From NCBI GenBank assembly GCA_905479655.1, contig CAJQNK010000005.1, positions 9,544 to 73,543 of the forward strand: a stretch of DNA of 64,000 bases, written 5' to 3'. The stretch is from an uncultured bacterium (GTDB taxonomy: Bacteria > Acidobacteriota > Thermoanaerobaculia > Multivoradales > JAHEKO01). Numbering within the stretch: position 1 is the first letter of the stretch; each line of letters begins with the position of its first letter. This document shows, in pieces, positions 1-64,000 of the stretch. Position numbers and translations under genes: made by a program. The notes below the pieces were generated by a model. The model worked only from the letters and a program-made list of their open reading frames with translations, had not been told where the DNA came from and did not search any database.

Positions 1-747
1 GCCGACCTCTACTTCATGACCCAGCGGGTGGGCGTGCTGCCGACCCGGGAGCTGGTGAGTCCCCTCCAGCGGATCCTCTTCCCGTCGTTCAGCGGGCTGG
101 TCGACGACCCGGCGCGGCTCCGTCGGGCGGTCCTGGAGTCGGTCAACGTGCTGGGGAGCCTGAGTCTCCCGGCCGGTTGCGGCTTCGCCCTGGTCGCCGG
201 CGACTTCGTGCCCCTGGCCCTGGGGCAGCGCTGGATGCCGATCGTGCCGCTGCTGGCGGTCCTCACCCCCTACCTCGGCCTGCGGGCCACGCTGTCGCAG
301 ACCCTGCCGTGCGTCATGGCCCTGGGCCGCACGCGGCTGCTCTTCGGGGTCAGCCTGGCCTACGCCCTCGTCCACCTGCCGGTCTTCGTCACCGGCACGG
401 CCCTCTACGCCCTGCCCGGCGCCATCGGCAGCATCGTCGTCGCCGGGGTCGTCTACACGGCGCTCAACGCCTGGATGCTGTGGCGGACGGTCGGGATCCG
501 GCCCGGGGAGATCGTCGCTCAGTTGGGCCGGCCCCTCGCGGCCACGGCGGTCATGGTGGCTGCCGTCCTGGCCCTGCGCGAGATCCTGCCGTCGCCGGTC
601 GCATCCGAGCTCCGGCGCTGGCTGACCCTGGGCGCCGAGGTCGGCCTCGGTGGCGCCGGCTACGCCGTCGCCCTCGGGGTCCTGTGGCGTTGGAGGGGTC
701 GTCCCCCCGGGATCGAAAGCCGCTTCCTGCAGCTCCTCGGTCGGTGA
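1..747 (+). CDS. Polysaccharide-biosynthesis / MOP-superfamily flippase (Wzx-like), C-terminal fragment. The gene begins upstream of the window.
   Basis: The ORF is open from position 1. The product is a hydrophobic multi-TM C-terminus typical of Wzx/MATE-like polysaccharide exporters. It sits next to GT4 and GT2 glycosyltransferases. Confidence 0.5.
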   Translation, partial: ADLYFMTQRVGVLPTRELVSPLQRILFPSFSGLVDDPARLRRAVLESVNVLGSLSLPAGCGFALVAGDFVPLALGQRWMPIVPLLAVLTPYLGLRATLSQTLPCVMALGRTRLLFGVSLAYALVHLPVFVTGTALYALPGAIGSIVVAGVVYTALNAWMLWRTVGIRPGEIVAQLGRPLAATAVMVAAVLALREILPSPVASELRRWLTLGAEVGLGGAGYAVALGVLWRWRGRPPGIESRFLQLLGR

Positions 748-762
748 ACCTCCCCCTCGGGC

Positions 763-1992
763 TCAGGGGAGGCGCGTCCGGGGCCCGTCACGGTCCGCCA
801 GATCCAGGAAGACGGCCTCCGTGCGTTTCGCGAGCGCCGGCCACGCGTGCTCGCCCGCCAGGCGTCGCCCGCCGCAGGCCAGGCGCTCGCGGAGCTCCGG
901 ATCCTCCAGGAGGCGCACCAGCGCCCGGGTCAACGCCTCCGGATCCCCCGGCGGGACGACCAGCGCGCTCTCGCCGTCGCGCAGGACCTCGCCGAGGCCC
1001 CCCACGCCGGTCGCGACCACCGGCACGCCCAGGGCCAGGGCCAGGTAGAGGACGCCGGACTGGCTGATCTGCCGGTACGGCAGGGCCACGACGTCGGCGG
1101 CGGCGAACCAGCGGCTCACCTCCGTGAAGGGGACGTAGTCGAAGTGGCGGACGGCGTCGAGGCTCTCGGCCCGGGCCTCGAGCTCTCGCCGTCGCGCCGG
1201 GGCCAGCTGGACCGGGTTGCCGGCGACCAGGAGGCGGGCGCGCCTTCCGTCCCGGGCGAGGCGGGCCTCGGCCACCGCGGGCCACGCGTCGAAGAGCACG
1301 TCGAGCCCCTTGTACTCCCGGAGGTAGCCGAAGAAGAGGACCGTCTCCTCGTCTTCGGCGAGCCCCAGCTCGCGACGGGCCGCTCCCGGGTCGATCGGCT
1401 CCTCCCCGTCGCCCGCGAAGAAGCCGTACTCCCCGTGGGGAATCACGGCGATCCGTCGCGGCTCGACCCCGAGCTCCTCGACCAGCCGCCGCCGATCGAC
1501 TTCCGAGTGGGCTATCACCCGGCGGGGGAGCCGGTGGATCCCCCTCTGGACGAGGGCCTGGAACGGGATCGGCTCGTGGGGCGTCACCTGGTGCGCCGTC
1601 GCCACGACGGGCAGTCCCAGGAGCCGCAGGAGGAGAAGATGGAGGAGCACGATCGGGTTGGTCGAGTGCAGGTGGACCACGTCGGGCCGCAGACGCCGGG
1701 CCAGCGCGGCGACGACGAAGGCGTCCACCACCGCCTCGACCTTGCGGGCGAGCGCCAGGGCGAAGCGCGGCCAGGGGCGCCGTCGCCCGCCATCCCGAGG
1801 ACGCCGGCTGAGACGCGCCGTCTTCCTCACGACGCGGACCCCGGCCGGGAGCTCCCGGCGGCCCTCCAGCTCGTAGCCGACGGCGGTCACCACGATCACC
1901 TCGTGACCGCGCTCCGCCAGCGCGCCGGCGAGGAGGTGCGCGTAGTGGATCAGTCCGCCCTGGCCGAACGTCTCCACCTCGAGGATCCGCAT
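763..1992 (-). CDS. Glycosyltransferase family 4 (GT-B fold)
   Basis: The N-terminus MRILEVETFGQGGL...GHEV is typical of GT4 enzymes, and the C-terminal half carries the E-x7-E region. Start chosen at ATG 1992. The ORF-track start at 2058 is a TTG that would add a 22-aa extension. Confidence 0.8.
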   Translation of the reverse strand: MRILEVETFGQGGLIHYAHLLAGALAERGHEVIVVTAVGYELEGRRELPAGVRVVRKTARLSRRPRDGGRRRPWPRFALALARKVEAVVDAFVVAALARRLRPDVVHLHSTNPIVLLHLLLLRLLGLPVVATAHQVTPHEPIPFQALVQRGIHRLPRRVIAHSEVDRRRLVEELGVEPRRIAVIPHGEYGFFAGDGEEPIDPGAARRELGLAEDEETVLFFGYLREYKGLDVLFDAWPAVAEARLARDGRRARLLVAGNPVQLAPARRRELEARAESLDAVRHFDYVPFTEVSRWFAAADVVALPYRQISQSGVLYLALALGVPVVATGVGGLGEVLRDGESALVVPPGDPEALTRALVRLLEDPELRERLACGGRRLAGEHAWPALAKRTEAVFLDLADRDGPRTRLP

Positions 1993-2128
1993 GGTGGGGA
2001 GTATCGCACCCGGAGAGGCCGCTCTTCCGCCGAGGGGGGCGTCGGCCGCCTTGTCCAAGGCGAGCGGCCCGCCGGGGCCGGCCGGTTAGAATGAAAGGAA
2101 CCAGGGGTGCGGAAGCGGATCGTTATCG
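1993..2128. promoter_or_regulatory. Divergent intergenic region between the GT4 gene (-) and the NRPS operon (+). A -10-like hexamer TAGAAT lies at 2087-2092 in a locally AT-richer stretch.
   Basis: The sequence ggttagaatgaaaggaacc lies about 35 nt upstream of the NRPS ATG. No clean -35 is present. This is a tentative call. Confidence 0.2.
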
Positions 2129-5100
2129 ATGACCAGTGCGGATCAGCGCGCCGCGCGCCTCGAGGAAGCCATCCGGCGGAAGCGCGCCACGGCTCGCTCC
2201 GGCGCCACGGCACTGCCGGCTCGGCCGGCGGACGAGCCCGCGCGTCTCGGCGAGATGCAACGCGGCCTCTGGCTGCTGCATCAGCTCGATCCCGCTTCGG
2301 CGGCCTACAACCTGGCGAGCGCGCATCGTCTCCGCGGTCCCGTCGACGCCGGTGAGCTCGAGAGGGCGCTGAACCAGGTCGTGGCCCGCCACCGTCTCCT
2401 CCGTTCGACCTACCGGGCGCGGGGCGACGAGGTCCTGCAGGTCGTCGGGCCCGCGGTTCGCCTGGCGATCGGGCGGCGGGAGGTCGAGGCAGGGGAGGCG
2501 ACGACGGCGGCGGTCCGCGCGGCCCGGGGGCCCTTCGATCTCGGGTCCGGGCCGCTGGTCCGGATGACCCTGATCGCGGAGGCGGGCGGCGCCGACGACC
2601 TCCTCCTCCTGGTGCTGCCCCACATCCTGTGCGACCAGCGCTCCCTCGGAGTGCTGTGGCGCGAGCTCGCGGAGGCCTACGCCGGCCGTCTGTCGGGGAG
2701 CCCGGAGCCCTTCCAGTACGACGACTGGGTCCACCGATCCCGGGGCGACGAGACGAAGCGCCGCGAGGACCTGGCGTTCTGGCGACGGCGACTGGACCCG
2801 TTGCCCGAGGCCCTGGAGCTGCCCTTCGAGACCCCGGCCGGGCCCTCGGGTGACGAGCCCGGCGCGCGCGGCCGCCTGCTGAGCGGGGAGCTCGACCCGG
2901 ACCTCCTCGAGGGCGTGCGTCACCTGGCCGCGGCCGTCGGAGCCAGCCCGTTCGCGGTCTACGCCTTCGCCTTCCGGCTGCTCCTCGACCGCCTGACGGA
3001 CGGCCGGCCGGTCGCCTTCGCGACGCCGGCCTCCACCCGCTCCCATCCCGCGACCGCGAACCTGGTCGGCTACTTCCTGAACCCGGTCGTGGTGCCGGCG
3101 AAGATCGACGAGGCGGTCCCGGCCCGGGCCGCGATCCGCGAGTTCGGCCGCGAGGTCCGCGAGCTCCTGGGCCGAGCCTCGGTGCCCTTCCAGACGGTGG
3201 CGGAGGAGCTCTCGTCCCGGCGTCATGGCGACCGGCACCCGATCCTCCGGAACCCGATCTTCCAGGCGCTGTTCGTCCACCGCGTGGCCGCCGCCCCGCC
3301 GAGCCTGGGGCGCACCCGGCTCGAGCCGGTCGAGCTGGACCTGGGGGAGTCGAAGTTCGACCTGACCCTGTTCGTGACGGAGGGCGAGCGCCGCCTGGAG
3401 GTCTCGCTGGAGTGCCGGACCGACCGGGTGCCCGAGCGCCGGCAGCGGGAGCTCCTGGGCTACTACGCGACGTTGCTGGAGGGCCTGCTCGAGGAGCCGG
3501 AACGGCCCACGGCCGAGCTCTCGATGCTGCGGCCGGAGGAGGCGGGCCGCCTCGCCGCCTGGTCCAAAGGGGACATGCTGCCGGCGGAGGAGGCTCCGCT
3601 CCTGCCGGCGCGGATCCTCGAACGGGCGCTGCGCTCTCCCGACTCGACGGCCGTGGAGTGGGGCGGCCGCCGCCGCAGCTACGCCGAGGTCTCCGAGGCG
3701 GCCGGCTCGATCGCCGGGCGACTCGCGGGAGCCGGCGCGCGACCCGGCGACCGCGTCGGCCTGTTCCTCGGGCGCTCCGACCGGATGGTCTCCGCCGTCC
3801 TCGGCATCCACCGGGCCGGCGCCGCCTACGTGCCCCTCGATCCGGCCTATCCGGCGGAGAGGAACCGCCGGGTGCTGGAGGACGCCGACGTGTCGGCTGT
3901 CGTCACCGACCGAGAGGCGCGCGACCGTCTGCCGGCGGGGTCGTGGCCGGTCGTCGACCTCGGTGACGCCCCGCCGGCCCCGGCCGAGCTCCCCGCGTCG
4001 CCGGAGCTCCGGCCGGAGATGCCCGCCTACGTCCTCTACACGTCGGGCTCCACCGGGCGACCCAAGGGCGTCGTCGTCAGCCACGGCAACCTGGCGACGT
4101 CGACCGCGGCGCGCCCCGCGGCCTACGACCTCGCCCCGGAGCGCTTCCTGCTGGTGCCGAGCGTCGCGTTCGACAGCTCGGTCGCCGGCCTGTTCTGGAC
4201 GCTGGCGACGGGGGGGACCCTCGTCGTCCCCACCGAGGACGAGGCGGCCGACCCCCGCCGGCTGGCCGACCTCGTGGCGCGAGCCGGGGTCACCGGGCTG
4301 TTGTGCGTCCCGTCGCTCTACCGGCAGCTCCTGCGCTCGGGCGCGGACCGGCTGCGCTCCCTCGCGTTCGCGATCGTGGCCGGCGAGACCTGTCCGCCCC
4401 GGCTCGTGGCCGAGCACTTCCGAGCCCTGCCCGCGACTCGCCTGTTCAACGAGTACGGCCCCACGGAGGCGACCGTGTGGGCGACTGTGGACGAGCTCAC
4501 CGTCGACGACTCGGGCGCGGCGGTGCCGATCGGCCGGCCCATCCCGGGTGTGTGGGTCGAGGTGCTCGACCGCGGCGGACGACCGGCGCCGCCGGGGATC
4601 CCGGGCGAGGCGCGCATCGCCGGTCCGACGGTCGCCCGGGGTTACCACCGGAGTCCCGAGCTGTCGGCGGAGCGCTTCGTCGAGCTGGGGGACGGCCGTC
4701 GCGCCTACCGGACGGGCGACCGGATGGCCTGGGCCGACGACGGGAGCCTGCGCTTCCTGGGTCGCCGGGACGAGCAGATCAAGCTCCGCGGCTTCCGGAT
4801 CGAGCCCGGCGAGGTGGAGACCGCGCTCCTGGGGCTCCCCGGGGTCGAGGAGGCGGCCGTCGTCGCCCGGACGCCGAGGGGCGGGTCGCCGGATCTCGCC
4901 GATCCCGCGCTCCAGCTCGTGGCCTTCGTCCGTGGGGGCGCCGCGCCGCCGGACTGGCGGGGGCAGCTGGCCTCCTCGCTGCCCGCGCACATGGTCCCGA
5001 GCCGTCTGGTCGAGCTCCCCGAGCTGCCGCTCCTGCCCAACGGCAAGGTCGACCGGCGGCGGCTGCGCGAGCTCCCCCTCGAGGCCGAGACGGCCGCGGG

Positions 5101-6211
5101 GAGCGGTGGGGATCCGGAGCGGATCCTCGGCCAACACGAGCAGGCTCTGCTCTCCCTCTGGGAGGGCCTCCTGGGGCGGACGGGTCTCGGGCTCACCGAC
5201 AACTTCTTCGAGCACGGTGCGCACTCGCTGCTGATGGTGGAGGCGCTGCGGGCCATCGAGCGCGACTTCGGCGTCAGCCTGGCGGCCTCGGACCTGTTCG
5301 AGTGCCCCACCGTGGAGGGCTTGGTCCGCCGGATCGACTCCCGGATCGATTCCCGGGTCGACTCGGGGGGCGGGCCGGCGGCGGCGCCCTACCACCACCT
5401 CTTCCCGATCCAGCCCTCGGGGGGCGGCGCGCCGCTGGTGTTCGCGCTGCCGCACTTCTTCACGGCGATGCTCGCGGAGCGCTTTCGGGGGGAGCGGCCG
5501 GTCTACGGTCTGCGCGGGGTGGGGCTGCGGCCGGAGGGCAACCTGGGGCGGTGGCGGACGATGCGCGCCCTGGCCGAGGAGCTGGTCGAGGAGATCCAGC
5601 GCCGGTTCCCCGGCGAGGCGTGCATCCTGGCCGGGTACTCGTTCGGGGCGTCCATGGCCCTGGAGGCGGTGCGGGTCCTGGAGGAGCGGGGCCTGCCGGT
5701 GCGGCGCCTCGTCCTGATCGCCCCCATGCCGTTGAACCTCGTCTCCTTCGGCCCCCTCCGGCTCCAGCTCGACGGTCTCCGCCGGCCGGGCGAGGAGCTG
5801 TCCGCGCGCGAGGCGCTGGGTCTCTTCGCCCGCGCCAACCATCCGCTGACGGGCCGGCCGTACCGGCGCGCGTGGCGCTGGCTGGCCGTCGAGCCCCGCC
5901 GCCGGCTCCTGCAGCTCGTCGGGCGGCTGCGGCGTCGGGCCGGGTTGCCGTTGGGGCCGCGGATCCTGCACGCTGACGTCCGAGTCGATCGCTTCCGCCT
6001 GCACGCCCGTTATCGACCGGGTGTCGTCCACACGCCGACCCTCTTCTTCAACGCGCGCGAGCCCGGCACCGACGCCGCGGCGACCTGGCGACCCTGCTTC
6101 GGAGGTCCGCTGACCGTCCACCCGATCTCCGACCCCCACCTCGATGAGGCCTCGGTAGAGGCCGCTCGCCGCGAGATCCTCCGTCACCTGACCGATCCGG
6201 AGGGCTCCTGA
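2129..6211 (+). CDS. Non-ribosomal peptide synthetase, single module C-A-PCP-TE
   Basis: The C domain carries a variant active site, PHILCDQRS, in place of HHxxxDG. The A-domain motifs are LYTSGSTGRPKG (A3), NEYGPTE (A5), YRTGD (A7), GRRDEQIKLRGFRIEPGEVE (A8) and LPNGKVDRR (A10). The PCP motif is FFEHGAHSLL. The TE carries GYSFGAS (GxSxG). Confidence 0.9.
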   Translation: MTSADQRAARLEEAIRRKRATARSGATALPARPADEPARLGEMQRGLWLLHQLDPASAAYNLASAHRLRGPVDAGELERALNQVVARHRLLRSTYRARGDEVLQVVGPAVRLAIGRREVEAGEATTAAVRAARGPFDLGSGPLVRMTLIAEAGGADDLLLLVLPHILCDQRSLGVLWRELAEAYAGRLSGSPEPFQYDDWVHRSRGDETKRREDLAFWRRRLDPLPEALELPFETPAGPSGDEPGARGRLLSGELDPDLLEGVRHLAAAVGASPFAVYAFAFRLLLDRLTDGRPVAFATPASTRSHPATANLVGYFLNPVVVPAKIDEAVPARAAIREFGREVRELLGRASVPFQTVAEELSSRRHGDRHPILRNPIFQALFVHRVAAAPPSLGRTRLEPVELDLGESKFDLTLFVTEGERRLEVSLECRTDRVPERRQRELLGYYATLLEGLLEEPERPTAELSMLRPEEAGRLAAWSKGDMLPAEEAPLLPARILERALRSPDSTAVEWGGRRRSYAEVSEAAGSIAGRLAGAGARPGDRVGLFLGRSDRMVSAVLGIHRAGAAYVPLDPAYPAERNRRVLEDADVSAVVTDREARDRLPAGSWPVVDLGDAPPAPAELPASPELRPEMPAYVLYTSGSTGRPKGVVVSHGNLATSTAARPAAYDLAPERFLLVPSVAFDSSVAGLFWTLATGGTLVVPTEDEAADPRRLADLVARAGVTGLLCVPSLYRQLLRSGADRLRSLAFAIVAGETCPPRLVAEHFRALPATRLFNEYGPTEATVWATVDELTVDDSGAAVPIGRPIPGVWVEVLDRGGRPAPPGIPGEARIAGPTVARGYHRSPELSAERFVELGDGRRAYRTGDRMAWADDGSLRFLGRRDEQIKLRGFRIEPGEVETALLGLPGVEEAAVVARTPRGGSPDLADPALQLVAFVRGGAAPPDWRGQLASSLPAHMVPSRLVELPELPLLPNGKVDRRRLRELPLEAETAAGSGGDPERILGQHEQALLSLWEGLLGRTGLGLTDNFFEHGAHSLLMVEALRAIERDFGVSLAASDLFECPTVEGLVRRIDSRIDSRVDSGGGPAAAPYHHLFPIQPSGGGAPLVFALPHFFTAMLAERFRGERPVYGLRGVGLRPEGNLGRWRTMRALAEELVEEIQRRFPGEACILAGYSFGASMALEAVRVLEERGLPVRRLVLIAPMPLNLVSFGPLRLQLDGLRRPGEELSAREALGLFARANHPLTGRPYRRAWRWLAVEPRRRLLQLVGRLRRRAGLPLGPRILHADVRVDRFRLHARYRPGVVHTPTLFFNAREPGTDAAATWRPCFGGPLTVHPISDPHLDEASVEAARREILRHLTDPEGS
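5330..5365 (+). repeat. 12-bp tandem repeat x3 encoding RIDS-RIDS-RVDS in the PCP-TE linker of the NRPS
   Basis: The sequence reads cggatcgactcc cggatcgattcc cgggtcgactcg. Confidence 0.5.
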
Positions 6212-6212
6212 G

Positions 6213-7007
6213 ATGCGGACGGAGGTGGAACCGAGGCGGATTCCGGAGCGGAGCCGCGCGCTCCTCGACGGCCTGGCCGCGCGCATCCGGCCCGACGACC
6301 CGAGGCTGGAGGCGTGGTACCCGCGGTACGTCCGACAGCACAGGAGACGCCTGGCCGTGGACCTGGCGCTCGTGGAGAGGCACGTGAGGCTCGGCGCACG
6401 GATCCTGGAGGTGGGGGCGATCCCGCCGCTGACGACCGCGGCGCTGGCAGAGCTGGGCTACGCGGTTCGCGGCGTCGACCTCGCGCCGGCCCGCTTCGGA
6501 CGGGCGATCGCCGAGCTCGGGCTCGACGTCGCCGAGTGCGACATCGAGAGGCAGGCGCTCCCCTTCGCCGACGAGAGCTTCGATGCCGTCCTGTTCAACG
6601 AGCTCCTCGAGCACTTGCGGATCGACCCGCTGTTCACCCTGCGGGAGGTGCGCCGGGTACTGGTGCCCGGCGGGCTCCTGCTCCTCTCCACCCCGAACCT
6701 GCGCTCCTTCCGCGGCCTGCGCAACCTCCTGCTGCACAACCAGGGGCACGCCGCCTCGGCGGGCGTCTACGAGCAGTTCGAGAAGCTCGAGACCCTGGGG
6801 CACATGGGCCACGTGCGCGAGTACACGACCCGCGAGGTGACCGAGCTCCTCGAGCGTCTCGGTTACCGGGTCGACGTCGTCGTCTACCGCGGCGGTCACG
6901 GCCGGGGTCCGGTCGGAGTCGCGGAGCGGCTGGCGCCCTCGCTCCGCCCGTTCTTCTCGCTGATCGCGAGCCGGCTGAGCCGCTCGCCCGAGGACGGGGA
7001 CCGATGA
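6213..7007 (+). CDS. Class I SAM-dependent methyltransferase
   Basis: The Rossmann glycine-rich motif is ILEVGAIPP, with an acidic loop at VRGVDLAP. The gene starts 2 nt after the NRPS stop. Confidence 0.75.
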   Translation: MRTEVEPRRIPERSRALLDGLAARIRPDDPRLEAWYPRYVRQHRRRLAVDLALVERHVRLGARILEVGAIPPLTTAALAELGYAVRGVDLAPARFGRAIAELGLDVAECDIERQALPFADESFDAVLFNELLEHLRIDPLFTLREVRRVLVPGGLLLLSTPNLRSFRGLRNLLLHNQGHAASAGVYEQFEKLETLGHMGHVREYTTREVTELLERLGYRVDVVVYRGGHGRGPVGVAERLAPSLRPFFSLIASRLSRSPEDGDR

Positions 7008-7945
7008 CCGGCTCCCGGCTGAGCTCCGCGATCGACGGTCGGATCTTCGTCGTCGGCGTTCCCCGCTCCGGCACCACCCTGGTGCAGGCCCTCCTGGCGG
7101 CGCACGGTGCGGTGGCGTCGTTCACCGAGAGCCACCTCTTCGATCGCCACTTCGTCTTCCTGCCCGGCCTCGGCCGGCCGATCCTGACGCGGGACCCCGG
7201 GCCCCGGCTGCGCGAGTTCCTGGCCGAGAACGGCGAGGAGGCTCCGGCGGCCGCCGAGGAGTTCGCCGCCGCGGGCGGCGGCCTACGTGGATGGCGACCC
7301 CTGTTGCCGTTGCGCACCGGCTCGGTGGCGCGACGGCTTCTGCGGGTTCTGGACGAGCTGACCCTGCGCCGCGGGCGTGCCGTGTGGGTCGAGAAGACGC
7401 CGCGCCATCTGCGCTACGTTCCCTTCCTCGAGGGGGTGGCGGGACCCGCAGGGGGCGCCCGTTTCGTGCACGTGGTCCGGGAGGGGCTGGAGACCGTCGC
7501 CTCCCTGCGCGCGGCCTCGCGGGGCTGGGAGCGTCCCTACGATCTGGCGGCCTGCGTGCGACGATGGAACCGGGACATCGCCTTCTCCGCCCGCCGTCTC
7601 GCCTCGCCGAGCGACCACTTCGTCGTCTACGAGGAGCTCGCGGCCCGGCCGGAGGCGGTCCTCCGGACGCTCCTCGGCGAGCTGGGCCTCGTCTGGGAGC
7701 CGGAGATCCTCGAGCGCTACCCGACGGCCTCCGAGCGTCTCGTCACCGGGCAGGAGAGGGGGTGGAAGGGCGACGTGGGACGCGCCATCCGTCCCGCCCC
7801 GTCGTCGTCCTCGACGCTGAGCGAGGAGGAGCGTCGACGCGCGACCCGGTCGCTGCGCCGCGAGCCCTACGAGCGGATCCGTGGGCGGCCGCGGTCGCCG
7901 GTCGAGGCGACTCCGGCGCCGGGGAAGGAGGCAGGGGTCCGATGA
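7004..7945 (+). CDS. Sulfotransferase-family protein
   Basis: The 5-prime-PSB-like loop is VVGVPRSGTTL, and a 3-prime-PB-like region is RFVHVVREGLETVAS. There is an ATGA overlap with the methyltransferase stop. Confidence 0.7.
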   Translation: MTGSRLSSAIDGRIFVVGVPRSGTTLVQALLAAHGAVASFTESHLFDRHFVFLPGLGRPILTRDPGPRLREFLAENGEEAPAAAEEFAAAGGGLRGWRPLLPLRTGSVARRLLRVLDELTLRRGRAVWVEKTPRHLRYVPFLEGVAGPAGGARFVHVVREGLETVASLRAASRGWERPYDLAACVRRWNRDIAFSARRLASPSDHFVVYEELAARPEAVLRTLLGELGLVWEPEILERYPTASERLVTGQERGWKGDVGRAIRPAPSSSSTLSEEERRRATRSLRREPYERIRGRPRSPVEATPAPGKEAGVR

Positions 7946-8736
7946 GCGACACTCCGCACGTCTCCGTGGTGGTGCCGTTCTACGGCAGCGAGCGCCACAT
8001 CGCCGAGTGCATCGACTCGCTGCTGACCCAGGAGGACGTGGGCGGCCCCTTCGAGGTCGTCTTCGTCGACAACGGCTCGCAGGACGGATCCGCCGCCATC
8101 GTCTCCCGCTACCCCGAGCTCGTGGTCGTGCGCGAGACCACGCCGGGAGCCTACGCGGCGCGCAACGCGGGCGTGCGCGTGGCGCGCGCGCCGCTCATCG
8201 CGTTCACCGACGCCGACTGCGCCGTCGGCCGGCGGTGGCTGCGCTCGATCCGCGAGGGGATGGAGGATCCCGGAAGCGCGATCCTGCTGGGCACCTGTCT
8301 CTACCCGTACGAGGCCTCGTTGCCGCTGCGCCTCCTCGGAGCCTACGAGAACGCGAAGAGCCGGTATGTCCTCGAGCGCTGTTCGCCGGCCTACCGCTTC
8401 GCCTACGCCAACAACATGGCCGTGCGGGCCTCGGTGTTCGAGGAGGTCGGCCCGTTCCGCGAATGGCGGCGGGCCGGGGACACGGAGCTGGTGCACCGGC
8501 TGACGTCCAGGCGGCCGGACCTCCGGGTCGTCTACCGGCCCTCGATGAGGATCATCCACCGGGAGTTCCTGAACGCCCGTCACCGGCTGGGGCGGCTCAC
8601 CGTGTACACGAAGACCAACGAGAAGATCGGTACCTTCCGGGAGCTCGGCCTTCGGCAACGCTTCGGCGTCCTCGTCACCCTGCTCCGCAGCCTCCTGGCG
8701 GGCGGCCTGAAGCGGGTCAAGCGCTCGGCGTTGTAG
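7942..8736 (+). CDS. Glycosyltransferase family 2
   Basis: The N-terminus VSVVVPFYGSERHIAECIDSLL is typical of GT2 enzymes. The DxD region is FTDAD. There is an ATGA overlap with the sulfotransferase stop. Confidence 0.8.
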   Translation: MSDTPHVSVVVPFYGSERHIAECIDSLLTQEDVGGPFEVVFVDNGSQDGSAAIVSRYPELVVVRETTPGAYAARNAGVRVARAPLIAFTDADCAVGRRWLRSIREGMEDPGSAILLGTCLYPYEASLPLRLLGAYENAKSRYVLERCSPAYRFAYANNMAVRASVFEEVGPFREWRRAGDTELVHRLTSRRPDLRVVYRPSMRIIHREFLNARHRLGRLTVYTKTNEKIGTFRELGLRQRFGVLVTLLRSLLAGGLKRVKRSAL

Positions 8737-8845
8737 ACGCGGTCCTGGGCGGCTCGGCGACGACCGCGGCCGCCGGGATGGGAGGCCCGCCTCGGGGTCC
8801 ATCGACCCCCTCGCTGCGCTCGGTCGCCCAGGACGACACGCCTTG

Positions 8846-11800
8846 CTACTCCGCCCTACCCTCGACATCCCCGAGGATCCGGTCCTCCGCGACCCGCGCC
8901 AGGTCGCCCAGGATCGGGTGGGAGAACATCGTCTCCAGCGGCAGGTCGATGTCGAACTCGCGGCACAGGCCGAGCATCACCTCCATCGCCGCCAGCGAGG
9001 TGCCCCCGAGCCCGAAGAAGTCGTCGGCCATGCCGATGGGCTCCACGGTCAGCTCCCGGCCCCAGGCGCCGGCCAGGTACTCCGCCACCGGGCCCTCGGG
9101 GGCGCGGTACGGCCGGCGGTCGGTCGGGCCGGAGGTCGAAAGCGACAGGGCTGCCTCGTCGACCTTGCCGCTCCGGGTCAGGGGGATCGAGTCGACCCGC
9201 CGCAGCCGGGCGGGCACGACGGGCGCCGGGAGGAGCCGGCCGAGCCGCCGCCGGAGCTCGTCCTCGTCGAGCTCCCGAGAGGCGACGTAGAAGGCGTCCA
9301 GGGTCGTGCGGTCGAGGTCGTCGCCGCTCCGCTCCTCGTCGTAGCCGATCACCGCGAGGTTCTCCCGCACCTCCTCCTCGTCGATGTCGTCGTCGAGCTC
9401 CGCCAGCGCCTCCTCCCGGGTCTTATGGCCCAGACGGACGTCCCAGCTGTACGGCAGGGCGTAGTTGTGGAAGCCCCGCTCCCTCTTGTGGACCCAGATG
9501 CCCGTGTCGTTGATCCGGCAGTTGGTCGACCGGCCCGTGTCCGCCGGGCGCACCCAGGGGACCCTCTCCCGCAGGGTGGCGTAGAGCTCGTCCATGCCGA
9601 CGTCGCAGTAGCGGTAGAAGTCGACGAACCGGATCTCCTCGAAGATCCGATCGTCGCGGAAGATCTCGACGTCCAGGGAGCGGGAGACCTCGTCGGGCAG
9701 CCGGTGGTAGACCTTGCGGGCGGCCAGCACCGCGGCGTCGATCTCGTCGGCGCCGCGCCGGCCGTCGCGGAACATCTCCTCGGTCAGCCGGGTCTCGAAC
9801 ATCTGGCCGCGGGAGAGGCCGGTGACGATGATCGGGATGCCGAGCTGCCGCGCCCGGTGCACGCTCAGGGTGTAGATCGTCTTGAAGCAACCGTTGCAGA
9901 CGTTGGAGAAGCGCGCGAGGCTGTCGCGGAAGATGGCGTTCATGGCCGGTGTCGTGGCGAGCTCCACGGGCACGTCGAGCTCCGAGGTGACGCGGCGGAT
10001 GTTCCGCTTCGCGCTCTCCGAGATGAAGCCGTTGTCCAGCGTGAAGGCGTAGACCGAGAGGCCCATCTCGACCAGTCGGCACAGGGCGTAGGTGCTGTCC
10101 TTGCCGCCGCTGTAGAGCATGAGGCAGTCGACCTCCGGGCGGTGCTCCCGGGCGGACTCCTCGAACAGCGACCGCAGGTCGTCCAGGGTCCGGAAGTACG
10201 CCTGCGCGTGGTCCTTGATCGTGTCGTAGGAGCGGCAGACGGCGCACACGCCCTCCCCGTCGAGGCGCGCCCGCGGGTGGTTCGAGGGCAGGGCGCAGCG
10301 GAGGCACCGGCGGATCGCCTCGCCGGTCTCTGCGGGCGGCGCCGCCCGCCGCCGGTGGGAGATCACGGCGCACTGCTCGACACCGGGGAGCGAGAGCAGG
10401 GCGGCCTCGACCTCTCCGGGCTCGACGCGGAAGCCCGAGATCTTGAGCTGGCGGTCGAGCCGCCCCAGGAACTCGAGCTCGCCCCGCTCGGTCATCCGCA
10501 CCCGGTCGCCGGTGCGGTAGCGCAGCGCTCCCGGCGTCGTCGGGTCGGGGAGGAAGCGCTCGGCGGTGAGCGCCTCGAGGCCGTGGTAGCCGCGGGCGAG
10601 GCCGAAGCGGGAGATCCACAGCTCGCCCGGCACCCCCGTCGGCACCGGAGCGAGCGCCTCGTTCAGGACCGCGACCCGCACGTGGTCGGCGGGGAGCCCG
10701 ATGGGCACGCTGGCGGCCGTGTCCCGGGCCGGGTCGTAGCGGTGCGCCACGCAGCCGACCACCGCCTCGGTCGGGCCGTACTCGTTGTGGAGCTCGAGAC
10801 GGTGGTGGAGCTGCTCGCTGACGGCCGCGGCCAGGGAGGTCTTGAGATCCTCGCCGCCCACGACCATGCGGCGGATCCGCGATCCCTCGAGGCCGATCCG
10901 TCGCAGCAGCGAGAGGTGGGAGGGGGTGAGCTTGACGAGATCGACCGCGTTGTCGCGCGCCACGTCCAGGACGGCGGTGTCGGCGGCGTCGTCGGGCTCC
11001 GGGTAGACCACCAGGGTGCCGCCCGTCGTCAGCGGCAGGAGGAGGCTCGTGACGGTGAGGTCGAACGCCGGCGAGGTGAAGAGGGGAAACACGAGACGGT
11101 CGCCGCGCACGTACCGGCGGGAGGCCCACTCCAGGTAGTCCGCGAGCCCGCCGTGCTCGACGAGGACCCCCTTCGGCTGTCCCGTCGAGCCGGAGGTGTA
11201 GATCAGGTAGGCGAGGTCGCGCAGGTTCGGGGTCGGCCGGTCGAACGGGAGGGTCCGCCCGGCCGCGACGAGGTCGGCGATGGAGACGACCTCCACGCCC
11301 GGCGGTGCGGCCGAGGCCTCCGCGCCGGGGCCGGCTAGCAGGAGGCGGGCGCCGGAGTCCGCGAGGGTCCGGTCTCTCCGCGCCGCCGGCACGGGGTGGC
11401 CCAGGGGCACGAAGGCGGCCCGCGCCGCGAGGGCCCCCAGCACGGCGACGACCGTGGAGATGGACCGCCTGCCGGCGATCGCCACCCGGTCCCCCGGCTG
11501 GACGCCCCGCGCCACGAGGGCCGCGGCCAGAGCCCGGGAGCGGAGCCGGAGCTCGCCGAACGACACCTCCCGCGCCCCCTCCCGCAGAGCGATCCGGTCG
11601 GGCTCCGCCGCGGCCCGCTCCGCGAAACGCTCGACCACCGACCGGGTCGGCAACGGCCCGGAGTCCGAGGCGTCGAGCCTGGCCAGGACCCGCCGGTCGG
11701 AGCCCGCCAGGAGGTCGACCTCGGCCACCGGTCGGTCGGGGTCGTCGAGGAGGGCCTCGAGGAGCCTCTCGAAGTGCTCGAGGGCTCGTCGTTGGAGGGG

Positions 11801-13078
11801 CTCCGGCAGCGCGCGGTCGTTGAAGTCGAAGTGCAGCGTGGTGCGGCCGGAGCCCGCGAAGTCGTGGACCTGGAGCCGGAGGGCGTGCACGCTGTCGCCG
11901 TGGCCCGGGTGGATCCACTCCACCTCGGTGGGAAGTCCGGCGAAGTCGCCGAAGGCCCCCGGGAAGTAGTTCAGCACCACGTTGCCGGCCGCCGCGCCGG
12001 AGGGGGCGCTCGTGCCGGGGAGCGCGTGGCGGAGGAGCCCCTTGGCCTCCTCCAGGCACTTCGCGCCGAGCGAGCGCAGGGTCTCCCCGGCCTCGATCGT
12101 GACGACGAACGGGAACATCTCGATGAACAGCCCGAGAGCCTCCTTGGCCTCCGCGCCGGGGCGTCCGGCCACCGGGGTGTCGAAGCCCAGCTCGGAGGCG
12201 CCGCTGACCCGGTGGAGCCAGCTCACGAGGAGGGCCGCGAAGAGCGCGAACCGCGACAGCTCCGGGGAGAGACTCAGGAGTCCCTCGCCCGCGGCGAGCC
12301 GTTCCACCGCGCGAGATCGCTCCTCGTCCAGCTCGAGGGTCCGACGGCTGCTCCGGGTGTCGGTGCCCTGCCTGCCGGCGGGCCCGGCCCCACGGCCGTA
12401 GAGCGAGACCCGGGAGGCGCGGGGTCGCCGGGCTTCCCAATGTTCCCGGGCCTCCCAGTGTTCCTGGGACTCGGCACGACCCCGAGGATCGGCCGCCAGG
12501 GCCGCCGCGGTCGGGTAGTACGCGGGCAGCGGCGCCGCGTCGCCGGGCTCGCCCCTCCGCAGCGCCTCGTACTCGACGCCGACCCGCCGGTAGAGGAGCT
12601 GGGTCGACCAGGCGTCGGTCACCAGGTGGTGCTGCCCCAGGTACCAGCCCGTGCGCCCCGGACCGAGCCGGAGCAGGACGCTGTCGACGAGGTCCCCGTC
12701 GAGGGGCAGAGGGCGGGCGCAGCGCTCGAGCGACCAGCGTCGCAACGCCGTCCGCGGGTCGGGCCGCGCGCCGAGGTCGACGACCGTGGTCGCGGGGGCG
12801 TGGGGCGCCAGGATCAGCCGGTCGCCACCCTCGGTGGCCACGACCCGGGTCCTGAGGGCGTCGCTGGCGTCGGCGACACGGCGCCACGCCTCCTGGAAGA
12901 GGTCGGCGCGGATCGCCCCCGGGAACAGGAAGGCGAAGGCCATCGTGTAGAGCGGACTCTCCGGGTGCAGTCGCTGGCCGAGCCAGATCGGTCTCTGGGC
13001 GTGGGTGAGCCCGAGCTCCCCCCCGTGAACCCGCGTCGCTCCCGGCGGGGAGACGGGTCGCTCCTGCCGGGTCGTCAA
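8846..13078 (-). CDS. NRPS module C-A-PCP. The A domain is interrupted between A8 and A10 by a roughly 300-aa PP-loop ATPase (AANH superfamily) domain that resembles TtcA/TtuA.
   Basis: The C domain has LGQHHLVTDAWS. The A domain has LIYTSGSTGQPKG, NEYGPTE, YRTGDRV and FLGRLDRQLKISGFRVEPGEVE. The insert follows, with CLRCALPSN...CAVCRSYD, LYSGGKDSTYAL, NVCNGCFK and STNCRI. The A domain resumes with LTRSGKVD (A10). The PCP motif is FFGLGGTSL. Confidence 0.85.
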   Translation of the reverse strand: MTTRQERPVSPPGATRVHGGELGLTHAQRPIWLGQRLHPESPLYTMAFAFLFPGAIRADLFQEAWRRVADASDALRTRVVATEGGDRLILAPHAPATTVVDLGARPDPRTALRRWSLERCARPLPLDGDLVDSVLLRLGPGRTGWYLGQHHLVTDAWSTQLLYRRVGVEYEALRRGEPGDAAPLPAYYPTAAALAADPRGRAESQEHWEAREHWEARRPRASRVSLYGRGAGPAGRQGTDTRSSRRTLELDEERSRAVERLAAGEGLLSLSPELSRFALFAALLVSWLHRVSGASELGFDTPVAGRPGAEAKEALGLFIEMFPFVVTIEAGETLRSLGAKCLEEAKGLLRHALPGTSAPSGAAAGNVVLNYFPGAFGDFAGLPTEVEWIHPGHGDSVHALRLQVHDFAGSGRTTLHFDFNDRALPEPLQRRALEHFERLLEALLDDPDRPVAEVDLLAGSDRRVLARLDASDSGPLPTRSVVERFAERAAAEPDRIALREGAREVSFGELRLRSRALAAALVARGVQPGDRVAIAGRRSISTVVAVLGALAARAAFVPLGHPVPAARRDRTLADSGARLLLAGPGAEASAAPPGVEVVSIADLVAAGRTLPFDRPTPNLRDLAYLIYTSGSTGQPKGVLVEHGGLADYLEWASRRYVRGDRLVFPLFTSPAFDLTVTSLLLPLTTGGTLVVYPEPDDAADTAVLDVARDNAVDLVKLTPSHLSLLRRIGLEGSRIRRMVVGGEDLKTSLAAAVSEQLHHRLELHNEYGPTEAVVGCVAHRYDPARDTAASVPIGLPADHVRVAVLNEALAPVPTGVPGELWISRFGLARGYHGLEALTAERFLPDPTTPGALRYRTGDRVRMTERGELEFLGRLDRQLKISGFRVEPGEVEAALLSLPGVEQCAVISHRRRAAPPAETGEAIRRCLRCALPSNHPRARLDGEGVCAVCRSYDTIKDHAQAYFRTLDDLRSLFEESAREHRPEVDCLMLYSGGKDSTYALCRLVEMGLSVYAFTLDNGFISESAKRNIRRVTSELDVPVELATTPAMNAIFRDSLARFSNVCNGCFKTIYTLSVHRARQLGIPIIVTGLSRGQMFETRLTEEMFRDGRRGADEIDAAVLAARKVYHRLPDEVSRSLDVEIFRDDRIFEEIRFVDFYRYCDVGMDELYATLRERVPWVRPADTGRSTNCRINDTGIWVHKRERGFHNYALPYSWDVRLGHKTREEALAELDDDIDEEEVRENLAVIGYDEERSGDDLDRTTLDAFYVASRELDEDELRRRLGRLLPAPVVPARLRRVDSIPLTRSGKVDEAALSLSTSGPTDRRPYRAPEGPVAEYLAGAWGRELTVEPIGMADDFFGLGGTSLAAMEVMLGLCREFDIDLPLETMFSHPILGDLARVAEDRILGDVEGRAE

Positions 13079-13091
13079 GGGTCGGGATCTC

Positions 13092-13424
13092 TCATCGTCG
13101 GCGCGCCCGCAGCACGAAGTCGGCGAGGGCCACGGCCGTGCGGAAGTTCTCGACCACGAAGTCCGCGGGCCGGATCTCGATGTCGAACTCCTCCGCGGCG
13201 AAGGTGCCGAGCCGCAGGGCGGCGACCGAATCGAGGAGGTCGGAGAGCAGGTCGTCCTCGCGCCCCACCGTCGTCCCCGAGGTCACCAGCTCGTCGCGGA
13301 CGAAGGCGAGGATCCGCCGTTCGACCTCCGCCGTTCCCGGATCCGCCGTTCCCGGATCGGGCGTCCCCGGGTCGGAGGTTGCCGGAGCGGGCGTCCCCGG
13401 ATCGGCCTTCATGTCAGTGGGCAT
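13092..13424 (-). CDS. Standalone peptidyl/acyl carrier protein
   Basis: The phosphopantetheine-site-like motif is LLDSVAALRL. The N-terminus holds low-complexity DPGT repeats. An alternative start is the ATG at 13412. Confidence 0.6.
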   Translation of the reverse strand: MPTDMKADPGTPAPATSDPGTPDPGTADPGTAEVERRILAFVRDELVTSGTTVGREDDLLSDLLDSVAALRLGTFAAEEFDIEIRPADFVVENFRTAVALADFVLRARRR

Positions 13425-14997
13425 GATGGGTCTCCTCGGGGAGGAGGCGGAAGCGCAGGGCGGTGCGGTCCACCTTCCCGGTGGGCGTTCTCGGCAGGGA
13501 GGGGAGGATCACGACCTCGGCCGGGACGGCGTAGGTCGGGAGGAGCCCGGCGAGGTCGTCCAGGATCTTCCGGGGAGAGGCCGCGGGGTCGTCCGTGACC
13601 ACCACCGCGTGGATCACGGAGCTCCCCTCGCCGTCCGGCAGGGCGATGGCGGCGGCCTCCTCGATCGGATCGAGGGAGCGCAGGGCTCTCTCGACGCCCT
13701 CGAGCTCGACGCGGTGACCCCTGACCTTGACCTGGAGGTCGGCCCGGGTCACGAAGGCGAGATTCCCGTCGTCGAGGCGGCGAACCCGGTCGCCGGTCCG
13801 GAAGTAGAGGTCGTCGAAGCCGCCGGCCGTCGGCCGCCGGACCAGCGCCCGACGGTTGGCCGCCGGGTCGCCCCAGTAGCCGGCCATGACGGTCGAGCCG
13901 CGGACCAGCAGCTCCCCGGTCTCCCCGTCCGGCAGCGGCTCCAGGTCGTCGCCCACGACGAGCGTGGCCGACGTCGAGCAGGCCGTGCCGATCGGCAGCG
14001 GCTCGGCGGGCTCGACCCCCTCCGGCAGGTGGTAGCGGGTGCAGACGTTGACCTCCGTCGAGCCGTACACGTGGCTGAACCGGGCCGCGGGGAGCTGGCG
14101 CCGGAGTCGCGCCAGGTGCTTCGCGGGGAACGTCTCGCCGGCGAAGAGCACCCAGCGCAGAGAGCTCAGGTCCCCATCCTCCAGGCCGCCGCGCAGGGAG
14201 AGGTGGACGAGGGCCGTGGGCACGGAGTACCAGACGGTGACGCGCTCCCGCTCGAGCAGGGCCGCGAGGGAGGCGGGCATCTTCAGCGTCGCGGGTGTCG
14301 GCACGACGGTCGCCGCCCCGGCGCGCGCGGCGGCGTAGAAGTCGAAGGTCGCGAAACAGGTGTGGTGCGAGGAGTGGTTGCTGAGGCGGTCGTCGGGCCG
14401 CAACGAGTACTCGTCCGCCGCCCAGTCGGCGAAGGCCAGCGCGCTGCGGTGGGTGTGGAGGATGAGCTTTGGGGTTCCGGTCGAGCCGGACGTGTGGAGG
14501 ATGTAAGCCGGGTCGAGGTCGATCGTCCCGGTCTCCGGCGGCCGGTCGGTGGCCTGCTCGGAGACCGACGACCACGGGATCGGGCGGAGAGGCAGGTCGT
14601 CCGCTTCCTCCAGGCCGACGACGCTGGAGATCTCCGGGCAACTCGCGAGCGTCTCCCGCACCGCGTCCCGCCGGCCGGGCTCGGTCACGAGATGCCGGGC
14701 GCCGGTGGCGCGCAGGATGCGCACGATCTGGTCGACCGGCGAGCCCGGGTCGATCGGCACCAGGGCGCCGCCCGAGGCGAGGGCGCCGTGGAAGGCGACG
14801 GGCACGTCGAGACCCTTGCCGAGCAGGACCGCCACGCGGTCCCGGGGTTCGAGACCGGCTCCGAGCAGCACCCGCGCCAGGCCGTGGCTCCGGCGGGCCA
14901 GCTCCCCGTAGCTCAGGGTCTCCCCGTCGCAGCGCACCGCCGGCGCCTCGGGACGGCGCATCGCCGCCTCGTCGACCAGGCGGCTCAGCAGGGTCAC
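13414..14997 (-). CDS. Standalone adenylation (AMP-binding) enzyme that loads a free-standing carrier protein
   Basis: Motifs are YILHTSGSTGTPK, YGSTE, YFRTGD, VKVRGHRVELEGVE and LPRTPTGKVDR. There is no C or PCP domain. Start assigned to GTG 14997, which forms a GTGA overlap with the upstream gene stop. Confidence 0.8.
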   Translation of the reverse strand: MTLLSRLVDEAAMRRPEAPAVRCDGETLSYGELARRSHGLARVLLGAGLEPRDRVAVLLGKGLDVPVAFHGALASGGALVPIDPGSPVDQIVRILRATGARHLVTEPGRRDAVRETLASCPEISSVVGLEEADDLPLRPIPWSSVSEQATDRPPETGTIDLDPAYILHTSGSTGTPKLILHTHRSALAFADWAADEYSLRPDDRLSNHSSHHTCFATFDFYAAARAGAATVVPTPATLKMPASLAALLERERVTVWYSVPTALVHLSLRGGLEDGDLSSLRWVLFAGETFPAKHLARLRRQLPAARFSHVYGSTEVNVCTRYHLPEGVEPAEPLPIGTACSTSATLVVGDDLEPLPDGETGELLVRGSTVMAGYWGDPAANRRALVRRPTAGGFDDLYFRTGDRVRRLDDGNLAFVTRADLQVKVRGHRVELEGVERALRSLDPIEEAAAIALPDGEGSSVIHAVVVTDDPAASPRKILDDLAGLLPTYAVPAEVVILPSLPRTPTGKVDRTALRFRLLPEETHHAH

Positions 14998-16211
14998 GGG
15001 ATCACCTTCTGCACGGCCGGAGGCAGGAGCTCGCGCAGGGGCACGTCGACGTCGAAGCCCCGCTCGACGACCCAGATGCCGGAGATCACCGCGAGTCCCA
15101 CGGCCGCTACGGGCAGGGCGATCCGCCGGTAGAGGCCCAGCCGGCGGACGAGGAAGAGCACGGGGAAGAGGACGATCGCGATCGCGGTCTGCCCCGCCTC
15201 CACGCCGAGGACGAAGGCGACCACGGAGAGGCCGAGGTGCTCGTCGAGCACGCCGAGTTGCACCAGCGAGCCGGCGAAGCCGAGCCCGTGGAACAGTCCG
15301 AGGACGAAGACGATCGCCAGGATCCGGCCCCGCGTCAGCGTCTTCCCGAGGGGAACCAGGAGGTGGATCGCAGCCAGTGTGATGGAGGCCGCGATCACCG
15401 TCTCCACGAGCGCCTCGGGGAGGCTCGCGAGGCCCAGCGCGGCTAGGAGGAGCGCCACCAGGTGGGCCGCGACCAGGGTGGCGACGACGGTCACCACGTT
15501 GCGCAGCGCCGAGCCCAGGCCGTCGAGGGGTAGCCACCGGCCGTCCTCGCGGCGCAACGCCGCGGGCAGCAGCAGCGCGACCAGGAAGAAGATGTGGTCC
15601 AGGCCCAGGAGCATGTGCTCGGCCCCCAGGCGGACGAGCGCCAGGAAGCCGCTCAGGCGTCCGGAGGAGGTCAGGTCGAGCTCCTGTCGGCGCGAGCTCG
15701 GGCCGAACACCAGCGAGAACTGGTTCTCGTTGGCGAACGTCCCCGTCGCCCAGTTGTGCTCGACGAGCAGGAAGCCCCGGTGGCTGGGCTCCTCGTCGAG
15801 CAGCACCGAGTACTCGAAGGTCAGGGTGCCGGGGACGCCGTCGAGCCCCGGGAGCTCGAACGGCAGTTGCACGAAGCCGCCCCGCGCGTTCAGGAGGTGA
15901 TGCGGCCCGAAGTCGATCTCGAGCGGGCCGCGCGGGCCGGTGATCGTGACGTGGCTCCGGTAGTACCCCTGCAAGAAGTCGATCCGCTCGTCGAGGTTCT
16001 CGGCCGTGATCCCGTCCTCGGTGCCGGCGATTCCCAGGCCGTGGTTGAGATCGGCCAGCGCGATCTCGAAGCGCCCGGCGACCGAGTCCTCGTAGATCTG
16101 AAGGTAGAGGTAGCTGTCGCCCAGGGTGTGCGCCCGGGCCCCCGCCGTGCCCAGCAGCCCGAGGGCCAGCAGCAGAAGGCCGCGCGCGGCCCTCGGGAAG
16201 AGCCGGGTCAT
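14994..16211 (-). CDS. HupE/UreJ_2-family membrane protein (metal-transporter-like). It has a signal peptide and an N-terminal periplasmic domain.
   Basis: The signal peptide is MTRLFPRAARGLLLLALGLLGTAGARA. The conserved HupE/UreJ motifs are LGLDHIFFLVALL and LGLFHGLGFAGS. A possible upstream start lies at 16271; it overlaps the ACAD stop as ATGA and adds MIGTGMMRTGMIRTGIMRTG. Confidence 0.65.
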   Translation of the reverse strand: MTRLFPRAARGLLLLALGLLGTAGARAHTLGDSYLYLQIYEDSVAGRFEIALADLNHGLGIAGTEDGITAENLDERIDFLQGYYRSHVTITGPRGPLEIDFGPHHLLNARGGFVQLPFELPGLDGVPGTLTFEYSVLLDEEPSHRGFLLVEHNWATGTFANENQFSLVFGPSSRRQELDLTSSGRLSGFLALVRLGAEHMLLGLDHIFFLVALLLPAALRREDGRWLPLDGLGSALRNVVTVVATLVAAHLVALLLAALGLASLPEALVETVIAASITLAAIHLLVPLGKTLTRGRILAIVFVLGLFHGLGFAGSLVQLGVLDEHLGLSVVAFVLGVEAGQTAIAIVLFPVLFLVRRLGLYRRIALPVAAVGLAVISGIWVVERGFDVDVPLRELLPPAVQKVIP

Positions 16212-16280
16212 CCCGGTCCGCATGATCCCAGTCCGAATCATCCCAGTTCGCATCATCCCCGTCCCGATCATCCCAGTCCT
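16209..16280. repeat. Roughly 15-bp tandem repeat x about 5 (CATCATCCCNGTYCG-like). It spans the ACAD stop and the start region of the HupE-like gene.
   Basis: The sequence reads catcccggtccg catgatcccagtccg aatcatcccagttcg catcatccccgtcccg atcatcccagtcc. It encodes M-x-R-T-G repeats in the HupE-gene frame, each unit providing an in-frame ATG. Confidence 0.6.
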
Positions 16281-17413
16281 CGCAGCCCGGCGATCAGGTT
16301 CCGCTGGACCTCCGACGTACCCACGTAGAGCGGGGTGGCGAGGGCGTCGCGCAGCTCCCTCTCCAGCTCGTAGTCGACCATGTAGCCGTAGCCTCCGAAG
16401 ATCTGGATGGCGCTCCGGCACGCCTCGACGTAGGCCTCGCTGACCGCCAGCTTGGCGAGGGCCGAGTCGCGGACGGCCGTGCCGCGACGCATCCGGGTGC
16501 AGGCCGCCCGATAGAGCAGGAGGCGGGACGCCTCCAACGACAGCTCCATGTCGGCGATGCGGTGGGAGATGGCCTGGTGCTTCCCGATCGGCACCGAACC
16601 GGCGGTCCGCTCCCTCGCGTGGGTCACGCAGCGCTCGAGGAGCCGCTCCATGACACCGAGAGCCGGGGCCATGACCAGCAGCCGTTCCACGTCCATCGTC
16701 TGGTTGAAGATCATCGCGCCCGAGCTCACCGAGCCGACCACCGCGGATCCGGGGAGTCGGCACTCGTCGAGGTGGATCTGCGCCATCGGGCTCGTGCGCA
16801 GGCCCATCTTCTCCATCGGGGGTCCGACGGTCAGGCCCTCGGTGTCCCGCGGCAGCAGGAAACAGGTGACGCCGGCGAACCCCGCGCCGTCGGTCCGGGC
16901 GTAGATCACGAACAGCTCGGCGACGGGGGCGTTGGTCACGAAGGTCTTGGAGCCGGTCAGGATCCACTGGTCGCCGCTGGGCTCGGCGGTGGTCCGGAGG
17001 GCCAGGGCGTTCGACCCCGAGTCCGGCTCCGTCATGCCGGTGGCTCCGATGACGGAACCGTCGGCGAGGCGCGGCAGCCACTCCGCCTTCTGCTCCTCGG
17101 TGCCGAAGGCCGCCAGGGGCCCCTCGCACGAGGCCGCGTGGGCGGCGACCGAGAAGACCAGGCCGTTGTCGCGGGCGCCGTAGCCGATCCCCTCCAGGAT
17201 CGCCACGGCGGACAGCAGGTCGTGGCCCCCTCCGCCCCACTCCCTCGGCGCGAGCATCCCCTGGAGCCCGAACTCGGCACACGCGTCCCAGAGGGCGCGA
17301 GGGAACGAGCCCGCGCGATCGCGCTCGGTCACGCCGTCCGCCAGCACCCGGGACGCGAACTCGACGGCGCTCCGCCGTAGGTCGCGATGGTCGTCTGTCC
17401 AGTCGAAGTCCAT
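16268..17413 (-). CDS. Acyl-CoA dehydrogenase-family flavoprotein (likely an aminoacyl-S-carrier-protein dehydrogenase)
   Basis: The ACAD fold is full length. It contains GMTEPDSGSN, the FAD region IFGGYGY and a conserved C-terminus. It is operon-linked to the standalone A and PCP genes. Confidence 0.85.
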   Translation of the reverse strand: MDFDWTDDHRDLRRSAVEFASRVLADGVTERDRAGSFPRALWDACAEFGLQGMLAPREWGGGGHDLLSAVAILEGIGYGARDNGLVFSVAAHAASCEGPLAAFGTEEQKAEWLPRLADGSVIGATGMTEPDSGSNALALRTTAEPSGDQWILTGSKTFVTNAPVAELFVIYARTDGAGFAGVTCFLLPRDTEGLTVGPPMEKMGLRTSPMAQIHLDECRLPGSAVVGSVSSGAMIFNQTMDVERLLVMAPALGVMERLLERCVTHARERTAGSVPIGKHQAISHRIADMELSLEASRLLLYRAACTRMRRGTAVRDSALAKLAVSEAYVEACRSAIQIFGGYGYMVDYELERELRDALATPLYVGTSEVQRNLIAGLRGLG

Positions 17414-17575
17414 GGAGTCTCGATACGACAGCTGGGAGGGGGAGAAGAGGAAGAACGGCCCGGGACGGGCTGGGGGTCCATCCTAGCTCGCACGGGAGGG
17501 CAGCCTCCGGGGATCCTGGACGCGCGCGACCCGGCGGAGTGCCGCGCGACCGCCCTCTTCCGATAGCCTCGGACG

Positions 17576-18391
17576 GTGGCGCCCGAGATCCGTCTGCTGC
17601 TCGTCGACGCACTGAACCTGGTTCGCCGCGTGTACGCGGCGCAGCCGGGGAGCCACGGTCCGGGGAGGGCGCTCGAGGGGCGGGAGTCCTCGGTCCGCTC
17701 CCTGAGCAGGGCGCTCGCCGAGTGCGCTCCGACCCACGTGGCGGCCGTCTTCGACGGTGACGGGAGCACCTGGCGGCACCGGCTCTTCCCGGGCTACAAG
17801 AGCGGCCGCAGGCCCATGCCCGAGGCCCTGAGGCAAGCGCTTCCCACCTATCGCGAGGCCTTCGCGGAGGTCGGCGTCGCCGGCCTCGAGCAGCCCGCCA
17901 CCGAGGCGGACGACGTGATCGCCACCCTGGCGGTCAAGGTCGCCGCGGCCGGCGGACGGGCGACGATCCTGGCGACCGACAAGGGGTATCTGCAGCTCCT
18001 CTCCGACGCGATCGCCGTGCGCGACCACTTCCGTCGGATGGACCTGGACGCCGCGGCCGTGCGGGAGCGCTTCGGCGTCGGGCCGGGGCGGCTTCTGGAC
18101 CTCCTCGCGCTCACCGGCGACAGCACGAGCTCCATCCCCGGCGTGCCGGGTGTCGGGGCCAAGACCGCGGCGAAGCTGCTCGAGACGCACGACTCCCTCG
18201 AGGCGGTGCTCGCCGCGGCGAACTCCTCGGGCGCCGGCGACCCCCGGGCGACCGGCGCGCTCCTGACGCCGAAGCTGGCCGAGAGGCTCGTCACCCACGC
18301 CGATTCGGCGCGCCTCGCCCGGCGTCTCGTCGAGCTCGAGACCGACCTCGAGCTCGGGGTGAATCTGCGGCAGCTCCGCTGGTCTCCCTGA
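17576..18391 (+). CDS. xni: 5-prime-3-prime exonuclease / flap endonuclease (Xni/ExoIX-like)
   Basis: LLVDALNLVRRVYAA marks the N-terminal 5-3 exo domain. GDSTSSIPGVPGVGAKTAAKLL marks the H3TH domain. The start is a GTG. Confidence 0.75.
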   Translation: MAPEIRLLLVDALNLVRRVYAAQPGSHGPGRALEGRESSVRSLSRALAECAPTHVAAVFDGDGSTWRHRLFPGYKSGRRPMPEALRQALPTYREAFAEVGVAGLEQPATEADDVIATLAVKVAAAGGRATILATDKGYLQLLSDAIAVRDHFRRMDLDAAAVRERFGVGPGRLLDLLALTGDSTSSIPGVPGVGAKTAAKLLETHDSLEAVLAAANSSGAGDPRATGALLTPKLAERLVTHADSARLARRLVELETDLELGVNLRQLRWSP

Positions 18392-18433
18392 GGGCGGGCG
18401 CAAATTCAGGACCTGTACCGGTCGGTCGGGCAG

Positions 18434-18613
18434 ATGATCACGGAGTCGGCCATCCAGATGGCCGGTACGGCGAGGGCGAGCGGCACCGGGGTCGAGGACG
18501 ACGCCTTCTCGGAGAACTTCCGATCCTACTTCGAGATGTTGGTCGCGATCGAGGGACAGCTCCTCGACTCCTACGACCGGGCACTCGAGATTCTGGACGA
18601 AGCCGCCCCCTGA
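18434..18613 (+). CDS. Small hypothetical ORF of 59 aa
   Basis: The ORF is in frame directly after the xni stop. No recognisable family was found. Its stop lies in a second copy of the CCCTGAGGGCGGGC motif. Confidence 0.2.
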   Translation: MITESAIQMAGTARASGTGVEDDAFSENFRSYFEMLVAIEGQLLDSYDRALEILDEAAP

Positions 18614-18699
18614 GGGCGGGCCGTGGCCGTCGCGGGGTGCGACCGCCACCCGATGTAACAGCTGGCGGCCCGAGTCGTAGTTAGTCCGGAGATCCCGCC

Positions 18700-20499
18700 A
18701 TGCCCAGCGCCCACGACCTGCTCCGCTCCCTCCGGCCGCTCCCGCTGTTCCTGGTGGCGGTCGTCCTGCTGCCACCCACGGTGGCCTCGGCGGCTCGCGA
18801 CCCGTCCCCCGGGTTCGTCGACCACAGCCTCGATCTGCCCGGCCTGCCGGCGGCCGTGATCCCGGCCGACATGGATCGGGACGGGCACCGGGACCTGGTC
18901 GTCCTGGTCGCCTTCACGGCCTGGGGGCAGACCGCCGAGACCGAGCAGGTGACCTTCGACGACATCGAGGGTCTGGTCGAGGTGATGAGCGTGGTCAACG
19001 CGCTGTTGGATCGTCGGGAGTTGCGGGTCTATCGCGGTCTCGAGGACGGCGGGTTCGCGGCGGAGCCGACCATCCTGGAGCTCGACACCTCGCTCCACGC
19101 GCTCCAGGCGGGGAGTCGCCGGGAGCCTCTTCTCGCGCTGACGGACGAGGGCGTCTCCGCGGTCCGGTGGTCGTGGCGCAACGGAGCGGGAGCGCTGGAC
19201 ATGGTGCCGTTGGCGGAGGTCGAGACCGCCTTTTCCGGTGGCGGCACGTTCTTCTCGGAGTTCGAGTTCGTCCACGACCTGGACGGCGACGGCGCTCCGG
19301 ACCTGTTGCTACCGACGGCGGACGGCTGGTCGGTCCTCCGCGGCGGAGCCGACGGCTTCGAGACCCCGCCGGCCGCGCTCGTCGCCCGCTACGTGCCACC
19401 GCCACCCGATCCGGAGGACGCGGAGGCTGGGGTCGGCCCGGGAAGCGAAGACGGGGAAAGCGAAGACGGGGTGAGCGACGCCGGGGTGAGCGACGAAGAG
19501 GCGGACGACGCGGGCGACGTGGAGAACGAGGAACCCGGGGAAGACGAAGAGGACCACCGGGCCCGACGGCCCCGGCAGCCCGCCGTCACCGACCTGAACG
19601 GCGATGGTCGGCCGGACCTCCTGGTCTTCGGTGGCCGCCACGCCCCCGTCGCCTACCTCAACCCGGGCGACCTCGCCTTCGCGAAGGCCGTCGAGCTGGA
19701 ACCGGCGGGCGCGGCCGGCAGGGACGAGGAGGTCGTCCACGTCGGCACGATCCGGGACGGCGGCCCGGTGTGGCTCGTGACGCAGACCGAGCTGGAGCCG
19801 GGCGACGACGCCGGCATGCGGGAGGAGATCGACCACGCGAAGAGGCCCCTCTTCGCCTACCGGTCCTATCCCCTGGGCCCGGATCTCTCGGTTGGCCCGG
19901 AGGACGAGGCGCGGGCCTTCCGGGCCATCGGCTACACGTTCCAGGGCAGCGACGGCGACGACGACGACGTGGACGTGAAGCTGCCCGGCGGGTTCCAGGA
20001 CCTGGACGGCGACGGGCATCTGGACCTGGTGGCCATCACCCTCGACTTCTCCCTCGTGCCCATGATCTTCCGGGCGCTGGTCATGGGACGGATCTCCCTG
20101 CGCATGGACTTCCACCCGTGGTGCCAGGAGGAGGACGGCAGCTTCCGGGAGGTCCGCGAGGTCGATCTCTCGGGCAAGTTCAAGCTCAACCTGCGCAACC
20201 TCCAGCTCAAGCACCTGTCGCAGTTCGCGGGCGACTTCGACGGCGACAGGCGGGCCGACTTCGTGCAACTGGGCCGGGGCCGGAAGGTGACGATCCACCA
20301 GGGCGAGGCGGGCTGCTCCTATCCCGAGCGGCCCAGCCGGAAGATCAAGCTGGCGCAGGAGCCGAAGCACCTCGGCCTGGTGCGCATCCTCGACCTGAAC
20401 GGGGACGACCGGTCGGACCTCTACGTGGTCCACCCGCTCCGCGACCGGGGATCCGGCGGGTCGATCCCGGTCCGCGTCGACCTCTACGTGAGCGAGTAG
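18700..20499 (+). CDS. Secreted FG-GAP (integrin-alpha-like beta-propeller) repeat protein
   Basis: It has a signal peptide. The DxDGDGxxD repeats include DLDGDGAPDLL, DLNGDGRPDLL, DLDGDGHLDLV, GDFDGDRRADF and DLNGDDRSDLY. An acidic low-complexity insert runs EDAEAGVGPGSEDGESEDGVSD...EEDH. Confidence 0.65.
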   Translation: MPSAHDLLRSLRPLPLFLVAVVLLPPTVASAARDPSPGFVDHSLDLPGLPAAVIPADMDRDGHRDLVVLVAFTAWGQTAETEQVTFDDIEGLVEVMSVVNALLDRRELRVYRGLEDGGFAAEPTILELDTSLHALQAGSRREPLLALTDEGVSAVRWSWRNGAGALDMVPLAEVETAFSGGGTFFSEFEFVHDLDGDGAPDLLLPTADGWSVLRGGADGFETPPAALVARYVPPPPDPEDAEAGVGPGSEDGESEDGVSDAGVSDEEADDAGDVENEEPGEDEEDHRARRPRQPAVTDLNGDGRPDLLVFGGRHAPVAYLNPGDLAFAKAVELEPAGAAGRDEEVVHVGTIRDGGPVWLVTQTELEPGDDAGMREEIDHAKRPLFAYRSYPLGPDLSVGPEDEARAFRAIGYTFQGSDGDDDDVDVKLPGGFQDLDGDGHLDLVAITLDFSLVPMIFRALVMGRISLRMDFHPWCQEEDGSFREVREVDLSGKFKLNLRNLQLKHLSQFAGDFDGDRRADFVQLGRGRKVTIHQGEAGCSYPERPSRKIKLAQEPKHLGLVRILDLNGDDRSDLYVVHPLRDRGSGGSIPVRVDLYVSE

Positions 20500-20838
20500 C
20501 CGCGGCTCCCGGCGGCGCGCGTTCCGAGCCCCCCTGTGCGCCCGGAGCCGCGACCTCGCGACTCCCCGCTACTCCGCGCCGGGCTCGGCCGGGCCGCGCT
20601 CGTGCACGTCCATGGTGCCGTACGGAGCCGGCGAGCCGATCGCCATAGCCGGGATCGTCGACGTCCTCGTAGCCGACCATGTCGAGGGCGGCGTCCATCG
20701 AGCCCACGACCTCGGCGACCCCGCCCTGGGCGGACACGGACCGAGGCGATGGACAAGTCAGGTGCTTCGGGTTAGTATTTGCAAGCGTGAACGGTATGGA
20801 CGTTTTTGGTCCACCCCGACAACCGTGAGAGCTCACTG

Positions 20839-22266
20839 ATGAGACCGAAATCCGGCTGCTTCCGAATCGCCACCGTTCTTCCCTGCATCCTGCTCGCGGC
20901 CTGCGGCGGTGATCGGGATCGCGACGTGGGTCTCGCGCCCGTCCCCCTCGTTGAGGCTGTCCAGACCCGGGTCGGCGCGCTACCCATCGAGGAGACCCTT
21001 CCGGGGGTCGTCCGCGCCCGCAACCAGGTGACGATCCGGCCCGAGATCGACGGCCGGGTCGTCGAGGTCCTGGTGCGCAGCGGCGAGGCCGTGAGAGCGG
21101 GCCAGGTCCTGGTGCGCCTGGACGAGACGGAGGCGCGGGAGCGGCTGCGCCAGGCGGAGGCGGACGTCCGTTTCGCGGAGGCCTCGGCGGTCGCTACCCG
21201 CGCCCGGGTGGCCGAGCTCGCGGCGCGGGTCGCCCGGCAGCGGGCCCTGGCCGAGCAGGAGCTGGTGAGCGCGCAGGATCTCGAGTCGCTGGAGGCCCAG
21301 CTCGACGCCCTGCGGGCCGGCGCCGACGAGGACGTGGCGCGGGTCGAGCAGGCGCGGGCGACGGCGGAGGAGCGGCGTTCGGCGCTGGGCAAGACGGAGG
21401 TGCGGGCCCCCGTCTCCGGGCGACTGGGCGAGCGGCGGGTCGAGGTCGGGATGCGGGTCGACCCGTCCGCGGTGCTGTTCCAGGTCGGCGACCTCGACGA
21501 GCTCATCGTGGAGCTGAACCTCACGGAGGCGATGCTGGCGCGGGTGGCGACGGGGCAGCCCGCCCTGCTCTCGAGCCGGGGCGACTCCGGGGAGCCCGTT
21601 CGTGCCGAGCTCTCCCGGATCTCTCCCTTCCTGGCGGAGCAGAGCTTCACCGCGGCCGGCGAGATCGACGTGGACAACCGGGGCGGACGGCTGCGGCCCG
21701 GGATGTTCGTCGACGTCAGGATCCTGGTCGGCGAGAGCCGGCGGGCCACGCTGGTGCCGGTGGGCGCCCTGTGGGATGACCCGCGGTCGGGTCGCCGGGG
21801 GGTCTTCGTCGTCGAGGAGGTCTCGGGTCTCGACGAGGCGCCCCGCGACACGACCGACAGCCCCGAGACGCCGCGGGCGGTGGCCTTCCGACGGGTGGAG
21901 ATCCTGGCCCAGGGACGGGGCGCCGCGGGAGTCACCGGGATCGACGAGGGCGACTGGGTCGTGACGGTCGGGCAGCAGCTCCTGGGCTCCGAGCTCCGGG
22001 CGGGCCGACAGGCGGCGGCCGAGGGGCAGGACCCGGCCGGCGACGGGGCGGTGTCGGCCCGCGTCCGGCCGGTCTCGTGGCAGCGGGTCCAGGCGCTCCA
22101 GGACCTGCAGAGCGAGGATCTTCTGGAGGGCTTCCTCGAGAAGCAGCGGCGGGTCGCCGAGGCGCTGGGCGCGGAGATCCCGGAGAGCGAGGACGAGGTG
22201 GACCGGGTGATGGAGGAGGCGTCGGCCGAGGCGTCGGACGGGGCGCCGCCTCCGGAGGGGGTCTGA
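20839..22266 (+). CDS. RND efflux periplasmic adaptor (membrane-fusion protein), lipoprotein
   Basis: The lipobox is ILLAAC. It has HlyD/AcrA-type coiled-coil and beta-barrel regions. The C-terminal acidic extension is unusually long. Confidence 0.8.
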   Translation: MRPKSGCFRIATVLPCILLAACGGDRDRDVGLAPVPLVEAVQTRVGALPIEETLPGVVRARNQVTIRPEIDGRVVEVLVRSGEAVRAGQVLVRLDETEARERLRQAEADVRFAEASAVATRARVAELAARVARQRALAEQELVSAQDLESLEAQLDALRAGADEDVARVEQARATAEERRSALGKTEVRAPVSGRLGERRVEVGMRVDPSAVLFQVGDLDELIVELNLTEAMLARVATGQPALLSSRGDSGEPVRAELSRISPFLAEQSFTAAGEIDVDNRGGRLRPGMFVDVRILVGESRRATLVPVGALWDDPRSGRRGVFVVEEVSGLDEAPRDTTDSPETPRAVAFRRVEILAQGRGAAGVTGIDEGDWVVTVGQQLLGSELRAGRQAAAEGQDPAGDGAVSARVRPVSWQRVQALQDLQSEDLLEGFLEKQRRVAEALGAEIPESEDEVDRVMEEASAEASDGAPPPEGV

Positions 22267-22267
22267 G

Positions 22268-25378
<3,111 letters not shown>

Positions 25379-25528
25379 GGCGGCGGCGCGAGAGCCGACC
25401 GATTCCCGGTCGCGGTGCTCGCCCTGGAGCTGGGAGCCGACATCCGTGCCGCGGTGGGCGACGTCTTCGTGCACGCCCACCGCACGGGGACGCCGCAGAA
25501 TCCGTCGGCTCTCAGCTCGGTCCGCGGG

Positions 25529-26785
25529 TCAGGAATCCACTCCGCCGGACCTCGCCGCCACGGCCTCCATCCGCCGCATCGCCCGCAGGGCGTTGCCCCC
25601 GGCGATCTTCAGGATCTCGTCGTCGGTGTAGCCGCGGCGCAGCAGCTCCGCGAACAGGTAGGGGTAGCGCGAGCAGTCCTCGAGCCCCTCGACCATCGAG
25701 TCGCCGCCGGCGTCGTAGTAGTCGCCACCGATCCCGATGTGCTCGATGCCGGCGATCTCGCGGATGTGGTCGATGTGGTCCGCGACGTCGGAGATGGTTC
25801 CCCGGGGAATGGGGTGGCTCTGGTCCCAGGCCTTCAGGTGCTTCCCGATCTCCTCCTCGTCGTCGAGCTCGGCTCGTAGCTCCTCGGCCTGGGCCTCTCG
25901 CCGCTCGAGCCAGGCCGGCGCCCCGGGAGCCACGAACATCGGGATGAAGTTGACCATCACGACGCCGCCGTTGGCCGGGAGCTGCGCCAGCACGTCGTCG
26001 GGGACGTTGCGCGGGTGGTCGGTGAGGGCCCGGGCGTTCGAGTGGGAGAAGATCACGGGGGCGCTCGAGACCCGGAGGGCGTCGCGCATGGTGTCGGCCG
26101 AGACATGGGAGAGGTCGACGAACATCCCGAGCCGGTTCATCTCCCGCACCACCCGCTCGCCGTGCTCGGTGAGCCCGCCGTGGAGGGGGAAGTCGGTGGC
26201 GGCGTCGGCCCAGTCGGTGGTGCGCCAGTGGGTGAGCGTCATGTAGCGCACGCCCAGCCCGTGGAGCATCCGCAGCGCCGCGAGCGACCCCTCGATCGCG
26301 TGCCCGCCCTCCACGCCGATCAGTGAGGCGATCTTCCCGTCGCGGTGAATGCGCTCGATGTCGTCCGCGGTGCGCGCCGGCTCGAGGTCGTCGTAGGCCG
26401 CCACCATCCGGTGGACGACGTCGATCTCGCGCAGCGCCTGGCGTAGCGACGTCCCTTCCTCCATGAAGTCGGTGGCGACATAGGCTGACCAGAACTGCGC
26501 TCCGACCCGGCCGTCCCGCAGCCGCGGGATGTCCGCCGGGTGGTCCGGCTGGACGACCGAGAGGTCGGTTCGCGCCAGATCCTCCGGGTCGTGGCTCCAG
26601 TCCGTCTCGGGCACGGCCCAAGCTCGCGAGAGGATCGAGCTCGGCAGGTCGTTGTGGCCGTCGACGAGCGGCGCCTGCTCGAGGAGCTCCCGAGCCCGCT
26701 CGAGCAGCGCCGGATCGGGCTCCGACGCCGCGAAGGCCGCGACCGGGAGGAGAAGAGCGAGGGCGAGGGTGGCTGGGCGGTGCAT
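25529..26785 (-). CDS. Membrane dipeptidase, peptidase family M19 (renal-dipeptidase-like), secreted
   Basis: The signal peptide is [28 protein letters not shown] is the M19 metal-site motif. A GAGGAGA ribosome-binding site lies upstream. The rest of the long ORF 25529-27940 is an alternative frame of ahcY. Confidence 0.85.
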
Positions 26786-26877
26786 GGGCGGTCTCCTCGT
26801 TGGCGTGGTTTCGCCGACAGCATAGTCCGCCTCGCTCCCGGCGCTCGCCGTCCCCGAGCGGCCCGATCCGGATGTCG

Positions 26878-28374
<1,497 letters not shown>

Positions 28375-28432
28375 CGTCTCTCTCCTCGAAGGCGGTGTCG
28401 CGCCGGGTGGTCGTTCGTCGGTTGCGGGGAAA

Positions 28433-29383
28433 TCAGTTCTCGGGGTCTCGATCGCGGGTGGCCGTGGCCACGAAGAGGGTCGGTCCTTCGGCCCGCGGGT
28501 CCGGTGGCAGGGGCGCCAGCCGCTCGATCGTGAAGCCGGCTCCCGACAGCAGCTCGGTCACCTGCCGCCGGGAGAAGCCGAGCCACAGGTGCCCCATCTC
28601 CCGGCGGAAGGCCTCCCGATCGTGGGGCAGCATGTCGACCAGCAGGAGCCGTCCGCCCGGTCGGACGGCGCGGGCCGCCTCGGCCAGGACCTCGGCGGGC
28701 TCGGCGATGTGATGCAGGGTCAGGATGAGGGTGGCGAGATCCAGCTCGTCGTCCGCGACGGGCAGCGCCTCGAGCTCGCCCCGACGCAGCTCCACGCGCG
28801 GGTCGTCGCCCAGGCGGTGCCGCGCGGCCTCGAGCATGGCCTCCGAGCCGTCGACGGCCACGACCTTCGCGACCCAGGGTGCGAGACGCCGGCTCAGGCG
28901 GCCGGTCCCGCATCCGAGGTCGCCGACCACGGCGCCCGCGGGCAGGAGCGCCAGGAGCGCGGCCTCGTCGAGCCGCTCGCCGAACAGGCGGGCCCGGAGC
29001 TCGTCCCACTCCCCGGCCGTCTCGGCGAAGAAGGCCTCGGAGCGACTGCGGCGCTCGGAGATCACACTCGCGCGGCGCAACCGGTCCTGGCGCCACGGGG
29101 CCTCGCCCGCGAGCTCGGTCCGGACGACGCCCCAGAGGGCCGCTGCCGAGGAGTCGAGGTCACCGTTGCGCGCCTCGTAGAGCCGGCTCGTGCCTTCCGA
29201 GCGCACGGCCAGCCAGCCGCCGTCCGCCAGGGTCTTCAGGTGCCGGCTGACCGTCGACTGGGGGAGCTGCAGCACCTGACACAGCTCCGATACGGTGAGC
29301 TCCTCCCCCTCCAGGACCCCGAGCACACGGCAGCGGGTGGGGTCGGCGAGGGTCTGGGTGTGGTCGAGAATCGGTGATGTCAT
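28433..29383 (-). CDS. ArsR/SmtB-family transcriptional regulator fused to a SAM-dependent methyltransferase domain
   Basis: The N-terminal winged HTH is [41 protein letters not shown]. The C-terminal methyltransferase motif is [12 protein letters not shown]. Confidence 0.75.
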
Positions 29384-29497
29384 CCTGGAGAATCCGTCAA
29401 TCCGGCTGAAAGGATACTATCGGTCGCGGCAGGGGTCAAGGCTCGCTGGACGGCGGGACGCCCGTGGTGCTCCGGGGTGGAGTAGGCTGGGGCCTCC

Positions 29498-29965
29498 ATG
29501 GATCTCGACCGGACCCACGACGTGCTGGCGGCTTTCGAGCGTGAACGGGTCCGCTACGTCATTTTCGGGGCCGTGGCGCTGAATCTCCAGGGCCTGGCCC
29601 GCGCCACCCAGGATCTGGACGTCTTCGTGGCTCCGGAACGGGAGAACATCGACCGACTGAGGGCCGCCCTGATGAGCGTGTTCGACGATCCTTCCCTCGA
29701 GGAGATCACCGCCGGGGACCTGCTCGGAGAGTACCCGGCCGTCCAGTACGTCCCTCCGGAGGGGGCCTTCCACGTCGATATCCTGACCCGGCTGGGGTCG
29801 GCCTGGCGATTCGAGGACCTGGATTCGGAGCGGGTCGACTTCGACGGTCTCGAAGTGAGTGTCGCGACACCGGAGACGCTCTACCGGATGAAGAAGGGCA
29901 CGGTGCGGTCGGTGGATCAGGGGGACGCGGAGCGCTTGCGGCTTCGCTTCGGGTTCGAGGAGTAG
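29498..29965 (+). CDS. Nucleotidyltransferase-fold protein (minimal NTase, DUF2204-like)
   Basis: The segment YVIFGAVALNLQGLARATQDLDVFV matches the GS...G..R.T.DxD pattern of minimal nucleotidyltransferases. Confidence 0.4.
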   Translation: MDLDRTHDVLAAFERERVRYVIFGAVALNLQGLARATQDLDVFVAPERENIDRLRAALMSVFDDPSLEEITAGDLLGEYPAVQYVPPEGAFHVDILTRLGSAWRFEDLDSERVDFDGLEVSVATPETLYRMKKGTVRSVDQGDAERLRLRFGFEE

Positions 29966-29968
29966 CCG

Positions 29969-30199
29969 ATGCCGGTGCGCAAGTTCCGCGACATATCCGA
30001 GATGGAAGGAAACACCTGGCACGAACCGGGCGACCCTCGGCTGTTCGCCGCGATTCGCGCGGTGTGGAGCCTGGCCGCCCGGATGACGAGGCCGCACTTC
30101 CCCCCGGGGGTCTACAAGCACCGCTCGATCGAGGAGGCCGACCGCCTCCGACAGGAGTGGGAGCGTGAGAACTTCGAGGCGTTTCGCGCCCGGCGGTAG
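29969..30199 (+). CDS. Small hypothetical protein of 76 aa, possibly co-operonic with the NTase-fold gene
   Basis: It starts 4 nt after the NTase stop. No recognisable family was found. Confidence 0.3.
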   Translation: MPVRKFRDISEMEGNTWHEPGDPRLFAAIRAVWSLAARMTRPHFPPGVYKHRSIEEADRLRQEWERENFEAFRARR

Positions 30200-30238
30200 G
30201 TTGGGTCGCTACCCTCGCGATCTCGTCGCAGTCGCGGC

Positions 30239-31045
30239 TCACGTCGTCGTCGAACGGGGGCGCCCCGGCAGCCGGCCGGGCAGGTCGACGACCGAGTCCA
30301 CGACGAGGCTCGGTGGCGGCACGAAGCGGGTCTCGTCGCCCGGTCGGTACTTGCCGGTGCGCACCAGGACGCTGAGTCCGACGCCCGCAGTGAGCGCCCC
30401 GGCGACGTCGAACTCGGCGTCGTCGCCGACCATGGCGAGCTCCGCCGGCCGGCAGCCGAGCTCCTCCGCGAGGGCTGAGAACAGCAGCGGCGACGGCTTG
30501 CCCAGGTTCTCCCAGGGGACGTCCGCCGCGTAGCCGAGGAAGGCGGCGACCGGGCCGAGATCGGTGAGCACCCGGCCGTCCCGGGTGTAGATGCGGTTCT
30601 GCTGCAGGGTGTAGAGGCGGGCGCCGGCGCGGAGTGCGACGACGGCTTCGCGCAGGTCGCCGATCCTCAGGTCGTGGGCCTCGCTCGCCACCAGGACCGA
30701 GCGGGCCTCCTCGGGTGGCGCGGGCTGGTACCAGCCGAGGTCGTCCATCGCGGTGGGGGCGGCCAGCAGCACGCCGGAGGCCTCGTCGCGGGAGGTCAGC
30801 ACCCGGCGGGCGAGCGCGGCCGGGGTGACGACCTCCTCGTCGGCGAGGGCGAAACCGACTCGTCGCAGGGACTCCGCGAGCCAGGAGCGGGTGCGGCTGG
30901 TGGTGTTGGTGACGAAGCGTATCGGCCGGTGGCGACGGAGCTCGGCGACGGCGGCCACGGCGCCGGGAAGCGCCTCCTGGCCGACCCCGCGGACGACGCA
31001 GCCGTCGATGTCGAGGAGCAGGGCGCGCGGGTCGAGCGGCGGCAT
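30239..31045 (-). CDS. HAD-superfamily hydrolase, subfamily IIA
   Basis: Motif I is LLLDIDGCVV. A C-terminal GDD motif is present. Confidence 0.7.
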   Translation of the reverse strand: MPPLDPRALLLDIDGCVVRGVGQEALPGAVAAVAELRRHRPIRFVTNTTSRTRSWLAESLRRVGFALADEEVVTPAALARRVLTSRDEASGVLLAAPTAMDDLGWYQPAPPEEARSVLVASEAHDLRIGDLREAVVALRAGARLYTLQQNRIYTRDGRVLTDLGPVAAFLGYAADVPWENLGKPSPLLFSALAEELGCRPAELAMVGDDAEFDVAGALTAGVGLSVLVRTGKYRPGDETRFVPPPSLVVDSVVDLPGRLPGRPRSTTT

Positions 31046-31143
31046 TCCCGCAGCCTATCGTCGTCGGATCGGTCCGCCACCCGGCTCTCCCCGGCGGACG
31101 CCGGATTCTGGAGCCCCGTCGACCTGCGCTATCGTCCGGAGTC

Positions 31144-32085
31144 GTGACGCCCCTCGTCCTCTCCTGTCGCGACCTCGTCCACCACTATGGGGACGTGGTC
31201 GCCGTCGACGGCCTCGACCTGGAGGTCGCCGGCGGCGAGTGCTTCGGCCTGCTCGGGCCCAACGGCGCCGGCAAGACGACGACGGTGGAGATCTTCGAGG
31301 GGCTCACCCGGCCCACGGCCGGCGAGGTGCGGGTCCTGGGCGAGCGTTGGGTGGGCGACGGCATCGCCCTGCGCTCCCGGCTCGGCATCCAGCTGCAGGA
31401 GACGCGCTTCCCGGAGAAGCTGAAGGTGGAGGAGGTGGTGGAGCTGTTCCGCAGCTTCTACGCCCGGGGCCTGGAGCCGGTGGAGGCGCTGGCCCAGGTC
31501 GCCCTGGTCGAGAAGCGCGGCGCCTACGTGCGGGCCCTCTCGGGCGGCCAGAAGCAGCGGCTGTCGCTCGCCTGCGCCCTGGTGGGCGACCCGGAGCTGC
31601 TGTTCCTCGACGAGCCCACCACCGGCCTCGACCCTTCGTCGCGACGCCGGATCTGGGAGATCGTCGAGGAGCTGAAGGCCCGGGGGCGGACCATCCTGCT
31701 CACCACCCACTACATGGAGGAGGCGGCGCGGCTGTGCGACCGCGTGGCGATCGTGGACCGGGGGCGGAAGCTGGCGGAGGGGACACCCTCCTCCCTGGTC
31801 GCGTCGCTGGGAGCCGAGCACGTCGTCGAGGTCGAGCTGGGCGACGGCGTCGTCGGTGCGGCGCGCCTGGCGGCCCTTCCCGGCGTCGAGGAGGTGCGCG
31901 AGGTCGAGGGAGCGTTCCGCCTGACCGTACGGGACGTCGCGCGCTCGGTGCCGCCGCTCCTGGCGCTCCTGGCGGAGGAGGGGGTGGAGGCGCGCCGCCT
32001 GGCGACCCACCACGCCACCCTGGAGGATGTGTTCCTGAACCTCTCGGGCCACTCGCTGGAGGGCGGTGGGGAGGGGGCGGCGTGA
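31144..32085 (+). CDS. ABC transporter ATP-binding protein (ABC-2 exporter type)
   Basis: Walker A is GLLGPNGAGKTTT. The ABC signature is LSGGQKQRL. Walker B is LLFLDEPTTGLD. Confidence 0.9.
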   Translation: MTPLVLSCRDLVHHYGDVVAVDGLDLEVAGGECFGLLGPNGAGKTTTVEIFEGLTRPTAGEVRVLGERWVGDGIALRSRLGIQLQETRFPEKLKVEEVVELFRSFYARGLEPVEALAQVALVEKRGAYVRALSGGQKQRLSLACALVGDPELLFLDEPTTGLDPSSRRRIWEIVEELKARGRTILLTTHYMEEAARLCDRVAIVDRGRKLAEGTPSSLVASLGAEHVVEVELGDGVVGAARLAALPGVEEVREVEGAFRLTVRDVARSVPPLLALLAEEGVEARRLATHHATLEDVFLNLSGHSLEGGGEGAA

Positions 32086-33137
32086 GGGAACGGAGCTTCC
32101 GTGGCCTCCGGGCGCACCCGCTCTACCAGCTCACCCGGGCCCGGCTCTTCGAGTTCCTGCGCGAGCCGGAGGCGATCTTCTGGGTCTTCGTCTTCCCCGT
32201 GCTCCTGGCCGTGGCTCTGGGAGTGGCCTTCCGCGCCCAGGAGCCCGAGGCCCTGCCGGTGGGGGTCGAGGCGGGACGGTCGGCGGAGGCGCGCGCGCTC
32301 GCTCTCGGGGAGTCGGAGCGGCTGGCGCCCACCGTGACCTCGCGTGCGGAGGCGGAGCGCCGGCTGCGGACCGGCGAGCTGGCCCTGGTCGTCCTCGACA
32401 CCGAGCCGCCGACCTACTGGTACGACCCGACCCGGCCGGACAGCCGCATCGCCCGGATGGAGGTCGACGCGGTCTTGCAGCGGGCCGCGGGCCGGGCGGA
32501 CACGTTCGAGGCGACGACCCTCGAGATGACGGCGAAGGGGTCGCGCTACATCGACTTCCTGGTGCCGGGCCTCCTGGGCATGAACCTCATGGGCACGGGG
32601 ATGTGGTCGGTCGGTTTCTCCCTGGTCCAGCAACGAGCGGGCAAGCTCCTGAAGCTGTTCGTGGCGGCGCCCATGCTCCGCTGGCAGCTCCTGGCAGGCC
32701 AGGTGTTGGCGCGGCTGCTCTTCCTGGGGCTGGAGGTGGTGACCCTCGTCGGCTTCGCGGTCGTCTTCCTGGACGTGCCGATGAACGGGTCGGTGGCCCT
32801 GCTCGGGCTGGTCGCCGCCGTCGGGGCCCTCGCCTTCGTGGGGATCGGCCTGCTGGTGGCGGCGCGGCCGAGGACGATCGAGGGTGTTTCCGGGCTCATG
32901 AACCTGGCGATGTTCCCGGGCTGGATCTTCTCCGGCGTCTTCTTCTCGACCGAGCGCTTCCCGGACGCCCTGCAACCGGTGATCCAGGCCCTGCCGCTGA
33001 CGGCGCTCAACGACGCGCTGCGCGGCGTGATGCTCGACGACGCCTCCCTGGCCGTCCTGGCCCCGGAGCTGGCGATCCTGGTCGTCTGGGGCGGACTCTC
33101 GTTCTTGGCCGCGCTGCGGATCTTCCGCTGGCAGTAG
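32082..33137 (+). CDS. ABC-2 family transporter permease
   Basis: It is a 6-TM ABC-2 permease. The GTG start overlaps the ATPase stop as GTGA. Confidence 0.75.
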   Translation: MRERSFRGLRAHPLYQLTRARLFEFLREPEAIFWVFVFPVLLAVALGVAFRAQEPEALPVGVEAGRSAEARALALGESERLAPTVTSRAEAERRLRTGELALVVLDTEPPTYWYDPTRPDSRIARMEVDAVLQRAAGRADTFEATTLEMTAKGSRYIDFLVPGLLGMNLMGTGMWSVGFSLVQQRAGKLLKLFVAAPMLRWQLLAGQVLARLLFLGLEVVTLVGFAVVFLDVPMNGSVALLGLVAAVGALAFVGIGLLVAARPRTIEGVSGLMNLAMFPGWIFSGVFFSTERFPDALQPVIQALPLTALNDALRGVMLDDASLAVLAPELAILVVWGGLSFLAALRIFRWQ

Positions 33138-33304
33138 CCGGCGGCCCGAGATGCGGCGGCGGGAGAGGAAGCTCGACCGCTGACGCACCTCCCGGCGGCC
33201 TCGGTCCCGCGCTTGACGCGGGATGGACGCGGCAGTATTCTTGCCGCACTGCGGCATGCGTCGCGAGACCGGGCCGGCCGTCGGACGGTGGGCCCGGAAC
33301 CCCC

Positions 33305-36300
33305 ATGAGCGCCCGATCCCAGTTCCCGCTCGTCGACGGAACGGACCACTCCGCCTGCGGCACGGGGTTCGTGGCCGAGAGCTCCGGCGACTCCTCCCGC
33401 CGGGTCGTGACCCTGGCGCTGAGGGCCTTGGGGCGGCTCGTCCACCGGGGGGCCAGGGCCTCGGACGACGAGTCCGGCGACGGTGCGGGTCTGATGACGG
33501 ACCTGCCTCGCGAGCTCCTCCTCTCGACGCTGGAGGTCCAGCCCGGCCGGACGTTGTCCGACAACGAGACCCTGGGCGCCGCAATGGTCTTCACCACGGC
33601 CGAGGGGCTCGGCGAGATCGAGACCGCCTTCTCCTCGGAGGCGCGCCGCCTCGGTCTTCGCCCGCTGGGGCGCCGGGAGGTTCCCGTCCGACCCGAGGTT
33701 CTCGGCAGCGTGGCGCGGGCGTCGATGCCGCGGATCGTGCAGCTCCTCGTCGCGTGCCCCGACGCCGGCCCGCGCCCCGTCGAGACGCGGCTCTTCCTGC
33801 TCCGCAAGCGGGTCGAGAGGCGGCTCGCGCACCGGCGCGACACCTTCGTCTGCTCGCTGTCGTCGAAGACGGTGGTCTACAAGGGGCTGCTCACCCCCCG
33901 GCAGCTCGAGGCCTTCTACCCCGACCTGGCCGACGACCGGTATCGCAGCCGGTTTGCGGTCTTCCACGAGCGCTTCGCGACGAACACCACCCCCTCGTGG
34001 TCGTTGGCCCAACCCTTTCGCCTGGTGGCCCACAACGGAGAGATCAACACCATCCGGGGTAACCGGCTGTGGATGCGGGCGCGACAGCGGGAGATGGCCT
34101 CGCCGGTGTGGGGGGGCGATCTCGAGACCCTCCTGCCGATCACGGACTCGGAGGTCAGCGACTCCCTGAGTCTCGACCACGTCCTCGAGTTCCTGCACCG
34201 GAGCGGTCGGGACCTCTTCCACAGCCTGATGATGATGATCCCGGACCCCTACGAGGGGGCGCCCGACGTGAGTCCCGAGCTGCGGGACTTCTTCGTCTAC
34301 CACGAGAACCTCATGGAGGCGTGGGACGGACCCGCGGCCGTGATCTTCACGGACGGGGAGGTCGTGGGCGCGAAGCTGGATCGCAACGGCCTGCGACCTT
34401 TGCGCACCGCACTCACCCGGGACGGGCTCGTGGTCGTCGCCTCGGAGGCCGGTGTGGTCGACGTGGCCGAGGAGGATCTGGTCCTCCATCACCACATGCG
34501 CTCGGGCGAGATCTTCGCGGTGCGGCTGGACGGCGGCGGCGTGCTGGGTGACGAGGAGATCAAGCGCTGTGTGGCGGCGGCCGCGCCCTACGGCGAGCTG
34601 GTGGGCAGCTTCGCCGAGATCCGGCGGGAGTCGGCGGCCGGGGAGTTCGGCGACTTCGCGCTCCCCGCGGGCGGGTTCGACCGCCGGCTGCGTCTGGCCT
34701 TCGGCTGGAGCGGGGAGGACCTGTCCCGCTATGTCCTGCCGATGGCGGGTAGCGGTCGCGAGCCGGTCGGCTCGATGGGAGACGACACGCCACCGGCCGT
34801 CCTCTCGGGTCACGACCGTCGTCTCTACGACTACTACAAGCAGGCCTTCGCCCAGGTGACGAACCCGCCGATCGACCCGATCCGCGAGGCCTTCGTCACC
34901 GGGCTCTACAAGTATCTCGGCACCGAGGACAACCTGCTCACCGACCAGCCCCGCTTTCACGGCGCGCTGCGCATCGAGGGCCCCGTCCTCTCGCCGCGGG
35001 AGCTGAGGAGCCTGCAGCAGGCCCACGACTGGTTCCCCCACGACACCGTCACCTGCCACGCAACCCTCGAGCAGGGGTTCGAGGAGCGGCTCCGGGAGAT
35101 CTGCGACTCCTCGGCCCGGGCCGTCGAGGACGGGCGGCGCATCGTCTTCCTGTCCGACGAGCGCCTGGGGCCGGAGAGCCTGCCGATCCCCATGGCCCTG
35201 GCCGTCTCGGCCGTGCACCAGGATCTGATCCGGCGGGGCATCCGCAGCGCCGTGTCGCTGGTCGCGGTCGCCGGCGACGTCGTGAGCGACCACCACGTCG
35301 CCTGCCTGGTCGCGATGGGCGCCAGCGCCGTCTACCCGTACATGGCCTACGAGCTCATCCGCGAGCAGCTCGCCGGCCGGGAGTGGGCCGACTCGATGGC
35401 CAACTACCGGGCGGCGCTCGAGAAGGGCCTGCTGAAGGTGATGGCCAAGATGGGCATCTCGACTGTCAACAGCTACCACGGCTCGATGAACCTCCATGCC
35501 CTGGGCCTCTCCGAGGAGCTGCTGCGGCGCTACTTCCGGCCGATCCGGGGCGCCCTGGGCGGAATCGGCCTGGAGTCGATCCGACGCCAGGCTGGGGCGC
35601 GCTGGGCCCGGGCCTTCGATGGGGGAGACGAGGCCCTGCCGGATCTCGGGCAGTTCCGCTTCCGGCGCCGGGGCGAGCTCCACGCCTTCGCGCCGCCTCG
35701 GGTGCGGGAGATCCGGGCCCGGGCCGACGGAGCGGAGACCCCCGCGGGCGAGGACCGCCTGGTCCATCTGCGGGACCTGTTCGCCTTCCGGTCGGCCGAG
35801 GCGGTGCCGATCGACGAGGTGGAGCCCGGCCCCGCGGTCGTCCGACGGTTCGGATCGGGAGCCATCTCGTTCGGCGCGATCTCCGACGAGACCCACCGGG
35901 TGCTGGCGCGTGGCTTCGCGCTGGTGGGCGGACGCAGCAACACCGGCGAGGGAGGGGAGTCGGCGGACCGCTACGCCCGGGGCCGGGGGGACGCGGGCGA
36001 GAGCTGCTGGGTCAAGCAGGTGGCGAGCGGCCGCTTCGGCGTCACGACGGAGTACCTGGCGGCGGCGCGCGAGATCCAGATCAAGATGGCCCAGGGCGCC
36101 AAGCCGGGGGAGGGCGGGCAGCTTCCGGGTCACAAGGTCACCGTGGAGATCGCCAGCGCCCGCGCCGCGACCCCCGGCATCCCGCTCATCTCCCCGCCGC
36201 CGCACCACGACATCTACTCGATCGAGGACCTCGCGCAGCTCATCTTCGACCTGAAGGCCGTCAACCCGCGGGCGGCGGTCTCGGTGAAGCTGGTGGCGCA

Positions 36301-37759
36301 GCCGGGGATCGGCACGGTCGCCTGCGGCGTGGTCAAGGGCGGGGCGGACGTCGTCCTGGTCTCCGGTGGCGATGGCGGCACCGGCGCCAGTCCGCTGAGC
36401 TCGCTGAAGCACACGGGCTTCCCCTGGGAGCTCGGTCTGGCCGAGACCCACCAGGCCCTGACGGCCACCGGCCTGCGCTCCCGGACCCGCCTGCGGGTGG
36501 ACGGAGGCCTCACCGGAGGACGGGATCTCCTGGTGGCTACGTTGCTGGGCGCCGAGGAGTACGACTTCGGGACGGCCGCGCTGGTGTCCCTGGGGTGCGT
36601 GATGGCGCGTCAGTGCCACCTGAATACCTGTCCCGTGGGTATCGCGACGCAGGACCCGGATCTCCGCCGGCGGTTCCGCGGCACACCGGAGGCCCTGGCG
36701 GCCTACCTGCGCTCGGTGGCGGAGGAGCTCCGTCGGGGGCTGGCCGGCCTGGGCTTCCGGTCCGTCGAGGAGGCGGTGGGCCGCACCGACCGGTTGACAT
36801 CGCGGCCGGACCGGGCCGAGCTGCTGCGGGAGCTCGGGCTCGATCTCGCCCCCATCCTCTCCGCGGGCGGCGAGGGCGGTCTGCCGGTCGCCCGCCCGAT
36901 CGGCGGCGCGGAGGAGCGTCCCGGTCGGCCCGAGTCGCTGGACGAACGGGTCCTCGAGGAGATCCGGCCGCAGCTCCTGACCCACGGCCAGGCCGTCCTC
37001 CATCGGAAGGTGCGCAACACGGATCGCGCGGTCGGCACCCGCATCGCCGGCGAGCTGGCGTTCCTCTACGGCAAGGGGAACTTCCGCGGTCGGGTGCAGC
37101 TCCGGCTGCAGGGCGTCGCCGGCCAGAGCCTGGGCGCCTTCCTGGTGGACGGTCTGGAGCTGCGTCTGCGCGGACTCGCGAACGACTACGTGGGCAAGGG
37201 CATGGGGGGTGGGCTGGTGACGGTGCGGCCCCCGCGGGCCGTCCGGGAGGCGGGCGAGAGTCACACGCTGATCGGCAACGTCGCGCTGTACGGCGCGACG
37301 GGGGGCTCGCTCCTCGTCGGGGGGCGGGCCGGGGAGCGCTTCGCGGTGCGCAACAGCGGCGCCTCGGCGGTGGTGGAGGGGATCGGCAACCACGGCTGCG
37401 AGTACATGACCCGCGGCACGGTGGTCGTCCTGGGCGAGATCGGCCGAAACTTCGGCGCCGGGATGACCGGCGGGGTCGCCTACCTGCTGCCCGGGGACGG
37501 CTCCTGGCGCGACCGGCTGAACGACGAGTTCGTGCGTGCGGACGCGCCCACAGACTCCGACGAAGGGACCTTCCTCCGGTTGCTGCGGGTGCACGTCTTC
37601 CACACGGCCTCCCCGATCGCCTGCCGCCTGCTCGACGAGTGGCCGGCGCGCCGCGAGGAGCTCGCCCGCGTCGTGCCCCGGGCCCAGGACATCGTGGATC
37701 TCCGGGCGATCTACGACCAGCAGGTCGCGGCCCGCATGGGGGTCCTGCTCAACGAGTAG
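33305..37759 (+). CDS. gltB: Glutamate synthase large subunit (GOGAT; possibly a single-subunit Fd-type)
   Basis: The N-terminal amidotransferase catalytic Cys is in MSARSQFPLVDGTDHSACGTGFVAE. The FMN site is AQGAKPGEGGQLPG. A C-terminal GXGXG domain is present. No gltD is adjacent. Confidence 0.9.
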   Translation: MSARSQFPLVDGTDHSACGTGFVAESSGDSSRRVVTLALRALGRLVHRGARASDDESGDGAGLMTDLPRELLLSTLEVQPGRTLSDNETLGAAMVFTTAEGLGEIETAFSSEARRLGLRPLGRREVPVRPEVLGSVARASMPRIVQLLVACPDAGPRPVETRLFLLRKRVERRLAHRRDTFVCSLSSKTVVYKGLLTPRQLEAFYPDLADDRYRSRFAVFHERFATNTTPSWSLAQPFRLVAHNGEINTIRGNRLWMRARQREMASPVWGGDLETLLPITDSEVSDSLSLDHVLEFLHRSGRDLFHSLMMMIPDPYEGAPDVSPELRDFFVYHENLMEAWDGPAAVIFTDGEVVGAKLDRNGLRPLRTALTRDGLVVVASEAGVVDVAEEDLVLHHHMRSGEIFAVRLDGGGVLGDEEIKRCVAAAAPYGELVGSFAEIRRESAAGEFGDFALPAGGFDRRLRLAFGWSGEDLSRYVLPMAGSGREPVGSMGDDTPPAVLSGHDRRLYDYYKQAFAQVTNPPIDPIREAFVTGLYKYLGTEDNLLTDQPRFHGALRIEGPVLSPRELRSLQQAHDWFPHDTVTCHATLEQGFEERLREICDSSARAVEDGRRIVFLSDERLGPESLPIPMALAVSAVHQDLIRRGIRSAVSLVAVAGDVVSDHHVACLVAMGASAVYPYMAYELIREQLAGREWADSMANYRAALEKGLLKVMAKMGISTVNSYHGSMNLHALGLSEELLRRYFRPIRGALGGIGLESIRRQAGARWARAFDGGDEALPDLGQFRFRRRGELHAFAPPRVREIRARADGAETPAGEDRLVHLRDLFAFRSAEAVPIDEVEPGPAVVRRFGSGAISFGAISDETHRVLARGFALVGGRSNTGEGGESADRYARGRGDAGESCWVKQVASGRFGVTTEYLAAAREIQIKMAQGAKPGEGGQLPGHKVTVEIASARAATPGIPLISPPPHHDIYSIEDLAQLIFDLKAVNPRAAVSVKLVAQPGIGTVACGVVKGGADVVLVSGGDGGTGASPLSSLKHTGFPWELGLAETHQALTATGLRSRTRLRVDGGLTGGRDLLVATLLGAEEYDFGTAALVSLGCVMARQCHLNTCPVGIATQDPDLRRRFRGTPEALAAYLRSVAEELRRGLAGLGFRSVEEAVGRTDRLTSRPDRAELLRELGLDLAPILSAGGEGGLPVARPIGGAEERPGRPESLDERVLEEIRPQLLTHGQAVLHRKVRNTDRAVGTRIAGELAFLYGKGNFRGRVQLRLQGVAGQSLGAFLVDGLELRLRGLANDYVGKGMGGGLVTVRPPRAVREAGESHTLIGNVALYGATGGSLLVGGRAGERFAVRNSGASAVVEGIGNHGCEYMTRGTVVVLGEIGRNFGAGMTGGVAYLLPGDGSWRDRLNDEFVRADAPTDSDEGTFLRLLRVHVFHTASPIACRLLDEWPARREELARVVPRAQDIVDLRAIYDQQVAARMGVLLNE

Positions 37760-38102
37760 GCCCGGCGGCGGCCTTCCGCGGCGCCGGAATCTCGAGGGTG
37801 AGCTCCTCCGGTCGCAGGCACCTCTCTTCGTCACAGGCCTGGATCCCGAGGCCCACCGCGGCGACGCCGACCCCTTCGGACGGCTCCCTCTCGACGGTCG
37901 CCCGGATCGTGACGAGCCCCTGGAAGACCGCGAGCGGCTCGGCCTGGAAGCCCAGGGTGACGACCTGCGGCTCGGGATAGTCGACGGCGCCGAGGGTCCG
38001 GGCCGCGAGGAGGTAGCGCTCCTCGCCCAGGGCGTCGCCGGCGAGGGCCAGCGTCGTGATCATCATGCCGTTCCAGGCGGTCAGCACCTTGTCGTCGCGC
38101 AA
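37749..38102 (-). pseudogene. Short ORF of 117 aa that looks like a gene remnant (weak DsbD-alpha/YyaL-like C-terminal similarity). It converges on and overlaps the gltB 3-prime end.
   Basis: It has no signal peptide and no domain start. The segment QACDEERCLRPEELTLEIP resembles the DsbD N-terminal-domain Cys pair region. The call is uncertain. Confidence 0.25.
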
Positions 38103-38198
38103 CGGGTGGACCCGTTCCTCGCGTGCCGCGAGGAGCTTCTCGCGGACCCGGTCGAGGCGGGTCAGCAGCCTTCGCTCCTCTTCGCCTTTGCGTGATCC

Positions 38199-39857
38199 TC
38201 AGTTCGTTCGTCCCCCGGGCACCTGGCTGCCGTCACCCGTGAGCTGCCACTGGATGAGCGACACGGGGATGACGCCGACCGCGTCCATCTCCTCGAAGAA
38301 GCCGGGCAGGCTGAAGTCGTCGCCGAGCTGGTGCTTGCGCTCGGCGAGCAGACGCTCGATCAGGTACTTGCCCGTGACGTAGCTCGAGCCGTAGCCCGGC
38401 TGGCGCAGGTAGAGGAGCTGCTCGAAGCCGAGGAGGTCCAGGTCCGCGCGCATCCACCCGCGCGGGGTCCACTCGACGTGGAAGTCCCGCGCCTCCTGCA
38501 TCGTCTTCTCGTTGCCGTGGACGTAGAGCGATCCCAGGCCGCGCGCCGCCCTCTGCGCCAGCATGATCCAGACGATCTCCCGCACGCGCGGGTTCTCGTC
38601 GTACAGGCCGGCGTGCATCATCATCTCCTCGACCCCGGTGGCGAGACCCTCGGCCCGGCTGTCCCAGATGTTGTTGAGCAGCGGCCCCCGGCGGATCGGG
38701 CTCGGGTGGTGCTCCGCCTCCATCCGGGCCAGATCCCACCAGTGGTAGAAGTGGGTGAAGAGCGTCGTCGGGTCGTAGTGCATGCAGGTGGCGAAGAAGT
38801 TCCGCTCCTCCGGCGGCACGAAGCTCCCTCTCCGGGCCCGTAGCGCGGGCTGCATGTAGTCGCGGACCTCGAGGACCTGGTTCTTCGCCAGGAAGGCCAG
38901 GTAGCGATCGACGGCCTCGTTCGCGCGCCGCTCGTACTCTTCCGGGCTCGAGATGGCGACGAGGGGCGGCAGGTCGCGGTTGCGCTGTTCCTCGAGAGCG
39001 AGGGAGGCGTGGGCGCGGTGCAGCTCCCGGGTCAGGAGCTGGACCTCCTCCTCCCAGGTCATCGGGACCAGGTGGACGTTCTGGAGCGCCCACGTGTAGT
39101 TCTCCCGGCCGATGCCGGAGGGGCCGGTCTTCGACGGCGCCTCCGCCTCCAGCCAGGCGACGAACTCGAGCGTCGCCTCGTGGGCTTCGGCGATGGCCTG
39201 CCGCAGCTCGGCGCCCGCGCCGGCCGTCGTCTCGGCGAGCTCTTCGAGGTCGCGGACCTGGGTCCGGAGGTTGCCGATGCCCGCCACCCAGAGCTCCTCG
39301 GCGTTGCCCACCAGGTTGGCCCGCGCCTGCTTCAGGAGCGGTGCGACGACGCGGATCTCGCCGGCGAGGCGAGCCTCGTCGGCCGCCGACAGCGGGAAGG
39401 CGTAGGTCCAGAGCTCGACCACCCCGTGGTGGGTCGGCCCCTCGTGGGCCGGCGTGTCGCTCTGGGCGGTCCAGATCGAGGTGTAGTAGGCCGGGTCGCG
39501 AGCCCAGGGCTTGCGCACCCGGAGGTCGAAGTCCAGGCCGTTCATCTCGGCCCACACCAGGCGGTGATCGACCTGCTGCTCGACGGGCCAGCCGCTCGGG
39601 TCGATGGCGGCCAGGCGCTCCTGCCAGGCGGGGAGCTCGGCCGCCTTGCGCGCCATGTTCTCCGCCGTGTAGTCGGGAGCGCCGTCGCGGGTGCCGGGGC
39701 GCTCGAAGGCGCGCCACTCCTCGAACAGCCGGACGAGGTCGTCGTAGGTGGCCTCGGTGGCGACTGACGGCATCGCGACGAGGACGAGGGCAAGGGCCAG
39801 GGCGACGCGTGTCAGGAGGGCGGCGGGGCGACGGAGTCGGTCTCGGGTGGCCATCAT
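38199..39857 (-). CDS. Secreted DUF885-like protein
   Basis: The signal peptide is [33 protein letters not shown]. It is a paralogue of the DUF885 gene at 56530-58347. An AGAGAGGA ribosome-binding site lies upstream. Confidence 0.55.
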
Positions 39858-40052
39858 TCGGGTCCTCTCTTGCTGGGCTGGTCGTCGGACGGAGAATCTC
39901 TCACGCAAAGGCGCAAAGGCGCAGAGGCGCAAAGGCACGAGGACACCAAGGACGCGGCGAGCTCGGCGGGAGGGCCCCGCCGGCTGCTCTTCGCGTCTTC
40001 GGGTCTGCGCGTGAACCCGGGGTCGGACGACCCCTCGGCTCAGCTAGGTGCA

Positions 40053-42344
40053 CTAGAACCTGCGCACCAGCTCGATGCCGAGGATCCGGGGCTCGTTGGT
40101 GAAGCCGGTGAGGTTGTTGAAGTCGATGGCGCCGCGCAGGATCTCCTCGTCGAAGAGGTTGCGGGCGAACAGCGCGGCCTCGTACTTCGCCTCCATGAAG
40201 GCGTAGCCGAGGCGCAGGCCGACCTCGAAGGAATCGGAGTTGAACTCGGCCGACTCGTAGAGGAAGAAGCTCTTTTCGTCGTGGTACGCCCAGTCCAGCG
40301 TGCCCATGAAGAGGCCGTTGCGGAGCGGCTTGCGGAAGTCGATGATGCCGTTGAAGATCCACTCCGGCGCGTGCGGCAGGCTGTTGCCGTTCAGCACCAC
40401 CTCGCCGTTGGGGGCGATGGGGTCGAGGATCGTACAGCCGCCTCCGCACGGGGCGATGGTCAGGTTCGGGTCCTGGATCTCGGTGTTGTTGTTGGACAGG
40501 CCGAGGGTCAACAGCCACTCCGGGGACGGGGCGAACTCGACGGCGGCCTCGAAGCCGTACCCTTCCGTCTTGTCGGCGTTGACCAGGCTGTTGACGTTGA
40601 ACTGGCCGCCGACGATGGTGATCTGCTGGTTGTCGACCTGGTACCAGAACGCCGTGAGGTCGTAGCGGACGCTGCGCTTCTCCGTCTTGACGCCGACCTC
40701 GGCCGAGAAGATGTCCTCGGAGTCGGCGACGGTCAGGCCGTTGGACTCGGGGTCGGTCCCGCCCACGAAGTCGGGCGCGAACAGGATCCGTCCCTGGATG
40801 CTCGGGGCGCGGAAACTGGTCGCCAGCCGGCCGTAGACGTTGGTCTCGGGGGTCGCCGCGTAGACGGCGGAGAGGTCCCAGCTCACGAAGTCGTCGTCGG
40901 TCTTGGCGGTGAGCGGCTCGATCAGGAAGGAGTTGAAGGTCGGGTCGGGCCGGTCGGCCAGGAAGTCCTTCTTGTCGCTCGTGTAGCGCAGGCCGGCCTT
41001 CACGTCGAGTCGGTCGCTGACCTCGTAGTCCAGGGAGCCGAACAACGCCCACGACTCGGCCTGCTGATCCTGGAAGGCGTAGCCGTCCTGGGGGTTGCCC
41101 GGGGAGAAGCTGTCGAAGCTGTAGGTCTCGGCCCGCAGATCCTCGTCGAAGTAGTACACGCCGACCAGCCAGCCCAGGCGGCTGTCCGAGTCGTTGCTCG
41201 CCAGGCGGATCTCCTGGGTGAACTGGTCGATGTCCGGGATGCCGTCGGCGGTCTCGGAGGGAAACGGGATGAACCCGGGTCCGAAGGGCGGGAAGAACAC
41301 CGCGCCGAAGCCGCCGTCGATGTCGCCCCGGCTCAGCATGTCCAGGGTCTCGAAGCCGGTGATCGAGGTGAGGGTGGAGGAGCCCAGGTCGTAGTCGAGC
41401 TTCAGGACGCCGCCGTGCGCCGAGATGTCCTGCTGGTTCAGGCCGTCCTGGAAGATCATCTCCTGGTCGAAGTCGCTGGTGAAGGCGTTGGTTCCGGGCT
41501 GGATGATGTTGGCCCGGAAGATCCGGGCGGTTCCGTCGACGTCCCAGGTGTGGAGGTTGAGCAGGCCGCTGAAACGCTCGTTGGGCTCCCACAGGAACTG
41601 CAGGCGGGCGGCGTAGTTGTCGTAGCCACCCAGGGCGTTGTTCCTGCCCGTGAAGCCGTTGTCGACCCAGTCGCTCTTCGACTGGTAGAGGAGCGAGAAG
41701 CGGGCGGAGAGCGTTTCGGTGAGCGGACCGCCGATCGCGCCGCGGAAGTCGACCGTGTCGAAGGTGCCGTAGGAGAGGCGGGCGAAGCCGTCCTTCTCCC
41801 GGGTGGGCTTCTTCGAGTCGAACTTGACCACGCCGGCGGGGGTGTTGCGGCCGAACAGCGTCCCCTGGGGGCCGCGCAGCACCTCGGTGCGCTCCAGGTC
41901 GAAGAGCGGCATGCCCTTGACCACCGGGTTCTCCAGCACGACCTCGTCGTACACCATCGAGACGGGCTGGGAGGCGTTCAGGTCGAAGTCCGTGTTGCCC
42001 AGGCCGCGGATGTAGAAACGGGGGAAGGCGCGCCCGAACGACGACTCGATCTGGAGGCTCGGAACCCGCCCGGAGAGGAACCGCACGTCGACGCCGCCGG
42101 TGGTGAGGATCTCCATCTGCTCCTCGTTGAGCGTCGACAGCGAGATCGGCACCTCCTTCGGGTCCTCCTCGCGGCGCTGGGCCGTCACGACGATCACGTC
42201 GAGGACCGCCGACTCCATCGTCGGCTCGTCCCCGCTGGCCGCGCCCTCCTCTTCGGCCGGCTGGGCGAACGAAGGCACGCCGCAGAGCAGCAGGAGAACC
42301 CCGGCGAAAAAGATCGACAGGCGTCGGGTCGTTGGGTCGGCCAT
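40053..42344 (-). CDS. TonB-dependent outer-membrane receptor
   Basis: It has a signal peptide. The TonB box is DVIVVTA. The plug and 22-strand barrel are present, and the protein ends in a C-terminal F (…ELVRRF). Confidence 0.85.
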   Translation of the reverse strand: MADPTTRRLSIFFAGVLLLLCGVPSFAQPAEEEGAASGDEPTMESAVLDVIVVTAQRREEDPKEVPISLSTLNEEQMEILTTGGVDVRFLSGRVPSLQIESSFGRAFPRFYIRGLGNTDFDLNASQPVSMVYDEVVLENPVVKGMPLFDLERTEVLRGPQGTLFGRNTPAGVVKFDSKKPTREKDGFARLSYGTFDTVDFRGAIGGPLTETLSARFSLLYQSKSDWVDNGFTGRNNALGGYDNYAARLQFLWEPNERFSGLLNLHTWDVDGTARIFRANIIQPGTNAFTSDFDQEMIFQDGLNQQDISAHGGVLKLDYDLGSSTLTSITGFETLDMLSRGDIDGGFGAVFFPPFGPGFIPFPSETADGIPDIDQFTQEIRLASNDSDSRLGWLVGVYYFDEDLRAETYSFDSFSPGNPQDGYAFQDQQAESWALFGSLDYEVSDRLDVKAGLRYTSDKKDFLADRPDPTFNSFLIEPLTAKTDDDFVSWDLSAVYAATPETNVYGRLATSFRAPSIQGRILFAPDFVGGTDPESNGLTVADSEDIFSAEVGVKTEKRSVRYDLTAFWYQVDNQQITIVGGQFNVNSLVNADKTEGYGFEAAVEFAPSPEWLLTLGLSNNNTEIQDPNLTIAPCGGGCTILDPIAPNGEVVLNGNSLPHAPEWIFNGIIDFRKPLRNGLFMGTLDWAYHDEKSFFLYESAEFNSDSFEVGLRLGYAFMEAKYEAALFARNLFDEEILRGAIDFNNLTGFTNEPRILGIELVRRF

Positions 42345-42469
42345 TCTTGCCCCCTCTCAGGTTGGTTCGAACGGCAAAACTCTATCATCCGAGGAGGGGC
42401 CGTCGCACCCCGGAGGAGCGCCCGGAGCCGGCTCTCGTTGAACCGCGGCGAGAGTTGGCAAGGGTGGTC

Positions 42470-43591
42470 TCAAAGGTGCCGTAGGTCGACGCCCAGGTGC
42501 TCCATCCGCTGATGCCATCGCTCCCGCGCGAGGCGGCGCAGGTCCTCGACCCTGTCGGCTTCGTCGACGATCTCGATTCCGAGGAGCGTCTCCACCACAT
42601 CCTCCAGGCTGACGACGCCGGCCAGCCCGCCATGCTCCTCGAAGACGGCCAGGATGTGGGCCCGTTGGTCGAGAAGCTCCTCCGCGACCCGCTCCAGGCT
42701 CATCGTCTCCGGGATGAAGCGGATCTCCCGCTTCAAGTCGAGCAGGCGGTCGTCGCCCCGTCCCTGGAGCTGGCGGGTCAGGAGGTCGGTCTTGAGCACC
42801 AGGCCCGTCACGTCGTCCCGGTTCTTGCCGTAGAGCGGGATCCTGGAGAACGGGATCTCCAACTGCTCCTCCAGGACCTCGCGCACGCTCCGGTCCTGCT
42901 GGAGGGAGAACACGACGGTGCGCGGGGTCATGATGTCCTCGGCCGTCAGCTCGCGGAAGCGGAGCATGTTGCGGAAGATCCGCGACTGGGTCTCGTCGAG
43001 GTGGCCGCCCTCGGCGCCCATCTGCGCGAGGGCCCGGAACTCGCCGCGGGAAAGCGCCTCGACCTCCTGGTTGCGGGTGATCAGCCGTGTGAGCCTCTCC
43101 GAGGCCCAGATCAGCGGATACAGGCTGAGGATCAGTCCGCGGACGAACCAGGCGGTCGGCGTGGCCAGCGGCCGCCAGTAGACCGCCCCCAGCGTCTTGG
43201 GCACGATCTCGGAGAGGAAGAGGATCAGGAGGGTCAGGACGGCCATGGAGACGCCGATCCAGCGCTCGCCGAAATAGGCCGCAGCCTCGGCTCCAGCCCC
43301 TCCCGCGCCGACGGTGTGGGCGATCGTGTTCAGGGTCAGGATGCCGGCGAGCGACCGGTCGACGTCGTCCTTGACCCGGCGCAGCCGGGCGGCCGACGGA
43401 TGGCCCTCGTGCTCCTGATGGGCCACGAAGGCCGGCGAGACGCTCAGGAGCACGGCCTCGGCCACCGAGCAGAGGAAGGAGAACAGCAGGGCCACCGAGG
43501 CGTAGAGGACCATCCGGGTGAAATGCGCCGGATCGCCGACGGTGCCGTTGCCGGAGGCGACGGGGCCGGCCGCCACGGCTACGCCGGCCAC
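42470..43591 (-). CDS. HlyC/CorC (CNNM) family transporter, DUF21-CBS-CorC_HlyC domains
   Basis: The DUF21 TM region is followed by a CBS pair and a CorC C-terminus. The true start may be the ATG at 43513 (MVLYASVALLF). Confidence 0.75.
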   Translation of the reverse strand: MAGVAVAAGPVASGNGTVGDPAHFTRMVLYASVALLFSFLCSVAEAVLLSVSPAFVAHQEHEGHPSAARLRRVKDDVDRSLAGILTLNTIAHTVGAGGAGAEAAAYFGERWIGVSMAVLTLLILFLSEIVPKTLGAVYWRPLATPTAWFVRGLILSLYPLIWASERLTRLITRNQEVEALSRGEFRALAQMGAEGGHLDETQSRIFRNMLRFRELTAEDIMTPRTVVFSLQQDRSVREVLEEQLEIPFSRIPLYGKNRDDVTGLVLKTDLLTRQLQGRGDDRLLDLKREIRFIPETMSLERVAEELLDQRAHILAVFEEHGGLAGVVSLEDVVETLLGIEIVDEADRVEDLRRLARERWHQRMEHLGVDLRHL

Positions 43592-43700
43592 CAGCAGGCC
43601 GGTGCCGAACGTGAGCAGCAGGATGCGGTTCTTCAGAGGAGTTCCTCGAGAGGGGGTCGCGGGTCGCTTCGCCGGACCGCGGTGGGCGGCCGCCGGCAGC

Positions 43701-43737
43701 GCGGGTGTGCGGGTGTGCGGGTGTGCGGGTGTGCGGG
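43701..43737. repeat. Microsatellite (GCGGGTGT)x4.6 in the divergent intergenic region
   Basis: The sequence reads gcgggtgt gcgggtgt gcgggtgt gcgggtgt gcggg. Confidence 0.7.
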
Positions 43738-43772
43738 AGCCAGGCTAGCAGGTTGTCCACTAGACTTTCGGC

Positions 43773-44324
43773 GTGTCCTGGATCCGGACGATCGACGAGG
43801 AAGACGCGGACGGCCGTCTCGCCGAGCTCTATGCCCGGGTGGTCGATAGCGCGAGCGGCCGGGTCGACGAGGTCCTCCGCGTCCACTCGCTCCACCCCGA
43901 CGGCCTCGCTGCCCACGAGGCCGTGTACCGGTCCGCGATGCGCGGCACCCGGGGCCTGCGCAAGGTGGACCGCGAGATGATCGCCCTGGTGGTCAGCAAG
44001 ATCAACGGCTGCCATTACTGAACGGCCCACCACCGACGCGGTCTGCGTCGCCTGTTGAAGGACGAGGGCCTCCTCGTCTCGGTCGAGGAGCGTCTGGACG
44101 AGGCGCCGGGCCTCGACGACCGGCGCCGGGCGATGCTGCGCTACGCGGCGAAGCTCACCCGGACGCCGGCGGCGATGGAGCGGTCGGACGTGGAGGCGCT
44201 CCGCCGCGCCGGCTTCGCGGACGAGGACGTCCTGGCGATCGCCGAGGTGACGGCCTACTACGCCTACGCCAACCGCATCGCGGACGGCCTGGGAGTCGAG
44301 GTCGAGCCGTGGTTCGAGAAGTGA
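43773..44324 (+). CDS. AhpD/carboxymuconolactone-decarboxylase-family peroxidase-related protein. It carries an in-frame UGA at 44019-44021 where the second Cys of the CxxC motif is expected, and is a candidate selenoprotein.
   Basis: Two same-frame ORFs are separated only by the TGA. Read through, the protein is …[16 protein letters not shown]…, matching the family NGCxYCxxxH motif with Sec in place of Cys. A hairpin lies immediately downstream. Confidence 0.55.
44034..44050 (+). promoter_or_regulatory. Putative bacterial SECIS hairpin, a 6-bp stem CGACGC/GCGUCG with a GGUCU loop. It begins 12 nt after the UGA.
   Basis: The stem-loop is a perfect inverted repeat, cgacgc ggtct gcgtcg. The GGUCU apical loop is the same as the E. 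coli fdhF SECIS loop, and the spacing to the UGA is similar. Confidence 0.45.
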
Positions 44325-44352
44325 CGGAGGGTCGCCCGGCGCCGCTCCCCGG

Positions 44353-47274
44353 CTACCATGGCCGTGGCCGGCTCGTCCCCAGTCCCGGGCCGTAGAGCAC
44401 CGCGTTGAGGAACATCCGTTGGCTGTCCAGCGGCCAGGCCCGGTAGGTGGGGTGGTCGACGAAAAGGATCACCTGGCCGTCGCCCACCCGCTCCCGGGTG
44501 GCGTACGCCGTGTGGGCCAGCCGGCCCGCCGCCTCGGGCCAGAGGAGGCCGCCGAGATGGAGGCGCTCCGCGGCCGGGAAGCGGGCGGCGACCTCGGCGC
44601 CGTCGTCGGCCACCAAGGCCGAGGAGGAGCCCATGAGGACGGTGATCTCGTCCGGCAGGCCCCAGGCCAGCCAGTGCTTCGGGTCGACCTCCGCCCGCAG
44701 CAGGGCGCCCCGTGGCGCGAAGTCGCGGAGCCGTCGGTCCGCGCGCTCCAGGTCCTCCGCCGCCGGGGCGGAGCGTCCGGGCGGCAGGGTGGGCTGGACC
44801 CACTCCGCCAGCGGCGTCGACTCCAAGCTCGGCGCCGGCGCGCCCGGCGCGAACGGGCGGGCGCCGGGGCCCAGGACCGGAGGGATCTCGACGCTGGCCG
44901 TCGCCCCCGCCGGGAGCGGCGTGGGAGGGCGGCCCGTGGCGCGCAGCGGTCCCGCGGCCTCGGCCGCCGCCGCCGAAGCGCCCATCATCCCCGGCGGGTG
45001 GGAGTCCAGGGCCTGACGGCGAAGGTGGGTCGAGGTCAGCCCGGTCGCCTTGTCGGCCAGGAACAGGGCGCCGCCGTCGAGGCCGATGGCGGTGCCGCCG
45101 GCCTCGATCCAGGCCTTGAGCTTCGCGACGCCCGCCTCGCCCAGCGCCTGGGCCCAGGCTCCGCCGCCGCCGAAGCTCGGCGGGAAGACGAGGACGTCGT
45201 AGCGCTCGAGCTCGACCCGGGAGAACCACGCTGTGTCGAGGCTGTTGAAGCGCAGGCCGGCACGCTGGTCCAGGACGAACCAGACCGAGCCGTAGTCCGA
45301 CGGGGAGGCGGGCACCCCGGCCAGCACGCCGACGCGGGGGGAGACGAGGGATCGGAAGTGGCTACCGCCCAGATCGGGGCCCTCCTCGGCGAGGGCCGTG
45401 CCCGTCGACCGGAAGGCGACCGACCAGCGCTCAGCGACCGCGCGCAGGCGATCCCGCAGGTCGTCCGGGTTGCCCTCCGTCGGTATGAGGAGGGCGCCCG
45501 GTTCGCCCTCGAAGCCGGCCACCCGGAAGGCGCGGTCGGCCACCTGGATGCGCAGGCCCTGTTGCAGGAGCTCGGCCAGGGCAGCCATGGCGGAGTCGCC
45601 GTTCCCGTCCAGGAGGTAGCCGTAGGCCGGACCGTCGCCGGTTTCCGTGACCGGCTCAGCGGGTACCGGCTCGGCGGCCGGCTCGGCGCTCCAGGGACCG
45701 GCCGGTCGCTGGGTCGTCCACAGCGCCTCGACCCCGTGCAGCAGCGGCAGGGACCAGGCGTTGACGTCGTAGCCGCGCGATCCCTCCCCGCTCTCGATCG
45801 ACTCCCGTTCCGCCTGCAGGGCGTCGGCGGCCATGGGGACGTGGGGGTCGAGCAGCACGCTCGCGAGGGGCGAGAGCGGCTGGTCCAGCGGCACCATCCA
45901 CGTGCCGGCCGGCAGCTCGCGGCCGGCCGGCACGCCGGTCCGCGCGTCGCGGGCGCCCGCCACCGTGACCGCCCCGGTCGCCCGCAGCAGCTCGATCCCC
46001 TGGTCGCGCAGCAGCGCCGCGAGCGCGTCCGTGCGCTTCGGCCGCTCCCCCGGGGGCAGCAGCCACGCCCGGGCCGGGCCCTTCGGCTCGGCTACGGCGC
46101 GTCGCCGGGCCGCCACGAAGTCGGCGAGCAGCTCCGGCCGGCCGGCCGCCAGGGTCTCCAGGTTGGCCAGGGAACTCGTCACCTGGTGCTCGACGGCCTC
46201 GGCGTAGGTCCGCACGGTTCCGTCCTCGCGACGCACGAGCGTGCCGGCCGTTCCCGACATCTCGTACAGGATGCCGATGGCACCCAGATAGGCGGCCCAG
46301 GACGAGCCGTAGCCGGGAAAGAACTCCTCGTTCCACTCCCGCGTGTAGTAGCCGTAGCCGCGGCCGTCCAGCGCGACGGCCTGGTCGGAGGCGAAGTGTC
46401 CCCACCAGTCGGCGGTGTAGTCGGGCAGGAGGGGGTTGAACGGCGCCCGCGGCGGCGACAGGAGGTAGGTGTCGTTGTCGCCCATCTCGTGGCTGTCGAC
46501 GACCAGCTGGGGGTGCCAACCCGCGATCACGTGGGAGCGCCAGCTCTCCGGGTGGACCATGGTGAACCAGTCCCGGTTGAGATCGAAGAGGTAGTGGTTG
46601 CCCCGGCCCCAGGGCCACACCGTGGTGTGGGAGAGGTCGTCCTGGTCGGGGTTGGCGAGCGCGTGGGCGAAGGAGCGGGTCTGGGCCAGGTAGCGGTCGC
46701 GCCCATCCGGGTTCTCCATCGGGTCGATCAGTACGACCAGCTCCTCACGCAGCATCTTCGCTCGCTCGTCTTCGCCGGCCACCAGCCAGTAGGCCAGCGC
46801 CGCCGCGGCGTCCACCGAGGAGAGCTCGTCGCCGTGGATGCCGTAGGCCATCCACGCCACCGCCTTGGCCCCTTCGAGAGCCGAGGCATCCTCGGAGGCG
46901 CTCCGTCCCCGTGGGTCCATCCTTCGTGCGTGGTCCTGCCGGAAGTCGTCGAGGCCGGCGACCGTCGCCTCGTCGCTCACCACGAAGGCCACCAGCTCCC
47001 GACCCTCCCAGGTCTTCGCGTAGGGCTCCATGGCCGCTCGCGGCGAGGCGTCGGCCAGCGCGCGCAGGTAGCCCATGAGCTCGGCGTGACGGAGAGGCCG
47101 GCTTCCGGGCACCACCCCCGTGACCTCCTCCTGGGTGGGGATCGCCGGGTCGAACGTCGCCCAGGGAAAGAGCTCGTGAGGGCCCTTGCCGGGGATCGTG
47201 CCGAAGGTCTCGGCGAGGGCGGGGATGGCGAGCAGCAGCAGCGCCAGCGAGGCGACGCGGGAGTGTCGGCTCAT
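44353..47274 (-). CDS. Secreted zinc carboxypeptidase, peptidase family M14, with a large C-terminal extension
   Basis: The signal peptide is [21 protein letters not shown]. The M14 HxxE zinc motif is in GIHGDELSS. An AGGAGGAAGAG ribosome-binding site lies upstream. The N-terminal 139 codons of the ORF-track ORF are overrun. Confidence 0.8.
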
Positions 47275-47469
47275 CTCTTCCTCCTGTTGTGGGGCCGTTC
47301 GCCCGGGGGGCGTTCGAAGGATCGAGAGTACCACCGGCGAGCGCCCCGCCGCCGACACTTCCCCTCGTTGCCGCTCGCGGGACGGGGTGGTAGCTTTCGC
47401 GCTGAGCCCATCGGTCGACGGCCCCGCGGTCCCGCGGTCGCCGGTACGCTCGAGAGCCTGGGAGCCGTC

Positions 47470-47964
47470 ATGAGCGAGAGCGTCAACCCCCGCGTCGCCG
47501 TCATCATGGGCAGCGCCTCGGACTGGCCCACGATGCGCGGCGCCGTCGACGTCCTGGAGCGCTTCGGGGTGCCTCACGAGGCTCAGATCGTCTCGGCGCA
47601 CCGCACCCCCGAGCGTCTGCGCGAGTTCGCGCGCTCGGCGGCCGACCGCGGCCTCGAGGCGATCATCGCCGGAGCCGGGGGCGCCGCGCATCTGCCCGGG
47701 ATGGTGGCCGCTTGGACGACCCTGCCGGTCTTCGGCGTGCCGGTGAAGAGCCGGGCGCTCTCCGGCATGGACTCCCTGCTGTCGATCGTCCAGATGCCCT
47801 ACGGCGTGCCGGTGGGGACGCTGGCCATCGGCGAGTCGGGGGCGAAGAACGCGGCGTTGCTGGCCGTCCGGACGCTGGCGGTGGGGGATGGCGAGCTGCG
47901 CGACGCGCTCGAGGCGTTCGCCCGGGTGCAGGCGGCGAAGGCCCTGGAGCCGGAGCTGGAGTGA
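47470..47964 (+). CDS. purE: N5-carboxyaminoimidazole ribonucleotide mutase
   Basis: It has full-length PurE similarity, including [12 protein letters not shown] and [14 protein letters not shown]. Confidence 0.9.
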
Positions 47965-49106
47965 GCGCGGCCCCGATCCTTCCGGGGGCGACCCTCGGAG
48001 TTCTCGGCGGCGGCCAGCTCGGGCGCATGTTCGCCCTCGCCGCGCGGCGCATGGGTTACCGCGTCGCCGTGCTGGTGCCCGGGGACGACAGCCCGACCGG
48101 CCAGGTGGCCGATCGGGAGATCTCCGCGCGCTACGACGACCTGGAGGCCGTCGAGGAGCTGGCGAGATCGGTCGAGGTCGTCTCCTTCGAGTTCGAGAAC
48201 GTGCCTTCGGCCACCGTCGCCGCGGCCGCCCGCCACGCGCCGCTCCGGCCCCCCGGCGCCCTGCTGCATGCGAGTCAGAACCGGCTGCGGGAGAAACGGG
48301 CCCTCGGTGGCCTGGGACTGCCGGTCGCGCCCCACGCGGCCGTCGAGACGCCCGACGACCTGGGCGCCGCCGCCCGGAGGGTGGGTTTTCCGGCGATCCT
48401 CAAGACCGCCGCCTGGGGCTACGACGGCAAGGGGCAGCGTCGGGTGGAGTCCGAGGCCGGGCTGGAGGCTGCCTGGCGCGAGCTCGGGGCCGGACCCTCC
48501 GTGTTGGAGGCCGAGGTCCCCTTCGTGGCGGAGATCTCCATCGTCGGCGCCCGGGGACTCGACGGCGAGGTGGCGCTCTACGAGCCGTTCCTCAACCACC
48601 ACGCCGCCCACATCCTGGACGTGACCGTGGTGCCCGCGCCCGTGACGGCGGCCACGCGGGCCGAGGCCGAGGCGATCGGCCGCGCGGTGCTCGAGGGCTT
48701 CGACGTCGCCGGCCTGCTGTGCGTGGAGATGTTCCTGCTGGAGGACGGCGGCCTCGTGGTGAACGAGGTGGCCCCCCGCCCGCACAACTCGGGGCACCTG
48801 ACGATCGACGCCCACGTCACCAGCCAGTTCGAGCAGCAGGTGCGGGCGGTCTGCGGCCTACCCCTGGGCTCGGTCGATCGTCTCGGGCCGGCCGCCGCCA
48901 TGGCCAATCTGCTGGGCGACCTCTGGAGCCCCGAGGGCCCGCCGCGGTGGCCCGCCGCCCTCGCGGACCCGGCCGTGAGGCTGCACCTGTACGGCAAGGG
49001 AGAGATGCGGCCGGGGCGGAAGATGGGGCACCTCACCGTCGTCGCCGCGGACGCGGCGGAGGCCGAGCGCCGCGTGCGGAACGCCCGCTCGGCCCTCGTC
49101 GGCTAG
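47961..49106 (+). CDS. purK: N5-carboxyaminoimidazole ribonucleotide synthase
   Basis: The ATP-grasp domain is present. The N-terminus is [12 protein letters not shown]. The GTG start overlaps the purE stop as GTGA. Confidence 0.9.
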
Positions 49107-49126
49107 CCCGGCGCCGCCTGGGGATC

Positions 49127-50659
49127 TCAGTTCGCCGCCCGGAGCTCGCCGGTCTTCGACTCCGTCTCGGGTGCCAGGACCGCGGTAGCCTCCGGCGCGC
49201 CCGCGGAGATCCCCTCCTGCGCCTCTCGGCTCCAGCCCCCGCCGAGCACCTTGACCAGCGACACCAGGTCGACGGCGGCGCCGGTCCGGGTCGCGGCCAG
49301 GGCCTCCTCGGCGGCGCTCGTCGCCCGCTCGGCGTCGAGGAGCTCCAGCAGCGGCGCCTCCCCGGCCTCGTAGCGCAGGCTGGCGAGGTTCCGGCTCTCG
49401 TGGGCCGCGGCGAGGGCCCGCCCCTGGAGCTCGATGGCGTCCAGGTCGCCGAGATAACGGGTCAGCGCCCGCTCGGCTTCGGTCAGCGCCCCGAGGACCG
49501 TCTTCTCCCACGCCAGGGCCTCGGCCCGCGCCCGGGCCTCGGCGATGCGGATCTCGGCGCGCACCCGGCCGCCGTCGAACACGCGCCACGAGATCCTGGG
49601 CACGACGGACCAGGTGACGGCTTCGGACGACAGCAGGTCGCTCGGGTCGAGCGCCTGGAACCCGCCCCGGGCGCCGATCGAGAGCCGCGGGTACAGCGCC
49701 GCGGTGGCGACGCCGATCTCGGCGGTGGCGGCGGCGAGACGGCGCTCGGCGATCCGGACGTCGGGCCGCCGGGCCAGCAGCTCCGCGCGTTCGCCGACCG
49801 GAAACGGCGCCAGCTCCGGCGGCTCGGTCCGCGTCTCGACGAGGGCCAGCTCGGTCTCCGGCGGGGCTCCCAGCAGGATGCCGAGGGCCAGGGCCGACGA
49901 GCGTACGGCGGCCCGGATCGTCGGCAGACGGGCCTCGAGGGCGGCGAGCTCGGCCGTCGCGCCCGCGACCTCGGAGCGCGGCGTCTCGCCGGCGTCGTAG
50001 CGGCGCTCGGCCAGCTCGAGCGACCGCCGCGCGGCGTCGACCGCGTCTTCGATGGCCTCCTGCCGGCGTTGCTCACCGCGCATCTCGAGGTAGGTGCGGG
50101 CAACCTCCGCGGCGACGCTGAACGCCGCCCCGCGGAGCTCCTCCGCGGAGGCCTCCAGCCGGGCCTGGGAGGCCTCGACGGCGCGGCGGGTGCCGCCGAA
50201 CAGGTCCGCCTCCCAGGAGACGTCGAAGCCCGCCTCCCAGATCGTCTGGTCGCGGTCGAGTCCCGGGATGCGGTCGATGGGGAGCGGCCCCACCTCGCTC
50301 TGGCGACGCTCGGTGAGACTGGCGTCGGCCGAGGCGACCGGTCTCCGGCGTCCCGCCGTCCAGTCGCGCATCGCCCGGGCCTCGGTCACCCGCTCGGCCG
50401 CCAAGCGAACGTCCAGGTTGCCCTCGAGAGCCGTCTCGACGAGCCGGTCGAGGGTGGGGTCGTCGAACACGAGCCACCAGCGCTCCAGGTCGATCCCGAA
50501 GCCGGTCGTCGCGCTCGCCGTCCCGGAGATCGGGGTGGCGAAGGCGGTCTCCGTCTCCGCCTTCGGGGTGACGTACTCCGGGCCGACGGTGCAGCCGGTC
50601 GACAGGGTGGCGCCCAGCAGGGCGAGCGGCACGAGGATCGAGGGTCGGGTGGGGTTCAC
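49127..50659 (-). CDS. Efflux outer-membrane factor lipoprotein (NodT/TolC family)
   Basis: The lipoprotein signal is NPTRPSILVPLALLGATLSTGC. The protein is TolC-like, and a GGAGA ribosome-binding site lies upstream. The GTG start overlaps the upstream permease stop as GTGA. Confidence 0.8.
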   Translation of the reverse strand: MNPTRPSILVPLALLGATLSTGCTVGPEYVTPKAETETAFATPISGTASATTGFGIDLERWWLVFDDPTLDRLVETALEGNLDVRLAAERVTEARAMRDWTAGRRRPVASADASLTERRQSEVGPLPIDRIPGLDRDQTIWEAGFDVSWEADLFGGTRRAVEASQARLEASAEELRGAAFSVAAEVARTYLEMRGEQRRQEAIEDAVDAARRSLELAERRYDAGETPRSEVAGATAELAALEARLPTIRAAVRSSALALGILLGAPPETELALVETRTEPPELAPFPVGERAELLARRPDVRIAERRLAAATAEIGVATAALYPRLSIGARGGFQALDPSDLLSSEAVTWSVVPRISWRVFDGGRVRAEIRIAEARARAEALAWEKTVLGALTEAERALTRYLGDLDAIELQGRALAAAHESRNLASLRYEAGEAPLLELLDAERATSAAEEALAATRTGAAVDLVSLVKVLGGGWSREAQEGISAGAPEATAVLAPETESKTGELRAAN

Positions 50660-51759
50660 GACAGTCTCCGTTTCACGAGCACGACGGCCGACGTCAGGGT
50701 GACGAGGGCGATGGCGGCCATCGGCCAGGCGTTGGCCAGGACGACCTCCGGCGGCAGAGCCTTGAGGAAGGAGCCCTGGACGATCACGAGGTAGTACTTG
50801 AGAGGGCTGGCCTGGGCCACCCACTGGAGCCAGTCCGGCATGTTCTCCACCGGGGTGGCGAAGCCCGAGATGAGCACGATGGGCACGGCGACCGAGAAGG
50901 TTCCGAGGATGGCCTGCTGTTGGGTCCCGCAGACCGACGACAGCATGAGGCCGATGCCGACGATCGACAGGATGAAGAGGACCAGGCTGGCCAGCAGCAG
51001 AGGCAGCGAGCCGGTGAAGGGGATGCCGAAGATCAGGATGCCGGCGGTGATCATGATCGTGCCCAGGACAGTACCCAGGATGACCGCCGGGACCGTCTTG
51101 CCGACGACGATCTCGAGAGGTGTCGCCGGCGACACCAGGAGCTGGTCGAAGGTCCCGAGCTCCCGCTCCCGGGCGATGGAGAGCGAGGTCACGACCAGCG
51201 AGATGAACATCGCCAGGATGCCCGAGAGGCTCGGCACGATGAACCACCGGTAGGTCAGGTTCGGGTTGAAGGCGTGACGGACCACGGTGCTCGGAGGCGG
51301 GACGCCGCCGGCGGGCGCGAGCTCGGCGCCGAGCTGGGCGGCGACGGCCTCGATGTACCCCACCGCGATCTGCCCCGCGTTGGCGCGTCGTCCGTCGACC
51401 AGGAGCTGGGCTTCGGCGGGCCGCCCCGCCTCGATGTCGCGGGAGAACCCGGCATCGAAGTGCAGGCCCAGCAGGACCTCGCGATGATCCACGAGCCGCC
51501 GCAGCTCGGCCAGGGAGTTCACCGGCACGATCCGGTCCACGAATCCCGCCGCGTCGACCCGCTGCACCATCTCGCGGCTCCAGGCGCCGGAGTCCCGGTC
51601 GAGGACGGCGATATCCACGTTGCGCACCTCGAGGGTGGCCGCGAAGGAGAAGATCAGGAGCTGCATCAGGGGCGGCACGATGAGCGTCATGCGGCTGCGC
51701 GGGTCGCGCAGGTAGCTCAGCATCTCCTTGACGACCTGGGAGCGTAGGCGGACGTTCAT
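50656..51759 (-). CDS. ABC-2 family permease (YbhR/YbhS-like)
   Basis: It is a 6-TM ABC-2 permease. There is an ATGA overlap with the upstream permease gene. Confidence 0.8.
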   Translation of the reverse strand: MNVRLRSQVVKEMLSYLRDPRSRMTLIVPPLMQLLIFSFAATLEVRNVDIAVLDRDSGAWSREMVQRVDAAGFVDRIVPVNSLAELRRLVDHREVLLGLHFDAGFSRDIEAGRPAEAQLLVDGRRANAGQIAVGYIEAVAAQLGAELAPAGGVPPPSTVVRHAFNPNLTYRWFIVPSLSGILAMFISLVVTSLSIARERELGTFDQLLVSPATPLEIVVGKTVPAVILGTVLGTIMITAGILIFGIPFTGSLPLLLASLVLFILSIVGIGLMLSSVCGTQQQAILGTFSVAVPIVLISGFATPVENMPDWLQWVAQASPLKYYLVIVQGSFLKALPPEVVLANAWPMAAIALVTLTSAVVLVKRRLS

Positions 51760-52922
51760 GGCTCGAGGGTCTTTCGGGTCTTGGCGGCGATCACGGCCAG
51801 GAACACGCCGCCGAGGGCCAGCATCGCCCCGATGTTGGGCAGGAGGGCCCCCCAGACGTCGCCGGCGAGGTAGACGGTCTGCAGGCTCGAGACGAAGTAG
51901 CGGGCCGGCACGACGTGGGTGAGAGCCCGGAGCCAGATCGGCATGCTGTCGATCTCGAACAGGAAGCCCGACAGCAGCAGCGAGGGCAGGAAGCCCGTGA
52001 AGATGGCGATCTGGGAGGCCACGAACTGGTTGCGCGCGAGGGTCGAGATGAGCAGCCCCTGGCCCAGCGCCGGGACCAGGAAGGCGCTCGCCAGCGACAT
52101 CAGCGCCAGCCAGGAGCCCGCGATCGGGACGCCGAGCAGGGTCTCCGACGCCACCGCGCAGCCGAGGGTCGCCAGCAGGCCCAGCACGAAGTACGGGGCG
52201 ATCTTGCCCACCAGGATCTCGGCGACGCCGGTGGGGGTGGAGAGCACCGCCTCCATCGTCCCGCGCTCCCACTCGCGCGCCACCACCAGGGCGGTCAGGA
52301 GGGTGCCGATCATCGTCATCACGATGGCGATGGCGCCCGGCACCAGGAAGCGACGGCTCTCGATCTCGGGGTTGTACCAGTAGCGCGGCCGCAGCGTGAT
52401 GGGTCGGAACGCCGCGCCGCCGCGACCCGCGGGCAGGCCGGCGGCCCAGTTGGCCACCACCCCGCCGGCGTAGCCGTTCACGAAGTTGGCCGTGTTGGGT
52501 TGCGAGCCGTCGGTGACGACCTGCACCTGCACGGGCAACCCCGAGGCCAACCGGCGGTCGAGCTCCTGGGGGATGACCACCATCCCGCGCAGCGAACCGT
52601 CCGTCAGGCCGTCCTCGACCTCGCGGCGGTGGCGGGCGGGGCGGACGTCGAAGTACCGGTTGCCGGCGAAGGCGGCGGCGAGCTCGGCGGCCTGCGGACC
52701 GTCGTCCTCGACCACCAGCCCGAGACGCACCCGGGAAACGTCGAGGGAGACGGCGAAGGTGAAGAGGAAGAGCAGGACGACGGGCAGGACGAAGGCGATG
52801 AGGATCGCGGACGGGTCGCGGACGATCTGCAGGCTCTCCTTGCGCAGGAGCCCGGCCAGACGTCGCGGGTCGAAACGGGGACTCCGCGGTCGCCGGCGGT
52901 GCTGGGGGCTTGTGTCGCTCAT
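51756..52922 (-). CDS. ABC-2 family permease (YbhS/YbhR-like)
   Basis: It is a 6-TM ABC-2 permease. There is an ATGA overlap with the ABC ATPase stop. Confidence 0.8.
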   Translation of the reverse strand: MSDTSPQHRRRPRSPRFDPRRLAGLLRKESLQIVRDPSAILIAFVLPVVLLFLFTFAVSLDVSRVRLGLVVEDDGPQAAELAAAFAGNRYFDVRPARHRREVEDGLTDGSLRGMVVIPQELDRRLASGLPVQVQVVTDGSQPNTANFVNGYAGGVVANWAAGLPAGRGGAAFRPITLRPRYWYNPEIESRRFLVPGAIAIVMTMIGTLLTALVVAREWERGTMEAVLSTPTGVAEILVGKIAPYFVLGLLATLGCAVASETLLGVPIAGSWLALMSLASAFLVPALGQGLLISTLARNQFVASQIAIFTGFLPSLLLSGFLFEIDSMPIWLRALTHVVPARYFVSSLQTVYLAGDVWGALLPNIGAMLALGGVFLAVIAAKTRKTLEP

Positions 52923-54694
52923 GCCGCCTCCTCTCCGACCCGGCGGTCGGCCGCCTCGACCAGGGCGATGAACGCCTCCTCCATGGTCGGGTCGGGCGTC
53001 TCGGCGGAGGCGGCGCTGGCCTTGAGGGCGTCCGGAGCGTCCAGCGCGATGATCCGGGACCGGTACATCAGGGCCACCCGGTCGCAGTACTCCGCCTCGT
53101 CCATGAAATGGGTCGTCACCAGCACCGTGACCCCCTTGCGCACCAGTCCGTTGATGTGGGTCCAGAACTCCCGTCGCGTCAGCGGGTCGACCCCCGAGGT
53201 CGGCTCGTCCAGGAACAGGACGGGTGGTCGGTGCATGAGGGAGCAGGCGAGGGCCAGGCGCTGCTTGAAGCCGAGGGGCAGGAGGTCGGGAGAGGCGTCC
53301 AGGAAGCGTCCGAGCTCGAACGTCTCCACCATCTCCCGGATCCGCCGCTTGCGGAGCCCGCCTTCGAGGCCGTAGACACCGGAGAAGAACTCGAGGTTCT
53401 GGCGTACCGAGAGGAGCCCGTAGAGCGAGAACTTCTGCGCCATGTAGCCGAGCTGCAGCTTGGCCTGGCCCGGGGCGTGGCGCAGGTCGTGACCGGCCAC
53501 GAGGGCCTCGCCCGCGGTCGGGCGGAGGAGACCGCAGAGCATCTTGAAGGTGGTCGACTTGCCCGCCCCGTTGGGTCCGAGGAGCCCGAAGATCTCGCCC
53601 TTCCGAACCTGGAAGGTGGCGTCGTCGGTGGCGGTGAAGTCGCCGAATCGCTTGGTGAGATGCCGGCACTCGACGACCATCTCGGCGTCCAGCGTCACGG
53701 CCTCCATCTTCTCGGCGATGGCCGAGTGACCCCCGGGGCCGCCGCCGAGGAGGTCGACGAACGCGTCCTCGAAGCGCGCCTCCGCGGGCTCGACGACGGA
53801 GCCGTGCCCGTGGGCCAGCTCGTCGACGGAGGCGCGGTCCGAGCCCTCGGTCAGCACGACCCGCACCGAGGCGCCCTGGATCACGCCGTCGCGGACCGTG
53901 GGCAGATCCAGGGCCTCCGCCAGGAGGCGGCGGCGGTCCTCGGCCTCACCGGTGAGCCGGAAGCTGCGCCCCGCGAGGCGCTGCGTGAGCTCGGCCGGCG
54001 GGCCGTGGTACTCGACCCGGCCGTCGTTGAGGAGCAGGACCGTGTCGCAGCGCTCGGCCTCGTCCAGGTAGGCCGTCGACCACAGGACCGCCATCCCCTC
54101 CCCCGTCAGCTCGTCCACCATCCGCCAGAGGTCCTGGCGGCTGACCGGGTCGACCCCGACACTGGGCTCGTCGAGGAGCAGGACCTCGGGCCGCGCCATG
54201 AGCGCGCAGGCGAGGCCGAGCTTCTGCTTCATGCCGCCCGAGAGGCGGCCCGCGAGCCGACCGGTGAAGGGCTCGAGACGGGTGAAGCGGAGCAGGCGCT
54301 CGAACGTCTCGGTGAGCTCCTTTCCCCGCAGCCCCCGCAGGCGGGCGTAGAGGCGGAGGTTCTCGAGCACCGACAGGTCCTCGTAGAGACCGAAGCGCTG
54401 GGGCATGTAGCCGGTGACTAGCCGCACCTGGGTCGGCTCGGCGGCGACGTCGTGGCCCGCGACCCGCGCGGTTCCCGCCGTGGGCTTCAAGAGCGCGGCC
54501 AGGAGGCGCAGCAGGGTCGTCTTGCCGGCGCCGTCCGGCCCCACGAGGCCCGTGAGGCGGCCGGCCGCGATGTCCGCGTCGAACGGTGCGAGCGCCTCGT
54601 CCGTGTCGAAGCGTTTGGCGAGGCCGCGGATCTCGACGGCGTTGCCTCCGATGGCGTTGCCCCCGACCGTCGGGCTCCCGATGGGTTGGGCCAT
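52919..54694 (-). CDS. ABC transporter ATP-binding protein with two fused nucleotide-binding domains (YbhF-like)
   Basis: There are two Walker A sites, GPDGAGKTT and GPNGAGKST. There are two ABC signature motifs, LSGGMKQKL and LPLGFKQRL. Confidence 0.9.
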   Translation of the reverse strand: MAQPIGSPTVGGNAIGGNAVEIRGLAKRFDTDEALAPFDADIAAGRLTGLVGPDGAGKTTLLRLLAALLKPTAGTARVAGHDVAAEPTQVRLVTGYMPQRFGLYEDLSVLENLRLYARLRGLRGKELTETFERLLRFTRLEPFTGRLAGRLSGGMKQKLGLACALMARPEVLLLDEPSVGVDPVSRQDLWRMVDELTGEGMAVLWSTAYLDEAERCDTVLLLNDGRVEYHGPPAELTQRLAGRSFRLTGEAEDRRRLLAEALDLPTVRDGVIQGASVRVVLTEGSDRASVDELAHGHGSVVEPAEARFEDAFVDLLGGGPGGHSAIAEKMEAVTLDAEMVVECRHLTKRFGDFTATDDATFQVRKGEIFGLLGPNGAGKSTTFKMLCGLLRPTAGEALVAGHDLRHAPGQAKLQLGYMAQKFSLYGLLSVRQNLEFFSGVYGLEGGLRKRRIREMVETFELGRFLDASPDLLPLGFKQRLALACSLMHRPPVLFLDEPTSGVDPLTRREFWTHINGLVRKGVTVLVTTHFMDEAEYCDRVALMYRSRIIALDAPDALKASAASAETPDPTMEEAFIALVEAADRRVGEEAA

Positions 54695-54695
54695 C

Positions 54696-55700
54696 TCAGG
54701 CCCCCTGGCCGTCGGCGTCCGCCAGGGTCACGGTGACGGGCATCCCCTGGCGCAGGGCGTCGTCCGGGTCTTCGACCACGATGCGCAGGCGGTAGACCAG
54801 GTCGGTCCTCAGGTCCGGCGTCTCGACGCTCTTCGGAGTGAACTCGGCGCGTGGCGAGACGAAGCCGATCTGGCCCCGGTAGACCCGCTCCGAGGAGTCG
54901 GTCCGGAACGTGACCTCGCGGCCGGGAACGGCGTGGCCGAGGTCCGGTTCGGAGACGTAGGCCCGGAGGTAGACGGGGTCGGAGAGGGAGAGGGCATAGA
55001 CGGGAGACCCGGCGCTCACCATCGAGCCCGGCTCCTGGACCCGTGTCAGGATGACACCCGGGCTGGGCGCGACGAGCCGGGTGTCCGCGACCGCCGTCTC
55101 CGCCTGTTCGAGCCGCGCCTCGGCGATGGCCAGCTCGGCCCTTCCCGACTCGATCTCCTCGGGGCGGAAGCCCTCCTCCGCGAGGGCCAGGGCCTCGCGG
55201 GCGGCGGCGAGGCGGGCGGCGCTCTCCTGGTGGCGCGCCTCCGCCTGTTCGAGCTCCCGCCGGCTGGTGCCGCCCGAGTCGACCAGGCCCGCCTTGCGCT
55301 CCAGCTCTCGTCGCGCGTTCTCGAGCGACGCCTCCGCCTCGGCGACCCGGGCCCGGGCCTGGCGCACCTCCTGCGGCCGGAAGCCGGCCTCCAGGCGGTC
55401 GAGCTGCGCCCGGGCGCGGGCGACCTGCGCCCGTGCGACGGCCAGCTCCTCGCGGTAGGGCTGGTCGTCCAGCAGGGCGAGGGCCTGGCCCTGCGCGACG
55501 GTGTCTCCCTCGTCGAGGAGGACCTCCGCCAGCCGGCCGCCGACGCGGAAGGAGAGAGCGACCTCACGGATGTCGACGTTGCCGTAGAGGGTGAGGGTGC
55601 CGTCCCCTTCCTCGCCCAGGAGATCGAGCGGATCGAGGGTCACGAAGGCGAAGACCGCGGCCGCGATCAGCACGAGCGCGATGAGGATTCTGCGGATCAT
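54696..55700 (-). CDS. HlyD-family secretion (membrane-fusion) protein (YbhG-like)
   Basis: It has an N-terminal TM anchor and coiled-coil HlyD architecture. There is an ATGA overlap with the TetR gene stop. Confidence 0.85.
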   Translation of the reverse strand: MIRRILIALVLIAAAVFAFVTLDPLDLLGEEGDGTLTLYGNVDIREVALSFRVGGRLAEVLLDEGDTVAQGQALALLDDQPYREELAVARAQVARARAQLDRLEAGFRPQEVRQARARVAEAEASLENARRELERKAGLVDSGGTSRRELEQAEARHQESAARLAAAREALALAEEGFRPEEIESGRAELAIAEARLEQAETAVADTRLVAPSPGVILTRVQEPGSMVSAGSPVYALSLSDPVYLRAYVSEPDLGHAVPGREVTFRTDSSERVYRGQIGFVSPRAEFTPKSVETPDLRTDLVYRLRIVVEDPDDALRQGMPVTVTLADADGQGA

Positions 55701-56383
55701 GATGGGTTCTCCTGCGACAGGATGGAGATGACGTTCCTCCGGATCCGGTTCTGGATCGCCGTGATCTCGGAAGGGCCGAACGCCTGCCAGCCCATCGTGC
55801 GGAGGACGGCGGCGTGGGAGGTGCGGAAGAGGAGGGCCTGACCGACGAGGGTCATGGTGAGCAGACGGGAATCCGGCGACGCGCTCGGCTGGCCGGCTAG
55901 CCGAGCGACGAGCCCCGCGACCGCGCCGACGATCCGCGACATGACCTTCTCGTAGACGATGTCGAAGGCGTCGCTCGGGTCCTGTTGTTCCCGGATGATG
56001 AGCCGGGCCCAGGCCGTGGTCTCGGGCGACGCCATCATCAGGACCAAGCGGTCGGTCACGGCGAGGACCCCTTCGATCAGCTCCTCCCGCTCCGGCTCGG
56101 CGTCCTCCCCGAGGAGGACGGTCGTGCGCTCGGCAGCGGACCCGACGCGGCGGCCGATCTCGTGCGCGATGTGCTCGAAGACCGCGAGGTACAGGCCGTG
56201 CTTGCTCCCGAAGTGGTAGCCGATCAGGGCCTGGTTGACCCCGGCCGCCTCGGCGAGCTGGCGGTTGCTCGTGGCGTCGTAGCCGTGCCTGCCGAACAGC
56301 TCGATGGCGGCGGTGAGCAGGGCCTCACGGGTGGCGTCTCCGCGGGTCGTCGTGGATTCCGGTCGTCCACTCATGCGGGGCAA
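55697..56383 (-). CDS. TetR/AcrR-family transcriptional regulator (YbiH/CecR-like), first gene of the efflux operon
   Basis: The N-terminal HTH is REALLTAAIELFGRHGYDATSNRQLAEAAGVNQALIGYHF. Confidence 0.85.
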   Translation of the reverse strand: MPRMSGRPESTTTRGDATREALLTAAIELFGRHGYDATSNRQLAEAAGVNQALIGYHFGSKHGLYLAVFEHIAHEIGRRVGSAAERTTVLLGEDAEPEREELIEGVLAVTDRLVLMMASPETTAWARLIIREQQDPSDAFDIVYEKVMSRIVGAVAGLVARLAGQPSASPDSRLLTMTLVGQALLFRTSHAAVLRTMGWQAFGPSEITAIQNRIRRNVISILSQENPS

Positions 56384-56529
56384 TGTAGATTGTTCGATCG
56401 AGTAAGTCCATCGATCAATTATAGGAATCGACCGAGACGCTGCGAGAAGACGGGAAACAAGCCCGGTCGTCGCGACGTATCCACCGGCAACGAACCCGCG
56501 GGCCGGAGCCCGCGACGGAGGAGAGACGC
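56384..56529. promoter_or_regulatory. Divergent promoter region between the TetR-efflux operon and the DUF885 gene. It is relatively AT-rich and carries the palindromes TTCGATCGA and ATCGAT, a candidate TetR operator.
   Basis: The sequence reads caatgtagattgttcgatcgagtaagtccatcgatcaattatagg. Confidence 0.3.
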
Positions 56530-58347
56530 ATGAGTCGATGGAAGAGAGGCACCCTGATCACGCTGACGCTGGTCCTGCTGGCCGGGGCCGGTTTCGCGAT
56601 CCCGACGATCTGGGGCAAGCCGTGGTCCATCGACCACTTCTTCTCCCGGGTGTTCGTGCGCTTCGCCCTGCGCCACCCCATGATGCTCTCGGGCATGCGG
56701 CTCCTGGAGCCCATGGGCCTCACCTTCCACAACGACGACCTGGACGACTTCTCCCCCGAGTTCCAGGCCATGGAGGCCGACTGGCTGGAGGGTGAGCTCG
56801 ACACGCTCCGCCGCTGGGACCGCGCCTCCCTCGATCCCGACACGGCCCTCTCCTACGACATCCTCGAGTGGTTCCTGGCCGACCAGGCGGCGGGCAACCG
56901 CTGGCCCGACCACAACTACCCGGTGAACCAGCTCGGGGGTCTCCAGAGCGGGCTGCCGGACTTCATGATCAACACCCACTACCTCGAGTCGGAGGAGGAC
57001 GCGGAGGACTACGTCGCCCGCGTCGGGCAGTTCGAGCGGTCCTTCGCCCAGGTGACGAGGGGCCTCGTCCGGCGGGAGGAGAAGGGGATCGTGCCGCCGC
57101 GTTTCGTCATCGACCACGTGATCGAGGAGATGCGCGGCCTGATCGAGCCGCCGACCGAGGAGATGGTGCTCTACACCCACTTCACGGAGACGATCGCGGA
57201 GATCGAGGGTCTCGGCCGGGACCGGCAGGAAGAGCTGGCGGCGGAGCTCCGGGAGGAGGTCGAGGGCTCCGTGGTTCCCGCGTACGAGCGTCTCATCGCG
57301 TTCTTCGAGCGTCAGCGCGAGATCGCCACCACCGATGACGGCGTCTGGAAGCTGCCGGACGGCGCCGAGTTCTACGCCTGGACCCTGCGTCACCACACGA
57401 CCACCGACTTGACGCCCGACCAGATCCATCGCATCGGTCTGTCGGAGGTGGAGCGGATCCAGGCCGAGATGCGTCGCATCCTCGCGGCGGAGGGCTACCC
57501 GACGGACGACCTGGCGGCGACGATGAACGGTCTCAACGAGGAGGCGCGGTTCCTCTATCCCGACAGCGACGACGGTCGGGCCGCCATCATCGCGGATTTT
57601 CAGGCCATCATCGACGAGGTCGACGCCGGGATCGACCCGCTGTTCGACGTGCAACCCGAGAGCGGCGCCACCGTGAAGCGCGTGCCGGAGTTCCGCCAGG
57701 CGACGGCGCCGGGCGCCTACTACGATGCGCCGCCGTTCGACGGCTCGAAGCCGGGGACCTTCTACATCAACCTGCGCGACGTCAAGGAGGTCCCGAAGTT
57801 CGGGATGCGCACGTTGGCCTACCACGAGGCCATTCCCGGGCACCACTTCCAGATCGCCGTCGCGCAGGAGCTCCAGGGCGTCCCCTTCTTCCGCCGGATC
57901 ATCCCGTTCACCTCGTACTCCGAGGGCTGGGCCCTCTACGCCGAGCAGCTCGCGGCGGAGAACGGCTTCCAGGAGGACCCCTACGACCGTCTGGGGTACC
58001 TCACCGCCCAGCTCTTCCGCGCCGTCCGCCTCGTGGTCGACACCGGCATCCATTCCCGTCGCTGGACGCGGGAGGCGGCGATCGAGTACATGTTGGCCAA
58101 CACCGGCATGCCCGCCGGCGACGTCGTGGCGGAGATCGAGCGCTACATCGTCAACCCGGGCCAGGCCTGCGCCTACATGGTCGGCCAGCTCCAGATCCTC
58201 AAGCTCCGCACCCTCGCGCAACAGGCCCTCGGGCCGGAGTCCGACCTGGCCGCCTTCCACGACGTGGTGCTGACCCACGGCGCGGTGCCGCTCGAGATCC
58301 TGGAGCGGCTGGTCGACGAGTGGATCGCGGAGCAGAGGTCCGGCTAG
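56530..58347 (+). CDS. DUF885-family protein (putative metallopeptidase-like; HExxPGHH motif), exported
   Basis: It has an N-terminal signal/anchor. The characteristic DUF885 motif HEAIPGHHFQ is present. Confidence 0.8.
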   Translation: MSRWKRGTLITLTLVLLAGAGFAIPTIWGKPWSIDHFFSRVFVRFALRHPMMLSGMRLLEPMGLTFHNDDLDDFSPEFQAMEADWLEGELDTLRRWDRASLDPDTALSYDILEWFLADQAAGNRWPDHNYPVNQLGGLQSGLPDFMINTHYLESEEDAEDYVARVGQFERSFAQVTRGLVRREEKGIVPPRFVIDHVIEEMRGLIEPPTEEMVLYTHFTETIAEIEGLGRDRQEELAAELREEVEGSVVPAYERLIAFFERQREIATTDDGVWKLPDGAEFYAWTLRHHTTTDLTPDQIHRIGLSEVERIQAEMRRILAAEGYPTDDLAATMNGLNEEARFLYPDSDDGRAAIIADFQAIIDEVDAGIDPLFDVQPESGATVKRVPEFRQATAPGAYYDAPPFDGSKPGTFYINLRDVKEVPKFGMRTLAYHEAIPGHHFQIAVAQELQGVPFFRRIIPFTSYSEGWALYAEQLAAENGFQEDPYDRLGYLTAQLFRAVRLVVDTGIHSRRWTREAAIEYMLANTGMPAGDVVAEIERYIVNPGQACAYMVGQLQILKLRTLAQQALGPESDLAAFHDVVLTHGAVPLEILERLVDEWIAEQRSG

Positions 58348-59789
58348 CCGGCACTCTGTCCTGGACCTCCGGCCGCACTGTCCTCGGCTACGATGTCCTG
58401 GATGCCGACCGAGGCCCGCGAGTGATCCCCGACGCCGCACGCCAGGAGTTCGAGGACCTCCTGGGCGACCGCTTCTCGATCTCCCCTTCCATCGTCGAGC
58501 AGCACGGCCGCGACGAGTCGAGTCGCCCGCCGTGCCCGCCCGAGGCGGTGGCCTTCGCGACCTCGGTCGACGAGGTGGCCGAGGTGGTCCGAATCTGCGC
58601 TCGACATCGGGTCCCGGTCATCCCGTACGGCGCCGGCACCTCCCTCGAGGGCCACGTCCACGCCCCCCACGGCGGCCTGTCGCTCGACCTCTCGCGCATG
58701 GACCGGATCGTGGCGATCCACGACGAAGACCTGGACGCCGTGGTCGAGGCCGGGGTGACGACCGCCAACCTCAACCGTCGCCTGGCCGACCGGGGCCTCT
58801 TCTTCCCCATCGACCCCGGCGCCGAGCCGACCCTCGGCGGCATGGCCTCCACCCGGGCCAGCGGCACGACCGCCGTGCGCTACGGCACCATGCGCGAGGC
58901 CGTGCTGTCGCTCACCGCCGTGCTCCACGACGGGCGGGTCATCCGCACCGCGCGGCGCGCGCGCAAGTCGTCGGCCGGCTACGACCTCACGCGCCTGCTG
59001 GTGGGAGCCGAGGGCACGCTCGGGGTGATCACCGAGGCGACCGTCCGCGTCCACGGCCTGCCCGAGGCGATGGTGGGGGCGGTCGTCTCCTTCCCGGAGC
59101 TCGAGGCGGCGGTCCAGACCGTCATCCGCACCATCCAGCTCGCCATCCCCGTGGCCCGCATCGAGCTCCTGGACGAGGCGATGGTGGACGCCATCAACCG
59201 CCACGCCGGTCTCGACCAGGCCGTCCGTCCGACCCTGATGCTCGAGTTCCACGGCACGGCGTCGGCGGTGGCGGAGCAGGCGCGCGAGGTGGGCGAGATC
59301 GCCGCCGAGCTCGGCGGCTCCGACTTCCGCTGGGCCGCGGACGCCGCCGAGCGCGAGCGCCTGTGGGAGGCCCGCCACCACGCCTATTTCGCCGCCCTGG
59401 CCCTGCGGCCCGGGTGCCGCGTCGTCTCGAGCGACGTCTGCGTCCCCATCTCGCGTCTGGCCGAGTGTGTGCTGGCGACGAAGGAGGACCTCGCCTCGAC
59501 CGGCCTCACCGCCCCTCTGGTCGGCCACGCCGGCGACGGCAACTTCCACCTGCTCCTGGTCGTCGACCCCGACGATCCCGACGAGCGGGAGCGCATCGAG
59601 GCCTTCCTCGACCGCCTGGTGGGGCGCGCGCTGGCGATGGACGGCACCTGTACCGGCGAGCATGGCGTCGGGCTGGGCAAGCGGCGGTTCATGGAGGCCG
59701 AGCACGGCGAGGCGGTGGAGGCGATGCGGGCGGTGAAGCGGGCGCTCGACCCGCTGGGGATCATGAACCCGGGGAAGGTGCTGCCGTAG
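58320..59789 (+). CDS. FAD-linked oxidase (GlcD / D-lactate dehydrogenase family)
   Basis: The FAD_binding_4 motif is IPYGAGTSLEGH. A C-terminal FAD-oxidase_C domain is present. The start is uncertain, because ATG 58320 overlaps the upstream gene by 28 nt. Confidence 0.8.
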   Translation: MDRGAEVRLAGTLSWTSGRTVLGYDVLDADRGPRVIPDAARQEFEDLLGDRFSISPSIVEQHGRDESSRPPCPPEAVAFATSVDEVAEVVRICARHRVPVIPYGAGTSLEGHVHAPHGGLSLDLSRMDRIVAIHDEDLDAVVEAGVTTANLNRRLADRGLFFPIDPGAEPTLGGMASTRASGTTAVRYGTMREAVLSLTAVLHDGRVIRTARRARKSSAGYDLTRLLVGAEGTLGVITEATVRVHGLPEAMVGAVVSFPELEAAVQTVIRTIQLAIPVARIELLDEAMVDAINRHAGLDQAVRPTLMLEFHGTASAVAEQAREVGEIAAELGGSDFRWAADAAERERLWEARHHAYFAALALRPGCRVVSSDVCVPISRLAECVLATKEDLASTGLTAPLVGHAGDGNFHLLLVVDPDDPDERERIEAFLDRLVGRALAMDGTCTGEHGVGLGKRRFMEAEHGEAVEAMRAVKRALDPLGIMNPGKVLP

Positions 59790-59939
59790 GCCGGGGCGCG
59801 GCCCGCGGCCGGATCGGGTTGGAGGGCTGGACGCGACCACCTGCAGCGCCTCCTCGACCGTCGCTCGCGTCGTCGGCTGCCCCAGGGCCCGCCGGACCCG
59901 TGGCGAGCGGATCCGGGCTGCGGCTCTCGCACCACGGCC

Positions 59940-60569
59940 TCAGCGGAGGTGGGCTTCGGCCAGGATCTCGATGTCGACCTCGCTGCCGACCACCATGGTC
60001 GCTGCCCAGCTGCCGACCCCGACGCCGAAATCGCCTCTTTCGACCGCCGTCGAGGCCTGGAAGCTGGCGACCTCCCGTGTGCCGCCGAGCATCTCGCGCA
60101 TCGGCTCCGGGATCGGCTGGTGTCCGAGCAGGACGATCGGTAGCTCGATCTCGCGGGAGACACCCTTGATCGTGAGCGGCCCCCGCGCCACGAGCCTGCC
60201 CTCGCCGTCGGCGCGCACGGACTTGCTCTTGAAGGTGATGTACGGGTGGCGCTCCGCCTCGAACCAGTCGGCGGAGCGCAGGTGGTCGTCGCGGCGGGCG
60301 TTGCCGGTGTCGACACTGGACACCGGAATGCGGGCCTCGACAGAACTCGCCTGCGGGTTCTCGGGGTCGTAGACCAGGTCGACCTCGAACTCCGCGAAGC
60401 GTCCCTTCACCGGGGTGAAGAAGTGGTTGACGGAGAACCTCACCTCGGTGTGGGCGGGATCGAGCGTCCAGCTCGAGGCGTCGTCGGCGAAGGCCGTGGC
60501 GCCGGTGCCGGCGGCCAGCAGGACCAGTCCGGCCAGCAGCGCGTGAAGGGTCGTGTTGCGAAGTCTCAT
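59940..60569 (-). CDS. YceI-family periplasmic protein
   Basis: It has a signal peptide. The YceI-like beta-barrel begins WTLDPAHTEVRFSVNHF. Confidence 0.8.
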   Translation of the reverse strand: MRLRNTTLHALLAGLVLLAAGTGATAFADDASSWTLDPAHTEVRFSVNHFFTPVKGRFAEFEVDLVYDPENPQASSVEARIPVSSVDTGNARRDDHLRSADWFEAERHPYITFKSKSVRADGEGRLVARGPLTIKGVSREIELPIVLLGHQPIPEPMREMLGGTREVASFQASTAVERGDFGVGVGSWAATMVVGSEVDIEILAEAHLR

Positions 60570-60719
60570 GCCCGTCGTCTCCTTTTCGGTCCACCTGGGA
60601 CCGTTTCCTGGTGTCTCGTGGTGTCGGTTGGCCTTCGGATCGGCCGTTCTGTGGGGTGAGTGGTCTTGGAGGGCGGCTCCTTACACCCGGATCCCGACCG
60701 GGTGGGGAAGGGCTGGCCC

Positions 60720-62048
60720 TCAGCGTAGCGTCCGCGTGATGCCGAAGTGCAGCCCGACGTCGATCGAGCTGCCGAGGTTGACCACGTTTTCGGAGATCGC
60801 CGCGAAGATCACCGTCCTCTCGCTCAGCCCCCGCTTGACGCCGAGGTCCACGAGGTAGGCGATCTGGTCGAGCTCACCGATCTTCAGGTCGCCGAAGGGG
60901 CTCTGTGAGACCGTCGTCTGGGCGACGATTGACGTCTTCGTCCCGATGGCACGCTCGTAGGCCAGCATGGCTGAGAAGAGGGTCTGGTCGCCGAGCAGCT
61001 GAGACTCTCCGAGGTGGGACACGGCCACCGCCGCGTGGAGGCAGGAGCGATCGAAGTAGCGCGTGCTCAGGACCTGCAGCCCCAGGTCGATCGATCCCGA
61101 GCCGGCGAGATCGTCCTCGTCTCCGGTCGGGAGCTTGACCGTTCCGGCGACCGCCAGGTGCCAGGCCGATGACGTTCGAAGCCGGGCCTTGATCCCGAGG
61201 GAGATGTCGCTGAGCCCGAAGCCGGGCGCGTCGGGCCTGTAGAGCTCGTTGCCACGGGCGTCGCGGACGTAGACCCGGTAGTCGTTGCGCAGGGCCCCGT
61301 CCCTCCCCTGCTGCCCGAAGCCGAAGGTGTCGTGGAATCCCTCGATCACGCTGTCGCCGGCCCCACCTCGGAGGCCGAGGGCGGGAACGGTGAGGCTGAG
61401 CTGCAGCCCGTGCCCGATCCCACGCCGCACCACGAGGCTCGTGCGGTAGAGCTCTCCGTCCGCGTGATAGAGCCCTTCGCCCGGCCGGTCCGGCTCGATC
61501 GACCTGAGCTCGTCGAGGGTCAGAGGCGCGCGCTCGTCGCGGGCGTCCAAGAACTTCTCGACGTTGCTCGACTGCACCCAGGTGTTCGTGACGCTCTGGA
61601 CCAGGTCGATCTGCCACTGGCCTTGCCCGAGCACGTCGGCGCTCTCCGGCTCGACGGAGAGGAACCCCATGCCGATGAGCAGCTGGTCGCGGATCCGCAG
61701 CGGTCCCGTGTCCAGAAACGACAGGCCTTCGAGCGGCTCCCACTCCTCGGCGCCCGCGCCGGCGGCGAGCCCGAGAGCGAGTAGCACCAGGATCGCGGAG
61801 CGGCCCCAGGGCCTGCGCGGCCGGTGGCTCGGTTGCCGCCGGAAGTCGGGCGGACGGACCCAGAACGGAACCTCGCCATCGGGGTCGATGGGGACGGCCG
61901 GCGTGCGGTTGTAGGGGCCTGGAAGGCGGCGGCAGCGGACCGAGAGACGGCGAAGCAGGGCGCAGAGTCGCCCGCTTGCCGCGGGGATGGAGGTGTGCTC
62001 GTGCGGTCGGCCGGCGGGTGCGGTCGGAGCGATGTTCTGTCTGCTCAT
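60720..62048 (-). CDS. Hypothetical exported/membrane-anchored protein, third gene of the ECF sigma/anti-sigma operon
   Basis: There is an ATGA overlap with the anti-sigma stop. An Arg/Pro-rich N-terminal stretch of about 80 aa precedes the hydrophobic segment ILVLLALGLAAGAGA. Confidence 0.5.
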   Translation of the reverse strand: MSRQNIAPTAPAGRPHEHTSIPAASGRLCALLRRLSVRCRRLPGPYNRTPAVPIDPDGEVPFWVRPPDFRRQPSHRPRRPWGRSAILVLLALGLAAGAGAEEWEPLEGLSFLDTGPLRIRDQLLIGMGFLSVEPESADVLGQGQWQIDLVQSVTNTWVQSSNVEKFLDARDERAPLTLDELRSIEPDRPGEGLYHADGELYRTSLVVRRGIGHGLQLSLTVPALGLRGGAGDSVIEGFHDTFGFGQQGRDGALRNDYRVYVRDARGNELYRPDAPGFGLSDISLGIKARLRTSSAWHLAVAGTVKLPTGDEDDLAGSGSIDLGLQVLSTRYFDRSCLHAAVAVSHLGESQLLGDQTLFSAMLAYERAIGTKTSIVAQTTVSQSPFGDLKIGELDQIAYLVDLGVKRGLSERTVIFAAISENVVNLGSSIDVGLHFGITRTLR

Positions 62049-62422
62049 GTACCGTGAGTGCGCGAAGCCGCTGGCTTCTTACATCCGGGTTCGAGATCGC
62101 TGCCGGACCTGGATTCCGGCGTGCGAGGTGCGGGCCTCCCGCCCTCCTGCGCCGGCGGGATCTCCGGCTCCGGCTCCAGGTCGTCGGCCGGCGGAGAATC
62201 GCCCAGGATGGCGTCGCACAGCCTCGCGATGCGCGCTCGATCCTCCGCCTCCTCGCTCAAGGCCTGGCCCGCGGCCTCGCCGAGGGCGCGAAGCTGGGCG
62301 GCATAGCGGCGGCAGTGGCGGCACAAGAGGAGGTGAAGGCGGATCCCGATGCGTCTCCAGACGCCGGCGACCTCGACCTCGCCGGCCGCAACGGCCCGGG
62401 AGACCTCACGGCACGTCGGCAT
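62045..62422 (-). CDS. Zinc-finger (zf-HC2/ZAS-type) anti-sigma factor
   Basis: The N-terminal motif is HLLLCRHCRRY, an H-x3-C-x2-C pattern. It overlaps the sigma-factor gene by 17 nt. Confidence 0.55.
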   Translation of the reverse strand: MPTCREVSRAVAAGEVEVAGVWRRIGIRLHLLLCRHCRRYAAQLRALGEAAGQALSEEAEDRARIARLCDAILGDSPPADDLEPEPEIPPAQEGGRPAPRTPESRSGSDLEPGCKKPAASRTHGT

Positions 62423-63035
62423 GGCCAGCCCCCCGCTGCTTGCGCTCCAGACACTCGCGAGTCCTGTTCCTGAGGCGGTAGAGCATCACACCCAGGTGGG
62501 TGGCGGTCACGCCGAGGATCTTACAGATCTCGTCGGTCGAGAACCCCTCCACCTCTCGAAGGTGGAAGGCCGTCCGCTGGCTGGCCGGAGACTCCGAGAG
62601 GCAATCGGAGAGGAAGCGCCGCAGCTCGTGGGTGTGGAGGAGCTGGTCGGAGCCTTCCGGGGGCCGGCTCCAGGAGCCGTTCGGCGAGAATCGGGCCTCC
62701 ACCACGTCGTCGATGGGATCGTGGCGCCGCTCCCTGGCCCGGCCTCGGCGAGCCTCGGCGATCTTGCGGTAGAGGATGCCGAACAGGAAGGTCCTGACGT
62801 GGGACCGGCCCTCGAAGCGCGGAGCGATTTCCAGGAAGGTCGTGAAGGTCTCCTGCGTGACCTCCTCTGCCTGCGCGGCGACGAGCCCGGCGCCTCGGGC
62901 CGCTCGCAGGACCTGAGGCAGGTACTTCTCGGTCACCCGCCGGAGCGTCGCCGGATCGCGGCGCCGGATGGCCTCGGCCGCGATCTCGTGGGGAGTCGCC
63001 AGCCGAGGGGTCGTGAATCGAGCGCTGAGATTCAC
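62406..63035 (-). CDS. RNA polymerase ECF-type sigma-70 factor
   Basis: Sigma-2 and sigma-4 regions are present. The sigma-4 HTH is FSTDEICKILGVTATHLGVMLYRLRNR. Confidence 0.85.
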   Translation of the reverse strand: MNLSARFTTPRLATPHEIAAEAIRRRDPATLRRVTEKYLPQVLRAARGAGLVAAQAEEVTQETFTTFLEIAPRFEGRSHVRTFLFGILYRKIAEARRGRARERRHDPIDDVVEARFSPNGSWSRPPEGSDQLLHTHELRRFLSDCLSESPASQRTAFHLREVEGFSTDEICKILGVTATHLGVMLYRLRNRTRECLERKQRGAGHADVP

Positions 63036-63137
63036 CGGGCGTCGACTCCAGCGCAGAGACTCGTCCTATACACTCTCCAAGTTACGAGCGCCACGTCGAA
63101 CCGGACTGGATCTCCCTCGATGGGCTGGGGCGTGAGC

Positions 63138-64000
63138 TCAATGGCCGGCGATGAAAACGACGATGTCGTCCGACACTGCTTGGAGCGACGGCTGGTGGAG
63201 GTACATCATGTGGCCGCCGTCGTAGTTCCGGATCGTCAGTCGGTCCACGTCGATGCCGCTGTGGCGCAACATGTACTCGGTGGCGTAGTACGACGTGGTG
63301 AGGTCGTGGTAGCCGGCGGCGGAGAAGATCCGCAGCGCCTCGTTGTCCTTGGTCCCCTGGGCCATCTGGCCGGTGACGTCGACGTAGCCGGCGAAGGCTC
63401 CCTGGCCGTTTCGTGGGCGCTTCCATGCCTGGTTGGCCTCGCCGCTCGAGCCGATGAAGCGCCGGGTCCAGTCGACCTCGAGGTCGTTGCGCAGATAACT
63501 CTGGAAGGTCGTGACGTAGATGGGCCCGGTCTTGGCCGAGAACGGGTCGCCGTCGGGGTACTCGGCCACGTCGTCGAGCTCGTCCTGCGTGTAGCGGCCG
63601 TCCAGGAGTCCCACGGACCGCCCCTCGTCGCGTAGCAGCTCCTTGATGAAGCGAATGGCGTAGATGCGCAGGTCGCTGCGCAGGAGGTAGTCCACCGACA
63701 GGCCGGTGTAGCGGTGCAGGCGCTCGGCCACGCGACGCTTCTCCTCGGCGTCGAGGGCGTCGCCGCGGAAGAGCGCGGCCAGGTAGTCGTCGCCGGCGTA
63801 CTCCTCGACCTCGTCGAGCAGGGTCCGGAGGTCGGGCCACTCGTCGGGGAGCTTGCCGTGGTAGTACGCGGTCGCCGCGTAGGCCGGGAGGTGGGTGGCG
63901 TAGGGCAGGTCGTTGCCCGTCGTGTAGAACGGGAGCGTCCCCATGTTGAGGGCGGGAGAGACCAGGATCAGGCCGTTCAGCCCGATGTTGAGCTCCTGCT
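63138..64000 (-). CDS. Serine carboxypeptidase (peptidase S10-like), C-terminal part. The gene continues beyond the window end.
   Basis: The frame is open to the window edge. The C-terminal catalytic-His context is DGGHMMYLHQP, and an upstream LVSPAL segment fits the family. Confidence 0.55.
   Translation of the reverse strand, partial: QELNIGLNGLILVSPALNMGTLPFYTTGNDLPYATHLPAYAATAYYHGKLPDEWPDLRTLLDEVEEYAGDDYLAALFRGDALDAEEKRRVAERLHRYTGLSVDYLLRSDLRIYAIRFIKELLRDEGRSVGLLDGRYTQDELDDVAEYPDGDPFSAKTGPIYVTTFQSYLRNDLEVDWTRRFIGSSGEANQAWKRPRNGQGAFAGYVDVTGQMAQGTKDNEALRIFSAAGYHDLTTSYYATEYMLRHSGIDVDRLTIRNYDGGHMMYLHQPSLQAVSDDIVVFIAGH

Follow-up and report, generated by a model that had tools for sequence, protein, structure and literature searches.

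The left part of the window (the 64,000-nt stretch of DNA analysed here) carries two non-ribosomal peptide synthetase (NRPS) genes, a starter cassette and a group of glycosyltransferase, sulfotransferase, methyltransferase and flippase genes, raising the question of whether these genes form one pathway and what it would make. These genes do form a genuine and complete cluster, dedicated to a small non-ribosomal peptide and belonging to an uncharacterised, widespread family. Every gene in Table 1 is supported by third-position GC of 0.85–0.96 and by Pfam/NCBIfam matches, bearing out the gene positions of a preliminary description. The ATGA/GTGA coupling that it reported at every junction exists between the ACAD and HupE-like genes (ATGA), the HupE-like and A genes (GTGA), and at the methyltransferase–sulfotransferase and sulfotransferase–GT2 junctions (ATGA), but not at the remaining three: the A and PCP genes overlap by 11 nt, a 13-nt gap precedes the TTG start of NRPS2 after the PCP gene, and 1 nt lies between NRPS1 and the methyltransferase gene.

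Table 1 Genes and domains of the cluster within the window
Feature	Positions	Strand	Support
MOP/Wzx-type flippase, C-terminal 248 aa	1–747	+	Pfam Polysacc_synt_3 E 1e-14, NCBIfam MOP flippase
GT4 glycosyltransferase, divergent from the NRPS-TE gene	763–2058	-	Glyco_trans_1_4 E 2e-30, Glyco_transf_4 E 9e-22
NRPS1 (module 3), C-A(His)-PCP-TE, 1360 aa	2129–6211	+	Pfam Condensation/AMP-binding/PP-binding/Thioesterase
Class I SAM-dependent methyltransferase	6213–7007	+	Methyltransf_11/23/25
Sulfotransferase (Sulfotransfer_3)	7004–7945	+	PF13469 E 5e-23
GT2 glycosyltransferase	7942–8736	+	Glycos_transf_2 E 5e-26
NRPS2 (module 2), C-A(Asn)[AMDH insertion]-PCP, 1410 aa	8846–13078	-	Pfam domains
AMDH (aminomutase/amide dehydratase) PP-loop domain inside NRPS2	9329–10366	-	CysH AMDH similarity
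Free-standing carrier protein (PCP), starter unit	13092–13424	-	PP-binding match weak, 17 bits, below cutoff
Free-standing A enzyme, starter unit	13414–14997	-	TIGR01733 330 bits, above cutoff
Ang-1/HupE-UreJ-2 membrane protein	14994–16271	-	PF13795 E 1e-30
ACAD-fold flavoenzyme	16268–17413	-	Pfam Acyl-CoA_dh N/M/C

The left edge of the window cuts the cluster. The source contig (ENA ERZ23498415 scaffold_87, 122.9 kb) encodes the whole flippase, 483 aa in length, and upstream of it lie genes for a GT1 (UDPGT/EryCIII-like, 462 aa), for a protein of 270 aa that weakly matches Sulfotransfer_1 and for a DUF3016 protein. The ACAD gene is the true right border, since the next gene encodes a 5'-3' exonuclease and relatives have different neighbours there. 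Three contigs from related acidobacteria (L001, L014, L094) have the same gene order with the full tailoring set, so the arrangement is not due to chance. The cluster family is an orphan, although its constituent domains are already known, and positions 1–17,413 together with ~4 kb past the left edge are probably an acidobacterial variant of it.

NRPS2 had previously been read as a plain C-A-PCP module. Instead, a ~345-aa AMDH/PP-loop insertion (aa ~905–1250) lies between motifs A8 and A9 of its A domain, whose code, DLTKVGEVGK, specifies Asn; the Asn and His specificities and the AMDH domain in the Asn module are all new relative to the preliminary description. The C domain carries the motif HHLVTD. 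Within the insertion are a CxxC-x16-CxxC zinc ribbon, SGGKDS and the invariant CxGC and STNC cysteines, and comparison with the CysH AMDH domain (sequence from the supplement of PMC7966384) gave 49% identity (E = 2e-125) with all motifs kept. The code DLTK[I/L/V]GEVGK is common to AlbIV, CysH and NRPS2. AlbIV (albicidin, Xanthomonas albilineans) and CysH (cystobactamid, Cystobacter velatus) likewise join an Asn A domain to a ~340-aa PP-loop/AANH insertion, which shares SGGKDS, the tetracysteine ribbon, CNGC and STNC with that of NRPS2. They are stand-alone A-T modules that feed p-aminobenzoate oligoamide lines (gyrase inhibitors), whereas NRPS2 includes a C domain and is part of a line for three residues, X-Asn-His, with Asn at the AMDH-bearing module. 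The cluster also differs from theirs in having no p-aminobenzoate genes, CysJ-type hydroxylase or CysB shuttle, and in having glycosyltransferase and sulfotransferase tailoring genes and a predicted metal-binding permease.

The CysH AMDH domain acts on carrier-bound Asn in cystobactamid biosynthesis, yielding beta-cyanoalanine or isoasparagine; the dehydration was seen in vitro and the isomerisation was shown by domain deletion (PMC7966384). Experimental proof of this chemistry exists for CysH only, and it is reported for AlbIV. As the outcome (nitrile, isoasparagine or unmodified Asn) is set by partner enzymes (PMC7966384), residue 2 of the peptide is not fixed.

The nearest relatives of the domain by overall fold and curated profile are N-acetyl sugar amidotransferases (NASAT; WbuX/WbpG/PseA). 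The TIGR03573 WbuX profile covers 3–324 of 344 positions (E = 4e-29) at half the family cutoff score, thus below cutoff, and the AF2 model (pLDDT 88.7) has LpNASAT (8WEX) as its top fold match (TM 0.59). The CxxC...GxCxxC zinc ribbon and PP-loop are shared with these enzymes, but the AMDH domain is embedded in an NRPS, homology points to Asn on a carrier, not the N-acetyl group of a sugar, as its substrate, and it has three extra invariant cysteines (CxGC...STNC) absent from canonical NASAT. In alignment, these cysteines fall on the CxxC of mmLarE, a [4Fe-4S] sulfur insertase and the best match in the PDB by sequence (E = 1.6e-5). Together with the NASAT matches and the dark brown colour of purified CysH (PMC7966384), this is what a domain might show that adenylates the amide oxygen and then replaces it with S to give a thioamide, as CtaC does, or with N to give an amidine, as NASAT do, instead of yielding a nitrile or isoasparagine. 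CtaC (closthioamide), an Fe-S enzyme of the AANH/PP-loop type, has motifs for zinc and ATP and a three-Cys motif; it acts on PCP-bound peptides and accepts only substrates tethered to a PCP. It differs in being free-standing and in performing O-to-S exchange on backbone amides, and its published residue spacing (76/3/127) is similar, not identical, to the 66/3/123 of the insertion. We consider such an exchange very improbable, given the identity to a CysH domain with observed dehydration and isomerisation chemistry; the same cysteines occur in CysH and so do not discriminate between the chemistries, and the locus has no sulfur-carrier or glutaminase gene.

The A domain of NRPS1 carries DSALIAEVWK, a documented His code; its TE has GYSFG and its C-domain His motif is the variant PHILCD. 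Because NRPS1 and NRPS2 lie on opposite strands in the window, their order was taken from other phyla, in which the two are either fused or neighbours, with C-A-PCP preceding C-A-PCP-TE. With that order, the analysis supports the earlier proposal of a thiotemplate line that joins about three residues and begins with a starter cassette of free-standing A and PCP proteins and an ACAD-like enzyme.

This cassette resembles AnaC/AnaD/AnaB (anatoxin), PltF/PltL/PltE and RedM/RedO/RedW, all of which combine an ACAD-fold flavoenzyme with A and carrier proteins that are free-standing, and it had been read as converting proline to pyrrolyl-2-carboxyl-S-PCP, the start of a tripeptide with later sulfation, methylation or glycosylation. 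The ACAD gives some ground for this: its best PDB match is the prolyl-ACP dehydrogenase AnaB (4irn, 334 bits, E = 9e-99), followed by an entry annotated as butyryl-CoA dehydrogenase (282 bits), and its top NCBIfam matches are RedW (374 bits) and PigA (359 bits), far below the equivalog cutoffs of 650 and 500. Its nearest characterised relatives are thus carrier-protein prolyl dehydrogenases (AnaB, RedW); the ACAD could act on an intermediate other than starter X. PltF (243 bits) is the best free-standing A enzyme among the PDB matches of the standalone A protein, behind LgrA module 2 (338 bits); DltA reaches 178 bits, which argues against a DltA-type ligase. Unlike in the Ana, Plt and Red cassettes, however, the A code, CFFYLAVVCK, shows nothing resembling the proline code DVQxIAHV, and to our knowledge it is similar to no known proline code. 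Cys replaces Asp235, which suggests a substrate lacking a normal alpha-amino group, and motif A4 reads HTCFATF in the window versus HFD[MIQL]ST in other phyla. There, the orthologue keeps Asp235 and adjoins a cyclodeaminase matching lysine cyclodeaminase at 294 bits and ornithine cyclodeaminase at 136; because this enzyme is of the lysine type, starter X in most other phyla is probably L-pipecolate supplied by it, and the substrate in these sister clusters pipecolyl rather than prolyl. No cyclodeaminase was found in the window or in the source-contig region to its left. The proline-to-pyrrole reading fails on the code, and we regard this route as quite improbable. The PCP bears an N-terminal tandem repeat of the pentapeptide DPGTx and the serine motif LLDSV, and its position between A and NRPS2 is kept in relatives.

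The core (ACAD, A, PCP, C-A[AMDH]-PCP, C-A[His]-PCP-TE and HupE/UreJ-2) recurs in ~12 phyla. The AMDH domain occurs in at least 544 species genomes, and a search of representatives returned 582 clusters at 50% identity (E ≤ 1e-30); most of the 150 matches listed share the NRPS2 architecture, with the insertion at ~aa 880–1260 of NRPSs of 1400, 1850 or 2600 aa. Across ~85 loci from ~12 phyla, all complete codes of the AMDH-bearing A domain are of the Asn type, DLTKxGE[V/I][G/A]. Where a downstream module exists, it keeps the His-type code DS[A/V]L[I/M/V/A]AEVW. Neighbours of the related loci include ACAD (53), HupE/UreJ-2 (44), cyclodeaminase (27), GT1 (20), PPTase (15) and TonB receptor (9) genes. 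Outside this acidobacterial clade, the core is often accompanied by lysine cyclodeaminase and GT1.

GT2, GT4, sulfotransferase, methyltransferase and Wzx flippase genes were found together only in this clade. The unusual combination highlighted in the preliminary description does exist, but as an addition peculiar to this clade, whereas the core is far more widespread. The GT4 is kept at 55–61% identity in the acidobacterial clade only and the methyltransferase is clade-specific; the GT1 of the cluster is homologous to that of other phyla (29% identity, E = 4e-19). The presence of GT2 and GT4 together with a flippase is at least as compatible with the assembly of a lipid-linked glycan as with the tailoring of a small molecule.

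The peptide might accordingly be a decoration on a lipid-linked sulfated oligosaccharide or glycolipid moved to the cell surface by the Wzx-type flippase, as the preliminary description had offered as an alternative. Without the other tailoring genes, a flippase adjoins the core in three other lineages (Roseovarius, a gammaproteobacterial MAG and a Chloroflexia MAG), in Roseovarius directly after the NRPS and inside a nonulosonic-acid/polysaccharide locus. Free-standing AMDH-like proteins of Firmicutes are encoded in Wzx/Wzy polysaccharide loci, where AsnB, an AMP ligase and a carrier protein are their neighbours, and the sugar-amidotransferase fold of the AMDH domain points the same way. Against this, ~84% of full-flank loci have no flippase, positions 1–17.4 kb and the 10 kb to their left contain no initiating phosphoglycosyltransferase, Wzy or Wzz/Wza, the TE at the end of NRPS1 is of the ordinary kind, with GxSxG, and the family-wide accessory GT1 is of the macrolide/natural-product type acting on soluble aglycones. 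We consider a glycan decoration unlikely, and return to the free tripeptide as the preferred reading.

The gene labelled HupE-like does belong to the HupE/UreJ-2 family, but the predicted metal-binding nature of its product had been missed. The protein has a signal peptide, a mature N-terminal His, a periplasmic beta-sandwich domain and a permease domain with Hx5DH (PF13795), the layout of the 'anglerase' permeases (RbAng-1a, PDB 9GCE; Nat Commun 2025, PMC12537917), and the top PDB match of its AF2 model is 9gce, a Cu-bound Ang-1 domain. Identity to RbAng-1a in the aligned Ang-1 region is only 14%, and metal binding is predicted only. In the crystallised homologue, the N-terminal His mediates binding of Cu2+ and Ni2+ (RbAng-1a Kd, 74 nM and 220 nM, respectively; PMC12537917). 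HupE-like proteins across phyla have the N-terminal His in 89% and Hx5DH in 93–96% of cases; the gene is absent from ~40% of full-flank loci. In the window it is translationally coupled inside the NRPS operon, whereas NRPS genes are not reported among the most frequent neighbours in the published HupE/UreJ-2 analysis (PMC12537917). The window locus has no TonB receptor or classic siderophore importer.

All chemical steps of the pathway rest on homology, and no family member has a known product. From its domains, the standalone A enzyme would load starter acid X onto the free-standing PCP, where the AnaB/RedW-like flavoenzyme would dehydrogenate it. NRPS2 would join X to L-Asn, and its AMDH domain would form beta-cyano-L-alanine and/or L-isoasparagine; NRPS1 would add L-His and its TE would free the tripeptide. 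For this clade, gene content suggests glycosylation by GT1, GT2 and GT4, sulfation and methylation, with the MOP flippase moving the product through the membrane. Peptides of the form Xaa-Xaa-His have the ATCUN arrangement, a classic binder of Cu and Ni. Given this ATCUN-like sequence, the co-transcribed Ang-1/HupE-UreJ-2 gene and the Cu2+/Ni2+ binding of its homologue, the peptide may work with Cu or Ni. The best reading, which we hold with reasonable though not high confidence, is that the cluster makes X-(cyanoAla/isoAsn)-His, which would then be glycosylated, sulfated and methylated and would possibly bind metal.

Owing to the 72% G+C content of the window, genes were called by third-position GC (0.85–0.96 in real frames), and the calls were then checked with Pfam and NCBIfam. 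All genes named in the preliminary description were recovered where it had placed them. Translational coupling, which it had described for every junction of the minus-strand operon, holds at four junctions of the cluster but not at all of them. To the right of the ACAD gene lie a 5′–3′ exonuclease gene and then unrelated genes; because relatives have other genes at this position, we place the end of the cluster at the ACAD gene. On the left, the window start truncates the cluster, and the window proteins were found on SOLA22-1 scaffold_87 (ENA ERZ23498415, 122.9 kb). On this scaffold the flippase is full length (483 aa) and is preceded upstream by a GT1 glycosyltransferase gene, then a gene for a 270-aa protein that weakly matches Sulfotransfer_1, and then a DUF3016 gene. 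The GT1 is UDPGT/EryCIII-like, with ‘macrolide family glycosyltransferase’ as its top NCBIfam match. By sequence, the 270-aa protein (14157–14969 of L090, the source-contig region holding the full left end of the cluster; ~3 kb beyond the left edge of the window; Sulfotransfer_1 E = 0.0015, below cutoff) may be a second sulfotransferase of the cluster. Two 15-nt tandem repeats, of 4.8 and 5.2 copies, occupy the 5′ ends of the HupE/UreJ-2 gene (16208–16279) and the PCP gene (13330–13407) and encode the pentapeptides MRTGM and DPGTx, respectively.

Genes of the cluster in the window, with A-domain specificity codes
Feature	Position	Strand	A-domain code	Reading
MOP/Wzx flippase, C-terminus	1-747	+		
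GT4 glycosyltransferase	763-2058	-		
NRPS1 (C-A-PCP-TE)	2129-6211	+	DSALIAEVWK	documented His code
SAM methyltransferase	6213-7007	+		
Sulfotransfer_3	7004-7945	+		
GT2 glycosyltransferase	7942-8736	+		
NRPS2	8846-13078	-	DLTKVGEVGK	Asn
AMDH insertion in the NRPS2 A domain	9329-10366	-		
Small carrier protein (PCP)	13092-13424	-		
Free-standing A enzyme	13414-14997	-	CFFYLAVVCK	none assigned
HupE_UreJ_2 protein	14994-16271	-		
ACAD	16268-17413	-		

Elsewhere in the window, positions 26878–29965 hold an S-adenosylhomocysteine hydrolase gene adjoining an ArsR-type HTH fused to a SAM methyltransferase, followed by a fragment of an AbiEii-like nucleotidyltransferase (155 aa). The longest ORF of the glutamate synthase large subunit (32066–37759, +) has ~430 residues ahead of GATase_2, and its true start is probably near 33.3 kb. 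Two DUF885 paralogues (38199–39938, −, and 56530–58347, +) score 74 bits in one case and 595 bits in the other; near them lie genes for a TonB-dependent receptor (40053–42344) and a DUF3187 protein, a content consistent with a Gram-negative, Acidobacteriota-like host.

NRPS2 (1,410 aa) had been described as a plain C–A–PCP protein, a reading that missed ~345 extra residues between motifs A8 and A9. The insertion (residues ~905–1250) lies between GRLDRQLKISGFRVEPGEVE (A8) and LPAPVVP/PLTRSGKVD (A9/A10), and contains a CxxC-x16-CxxC ribbon (CLRC-x16-GVCAVC), an SGGKDS PP-loop and the invariant cysteines of CxGC and STNC. No Pfam family covers it, with only sub-threshold PP-loop matches returned, and its top curated profile is TIGR03573 (WbuX/N-acetyl sugar amidotransferase; E = 4e-29, 102 bits against a cutoff of 203). 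The best fold match of its AlphaFold model (pLDDT 88.7) is the Legionella N-acetyl sugar amidotransferase (NASAT) 8WEX (TM 0.59), followed by the sulfur-inserting PP-loop enzymes YcfA, TtuA and mmLarE.

An insertion of this kind is known from antibiotic biosynthesis. AlbIV of the albicidin pathway has an Asn-activating A domain with a 342-aa AANH-type insertion, whose homologue in CysH of the cystobactamid pathway is termed the ‘AMDH’ domain. To our knowledge, AMDH domains have to date been tied only to these two gyrase-inhibitor antibiotics. Over 337 aa, the window insert is 49% identical to the CysH AMDH domain (66% positives, E = 2e-125), with SGGKDS, CNGC and STNC all in register; on each feature examined, it is therefore a member of the AMDH family. 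The CysH sequence was taken from the source data of PMC7966384. The AlbIV and CysH modules and NRPS2 share the type of insertion site, the ~340-aa length, the SGGKD motif and an Asn code, which reads DLTKVGEVGK in the window, DLTKIGEVGK in AlbIV and DLTKLGEVGK in CysH. L-Asn bound to CysH is converted to β-cyano-L-alanine (−18 Da), for which the domain is required (Gross et al. 2021, PMC7966384), and deletion of the domain abolishes both isoasparagine and cyanoalanine linkers; many homologous domains lie in clusters without assigned function (PMC7966384). By analogy, the window insert would form β-cyanoalanine and/or isoasparagine from carrier-bound Asn, as demonstrated just for CysH and AlbIV. 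The reading of short A(AMDH)–PCP matches as AlbIV/CysH orthologues was discarded, as a cluster look-up shows them to be unnamed fragments.

NASATs are defined by the tetracysteine CxxCXn[GN]xCxxC and an SGGxDS PP-loop (PMC10607449). The insert shares both features but is embedded in an NRPS and has 25% identity to an annotated NASAT. We rejected plain NASAT/amidine membership, given the score below the TIGR03573 cutoff and three extra cysteines that canonical NASATs lack (C157, C160 and C283 of the insert, CxGC…STNC). These three are invariant in the AMDH family. Set against the sulfur-inserting AANH enzymes (TtuA, TtcA, CtaC and LarE), the insert has an invariant PP-loop and a three-cysteine motif that CysH shares, and its CxxC aligns with the [4Fe–4S] CxxC of mmLarE. 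An O-to-S or O-to-N exchange would fit cysteines that are missing from canonical NASATs and aligned with mmLarE cluster ligands, but CysH forms a nitrile despite having the same residues, and we regard such an exchange as very improbable. A CtaC-like Fe–S thioamide synthetase was also considered and set aside: the Cys spacing differs (66/123 in the insert, 76/127 in CtaC and 79/118 in the stand-alone family), CtaC numbering occurs in none of 120 retrieved homologues, and the thioamide reading was demoted because of the AlbIV/CysH literature. For the AMDH domain itself, the conserved cysteines and the mmLarE alignment, together with the dark brown colour of purified CysH, the mechanism of which was left unexplained (PMC7966384), suggest an Fe–S or other Cys-bound metal site.

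A-domain codes were read on GrsA numbering; the GrsA segment used passes a check on the distance from D235 to K517. In the C domain of NRPS1 (residues ~163–170), PHILCD stands in place of the canonical HHxxxD, so that the first His is lost but the catalytic second His and the Asp remain. The starter cassette proposed in the preliminary description is present, with a free-standing A enzyme, a carrier protein and an ACAD-fold enzyme nearest to the prolyl-carrier-protein dehydrogenases. In the PDB, the ACAD matches AnaB best (4irn; 334 bits, E = 9e-99), ahead of an entry annotated as butyryl-CoA dehydrogenase (282 bits); its top two NCBIfam matches, RedW (374 bits, cutoff 650) and PigA (359 bits, cutoff 500), both fall below their equivalog cutoffs. 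The A enzyme scores 338 bits to LgrA module 2, 243 to PltF and 178 to DltA. As the A enzyme is nearest to LgrA module 2 and PltF, and the ACAD groups with prolyl dehydrogenases, the pattern named beforehand as counting against the cassette, namely the A enzyme with DltA and the ACAD with β-oxidation enzymes, was not found.

The substrate of the cassette is another matter. In A domains, Asp235 binds the α-amino group of the substrate. The A4 motif of the free-standing enzyme reads HTCFATF in the window clade versus HFD[M/I/Q/L]ST in orthologues of other phyla, in an unambiguous alignment, and Asp235 is therefore Cys in the window enzyme. With this replacement, CFFYLAVVCK does not read as a proline code. 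The Asp235-to-Cys change (D235C) extends across the whole acidobacterial clade, and HFDxST is kept in all other phyla.

Relatives of the insert occur in at least 544 of the genomes scanned (one per species), distributed over Acidobacteriota, Acidimicrobiia, Bacteroidota, Cyanobacteria, Verrucomicrobiota, Planctomycetota, Chloroflexota, Gemmatimonadota, Proteobacteria, Myxococcota and others. An exhaustive search with HMMER, run against 1.8 billion representatives, yielded 582 clusters at 50% identity (E ≤ 1e-30); among the 150 of these 582 matches that were listed, most are NRPSs of ~1,400, 1,850 or 2,600 aa with the insert at residues ~880–1260. In all complete read-outs from the 85 loci retrieved, the A domain that carries the insert shows an Asn-type code (DLTKxGE[V/I][G/A]); where a downstream module is present, it shows a His-type code (DS[A/V]L[I/M/V/A]AEVW). 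Recurrent neighbours are genes for ACAD (53 loci), HupE/UreJ-2 (44), an OCD-family protein (27), GT1 (20), an Sfp-type PPTase (15) and a TonB-dependent receptor (9, mainly Bacteroidota). Because the OCD-family gene scores as a lysine cyclodeaminase (LCD; 294 bits, versus 136 to ornithine cyclodeaminase), the canonical starter is probably L-pipecolate. The typical operon encodes HupE/UreJ-2, LCD, ACAD, A, PCP, C–A[AMDH]–PCP, C–A(His)–PCP–TE and GT1, the last being homologous to the GT1 of our cluster. Neither the window nor L090 contains an LCD gene. A proline-to-pyrrole starter would suit the A, carrier and ACAD set that the window shares with PltF/L/E, RedM/O/W and AnaC/D/B; it is contradicted by the absence of a Pro code and by the LCD context, the ACAD scores lie below the RedW and PigA equivalogs, and we consider this starter quite unlikely here.

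GT2, GT4, sulfotransferase, methyltransferase and D235C are found only in the acidobacterial clade of the window. Loci of the clade include L001, L004, L006, L007, L009, L012, L014 and L094 (numbers refer to the fetched related loci); clade members without sulfotransferase and methyltransferase include L002, L006 and L012. The D235C change coincides with loss of LCD and gain of GT2, GT4, sulfotransferase, methyltransferase and flippase. A flippase also lies beside the cassette in one gammaproteobacterial and one Chloroflexia MAG, and in Roseovarius pelagicus, where it directly follows the NRPS within a nonulosonic-acid/polysaccharide locus.

In several long-read MAG relatives (L001, L085, L086 and L087), the NRPS genes are broken into many short ORFs, which look like assembly frameshift artefacts and not genuine gene fission; the first protein search therefore gave only fragments of ≤606 aa. 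Free-standing AMDH relatives of ~330 aa (28% identity, all Cys retained; for example L091 9001–9993 and L088 12001–12972) are common in Firmicutes, in the gene order carrier protein, AANH, AMP ligase(s), AsnB. One lies within a Wzx/Wzy polysaccharide locus of an Acetivibrionales MAG, and another, named 7-cyano-7-deazaguanine synthase by PGAP, in a thiotemplate cluster on a B. thuringiensis plasmid. On plasmid NZ_CP108680 of Streptomyces sp. NBC_01216 (L084 14068–18118), a more distant AMDH-like domain (43% identity) is N-terminal in a ‘condensation domain-containing protein’. It directly follows a separate A-domain protein with the non-Asn code DARHASLMT, and asnB is immediately upstream; the AMDH architecture here is split and of a non-Asn type.

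The HupE/UreJ-2 protein encoded between the A enzyme and the ACAD has a called product of 425 aa, starting at an ATGA overlap; since the MRTGM repeat precedes the signal peptide, its start may instead be the Met at 16211, not 16271. Its PF13795 transmembrane domain scores 107 bits (cutoff 24.5), and the membrane motifs EHMLLGLDH (Hx5DH), FHG and AAH are kept in 93–98% of sequences across phyla. After the signal peptide (ARA|H), the mature N-terminus is a His that is invariant in the clade and 89% conserved across phyla. The AlphaFold model (pLDDT 82) has an N-terminal β-sandwich whose top PDB match is 9GCE (E = 1.6e-4, TM(target) 0.55), followed by the periplasmic zinc proteins ZrgA and PA4063. 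9GCE is the Cu-bound Ang-1 domain of a HupE/UreJ-2 protein from the Rhodobacteraceae (PMC12537917). In the 2025 study, this domain, RbAng-1a, bound Cu2+ (Kd 74 nM) and Ni2+ (220 nM) via an N-terminal mono-histidine brace, and metal capture was proposed for the fused permease; in its analysis of gene neighbourhoods, NRPS genes were not reported among the commonest neighbours of HupE/UreJ-2 (PMC12537917). Sharing PF13795, Hx5DH, signal peptide, N-terminal His and Ang-1 β-sandwich with these metal permeases, the window protein is a putative Cu2+/Ni2+ binder by analogy with RbAng-1a, the only one for which binding has been shown.

Given the domains and their gene order, the specificity codes, and the homology and conservation described above, we propose the following pathway. 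The standalone A enzyme would load a starter acid, X, on the free-standing PCP, where the AnaB/RedW-like flavoenzyme would oxidize it. NRPS2 would join X to Asn, and its AMDH domain would turn the tethered Asn into β-cyanoalanine and/or isoasparagine (Asn*). NRPS1 would then add His, and its TE (GYSFG) would release the tripeptide for decoration by GT1, GT2, GT4, sulfotransferase(s) and methyltransferase. The peptide, or a lipid-linked form of it, would be exported by the MOP flippase. Overall, we judge this X–Asn*–His thiotemplate assembly to be moderately probable. Attachment of the peptide to a glycan or glycolipid would accord with the flippase, GT2 and GT4, with the polysaccharide locus in Roseovarius and with the AMDH-like proteins of Firmicute Wzx/Wzy loci (carrier protein, AANH, AMP ligase, AsnB). 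The window shares the flippase with Wzx/Wzy polysaccharide or O-antigen loci, but Pfam searches of window positions 1–25 kb and the 10 kb to the left found no initiating phosphoglycosyltransferase, Wzy or chain-length/export proteins (Wzz/Wza), and the GT1 is of natural-product type; we think attachment unlikely, albeit less so than a pyrrole starter. A bleomycin-like pyrimidine formed from Asn and His was dropped, being an analogy for which no evidence was found.

Peptides of the form Xaa–Xaa–His have the classical ATCUN arrangement, which binds Cu(II) and Ni(II). Because these are the same two metals preferred by the Ang-1 domain, a metallophore role is a reasonable suggestion, which we put forward only tentatively. 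Comparably tentative is the full scheme, in which the cassette would make a hitherto unrecognized, widespread class of small glycosylated, ATCUN-like Xaa–Xaa–His peptides with an oxidized pipecolate-type head and a nitrile or isoasparagine, these would serve as Cu/Ni metallophores with the co-encoded anglerase permease as the dedicated partner receiving the metal or the complex, and the window version would be sulfated and multiply glycosylated.

AMDH domains (since 2014–2021), carrier-protein ACADs and anglerase (since 2025) are already known. The cluster is not of the albicidin/cystobactamid type: the window, L090 and the relatives have only three A domains (X, Asn and His) and no p-aminobenzoate genes. 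The family has no known product. What appears to be new, judging from the sequences, is a widespread orphan NRPS family, of which the window would represent a sulfated, glycosylated variant with an altered starter enzyme. Most AMDH homologues form one conserved three-module line (X, Asn*, His) in about a dozen phyla, including marine cyanobacteria, Roseobacter-group bacteria, Bacteroidota, Acidimicrobiia and Acidobacteriota; this line is regularly accompanied by a Cu/Ni-binding anglerase permease, a lysine cyclodeaminase and a natural-product glycosyltransferase. We hypothesize that the product is a nitrile- or isoasparagine-containing Xaa–Xaa–His glycopeptide, that orphan HupE/UreJ-2 anglerases serve the X–Asn*–His pathway and, as sequence conservation suggests, that the three conserved AMDH cysteines hold the metal cofactor of the domain. 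The conserved tie to a Cu/Ni anglerase means that two orphan systems can be tested together.

Follow-up and report, generated by a model that had tools for sequence, protein, structure and literature searches.

An AMDH-type PP-loop domain in the asparagine-type adenylation domain of an NRPS from an uncultured acidobacterium

The window analysed here (a stretch of 64,000 nucleotides from an uncultured member of the Acidobacteriota) contains a nonribosomal peptide synthetase (NRPS) gene of 1410 aa with the architecture C-A(AMDH)-T (8846..13078, minus strand; ORF list, translation and Pfam). Pfam recognizes Condensation at aa 22-351, AMP-binding at aa 485-832, AMP-binding_C at aa 1241-1305 (profile positions 15-76 only), and PP-binding at aa 1334-1395. 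The condensation domain (aa ~22-460, 11699..13015, minus strand; PF00668) carries the active-site motif HHLVTDA at aa 150 and is followed by the core of the A domain with motifs A1-A8 (aa 485-891, 10406..11626, minus strand; Pfam and code extraction). At the other end of the protein is the thiolation (T) domain (8894..9079, minus strand; PF00550, E 2.5e-10), whose phosphopantetheine serine lies in the motif GGTSL (aa 1358-1362).

Upstream of the NRPS, and on the same strand, we found a candidate for a small acyl carrier protein (ACP) of 110 aa with the motif DLLDS (13092..13424), which gave a weak full-length PP-binding match (E 0.0066) and whose syntenic counterpart in Roseovarius has the annotation phosphopantetheine-binding. 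Next to it are a stand-alone adenylating enzyme, a FAAL-like acyl-AMP ligase (13414..15000; Pfam AMP-binding and AMP-binding_C) that is a separate gene in 51 of the 58 homologous loci, a HupE/UreJ_2 membrane protein of 421 aa inside the operon (14994..16259; PF13795, E 1e-30; present in 47/58 loci), and a member of the acyl-CoA dehydrogenase (ACAD) family (16268..17482; Pfam ACAD N, M, and C domains; 53/58 loci), likely an acyl-ACP desaturase. Considering the FAAL and ACP genes upstream, the condensation domain is probably a lipo-initiation domain that receives its acyl chain from the ACP. The cassette FAAL-ACP-ACAD-HupE-NRPS is present in at least 408 species genomes distributed among Acidobacteriota, Cyanobacteria, Bacteroidota, Verrucomicrobiota, Planctomycetota, Chloroflexota, Actinomycetota, and Proteobacteria.

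On the other side there is a second NRPS of 1360 aa, C-A-T-TE (2129..6211, plus strand; Pfam), likely the acceptor module and release step; Roseovarius pelagicus has both modules fused in one protein of 2682 aa. The remaining genes of this part, identified by Pfam and frame plot, code for the C-terminus of a flippase (1-747, plus strand), a GT4 glycosyltransferase (763-2085, minus strand), a methyltransferase (6213-7007, plus strand), a sulfotransferase (~7007-7945, plus strand), and a GT2 glycosyltransferase (~7951-8736, plus strand). These tailoring and export genes of 1..8736 co-occur with the NRPS in 19-24 of the 58 loci. An all-against-all clustering of neighboring ORFs across the loci, blurred by antisense ORFs in this high-GC DNA, revealed no further gene shared by all of them, for example one for a donor of sulfur or ammonia.

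The A domain of the first NRPS is interrupted. Its motifs A8 (GFRVEPGEVE, aa 882-891, 10406-10435, minus strand) and A10 (LTRSGKVD, aa 1300-1307, 9158-9181, minus strand), both located by motif search, are 418 aa apart, while the second NRPS (2129-6211), which is uninterrupted, takes ~85 aa from A8 to the end of AMP-binding_C. The difference is due to an insert of 340 aa (aa 913-1252, 9323..10342, minus strand) between A8 and A9/A10, with A1-A8 upstream, A9-A10 and then the T domain downstream in the same ORF, and the A-sub intact. In an AlphaFold2 model of aa 840-1325, a helix (H48-56) and a β-strand (E61-70) of the A-sub that follow A8 (aa 892-912, 10343..10405, minus strand; pLDDT 91-95) form the flank of the insertion hairpin on its N-terminal side, and the C-terminal part of the A-sub (aa 1253-1310, 9149..9322, minus strand; Pfam and AF2), with A9 (LPAPVVP) and A10, resumes with strand E419-427 (pLDDT 94). 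Both flanking strands are modelled with a pLDDT of at least 90. The insert itself was predicted as a well-folded independent domain (pLDDT 89.5). When aa 913-1252 were deleted in silico, a full-length AMP-binding_C match was restored (1-76/76, 45.9 bits).

A preliminary description of this DNA had placed the interruption between A8 and A10 from a spacing of about 400 aa and from motifs that we found without exception; Pfam, the spliced AMP-binding_C match, and the model agree with it and put the insert at the A8-A9 position. The same description had considered two fused genes or an assembly error, which we can discard given the contiguity of the insert architecture in 80 loci taken from 408 confirmed genome matches and in 150 representative proteins, the restored AMP-binding_C, the intact A-sub in the model, and the base composition. 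The GC content at third codon positions (GC3) of the insert is 0.98, compared with 0.94-0.97 in the flanks of the same gene, and its codon usage fits that of the host gene, so a recent foreign insertion was also ruled out.

The insert begins with a tetracysteine Zn-ribbon, CLRC…GVCAVC (C925, C928, C945, C948; 10235..10306, minus strand), a Zn site predicted by its match to the signature of the N-acetyl sugar amidotransferases (NASATs). Its cysteines, in CLRCALPSN (aa 925-933) and CAVCRSYD (aa 945-952), are invariant or nearly so among the homologs. The ATP-binding PP-loop SGGKDS follows (aa 990-995, 10094..10111, minus strand), also invariant among homologs, and then a CxxC…C triad. The CxxC (C1061 and C1064; 9887..9898, minus strand) is part of NVCNGCFK (aa 1059-1066) and is invariant in 121/121 sequences, and the third cysteine (C1187) is kept in 119 of 120 sequences within the block DTGRSTNC (9518..9541, minus strand; STNCRI at aa 1184-1189), which is common to the stand-alone relatives (as NSTNC). 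The invariance of the PP-loop and the conservation of the seven cysteines across phyla argue for an active domain.

The insert matched the NCBIfam model TIGR03573 over its full length (E 1.4e-30, profile positions 3-324/344), with a score of 107 bits that is below the curated cutoff of 203.2. NASAT was the best match both by HMM and by structure, and the overall fold of LpNASAT is reproduced in the insert. With this match, and with a search of cluster representatives at 50% identity that gave 582 relatives at E<=1e-30, a chance occurrence of the motif was ruled out. The similarity to NASATs (WbuX, WbpG, PseA; LpNASAT structure 8WEX) includes the tetracysteine motif, whose signature CXXCXn[GN]XCXXC binds Zn in LpNASAT (PMC10607449), as well as SGGKDS, and NASAT chemistry begins with the ATP-dependent activation of an amide oxygen. 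However, NASATs are free-standing enzymes that act on the N-acetyl groups of nucleotide sugars, depend on HisH/HisF-like ammonia partners, and produce amidines, and the CxxC…C triad was not present in a bona fide NASAT that we compared. The window genes scanned, the neighbors of the NRPS included, yielded no HisH/HisF gene. We therefore rejected membership in the NASAT family on account of the score below cutoff, the extra triad, and the missing ammonia partner.

The preliminary description had called this domain TtcA/TtuA-like, which is accurate only in part. The PP-loop of the AANH superfamily of ATP pyrophosphatases, the N-terminal Zn-ribbon, and the triad are all there, and the Fe-S-dependent PP-loop sulfur insertases (CtaC, TtuA/TtcA/NcsA, and [4Fe-4S] LarE) have, like the insert, a PP-loop followed by a similarly spaced CxxC…C. 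Nevertheless, no match to PF01171 was obtained at E<=10, the NCBIfam TtuA model reached only E 0.14, and membership in the TtcA/TtuA family was rejected for lack of HMM support. With its predicted structural Zn site and a substrate expected to be carrier-bound, the insert further resembles CtaC from closthioamide biosynthesis, which acts on PCP-bound peptides. CtaC peptides rebuilt from published primers (…SSGCKLG… and …LCFFCGR…) were unlike the RSTNC and NVCNGC blocks. The nitrile-forming PP-loop enzymes QueC/ToyM and ArtA (9leh) act on free small molecules, the Zn site of QueC is C-terminal, and they have neither an N-terminal ribbon of the NASAT type nor a helical C-terminal lobe, nor are they embedded in NRPSs.

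A characterized relative is the AMDH domain of CysH, the cystobactamid NRPS of Cystobacter velatus. In a BLASTP comparison with the CysH sequence provided as source data of PMC7966384, the insert showed 49% identity and 66% positives over 336 aa (E 3e-125), a level at which specificity for dehydration or aminomutation cannot be read from the sequence; the AMDH domains of CysH and AlbIV (albicidin, Xanthomonas albilineans), although 69% identical as published, are themselves thought to differ in this respect (PMC7966384). The Zn-ribbon, SGGKDS, NVCNGCFK, and RSTNC are all common to the insert and CysH. By sequence, then, the insert is an AMDH-type domain, of the same family as those that interrupt the Asn-activating adenylation domains of CysH and AlbIV. 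Numerous homologs have been noted, all of them inside Asn-specific A domains (PMC7966384), and AlbIV, whose code is DLTKIGEVGK and whose AANH-type insertion has 342 aa, produces β-cyanoalanine (PMC12283262). The domain type was already known, and the window reveals no new class of interrupted A domain, contrary to the preliminary description, whose author was aware of no such interruption. What is new here is the fold assignment, the possible Fe-S site, and the use of the domain in line, within a FAAL-ACP-ACAD-HupE cassette for a lipopeptide. The AMDH literature never uses the term PP-loop, and SGGKD appears in it as "core region 1" of the domain; published work presents AMDH with no structure or template and leaves the mechanism unexplained (PMC7966384). 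The reviews consulted on interrupted A domains name no inserts other than M, KR, and Ox, and the AMDH type does not appear in them (PMC8341866, PMC11355689). These classical cases (M, KR, and Ox/MOx; TioS, KtzH, PchF) use the same A8-A9 hairpin site of the A-sub and follow the same logic, i.e., a tailoring domain that modifies an aminoacyl-S-T intermediate in cis, but the inserted fold and chemistry are different.

What is known of the chemistry comes from these homologs. It was proposed in 2014/2015 and demonstrated in 2021 by Groß et al., who found that AMDH turns T-bound L-Asn into β-cyano-L-alanine by dehydration or into isoasparagine by isomerization, with no sulfur donor (PMC7966384). 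A loss of 18 Da from CysH-bound Asn was seen only with the AMDH domain present, and deletion of the domain abolishes both cyanoalanine- and isoasparagine-linked products (PMC7966384). These results run against the thioamide, thioacid, or amidation chemistry that the preliminary description had suggested. The A domain of the window has the Stachelhaus code DLTKVGEVGK, of the asparagine type, and an Asn-type code was found in 72/74 loci and 133/133 representative homologous NRPSs, some of which carry the insert in module 2.

Considering this evidence, we assign a probability of about 0.7 to the insert being an AMDH domain that acts on tethered Asn, with dehydration to β-cyano-L-alanine expected to predominate. 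L-asparagine would be adenylated by the A domain and loaded on the downstream T domain, and the PP-loop domain, protruding from the A8-A9 β-hairpin, would modify the tethered residue in cis, an expectation that the preliminary description shared. ATP at the SGGKDS loop would activate the side-chain carboxamide oxygen, presumably by adenylation as in all AANH enzymes; phosphorylation was reportedly proposed for this activation by Cociancich et al. Elimination would then give the nitrile. The genes scanned, which cover the window outside a few stretches (~25.4-26.9 kb and 48.4-52.9 kb), yielded no β-hydroxylase of the CysJ/AlbVIII type (TauD/SyrP-type), so dehydration should predominate by analogy with ΔcysJ cystobactamid producers, isoasparagine being the alternative. 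The acyl-AMP ligase and ACP encoded upstream would provide a fatty acyl chain, in which the ACAD probably introduces a double bond, and the starter C domain would join this chain to the residue; the second NRPS would add one residue and release a lipodipeptide, which in this subfamily is probably methylated, sulfated, glycosylated, and flipped. We infer this outcome, the order of the steps, and the product, while the identity of the domain, the place of the insert, the Asn code, the conservation, and the synteny were observed directly.

The resemblance to CysH and AlbIV covers an insert of ~340 aa (38 kDa), an Asn-specific A domain followed by T, a Stachelhaus code of the AlbIV type, and the predicted action on T-bound Asn. 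However, the A-T modules CysH and AlbIV stand alone and feed into gyrase inhibitors rich in p-aminobenzoic acid (pABA) through a shuttle protein (CysB), while here the module is an in-line C-A-T with FAAL/ACP/ACAD priming and a C-A-T-TE after it, and neither pABA genes nor a CysJ-type hydroxylase appeared among the genes scanned. The in-line arrangement counts to some extent against the AMDH reading, since the timing relative to N-acylation may differ, and so does the methyltransferase, which recalls the CysQ/AMDH pair but comes here without a hydroxylase.

The domain could act instead as an asparaginyl α,β-aminomutase, and the lipopeptide would then contain isoasparagine and not cyanoalanine. 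CysH-AMDH carries out both reactions and still forms isoasparagine without the hydroxylase, at a lower level (PMC7966384), and the methyltransferase gene adjoins the NRPS as CysQ does beside CysH. On the other hand, efficient isomerization in cystobactamid biosynthesis comes after β-hydroxylation by CysJ, for which the window genes scanned provide no counterpart, and deletion of cysJ leads to more of the nitrile product (PMC7966384), so that we regard a predominant aminomutase as unlikely. An artifact or inert insert (an assembly chimera, fused genes, or a degenerate noncatalytic spacer) has practically no probability left, given the contiguity, invariant catalytic motifs, matching codon usage, and intact A-sub described above.

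The triad also counts against a nitrile-forming domain, being otherwise typical of Fe-S-dependent sulfur insertases and having no role assigned to it in making nitriles. A [4Fe-4S] sulfur insertase of the CtaC/TtuA/LarE type would convert the side-chain amide of Asn or the N-acyl backbone amide of the carrier-bound intermediate into a thioamide. The structures nearest to the insert after NASAT are the sulfur-inserting YcfA, TtuA, LarE, and NcsA, HMMER aligned C1061/C1064 with the CxxC of [4Fe-4S] LarE (8cnz), and D994/C1061/C1064/C1187 of the insert have a triad spacing similar to that of D77/C154/C157/C284 in CtaC (PMC6772006). CysH, moreover, purifies dark brown (PMC7966384). Yet the CysH domain, with the same triad, removes water in vitro from Asn and inserts no sulfur, no sulfur-containing linker is known from cystobactamids or albicidin, many carriers of the domain are aerobes (cyanobacteria among them), and the neighborhood of the cluster yielded no gene for a cysteine desulfurase, ThiS/MoaD, or rhodanese; together with the HMM results, this makes sulfur insertion very improbable. 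Even more improbable is a NASAT-like reaction in which ammonia attacks the activated amide to give an amidine, as in the conversion of N-acetyl to acetamidino groups by WbuX/WbpG/PseA. It would agree with the best HMM and structural match and with a tetracysteine motif of identical type, but the score is under the cutoff, no HisH/HisF-type partner was found adjoining the NRPS, and the characterized homolog makes nitrile or isoAsn and no amidine.

Returning to the AMDH reading, we tentatively suggest, with the odds somewhat against the proposal as a whole, that AMDH domains may be Zn-/Fe-S PP-loop enzymes of NASAT fold with a [4Fe-4S] cluster bound by the triad; the brown color of CysH would then be accounted for. 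Acting on the adenylated carboxamide as a Lewis acid, the free iron site could drive nitrile formation or aminomutation, and the FAAL-ACP-ACAD-HupE cassette would make β-cyanoalanine or isoAsn lipopeptides. If so, this would be a use of a TtuA/LarE-type site other than in sulfur transfer, and the cassette, whose product is predicted to carry a nitrile or isoasparagine, would represent a previously unseen, phylum-spanning class of lipopeptides. The combination of NASAT fold, tetracysteine Zn site, and [4Fe-4S]-type triad could turn the AMDH mechanism into a matter of point mutants and metal analyses. The stand-alone relatives of the insert sit in cassettes with a carrier protein, an adenylating enzyme, and AsnB, which fits a carrier-bound carboxamide as the family substrate and suggests a wider family of carrier-dependent carboxamide-modifying enzymes.

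The NRPS gene at 8846-13078 (minus strand), in a window of high-GC DNA (ca. 72%), codes for 1,410 residues with Pfam matches to a condensation domain (residues 22-351), AMP-binding (485-832), the distal part only of AMP-binding_C (1241-1305; profile positions 15-76), and PP-binding (1334-1395). Motifs A8 (GFRVEPGEVE, 882-891) and A10 (LTRSGKVD, 1300-1307) are 418 aa apart (equivalent distance in the uninterrupted NRPS of the window, ca. 85 aa), a spacing far wider than normal, as the preliminary description had pointed out. The other motifs that it quoted were also found in place, namely, the Zn-ribbon CLRC…CAVC (925-948), SGGKDS (990-995), NVCNGCFK (1059-1066), and STNC (1184-1187). Once the insert (residues 913-1252) was spliced out in silico, the AMP-binding_C match was again full length (1-76 of 76, 45.9 bits). 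An AlphaFold model of residues 840-1325 (mean pLDDT, 86.6) shows canonical A-sub elements on either side of the insert, with both flanking strands at a pLDDT of ≥90 and low-confidence linkers joining them to the insert, which is predicted, as proposed earlier, to be an independent domain within A-sub. Since the spliced AMP-binding_C is full length and A-sub is modeled intact, an assembly error or a fusion of two genes is not borne out. The GC3 of the insert matches that of the remainder of the gene. The interrupted A domain is real, and we dismiss chance or artifact as explanations. A minor low-complexity feature of the gene is a tandem EHWEAR-EHWEAR duplication in the condensation domain (residues ca. 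205-216, about 12431-12466).

Pfam gave marginal matches only, to QueC and ThiI, for the insert, whereas the NCBIfam model TIGR03573 (WbuX, N-acetyl sugar amidotransferase [NASAT]) matched it over its full length (E value of 1.4e-30) with 107 bits, under the model cutoff of 203 bits. At the N terminus of the insert, CLRC…GVCAVC conforms to the tetracysteine signature of NASATs, CXXCXn[GN]XCXXC, which in the Legionella NASAT is zinc-binding (PMC10607449). The insert differs from a bona fide NASAT in carrying three extra cysteines (C1061, C1064, and C1187), invariant or nearly so across 120 protein homologs and 41 genomic loci. CxxC…C triads of this kind bind [4Fe-4S] in TtuA, LarE, and CtaC. 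The CxxC of the insert aligns with that of the described cluster-binding motif of [4Fe-4S] LarE (PMC9283937), and the triad spacing is similar to that of CtaC, an Fe-S-dependent thioamide synthetase acting on PCP-bound peptides (PMC6772006). The closest sequence matches in the PDB copy searched were LarE (8cnz) and NASAT (8wex), each at an E value of about 1e-7, and the top fold match shared 18% identity; neither sequence nor fold searches found an AMDH structure there.

AMDH is the name given by Groß et al. (2021) to a homologous 38-kDa domain of CysH, from the cystobactamid pathway (PMC7966384). Interruptions of this type had been thought undescribed in the preliminary description, incorrectly, since AMDH in CysH and AlbIV was already published (PMC7966384, PMC12283262). 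Our keyword searches of the literature on interrupted A domains gave no account of a PP-loop insert, and the type is missing from the reviews PMC8341866 and PMC11355689; the AMDH papers surfaced through specificity code strings. Aligned to the CysH AMDH (sequence taken from the source data of PMC7966384), the insert is 49% identical over 336 residues (E value of 3e-125), and both have the Zn-ribbon, SGGKDS, NVCNGCFK, and RSTNC. This similarity places the insert in the AMDH domain family. The homolog list of Groß et al. names Leptolyngbya, Pricia, Lewinella, and Arenibacter (PMC7966384), all of them also recovered in our searches. A change of −18 Da on CysH-bound L-Asn requires AMDH, its deletion abolishes all cyanoalanine- and isoasparagine-linked products, and the outcome hinges on earlier β-hydroxylation by CysJ (PMC7966384). 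The same authors gave the mechanism as unknown, with no structure or template, and the sole motif that they sought in the domain was the radical-SAM CxxCxxxC, while purified CysH was dark brown (PMC7966384). What we add is a predicted fold and cofactor assignment: a NASAT fold with a tetracysteine Zn site, a PP-loop, and the CxxC…C triad. The putative [4Fe-4S]-type site offers an explanation for the brown color of CysH, and the assignment supplies concrete AMDH residues for mutation.

For the A domain with the insert, the Stachelhaus code is DLTKVGEVGK, which we take to be Asn-type by comparison with the canonical Asn code DLTKLGEVGK. Asn-type codes were found in all 133 representative proteins, at every module position, and in 72 of the 74 loci that were full length, with the remaining two gapped at those alignment positions. 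The code of AlbIV (albicidin) is DLTKIGEVGK, and the residue incorporated is β-cyano-alanine, according to a 2025 survey (PMC12283262). By analogy, the insert most likely converts T-bound L-Asn to β-cyano-L-alanine: it would activate the side-chain carboxamide in an ATP-dependent manner, and elimination would follow. Isoasparagine is the alternative outcome, but a CysJ/AlbVIII-type hydroxylase was not found among the window genes scanned, which favors dehydration by analogy with ΔcysJ strains (PMC7966384). Thioamide, thioacid, or amidation chemistry, as suggested in the preliminary description, is unsupported, because a close homolog with the same triad removes water without a sulfur donor. 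For the same reason, a thioamidation domain, a candidate raised by the triad and by the likeness to LarE and CtaC, is unlikely.

The insert also has a large family of stand-alone relatives, not reported before, which are encoded in cassettes with carrier proteins and adenylating enzymes. There are at least 1,235 of these proteins with the same layout of Zn-ribbon, PP-loop, and CxxC…STNC, labeled by PGAP as 7-cyano-7-deazaguanine synthase or hypothetical. Compared by hhalign, the insert matches them with an E value of 3e-44 and the triad aligned, versus 6.7e-21 for NASAT. In the five loci examined (8001-8972 of L082, from Bacillus thuringiensis plasmid NZ_CP009349, and 8001-ca. 9010 in each of L085 to L088), the gene is always flanked by a small carrier protein and an adenylating enzyme, with an AsnB-type amidotransferase nearby in four. 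This context fits a carrier-bound carboxamide as the substrate of the family. In Streptomyces sp. NBC_01216 (plasmid NZ_CP108680, positions 11938-14118 of locus L083), the domain (42% identity) is fused N-terminal to a condensation domain, directly after an A-T protein with no interruption and a code, DARHASLMTK, other than Asn-type; genes for asnB, a racemase, and a tyrosine 2,3-aminomutase are near. Going by this code, the fusion breaks the Asn-only pattern.

Homologous A domains with the same insert, a search for which had been proposed, proved widespread. When each species was represented by a single genome, at least 408 genomes encoded a relative. Among clusters at 90% identity, the insert had 611 matches, of which the top 120 were fragments with the AMP-binding_C or PP-binding part. 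Representatives at 50% identity numbered 2,775, 1,284, and 582 at E values of ≤1e-3, ≤1e-10, and ≤1e-30, and the best 150 were nearly all NRPSs of 1.35 to 3.1 kaa with the insert mostly near residue 900. The matches listed include Acidobacteriota, Actinomycetota, Planctomycetota, Verrucomicrobiota, Chloroflexota, Cyanobacteria, Bacteroidota, Gemmatimonadota, and Proteobacteria, the nearest among them being Acidobacteriota MAGs (up to 82%). Cultured bacteria that carry the cluster include Roseovarius pelagicus HL-MP18 (on plasmid NZ_CP106737.1), Neolewinella xylanilytica DSM 29526, Leptolyngbya cf. ectocarpi LEGE 11479, Adonisia turfae CCMR0081, and Verrucomicrobiae bacterium DG1235. Among the domain orders seen were C-A(ins)-T-C, A-T-C-A(ins)-T, and C-A-T-C-A(ins)-T; in R. 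pelagicus, both NRPSs are fused as C-A(ins)-T-C-A-T-TE, adjoining a flippase within a polysaccharide locus. The Roseovarius plasmid also encodes a bona fide NASAT, together with HisF- and HisH-like partners (1953-5301 of locus L084), ca. 12 kb from the AMDH-containing NRPS, so that a single glycan/lipopeptide island has members of both branches of the fold family.

Upstream of the interrupted NRPS, on the same (minus) strand, are a candidate small ACP (13092-13424), an acyl-AMP ligase (13414-ca. 15000), a HupE/UreJ_2 family membrane protein of 421 aa (14994-16259), and an acyl-CoA dehydrogenase (ACAD; 16268-17482). Among 58 homologous loci with sufficient flank, from several phyla, ACAD is present in 53, the ligase in 51, and HupE in 47. 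This very widely distributed in-line, putative lipopeptide cassette with a HupE/UreJ partner is also new; the HupE/UreJ_2 protein, whose gene lies within the NRPS operon and separates ACAD from the ligase, could be a metal link or have a role in export. Convergent with the interrupted NRPS is a second one, C-A-T-TE (2129-6211, plus strand), surrounded by tailoring genes (1-8736) for a flippase C terminus, GT4, a SAM methyltransferase, a sulfotransferase, and GT2. This set, present in 19 to 24 of the 58 related loci, mainly Acidobacteriota, resembles the logic of mycobacterial glycopeptidolipid loci. Positions 17567-64000, the rest of the window, are housekeeping and consistent with a Gram-negative, high-GC organism, probably a member of the Acidobacteriota: a 5′-3′ exonuclease, an FG-GAP protein, an RND efflux pair, SAH hydrolase, an ArsR-methyltransferase fusion, the glutamate synthase large subunit, a TonB-dependent receptor, an M14 peptidase-like giant protein, two DUF885 proteins, and an ECF sigma factor. 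As minor observations, the small ACP has an N-terminal low-complexity DPGT(P/A) repeat, and the second NRPS has the code DSALIAEVWK and PHILCDQ in place of the condensation motif HHxxxDG, the first His being replaced by Pro.

Follow-up and report, generated by a model that had tools for sequence, protein, structure and literature searches.

The window analysed here, a stretch of DNA of 64 kb, carries on its forward strand a gene for an AhpD-like protein whose reading frame extends from a GTG codon at 43773 to a TGA codon at 44322–44324 and is interrupted only once, by a TGA codon at 44019–44021 (Table 1). The 82 codons before the internal TGA, the TGA itself and the 100 codons after it add up to the 183 codons of the gene. 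The N-terminus agrees with that of homologues starting MAWIKVIDD, and the downstream half is intact, without further stops and with a coding-type composition (GC3 = 0.92 downstream of the internal TGA). The segment 43773–44324 is one gene, a single unit. The initial annotation had described two same-frame open reading frames with only a TGA between them; its coordinates hold, but 44055, given as the start of the second frame, is only the position of its first TTG, as this frame has been open since 44022.

The gene stands alone, between a divergent gene for a CNNM/CBS transporter upstream and a convergent gene for an M14 peptidase downstream. A conserved partner gene was not found, with no neighbour family present in more than 19 of the 81 loci compared, and no adjacent ahpC or peroxiredoxin gene occurs in the 64-kb window. 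In the public record (ENA ERZ23498415, SOLA22-1 scaffold_87, a metagenome assembly), the gene is annotated as two separate fragments, 82 and 89 residues long. The adenosylhomocysteinase encoded in the window is 82–84% identical to proteins from Thermoanaerobaculia MAGs, and this single marker gene points to a marine member of the Acidobacteriota as the host.

Table 1. Features of the AhpD-like gene, in positions of the 64-kb window
Feature	Position	Strand	Details
Predicted AhpD-like selenoprotein CDS, complete	43773..44324	+	183 codons including the predicted Sec83; GTG start, TGA stop
Active-site segment	43974..44033	+	E68 43974-43976, C80 44010-44012, Y82 44016-44018, U83 44019-44021, H87 44031-44033
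In-frame UGA, predicted Sec83 codon	44019..44021	+	second position of the C-x-x-C/U redox motif
Predicted SECIS hairpin	44034..44050	+	stem 44034-44039 / 44045-44050 (6 bp), apical loop GGUCU 44040-44044
Genuine stop, also TGA	44322..44324	+	protein ends where homologues end

Protein family and active site

The family searches used the read-through product with U replaced by C. This product matches the NCBIfam model TIGR01926 ("peroxidase-related enzyme") with 136 bits (cutoff 81.8), with residues 2–179 aligned to profile positions 1–177 of 178, and the Pfam CMD model at 50.8 bits against a cutoff of 23. The PDB entries 2pfx and 3c1l are matched with an E value of ~8e-27 over ~155 residues, and the C-x-x-C motifs of 2pfx, 3c1l, 6k40, 2prr and 2oyo all align over C80-H-Y-U83. 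Based on these matches the read-through protein is predicted to have the all-helical AhpD/CMD fold, and the full-length match to TIGR01926 and to the CMD fold bears out the earlier proposal of a 183-residue AhpD-like read-through product. The protein would work in an AhpD-like manner and yet belong outside the canonical AhpD subfamily, as the model for that subfamily (TIGR00777) scores 23.3 bits against a cutoff of 191.95.

At the redox site, the Cys-containing homologues carry NDCHYC, and 2pfx and 3c1l have CFYC and CYYC, respectively, in the same columns. An alignment with 25 Cys-form homologues has E68, C80, Y82 and C83 as invariant positions and H87 conserved in at least 90% of the sequences. 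In both the Cys-containing homologues and the solved structures, the residue opposite the UGA is the second Cys of CxxC, in agreement with the initial annotation, which had placed it at the second catalytic Cys. The spacing of the proton relay in this gene is E-x11-C-x-Y-C/U-x3-H, and the same pattern, E-x11-C-x-[H/Y]-C-x3-H, is found in Mycobacterium tuberculosis AhpD (Glu118, Cys130, His132, Cys133 and His137) and in PA0269 of Pseudomonas aeruginosa (Glu36, Cys48, Tyr50, Cys51 and His55; PMC3141380), both of them AhpD-like peroxidases of the Cys form. PA0269 (2o4d) is also a detectable sequence homologue (E value of 4e-6). Unlike these two proteins, the product described here would have Sec in place of the second Cys. 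With the function of the family taken from M. tuberculosis AhpD and PA0269, the product is most likely a selenol/thiol oxidoreductase that acts in peroxide or thiol-redox defence.

Conservation of the in-frame UGA and of the downstream hairpin

Relatives of the gene were collected by scanning contigs at one genome per species, which returned 80 loci with 53–70% protein identity over the whole length; the tblastn matches to these relatives span residues 1 to ~181. The loci originate mostly from MAGs of the Acidimicrobiia, Planctomycetota and Acidobacteriota, and the closest genomic relative is only 70% identical. At every one of the 80 loci the homologous codon is TGA (78 by a strict motif, L049 and L060 separately), and the loci with this codon include two Thermoanaerobaculia MAGs (L048 and L070). 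The conservation of the TGA across relatives rules out both a private nonsense mutation and a sequencing error. Within the best 120 protein-database matches, 77 are fragments of ~100 residues that start right after the TGA, while about a dozen "full-length" matches (P0001–P0003 and others) have W at the site; the DNA of P0001 reads TGA. As TGA is the stop codon of 19 of the 26 Pfam-supported genes in the window, and of the AhpD-like gene as well, it has kept its meaning as a stop.

A scan for other in-frame TGA codons flanked by coding-type composition identified two more sites, at 18389 and 25376, and neither was retained as a further Sec site. The TGA at 18389 is an ordinary gene end that is followed by a small in-frame ORF, and the TGA at 25376 is the stop of an AcrB-type transporter gene (22211–25378); a Cys-type context is lacking at both.

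The hairpin (CGACGC-GGTCT-GCGTCG) starts 12 nt past the internal TGA, and its bases also encode R88-R89-G90-L91-R92-R93. On its own the hairpin folds at −8.6 kcal/mol. The exact consensus, CGNCGCGGTCTGCGNCG, has one occurrence in the 64-kb window, at 44034–44050, and thus none after the TGA at 44322–44324. When the folding energy of a 66-nt context was compared with shuffled sequences, it was not unusual for a G+C content of 72% (z = −0.7), and because of this unremarkable context energy a hairpin in one sequence is unconvincing alone. What argues for the hairpin beyond chance is the comparison across relatives.

This comparison is based on 79 aligned sequences, with the consensus CGNCGC/GCGNCG for the stem and a GGTCT loop in 76 of them. 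Pairing is found in 95% of cells, and falls to ~19% when the partner is slid by one column. Two stem pairs, and no others, connect wobble positions with each other, and covariation is seen in both: pair 18:30 is GC in 52 sequences, GU in 10, AU in 7 and CG in 4, and pair 21:27 is CG in 73, UA in 2 and UG in 2. The observed covariation score was reached by none of 500 shuffles. A U-A variant of pair 18:30 (CGTCGC...GCGACG) occurs in L087, and other compensated variants of the stem include CGCCGC...GCGGCG and CGGCGT...ACGCCG. Additionally, the third positions of R89, G90 and L91 have entropies of 0.34, 0.27 and 0.17 bit, respectively, whereas 58 other conserved columns, all of amino acids with four or more codons, average 1.67 bit and never fall below 1.08 bit. 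The value is back to 1.77 bit at codon 93, the first base outside the stem. Gly90 is encoded by GGT in 76 of the 79 sequences, although these genes (G+C content of 48 to 71%) use GGC more often than any other Gly codon. Together, the covariation and the suppressed synonymous variation indicate that the hairpin is selected as RNA.

No conserved lower stem was found, with outer positions pairing in at most 48% of the sequences, and an Rfam search of 43700–44400 at E values up to 10 gave chance matches elsewhere and nothing at the hairpin (44019–44060). The published bSECIS model describes a loop of 3–9 nt, an upper stem of 4–16 bp, a G in the first two loop positions, 16–37 nt from the UGA to the loop and a minimum free energy at or below −7.5 kcal/mol (PMC13188914). 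The hairpin at this locus lies within all of these limits, with a 5-nt loop, a 6-bp stem, GG, 18 nt (44022–44039) and −8.6 kcal/mol, and the bare 17-nt hairpin folds at −7.5 kcal/mol or lower in 69 of the 79 relatives. The earlier proposal that the perfect 6-bp hairpin 12 nt downstream is a SECIS can be upheld for an element that is conserved, covarying and consistent with the bSECIS model.

The SECIS of Escherichia coli fdhF, to whose loop the GGUCU loop had been likened, offers a partial parallel. The likeness was verified on real E. coli sequence, where TGACACGGCCCATCGGTTGCAGGTCTGCACC is located under fdhF in 5419 of 5426 genomes. As in fdhF, the hairpin sits within the coding sequence directly after the UGA, and GGTCTGC occupies nt 22–28 counted from the T of the TGA in the same reading frame (Gly-Leu codons). 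In the E. coli element, the GGUC loop is closed by an A-U pair and commonly written (A)GGUC(U), the upper stem contains a bulged U on which E. coli SelB depends, and the lower stem is long and extends back as far as the UGA. In contrast, the hairpin here is a plain, G+C-rich stem of 6 bp with a 5-nt loop, in which the bulged U is absent and no conserved lower stem follows, and the host protein is unrelated. The comparison with fdhF is therefore appropriate for GGUCUGC and for the spacing between this string and the UGA, but not for the fdhF element as a whole.

Decoding of the UGA and competing explanations

It is highly probable that 43773–44324 is one gene for an AhpD-like selenoprotein of 183 residues, in which the UGA is read as Sec by means of the SECIS hairpin. 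Decoding can be proposed to follow the bacterial pathway as it is known (reviewed in PMC13188914): the mRNA would fold the 6-bp hairpin with its GGUCU loop 12 nt past the UGA at 44019–44021, the hairpin would act as a bacterial SECIS, SelB-GTP-Sec-tRNA(Sec) would bind its apical part, and Sec would be delivered once the UGA has entered the A site of the ribosome. Translation would then go on to the real stop at 44322. The resulting protein would have a C80-x-x-U83 redox centre within the AhpD proton relay (E68, Y82 and H87), and the selenylsulfide couple of C80 and U83 may be used for peroxide or thiol-disulfide chemistry. By analogy, Sec83 would replace the Cys that corresponds to Cys133 in M. 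tuberculosis AhpD, which we take to be the attacking nucleophile. As a whole, the selenoprotein reading of the initial annotation agrees with a conserved UGA at the catalytic Cys, a selected hairpin and a known family.

Genes for the Sec machinery were sought with Pfam scans of 30 ORFs in the window, ORF listings of the remaining gaps and the flanking ends of the contig. None of selA, selB, selD or tRNA-Sec was found in the 64-kb window and the ~17 kb adjoining it (~81 kb of the 122,912-bp contig), and ARAGORN searches of the window, of L084 and of the surroundings of the relatives found no tRNA. The absence of sel genes from ~81 kb, out of a genome of several Mb, is weak evidence against Sec decoding. 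It would fit a relic in which the UGA and the SECIS have been kept, the Sec machinery has been lost and only a truncated peptide of 82 residues is made, and such a history draws further credit from relatives with Sec-to-Cys conversions and fossil or decaying hairpins, which suggest that Sec has been lost in some lineages. Against a relic stand the perfect 6-bp stem, the consensus loop and the intact downstream half without further stops, and abandonment of Sec would presumably be accompanied by conversion of the codon to Cys, as in L082 and L083. We consider a relic very unlikely.

Each of the remaining explanations has some basis in the data and each encounters the comparative evidence. The split of the public record into fragments of 82 and 89 aa is what a nonsense mutation truncating an ordinary Cys-containing AhpD-like gene would produce, and the codon does change in evolution (TTA, Leu, in L087 and TGC in other relatives); against this, TGA is present in 80 of 80 loci of several phyla with both halves conserved at 54–70% protein identity, the composition after the TGA is of the coding type (GC3 of 0.92) and a selected RNA hairpin follows the codon, such that a pseudogene is effectively refuted by the comparative data and has a negligible probability. 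An error of sequencing or assembly for a true TGC or TGT could be considered, the source being a metagenome assembly and a single base separating TGA from either codon, but it is scarcely credible that the error would recur in 80 independent assemblies, and the 82-residue N-terminal piece ending at the TGA is present on two contigs. Reassignment of every TGA to Trp or Gly (genetic code 4 or 25) would account for the W at the codon in some database entries (P0001–P0003 and others). This W is a gene-caller artefact on short contigs, as the TGA in the DNA of P0001 illustrates, and with TGA as the last codon of 19 of the 26 Pfam-supported genes in the window, and of the gene itself, and W or G implausible at the position of a catalytic Cys, reassignment is exceedingly improbable. 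Finally, the TTG at 44055 could start a product of 89 residues, in which case the locus would encode two small proteins and the hairpin would be a translational or transcriptional regulator instead of a SECIS. The family profile and the solved structures unite both sides of the junction in a single domain, a break there would separate C80 from H87 within the catalytic helix, a search of the region yielded no terminator-like site, and the fragment calls in relatives begin at whichever codon comes after the TGA; the chance that two proteins are made is minimal.

Relation to known selenoproteins and significance

The predicted selenoprotein encoded by the read-through gene belongs to a family with a considerable history. 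The AhpD-like protein (COG2128, CxxU) was introduced as a new family in 2005 by Zhang, Fomenko & Gladyshev, who identified 27 sequences in the Sargasso Sea data and predicted a SECIS (PMC1088965). In the GOS ocean survey, "AhpD-like 1" ranked fourth in abundance among selenoprotein families, with 299 sequences from 37 samples (PMC2398784), and the entry in a 2026 review reads AhpD-like protein, TIGR01926 and CxxU (PMC13188914). These three sources confirm that, as the initial annotation had assumed, AhpD-like proteins are a recognised bacterial selenoprotein family. The gene shares with this family the TIGR01926 profile, a CxxU motif with Sec in the second position, a SECIS directly 3′ of the UGA and a marine metagenomic origin, the window being taken as marine from the sample name. 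Nothing of substance differs, and the copy described here appears to be from a high-G+C (72%) bacterium. The gene has each testable defining feature of the AhpD-like family and is of an already known kind.

Two other families, NF041238 ("alkylhydroperoxidase-related (seleno)protein, CFYUT") and NF053654 ("YciW-related (seleno)protein"), are also AhpD-related and have Sec in the second position of a CxxC-type motif, with C-F-Y-U-T there and C-H-Y-U-T here. The gene matches the first at 54.8 bits against a cutoff of 175, over profile positions 151–338 only, and the second at 17.9 bits against a cutoff of 310. Further, the NF041238 proteins are about twice as long (a profile of 357 positions). 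Judged by these profile matches, NF041238 and NF053654 are sister selenoprotein families, distinct from the family of the gene itself.

Several relatives without Sec provide a view of turnover at this codon. One Cys-form relative (L083, TGC) has an intact hairpin, CGGCGC-GGTCT-GCGTCG, while another from the same sample (L082, also TGC) has a decayed hairpin, CGGCGC-GGATT-GCAGCG, and a single MAG (L087) has TTA at the site together with an intact hairpin. The Cys and Leu forms with intact or decaying hairpins look like stages of Sec loss. The 17-nt predicted SECIS is near-identical across genomes labelled Actinomycetota, Planctomycetota and Acidobacteriota, with the same loop, spacing and frame, and encodes RRGLRR throughout. 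It can be suggested tentatively, though we regard it as rather unlikely, that the gene with its built-in SECIS is a portable Sec module that moves between phyla and that the family records repeated gain and loss of Sec. As GGUCUGC sits at the fdhF distance, it is conceivable that an element of this type might work with heterologous SelB proteins.

The family, the CxxU motif and the SECIS have all been described since 2005, and no new question is opened by this locus. The comparison of 80 genomes provides an unusually clean case of double constraint on a coding sequence, in which the same bases are held by the protein (RRGLRR) and by the RNA (SECIS). The main value of the analysis is the correction of annotation. 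The public record and most of the database relatives are split at the Sec codon or carry Trp in its place, and as a result the catalogues lack half of the protein along with the residue at its active site. The gene also marks its host, which seems to be a marine bacterium of the Thermoanaerobaculia type, as a likely user of selenium.

Homologues with other codons at the Sec site

Two homologues of the AhpD-like protein contain Cys (P0010 and P0008 among the protein matches) and are encoded at loci L083:3001-3552 and L082:3001-3666, which originate from a single sample and share a similar synteny (ApbE, sulfate transporter, sigma-70). Both have TGC at the position of the Sec codon, followed at L083 by an intact SECIS-like hairpin (CGGCGC-GGTCT-GCGTCG) and at L082 by a decayed one (CGGCGC-GGATT-GCAGCG). 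Judged from these sequences, the two loci look like Sec-to-Cys conversions that carry a fossil SECIS. In a further homologue, P0004 (L087:501-1049; GCA_024275815.1, JAJRYI010000263.1), the Sec position reads TTA (Leu), a single-base difference from TGA. The hairpin there is still perfect (CGTCGC-GGTCT-GCGACG), and this locus contributes a U-A variant of the covarying stem pair. Either the assembly is wrong at this codon or the change is an inactivating one.

Chance findings of the scans and an OsmC-family gene

The scan for in-frame TGA also flagged window positions 18389-18613, where a 5'-3' exonuclease gene is followed by a short ORF. The arrangement is taken as a coincidence because neither a Cys-type context nor a SECIS-like hairpin is present across these positions. 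At the homologue locus L073, ARAGORN reported a 92-nt 'tRNA-Arg(gcg)' (L073:1860-1951) within the AhpD-like coding sequence, starting ~25 nt after the Sec-UGA and overlapping the SECIS region; this call is almost certainly spurious, a product of the G+C-rich hairpins. An OsmC-family gene lies on L084, a flanking piece of the contig. The OsmC-like proteins, too, form a known selenoprotein family, but this copy was called at full length and is therefore presumably the Cys form.

Genomic surroundings

The AhpD-like gene and the CNNM/CBS gene are separated by an intergenic region of 181 bp, in which no sigma-70-like promoter was found. This region includes a perfect tandem repeat of an 8-nt unit, GCGGGTGT, in 4.6 copies (window 43701-43737), located 36 nt upstream of the AhpD-like GTG start. 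At the window's beginning, a non-ribosomal peptide synthetase (NRPS) cluster spans positions 1-15540 and continues over L085:1-10000 of the flanking contig; in addition to the tabulated enzymes, it contains glycosyltransferases, methyltransferases, a sulfotransferase, and a polysaccharide-type flippase. The window's two DUF885 proteins differ in their matches, one strong (595 bits) and the other divergent (73 bits).

Features of the contig outside the AhpD-like gene (window positions unless a locus is named)
Feature	Position	Strand	Remark
NRPS C-A-T module + thioesterase	2129-6211	plus	
NRPS C-A-T module	8846-13282	minus	
Stand-alone adenylation enzyme (ORF)	13414-15537	minus	NRPS cluster
5'-3' exonuclease gene	17576-18391		ends in flagged TGA
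59-codon ORF	18434-18613		same frame as exonuclease gene, 3' of its TGA; GC3 coding-like
DUF885 protein	38199-40043	minus	
CNNM/CBS gene	42470-43591	minus	divergent from AhpD-like gene
M14 carboxypeptidase-like protein	44353-47691	minus	~970-1100 residues; convergent with AhpD-like gene
DUF885 protein	56530-58347	plus	
OsmC-family gene	L084:3341-3793		150 aa; ~6 kb past window end, same contig

Annotation of the AhpD-like family

Public gene calls cut the AhpD-like gene in two, an 82-aa product (window 43773-44021) and an 89-aa product (44055-44324). The split recurs among the best 120 database relatives, 77 of which are C-terminal fragments whose first codon is the one directly after the TGA (among protein matches P0038-P0120), some of them bearing the NCBI name 'peroxidase-related enzyme', and ~12 of the 120 carry W at the Sec site in their translation. 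The AhpD-like family is thus systematically mis-annotated in the databases.
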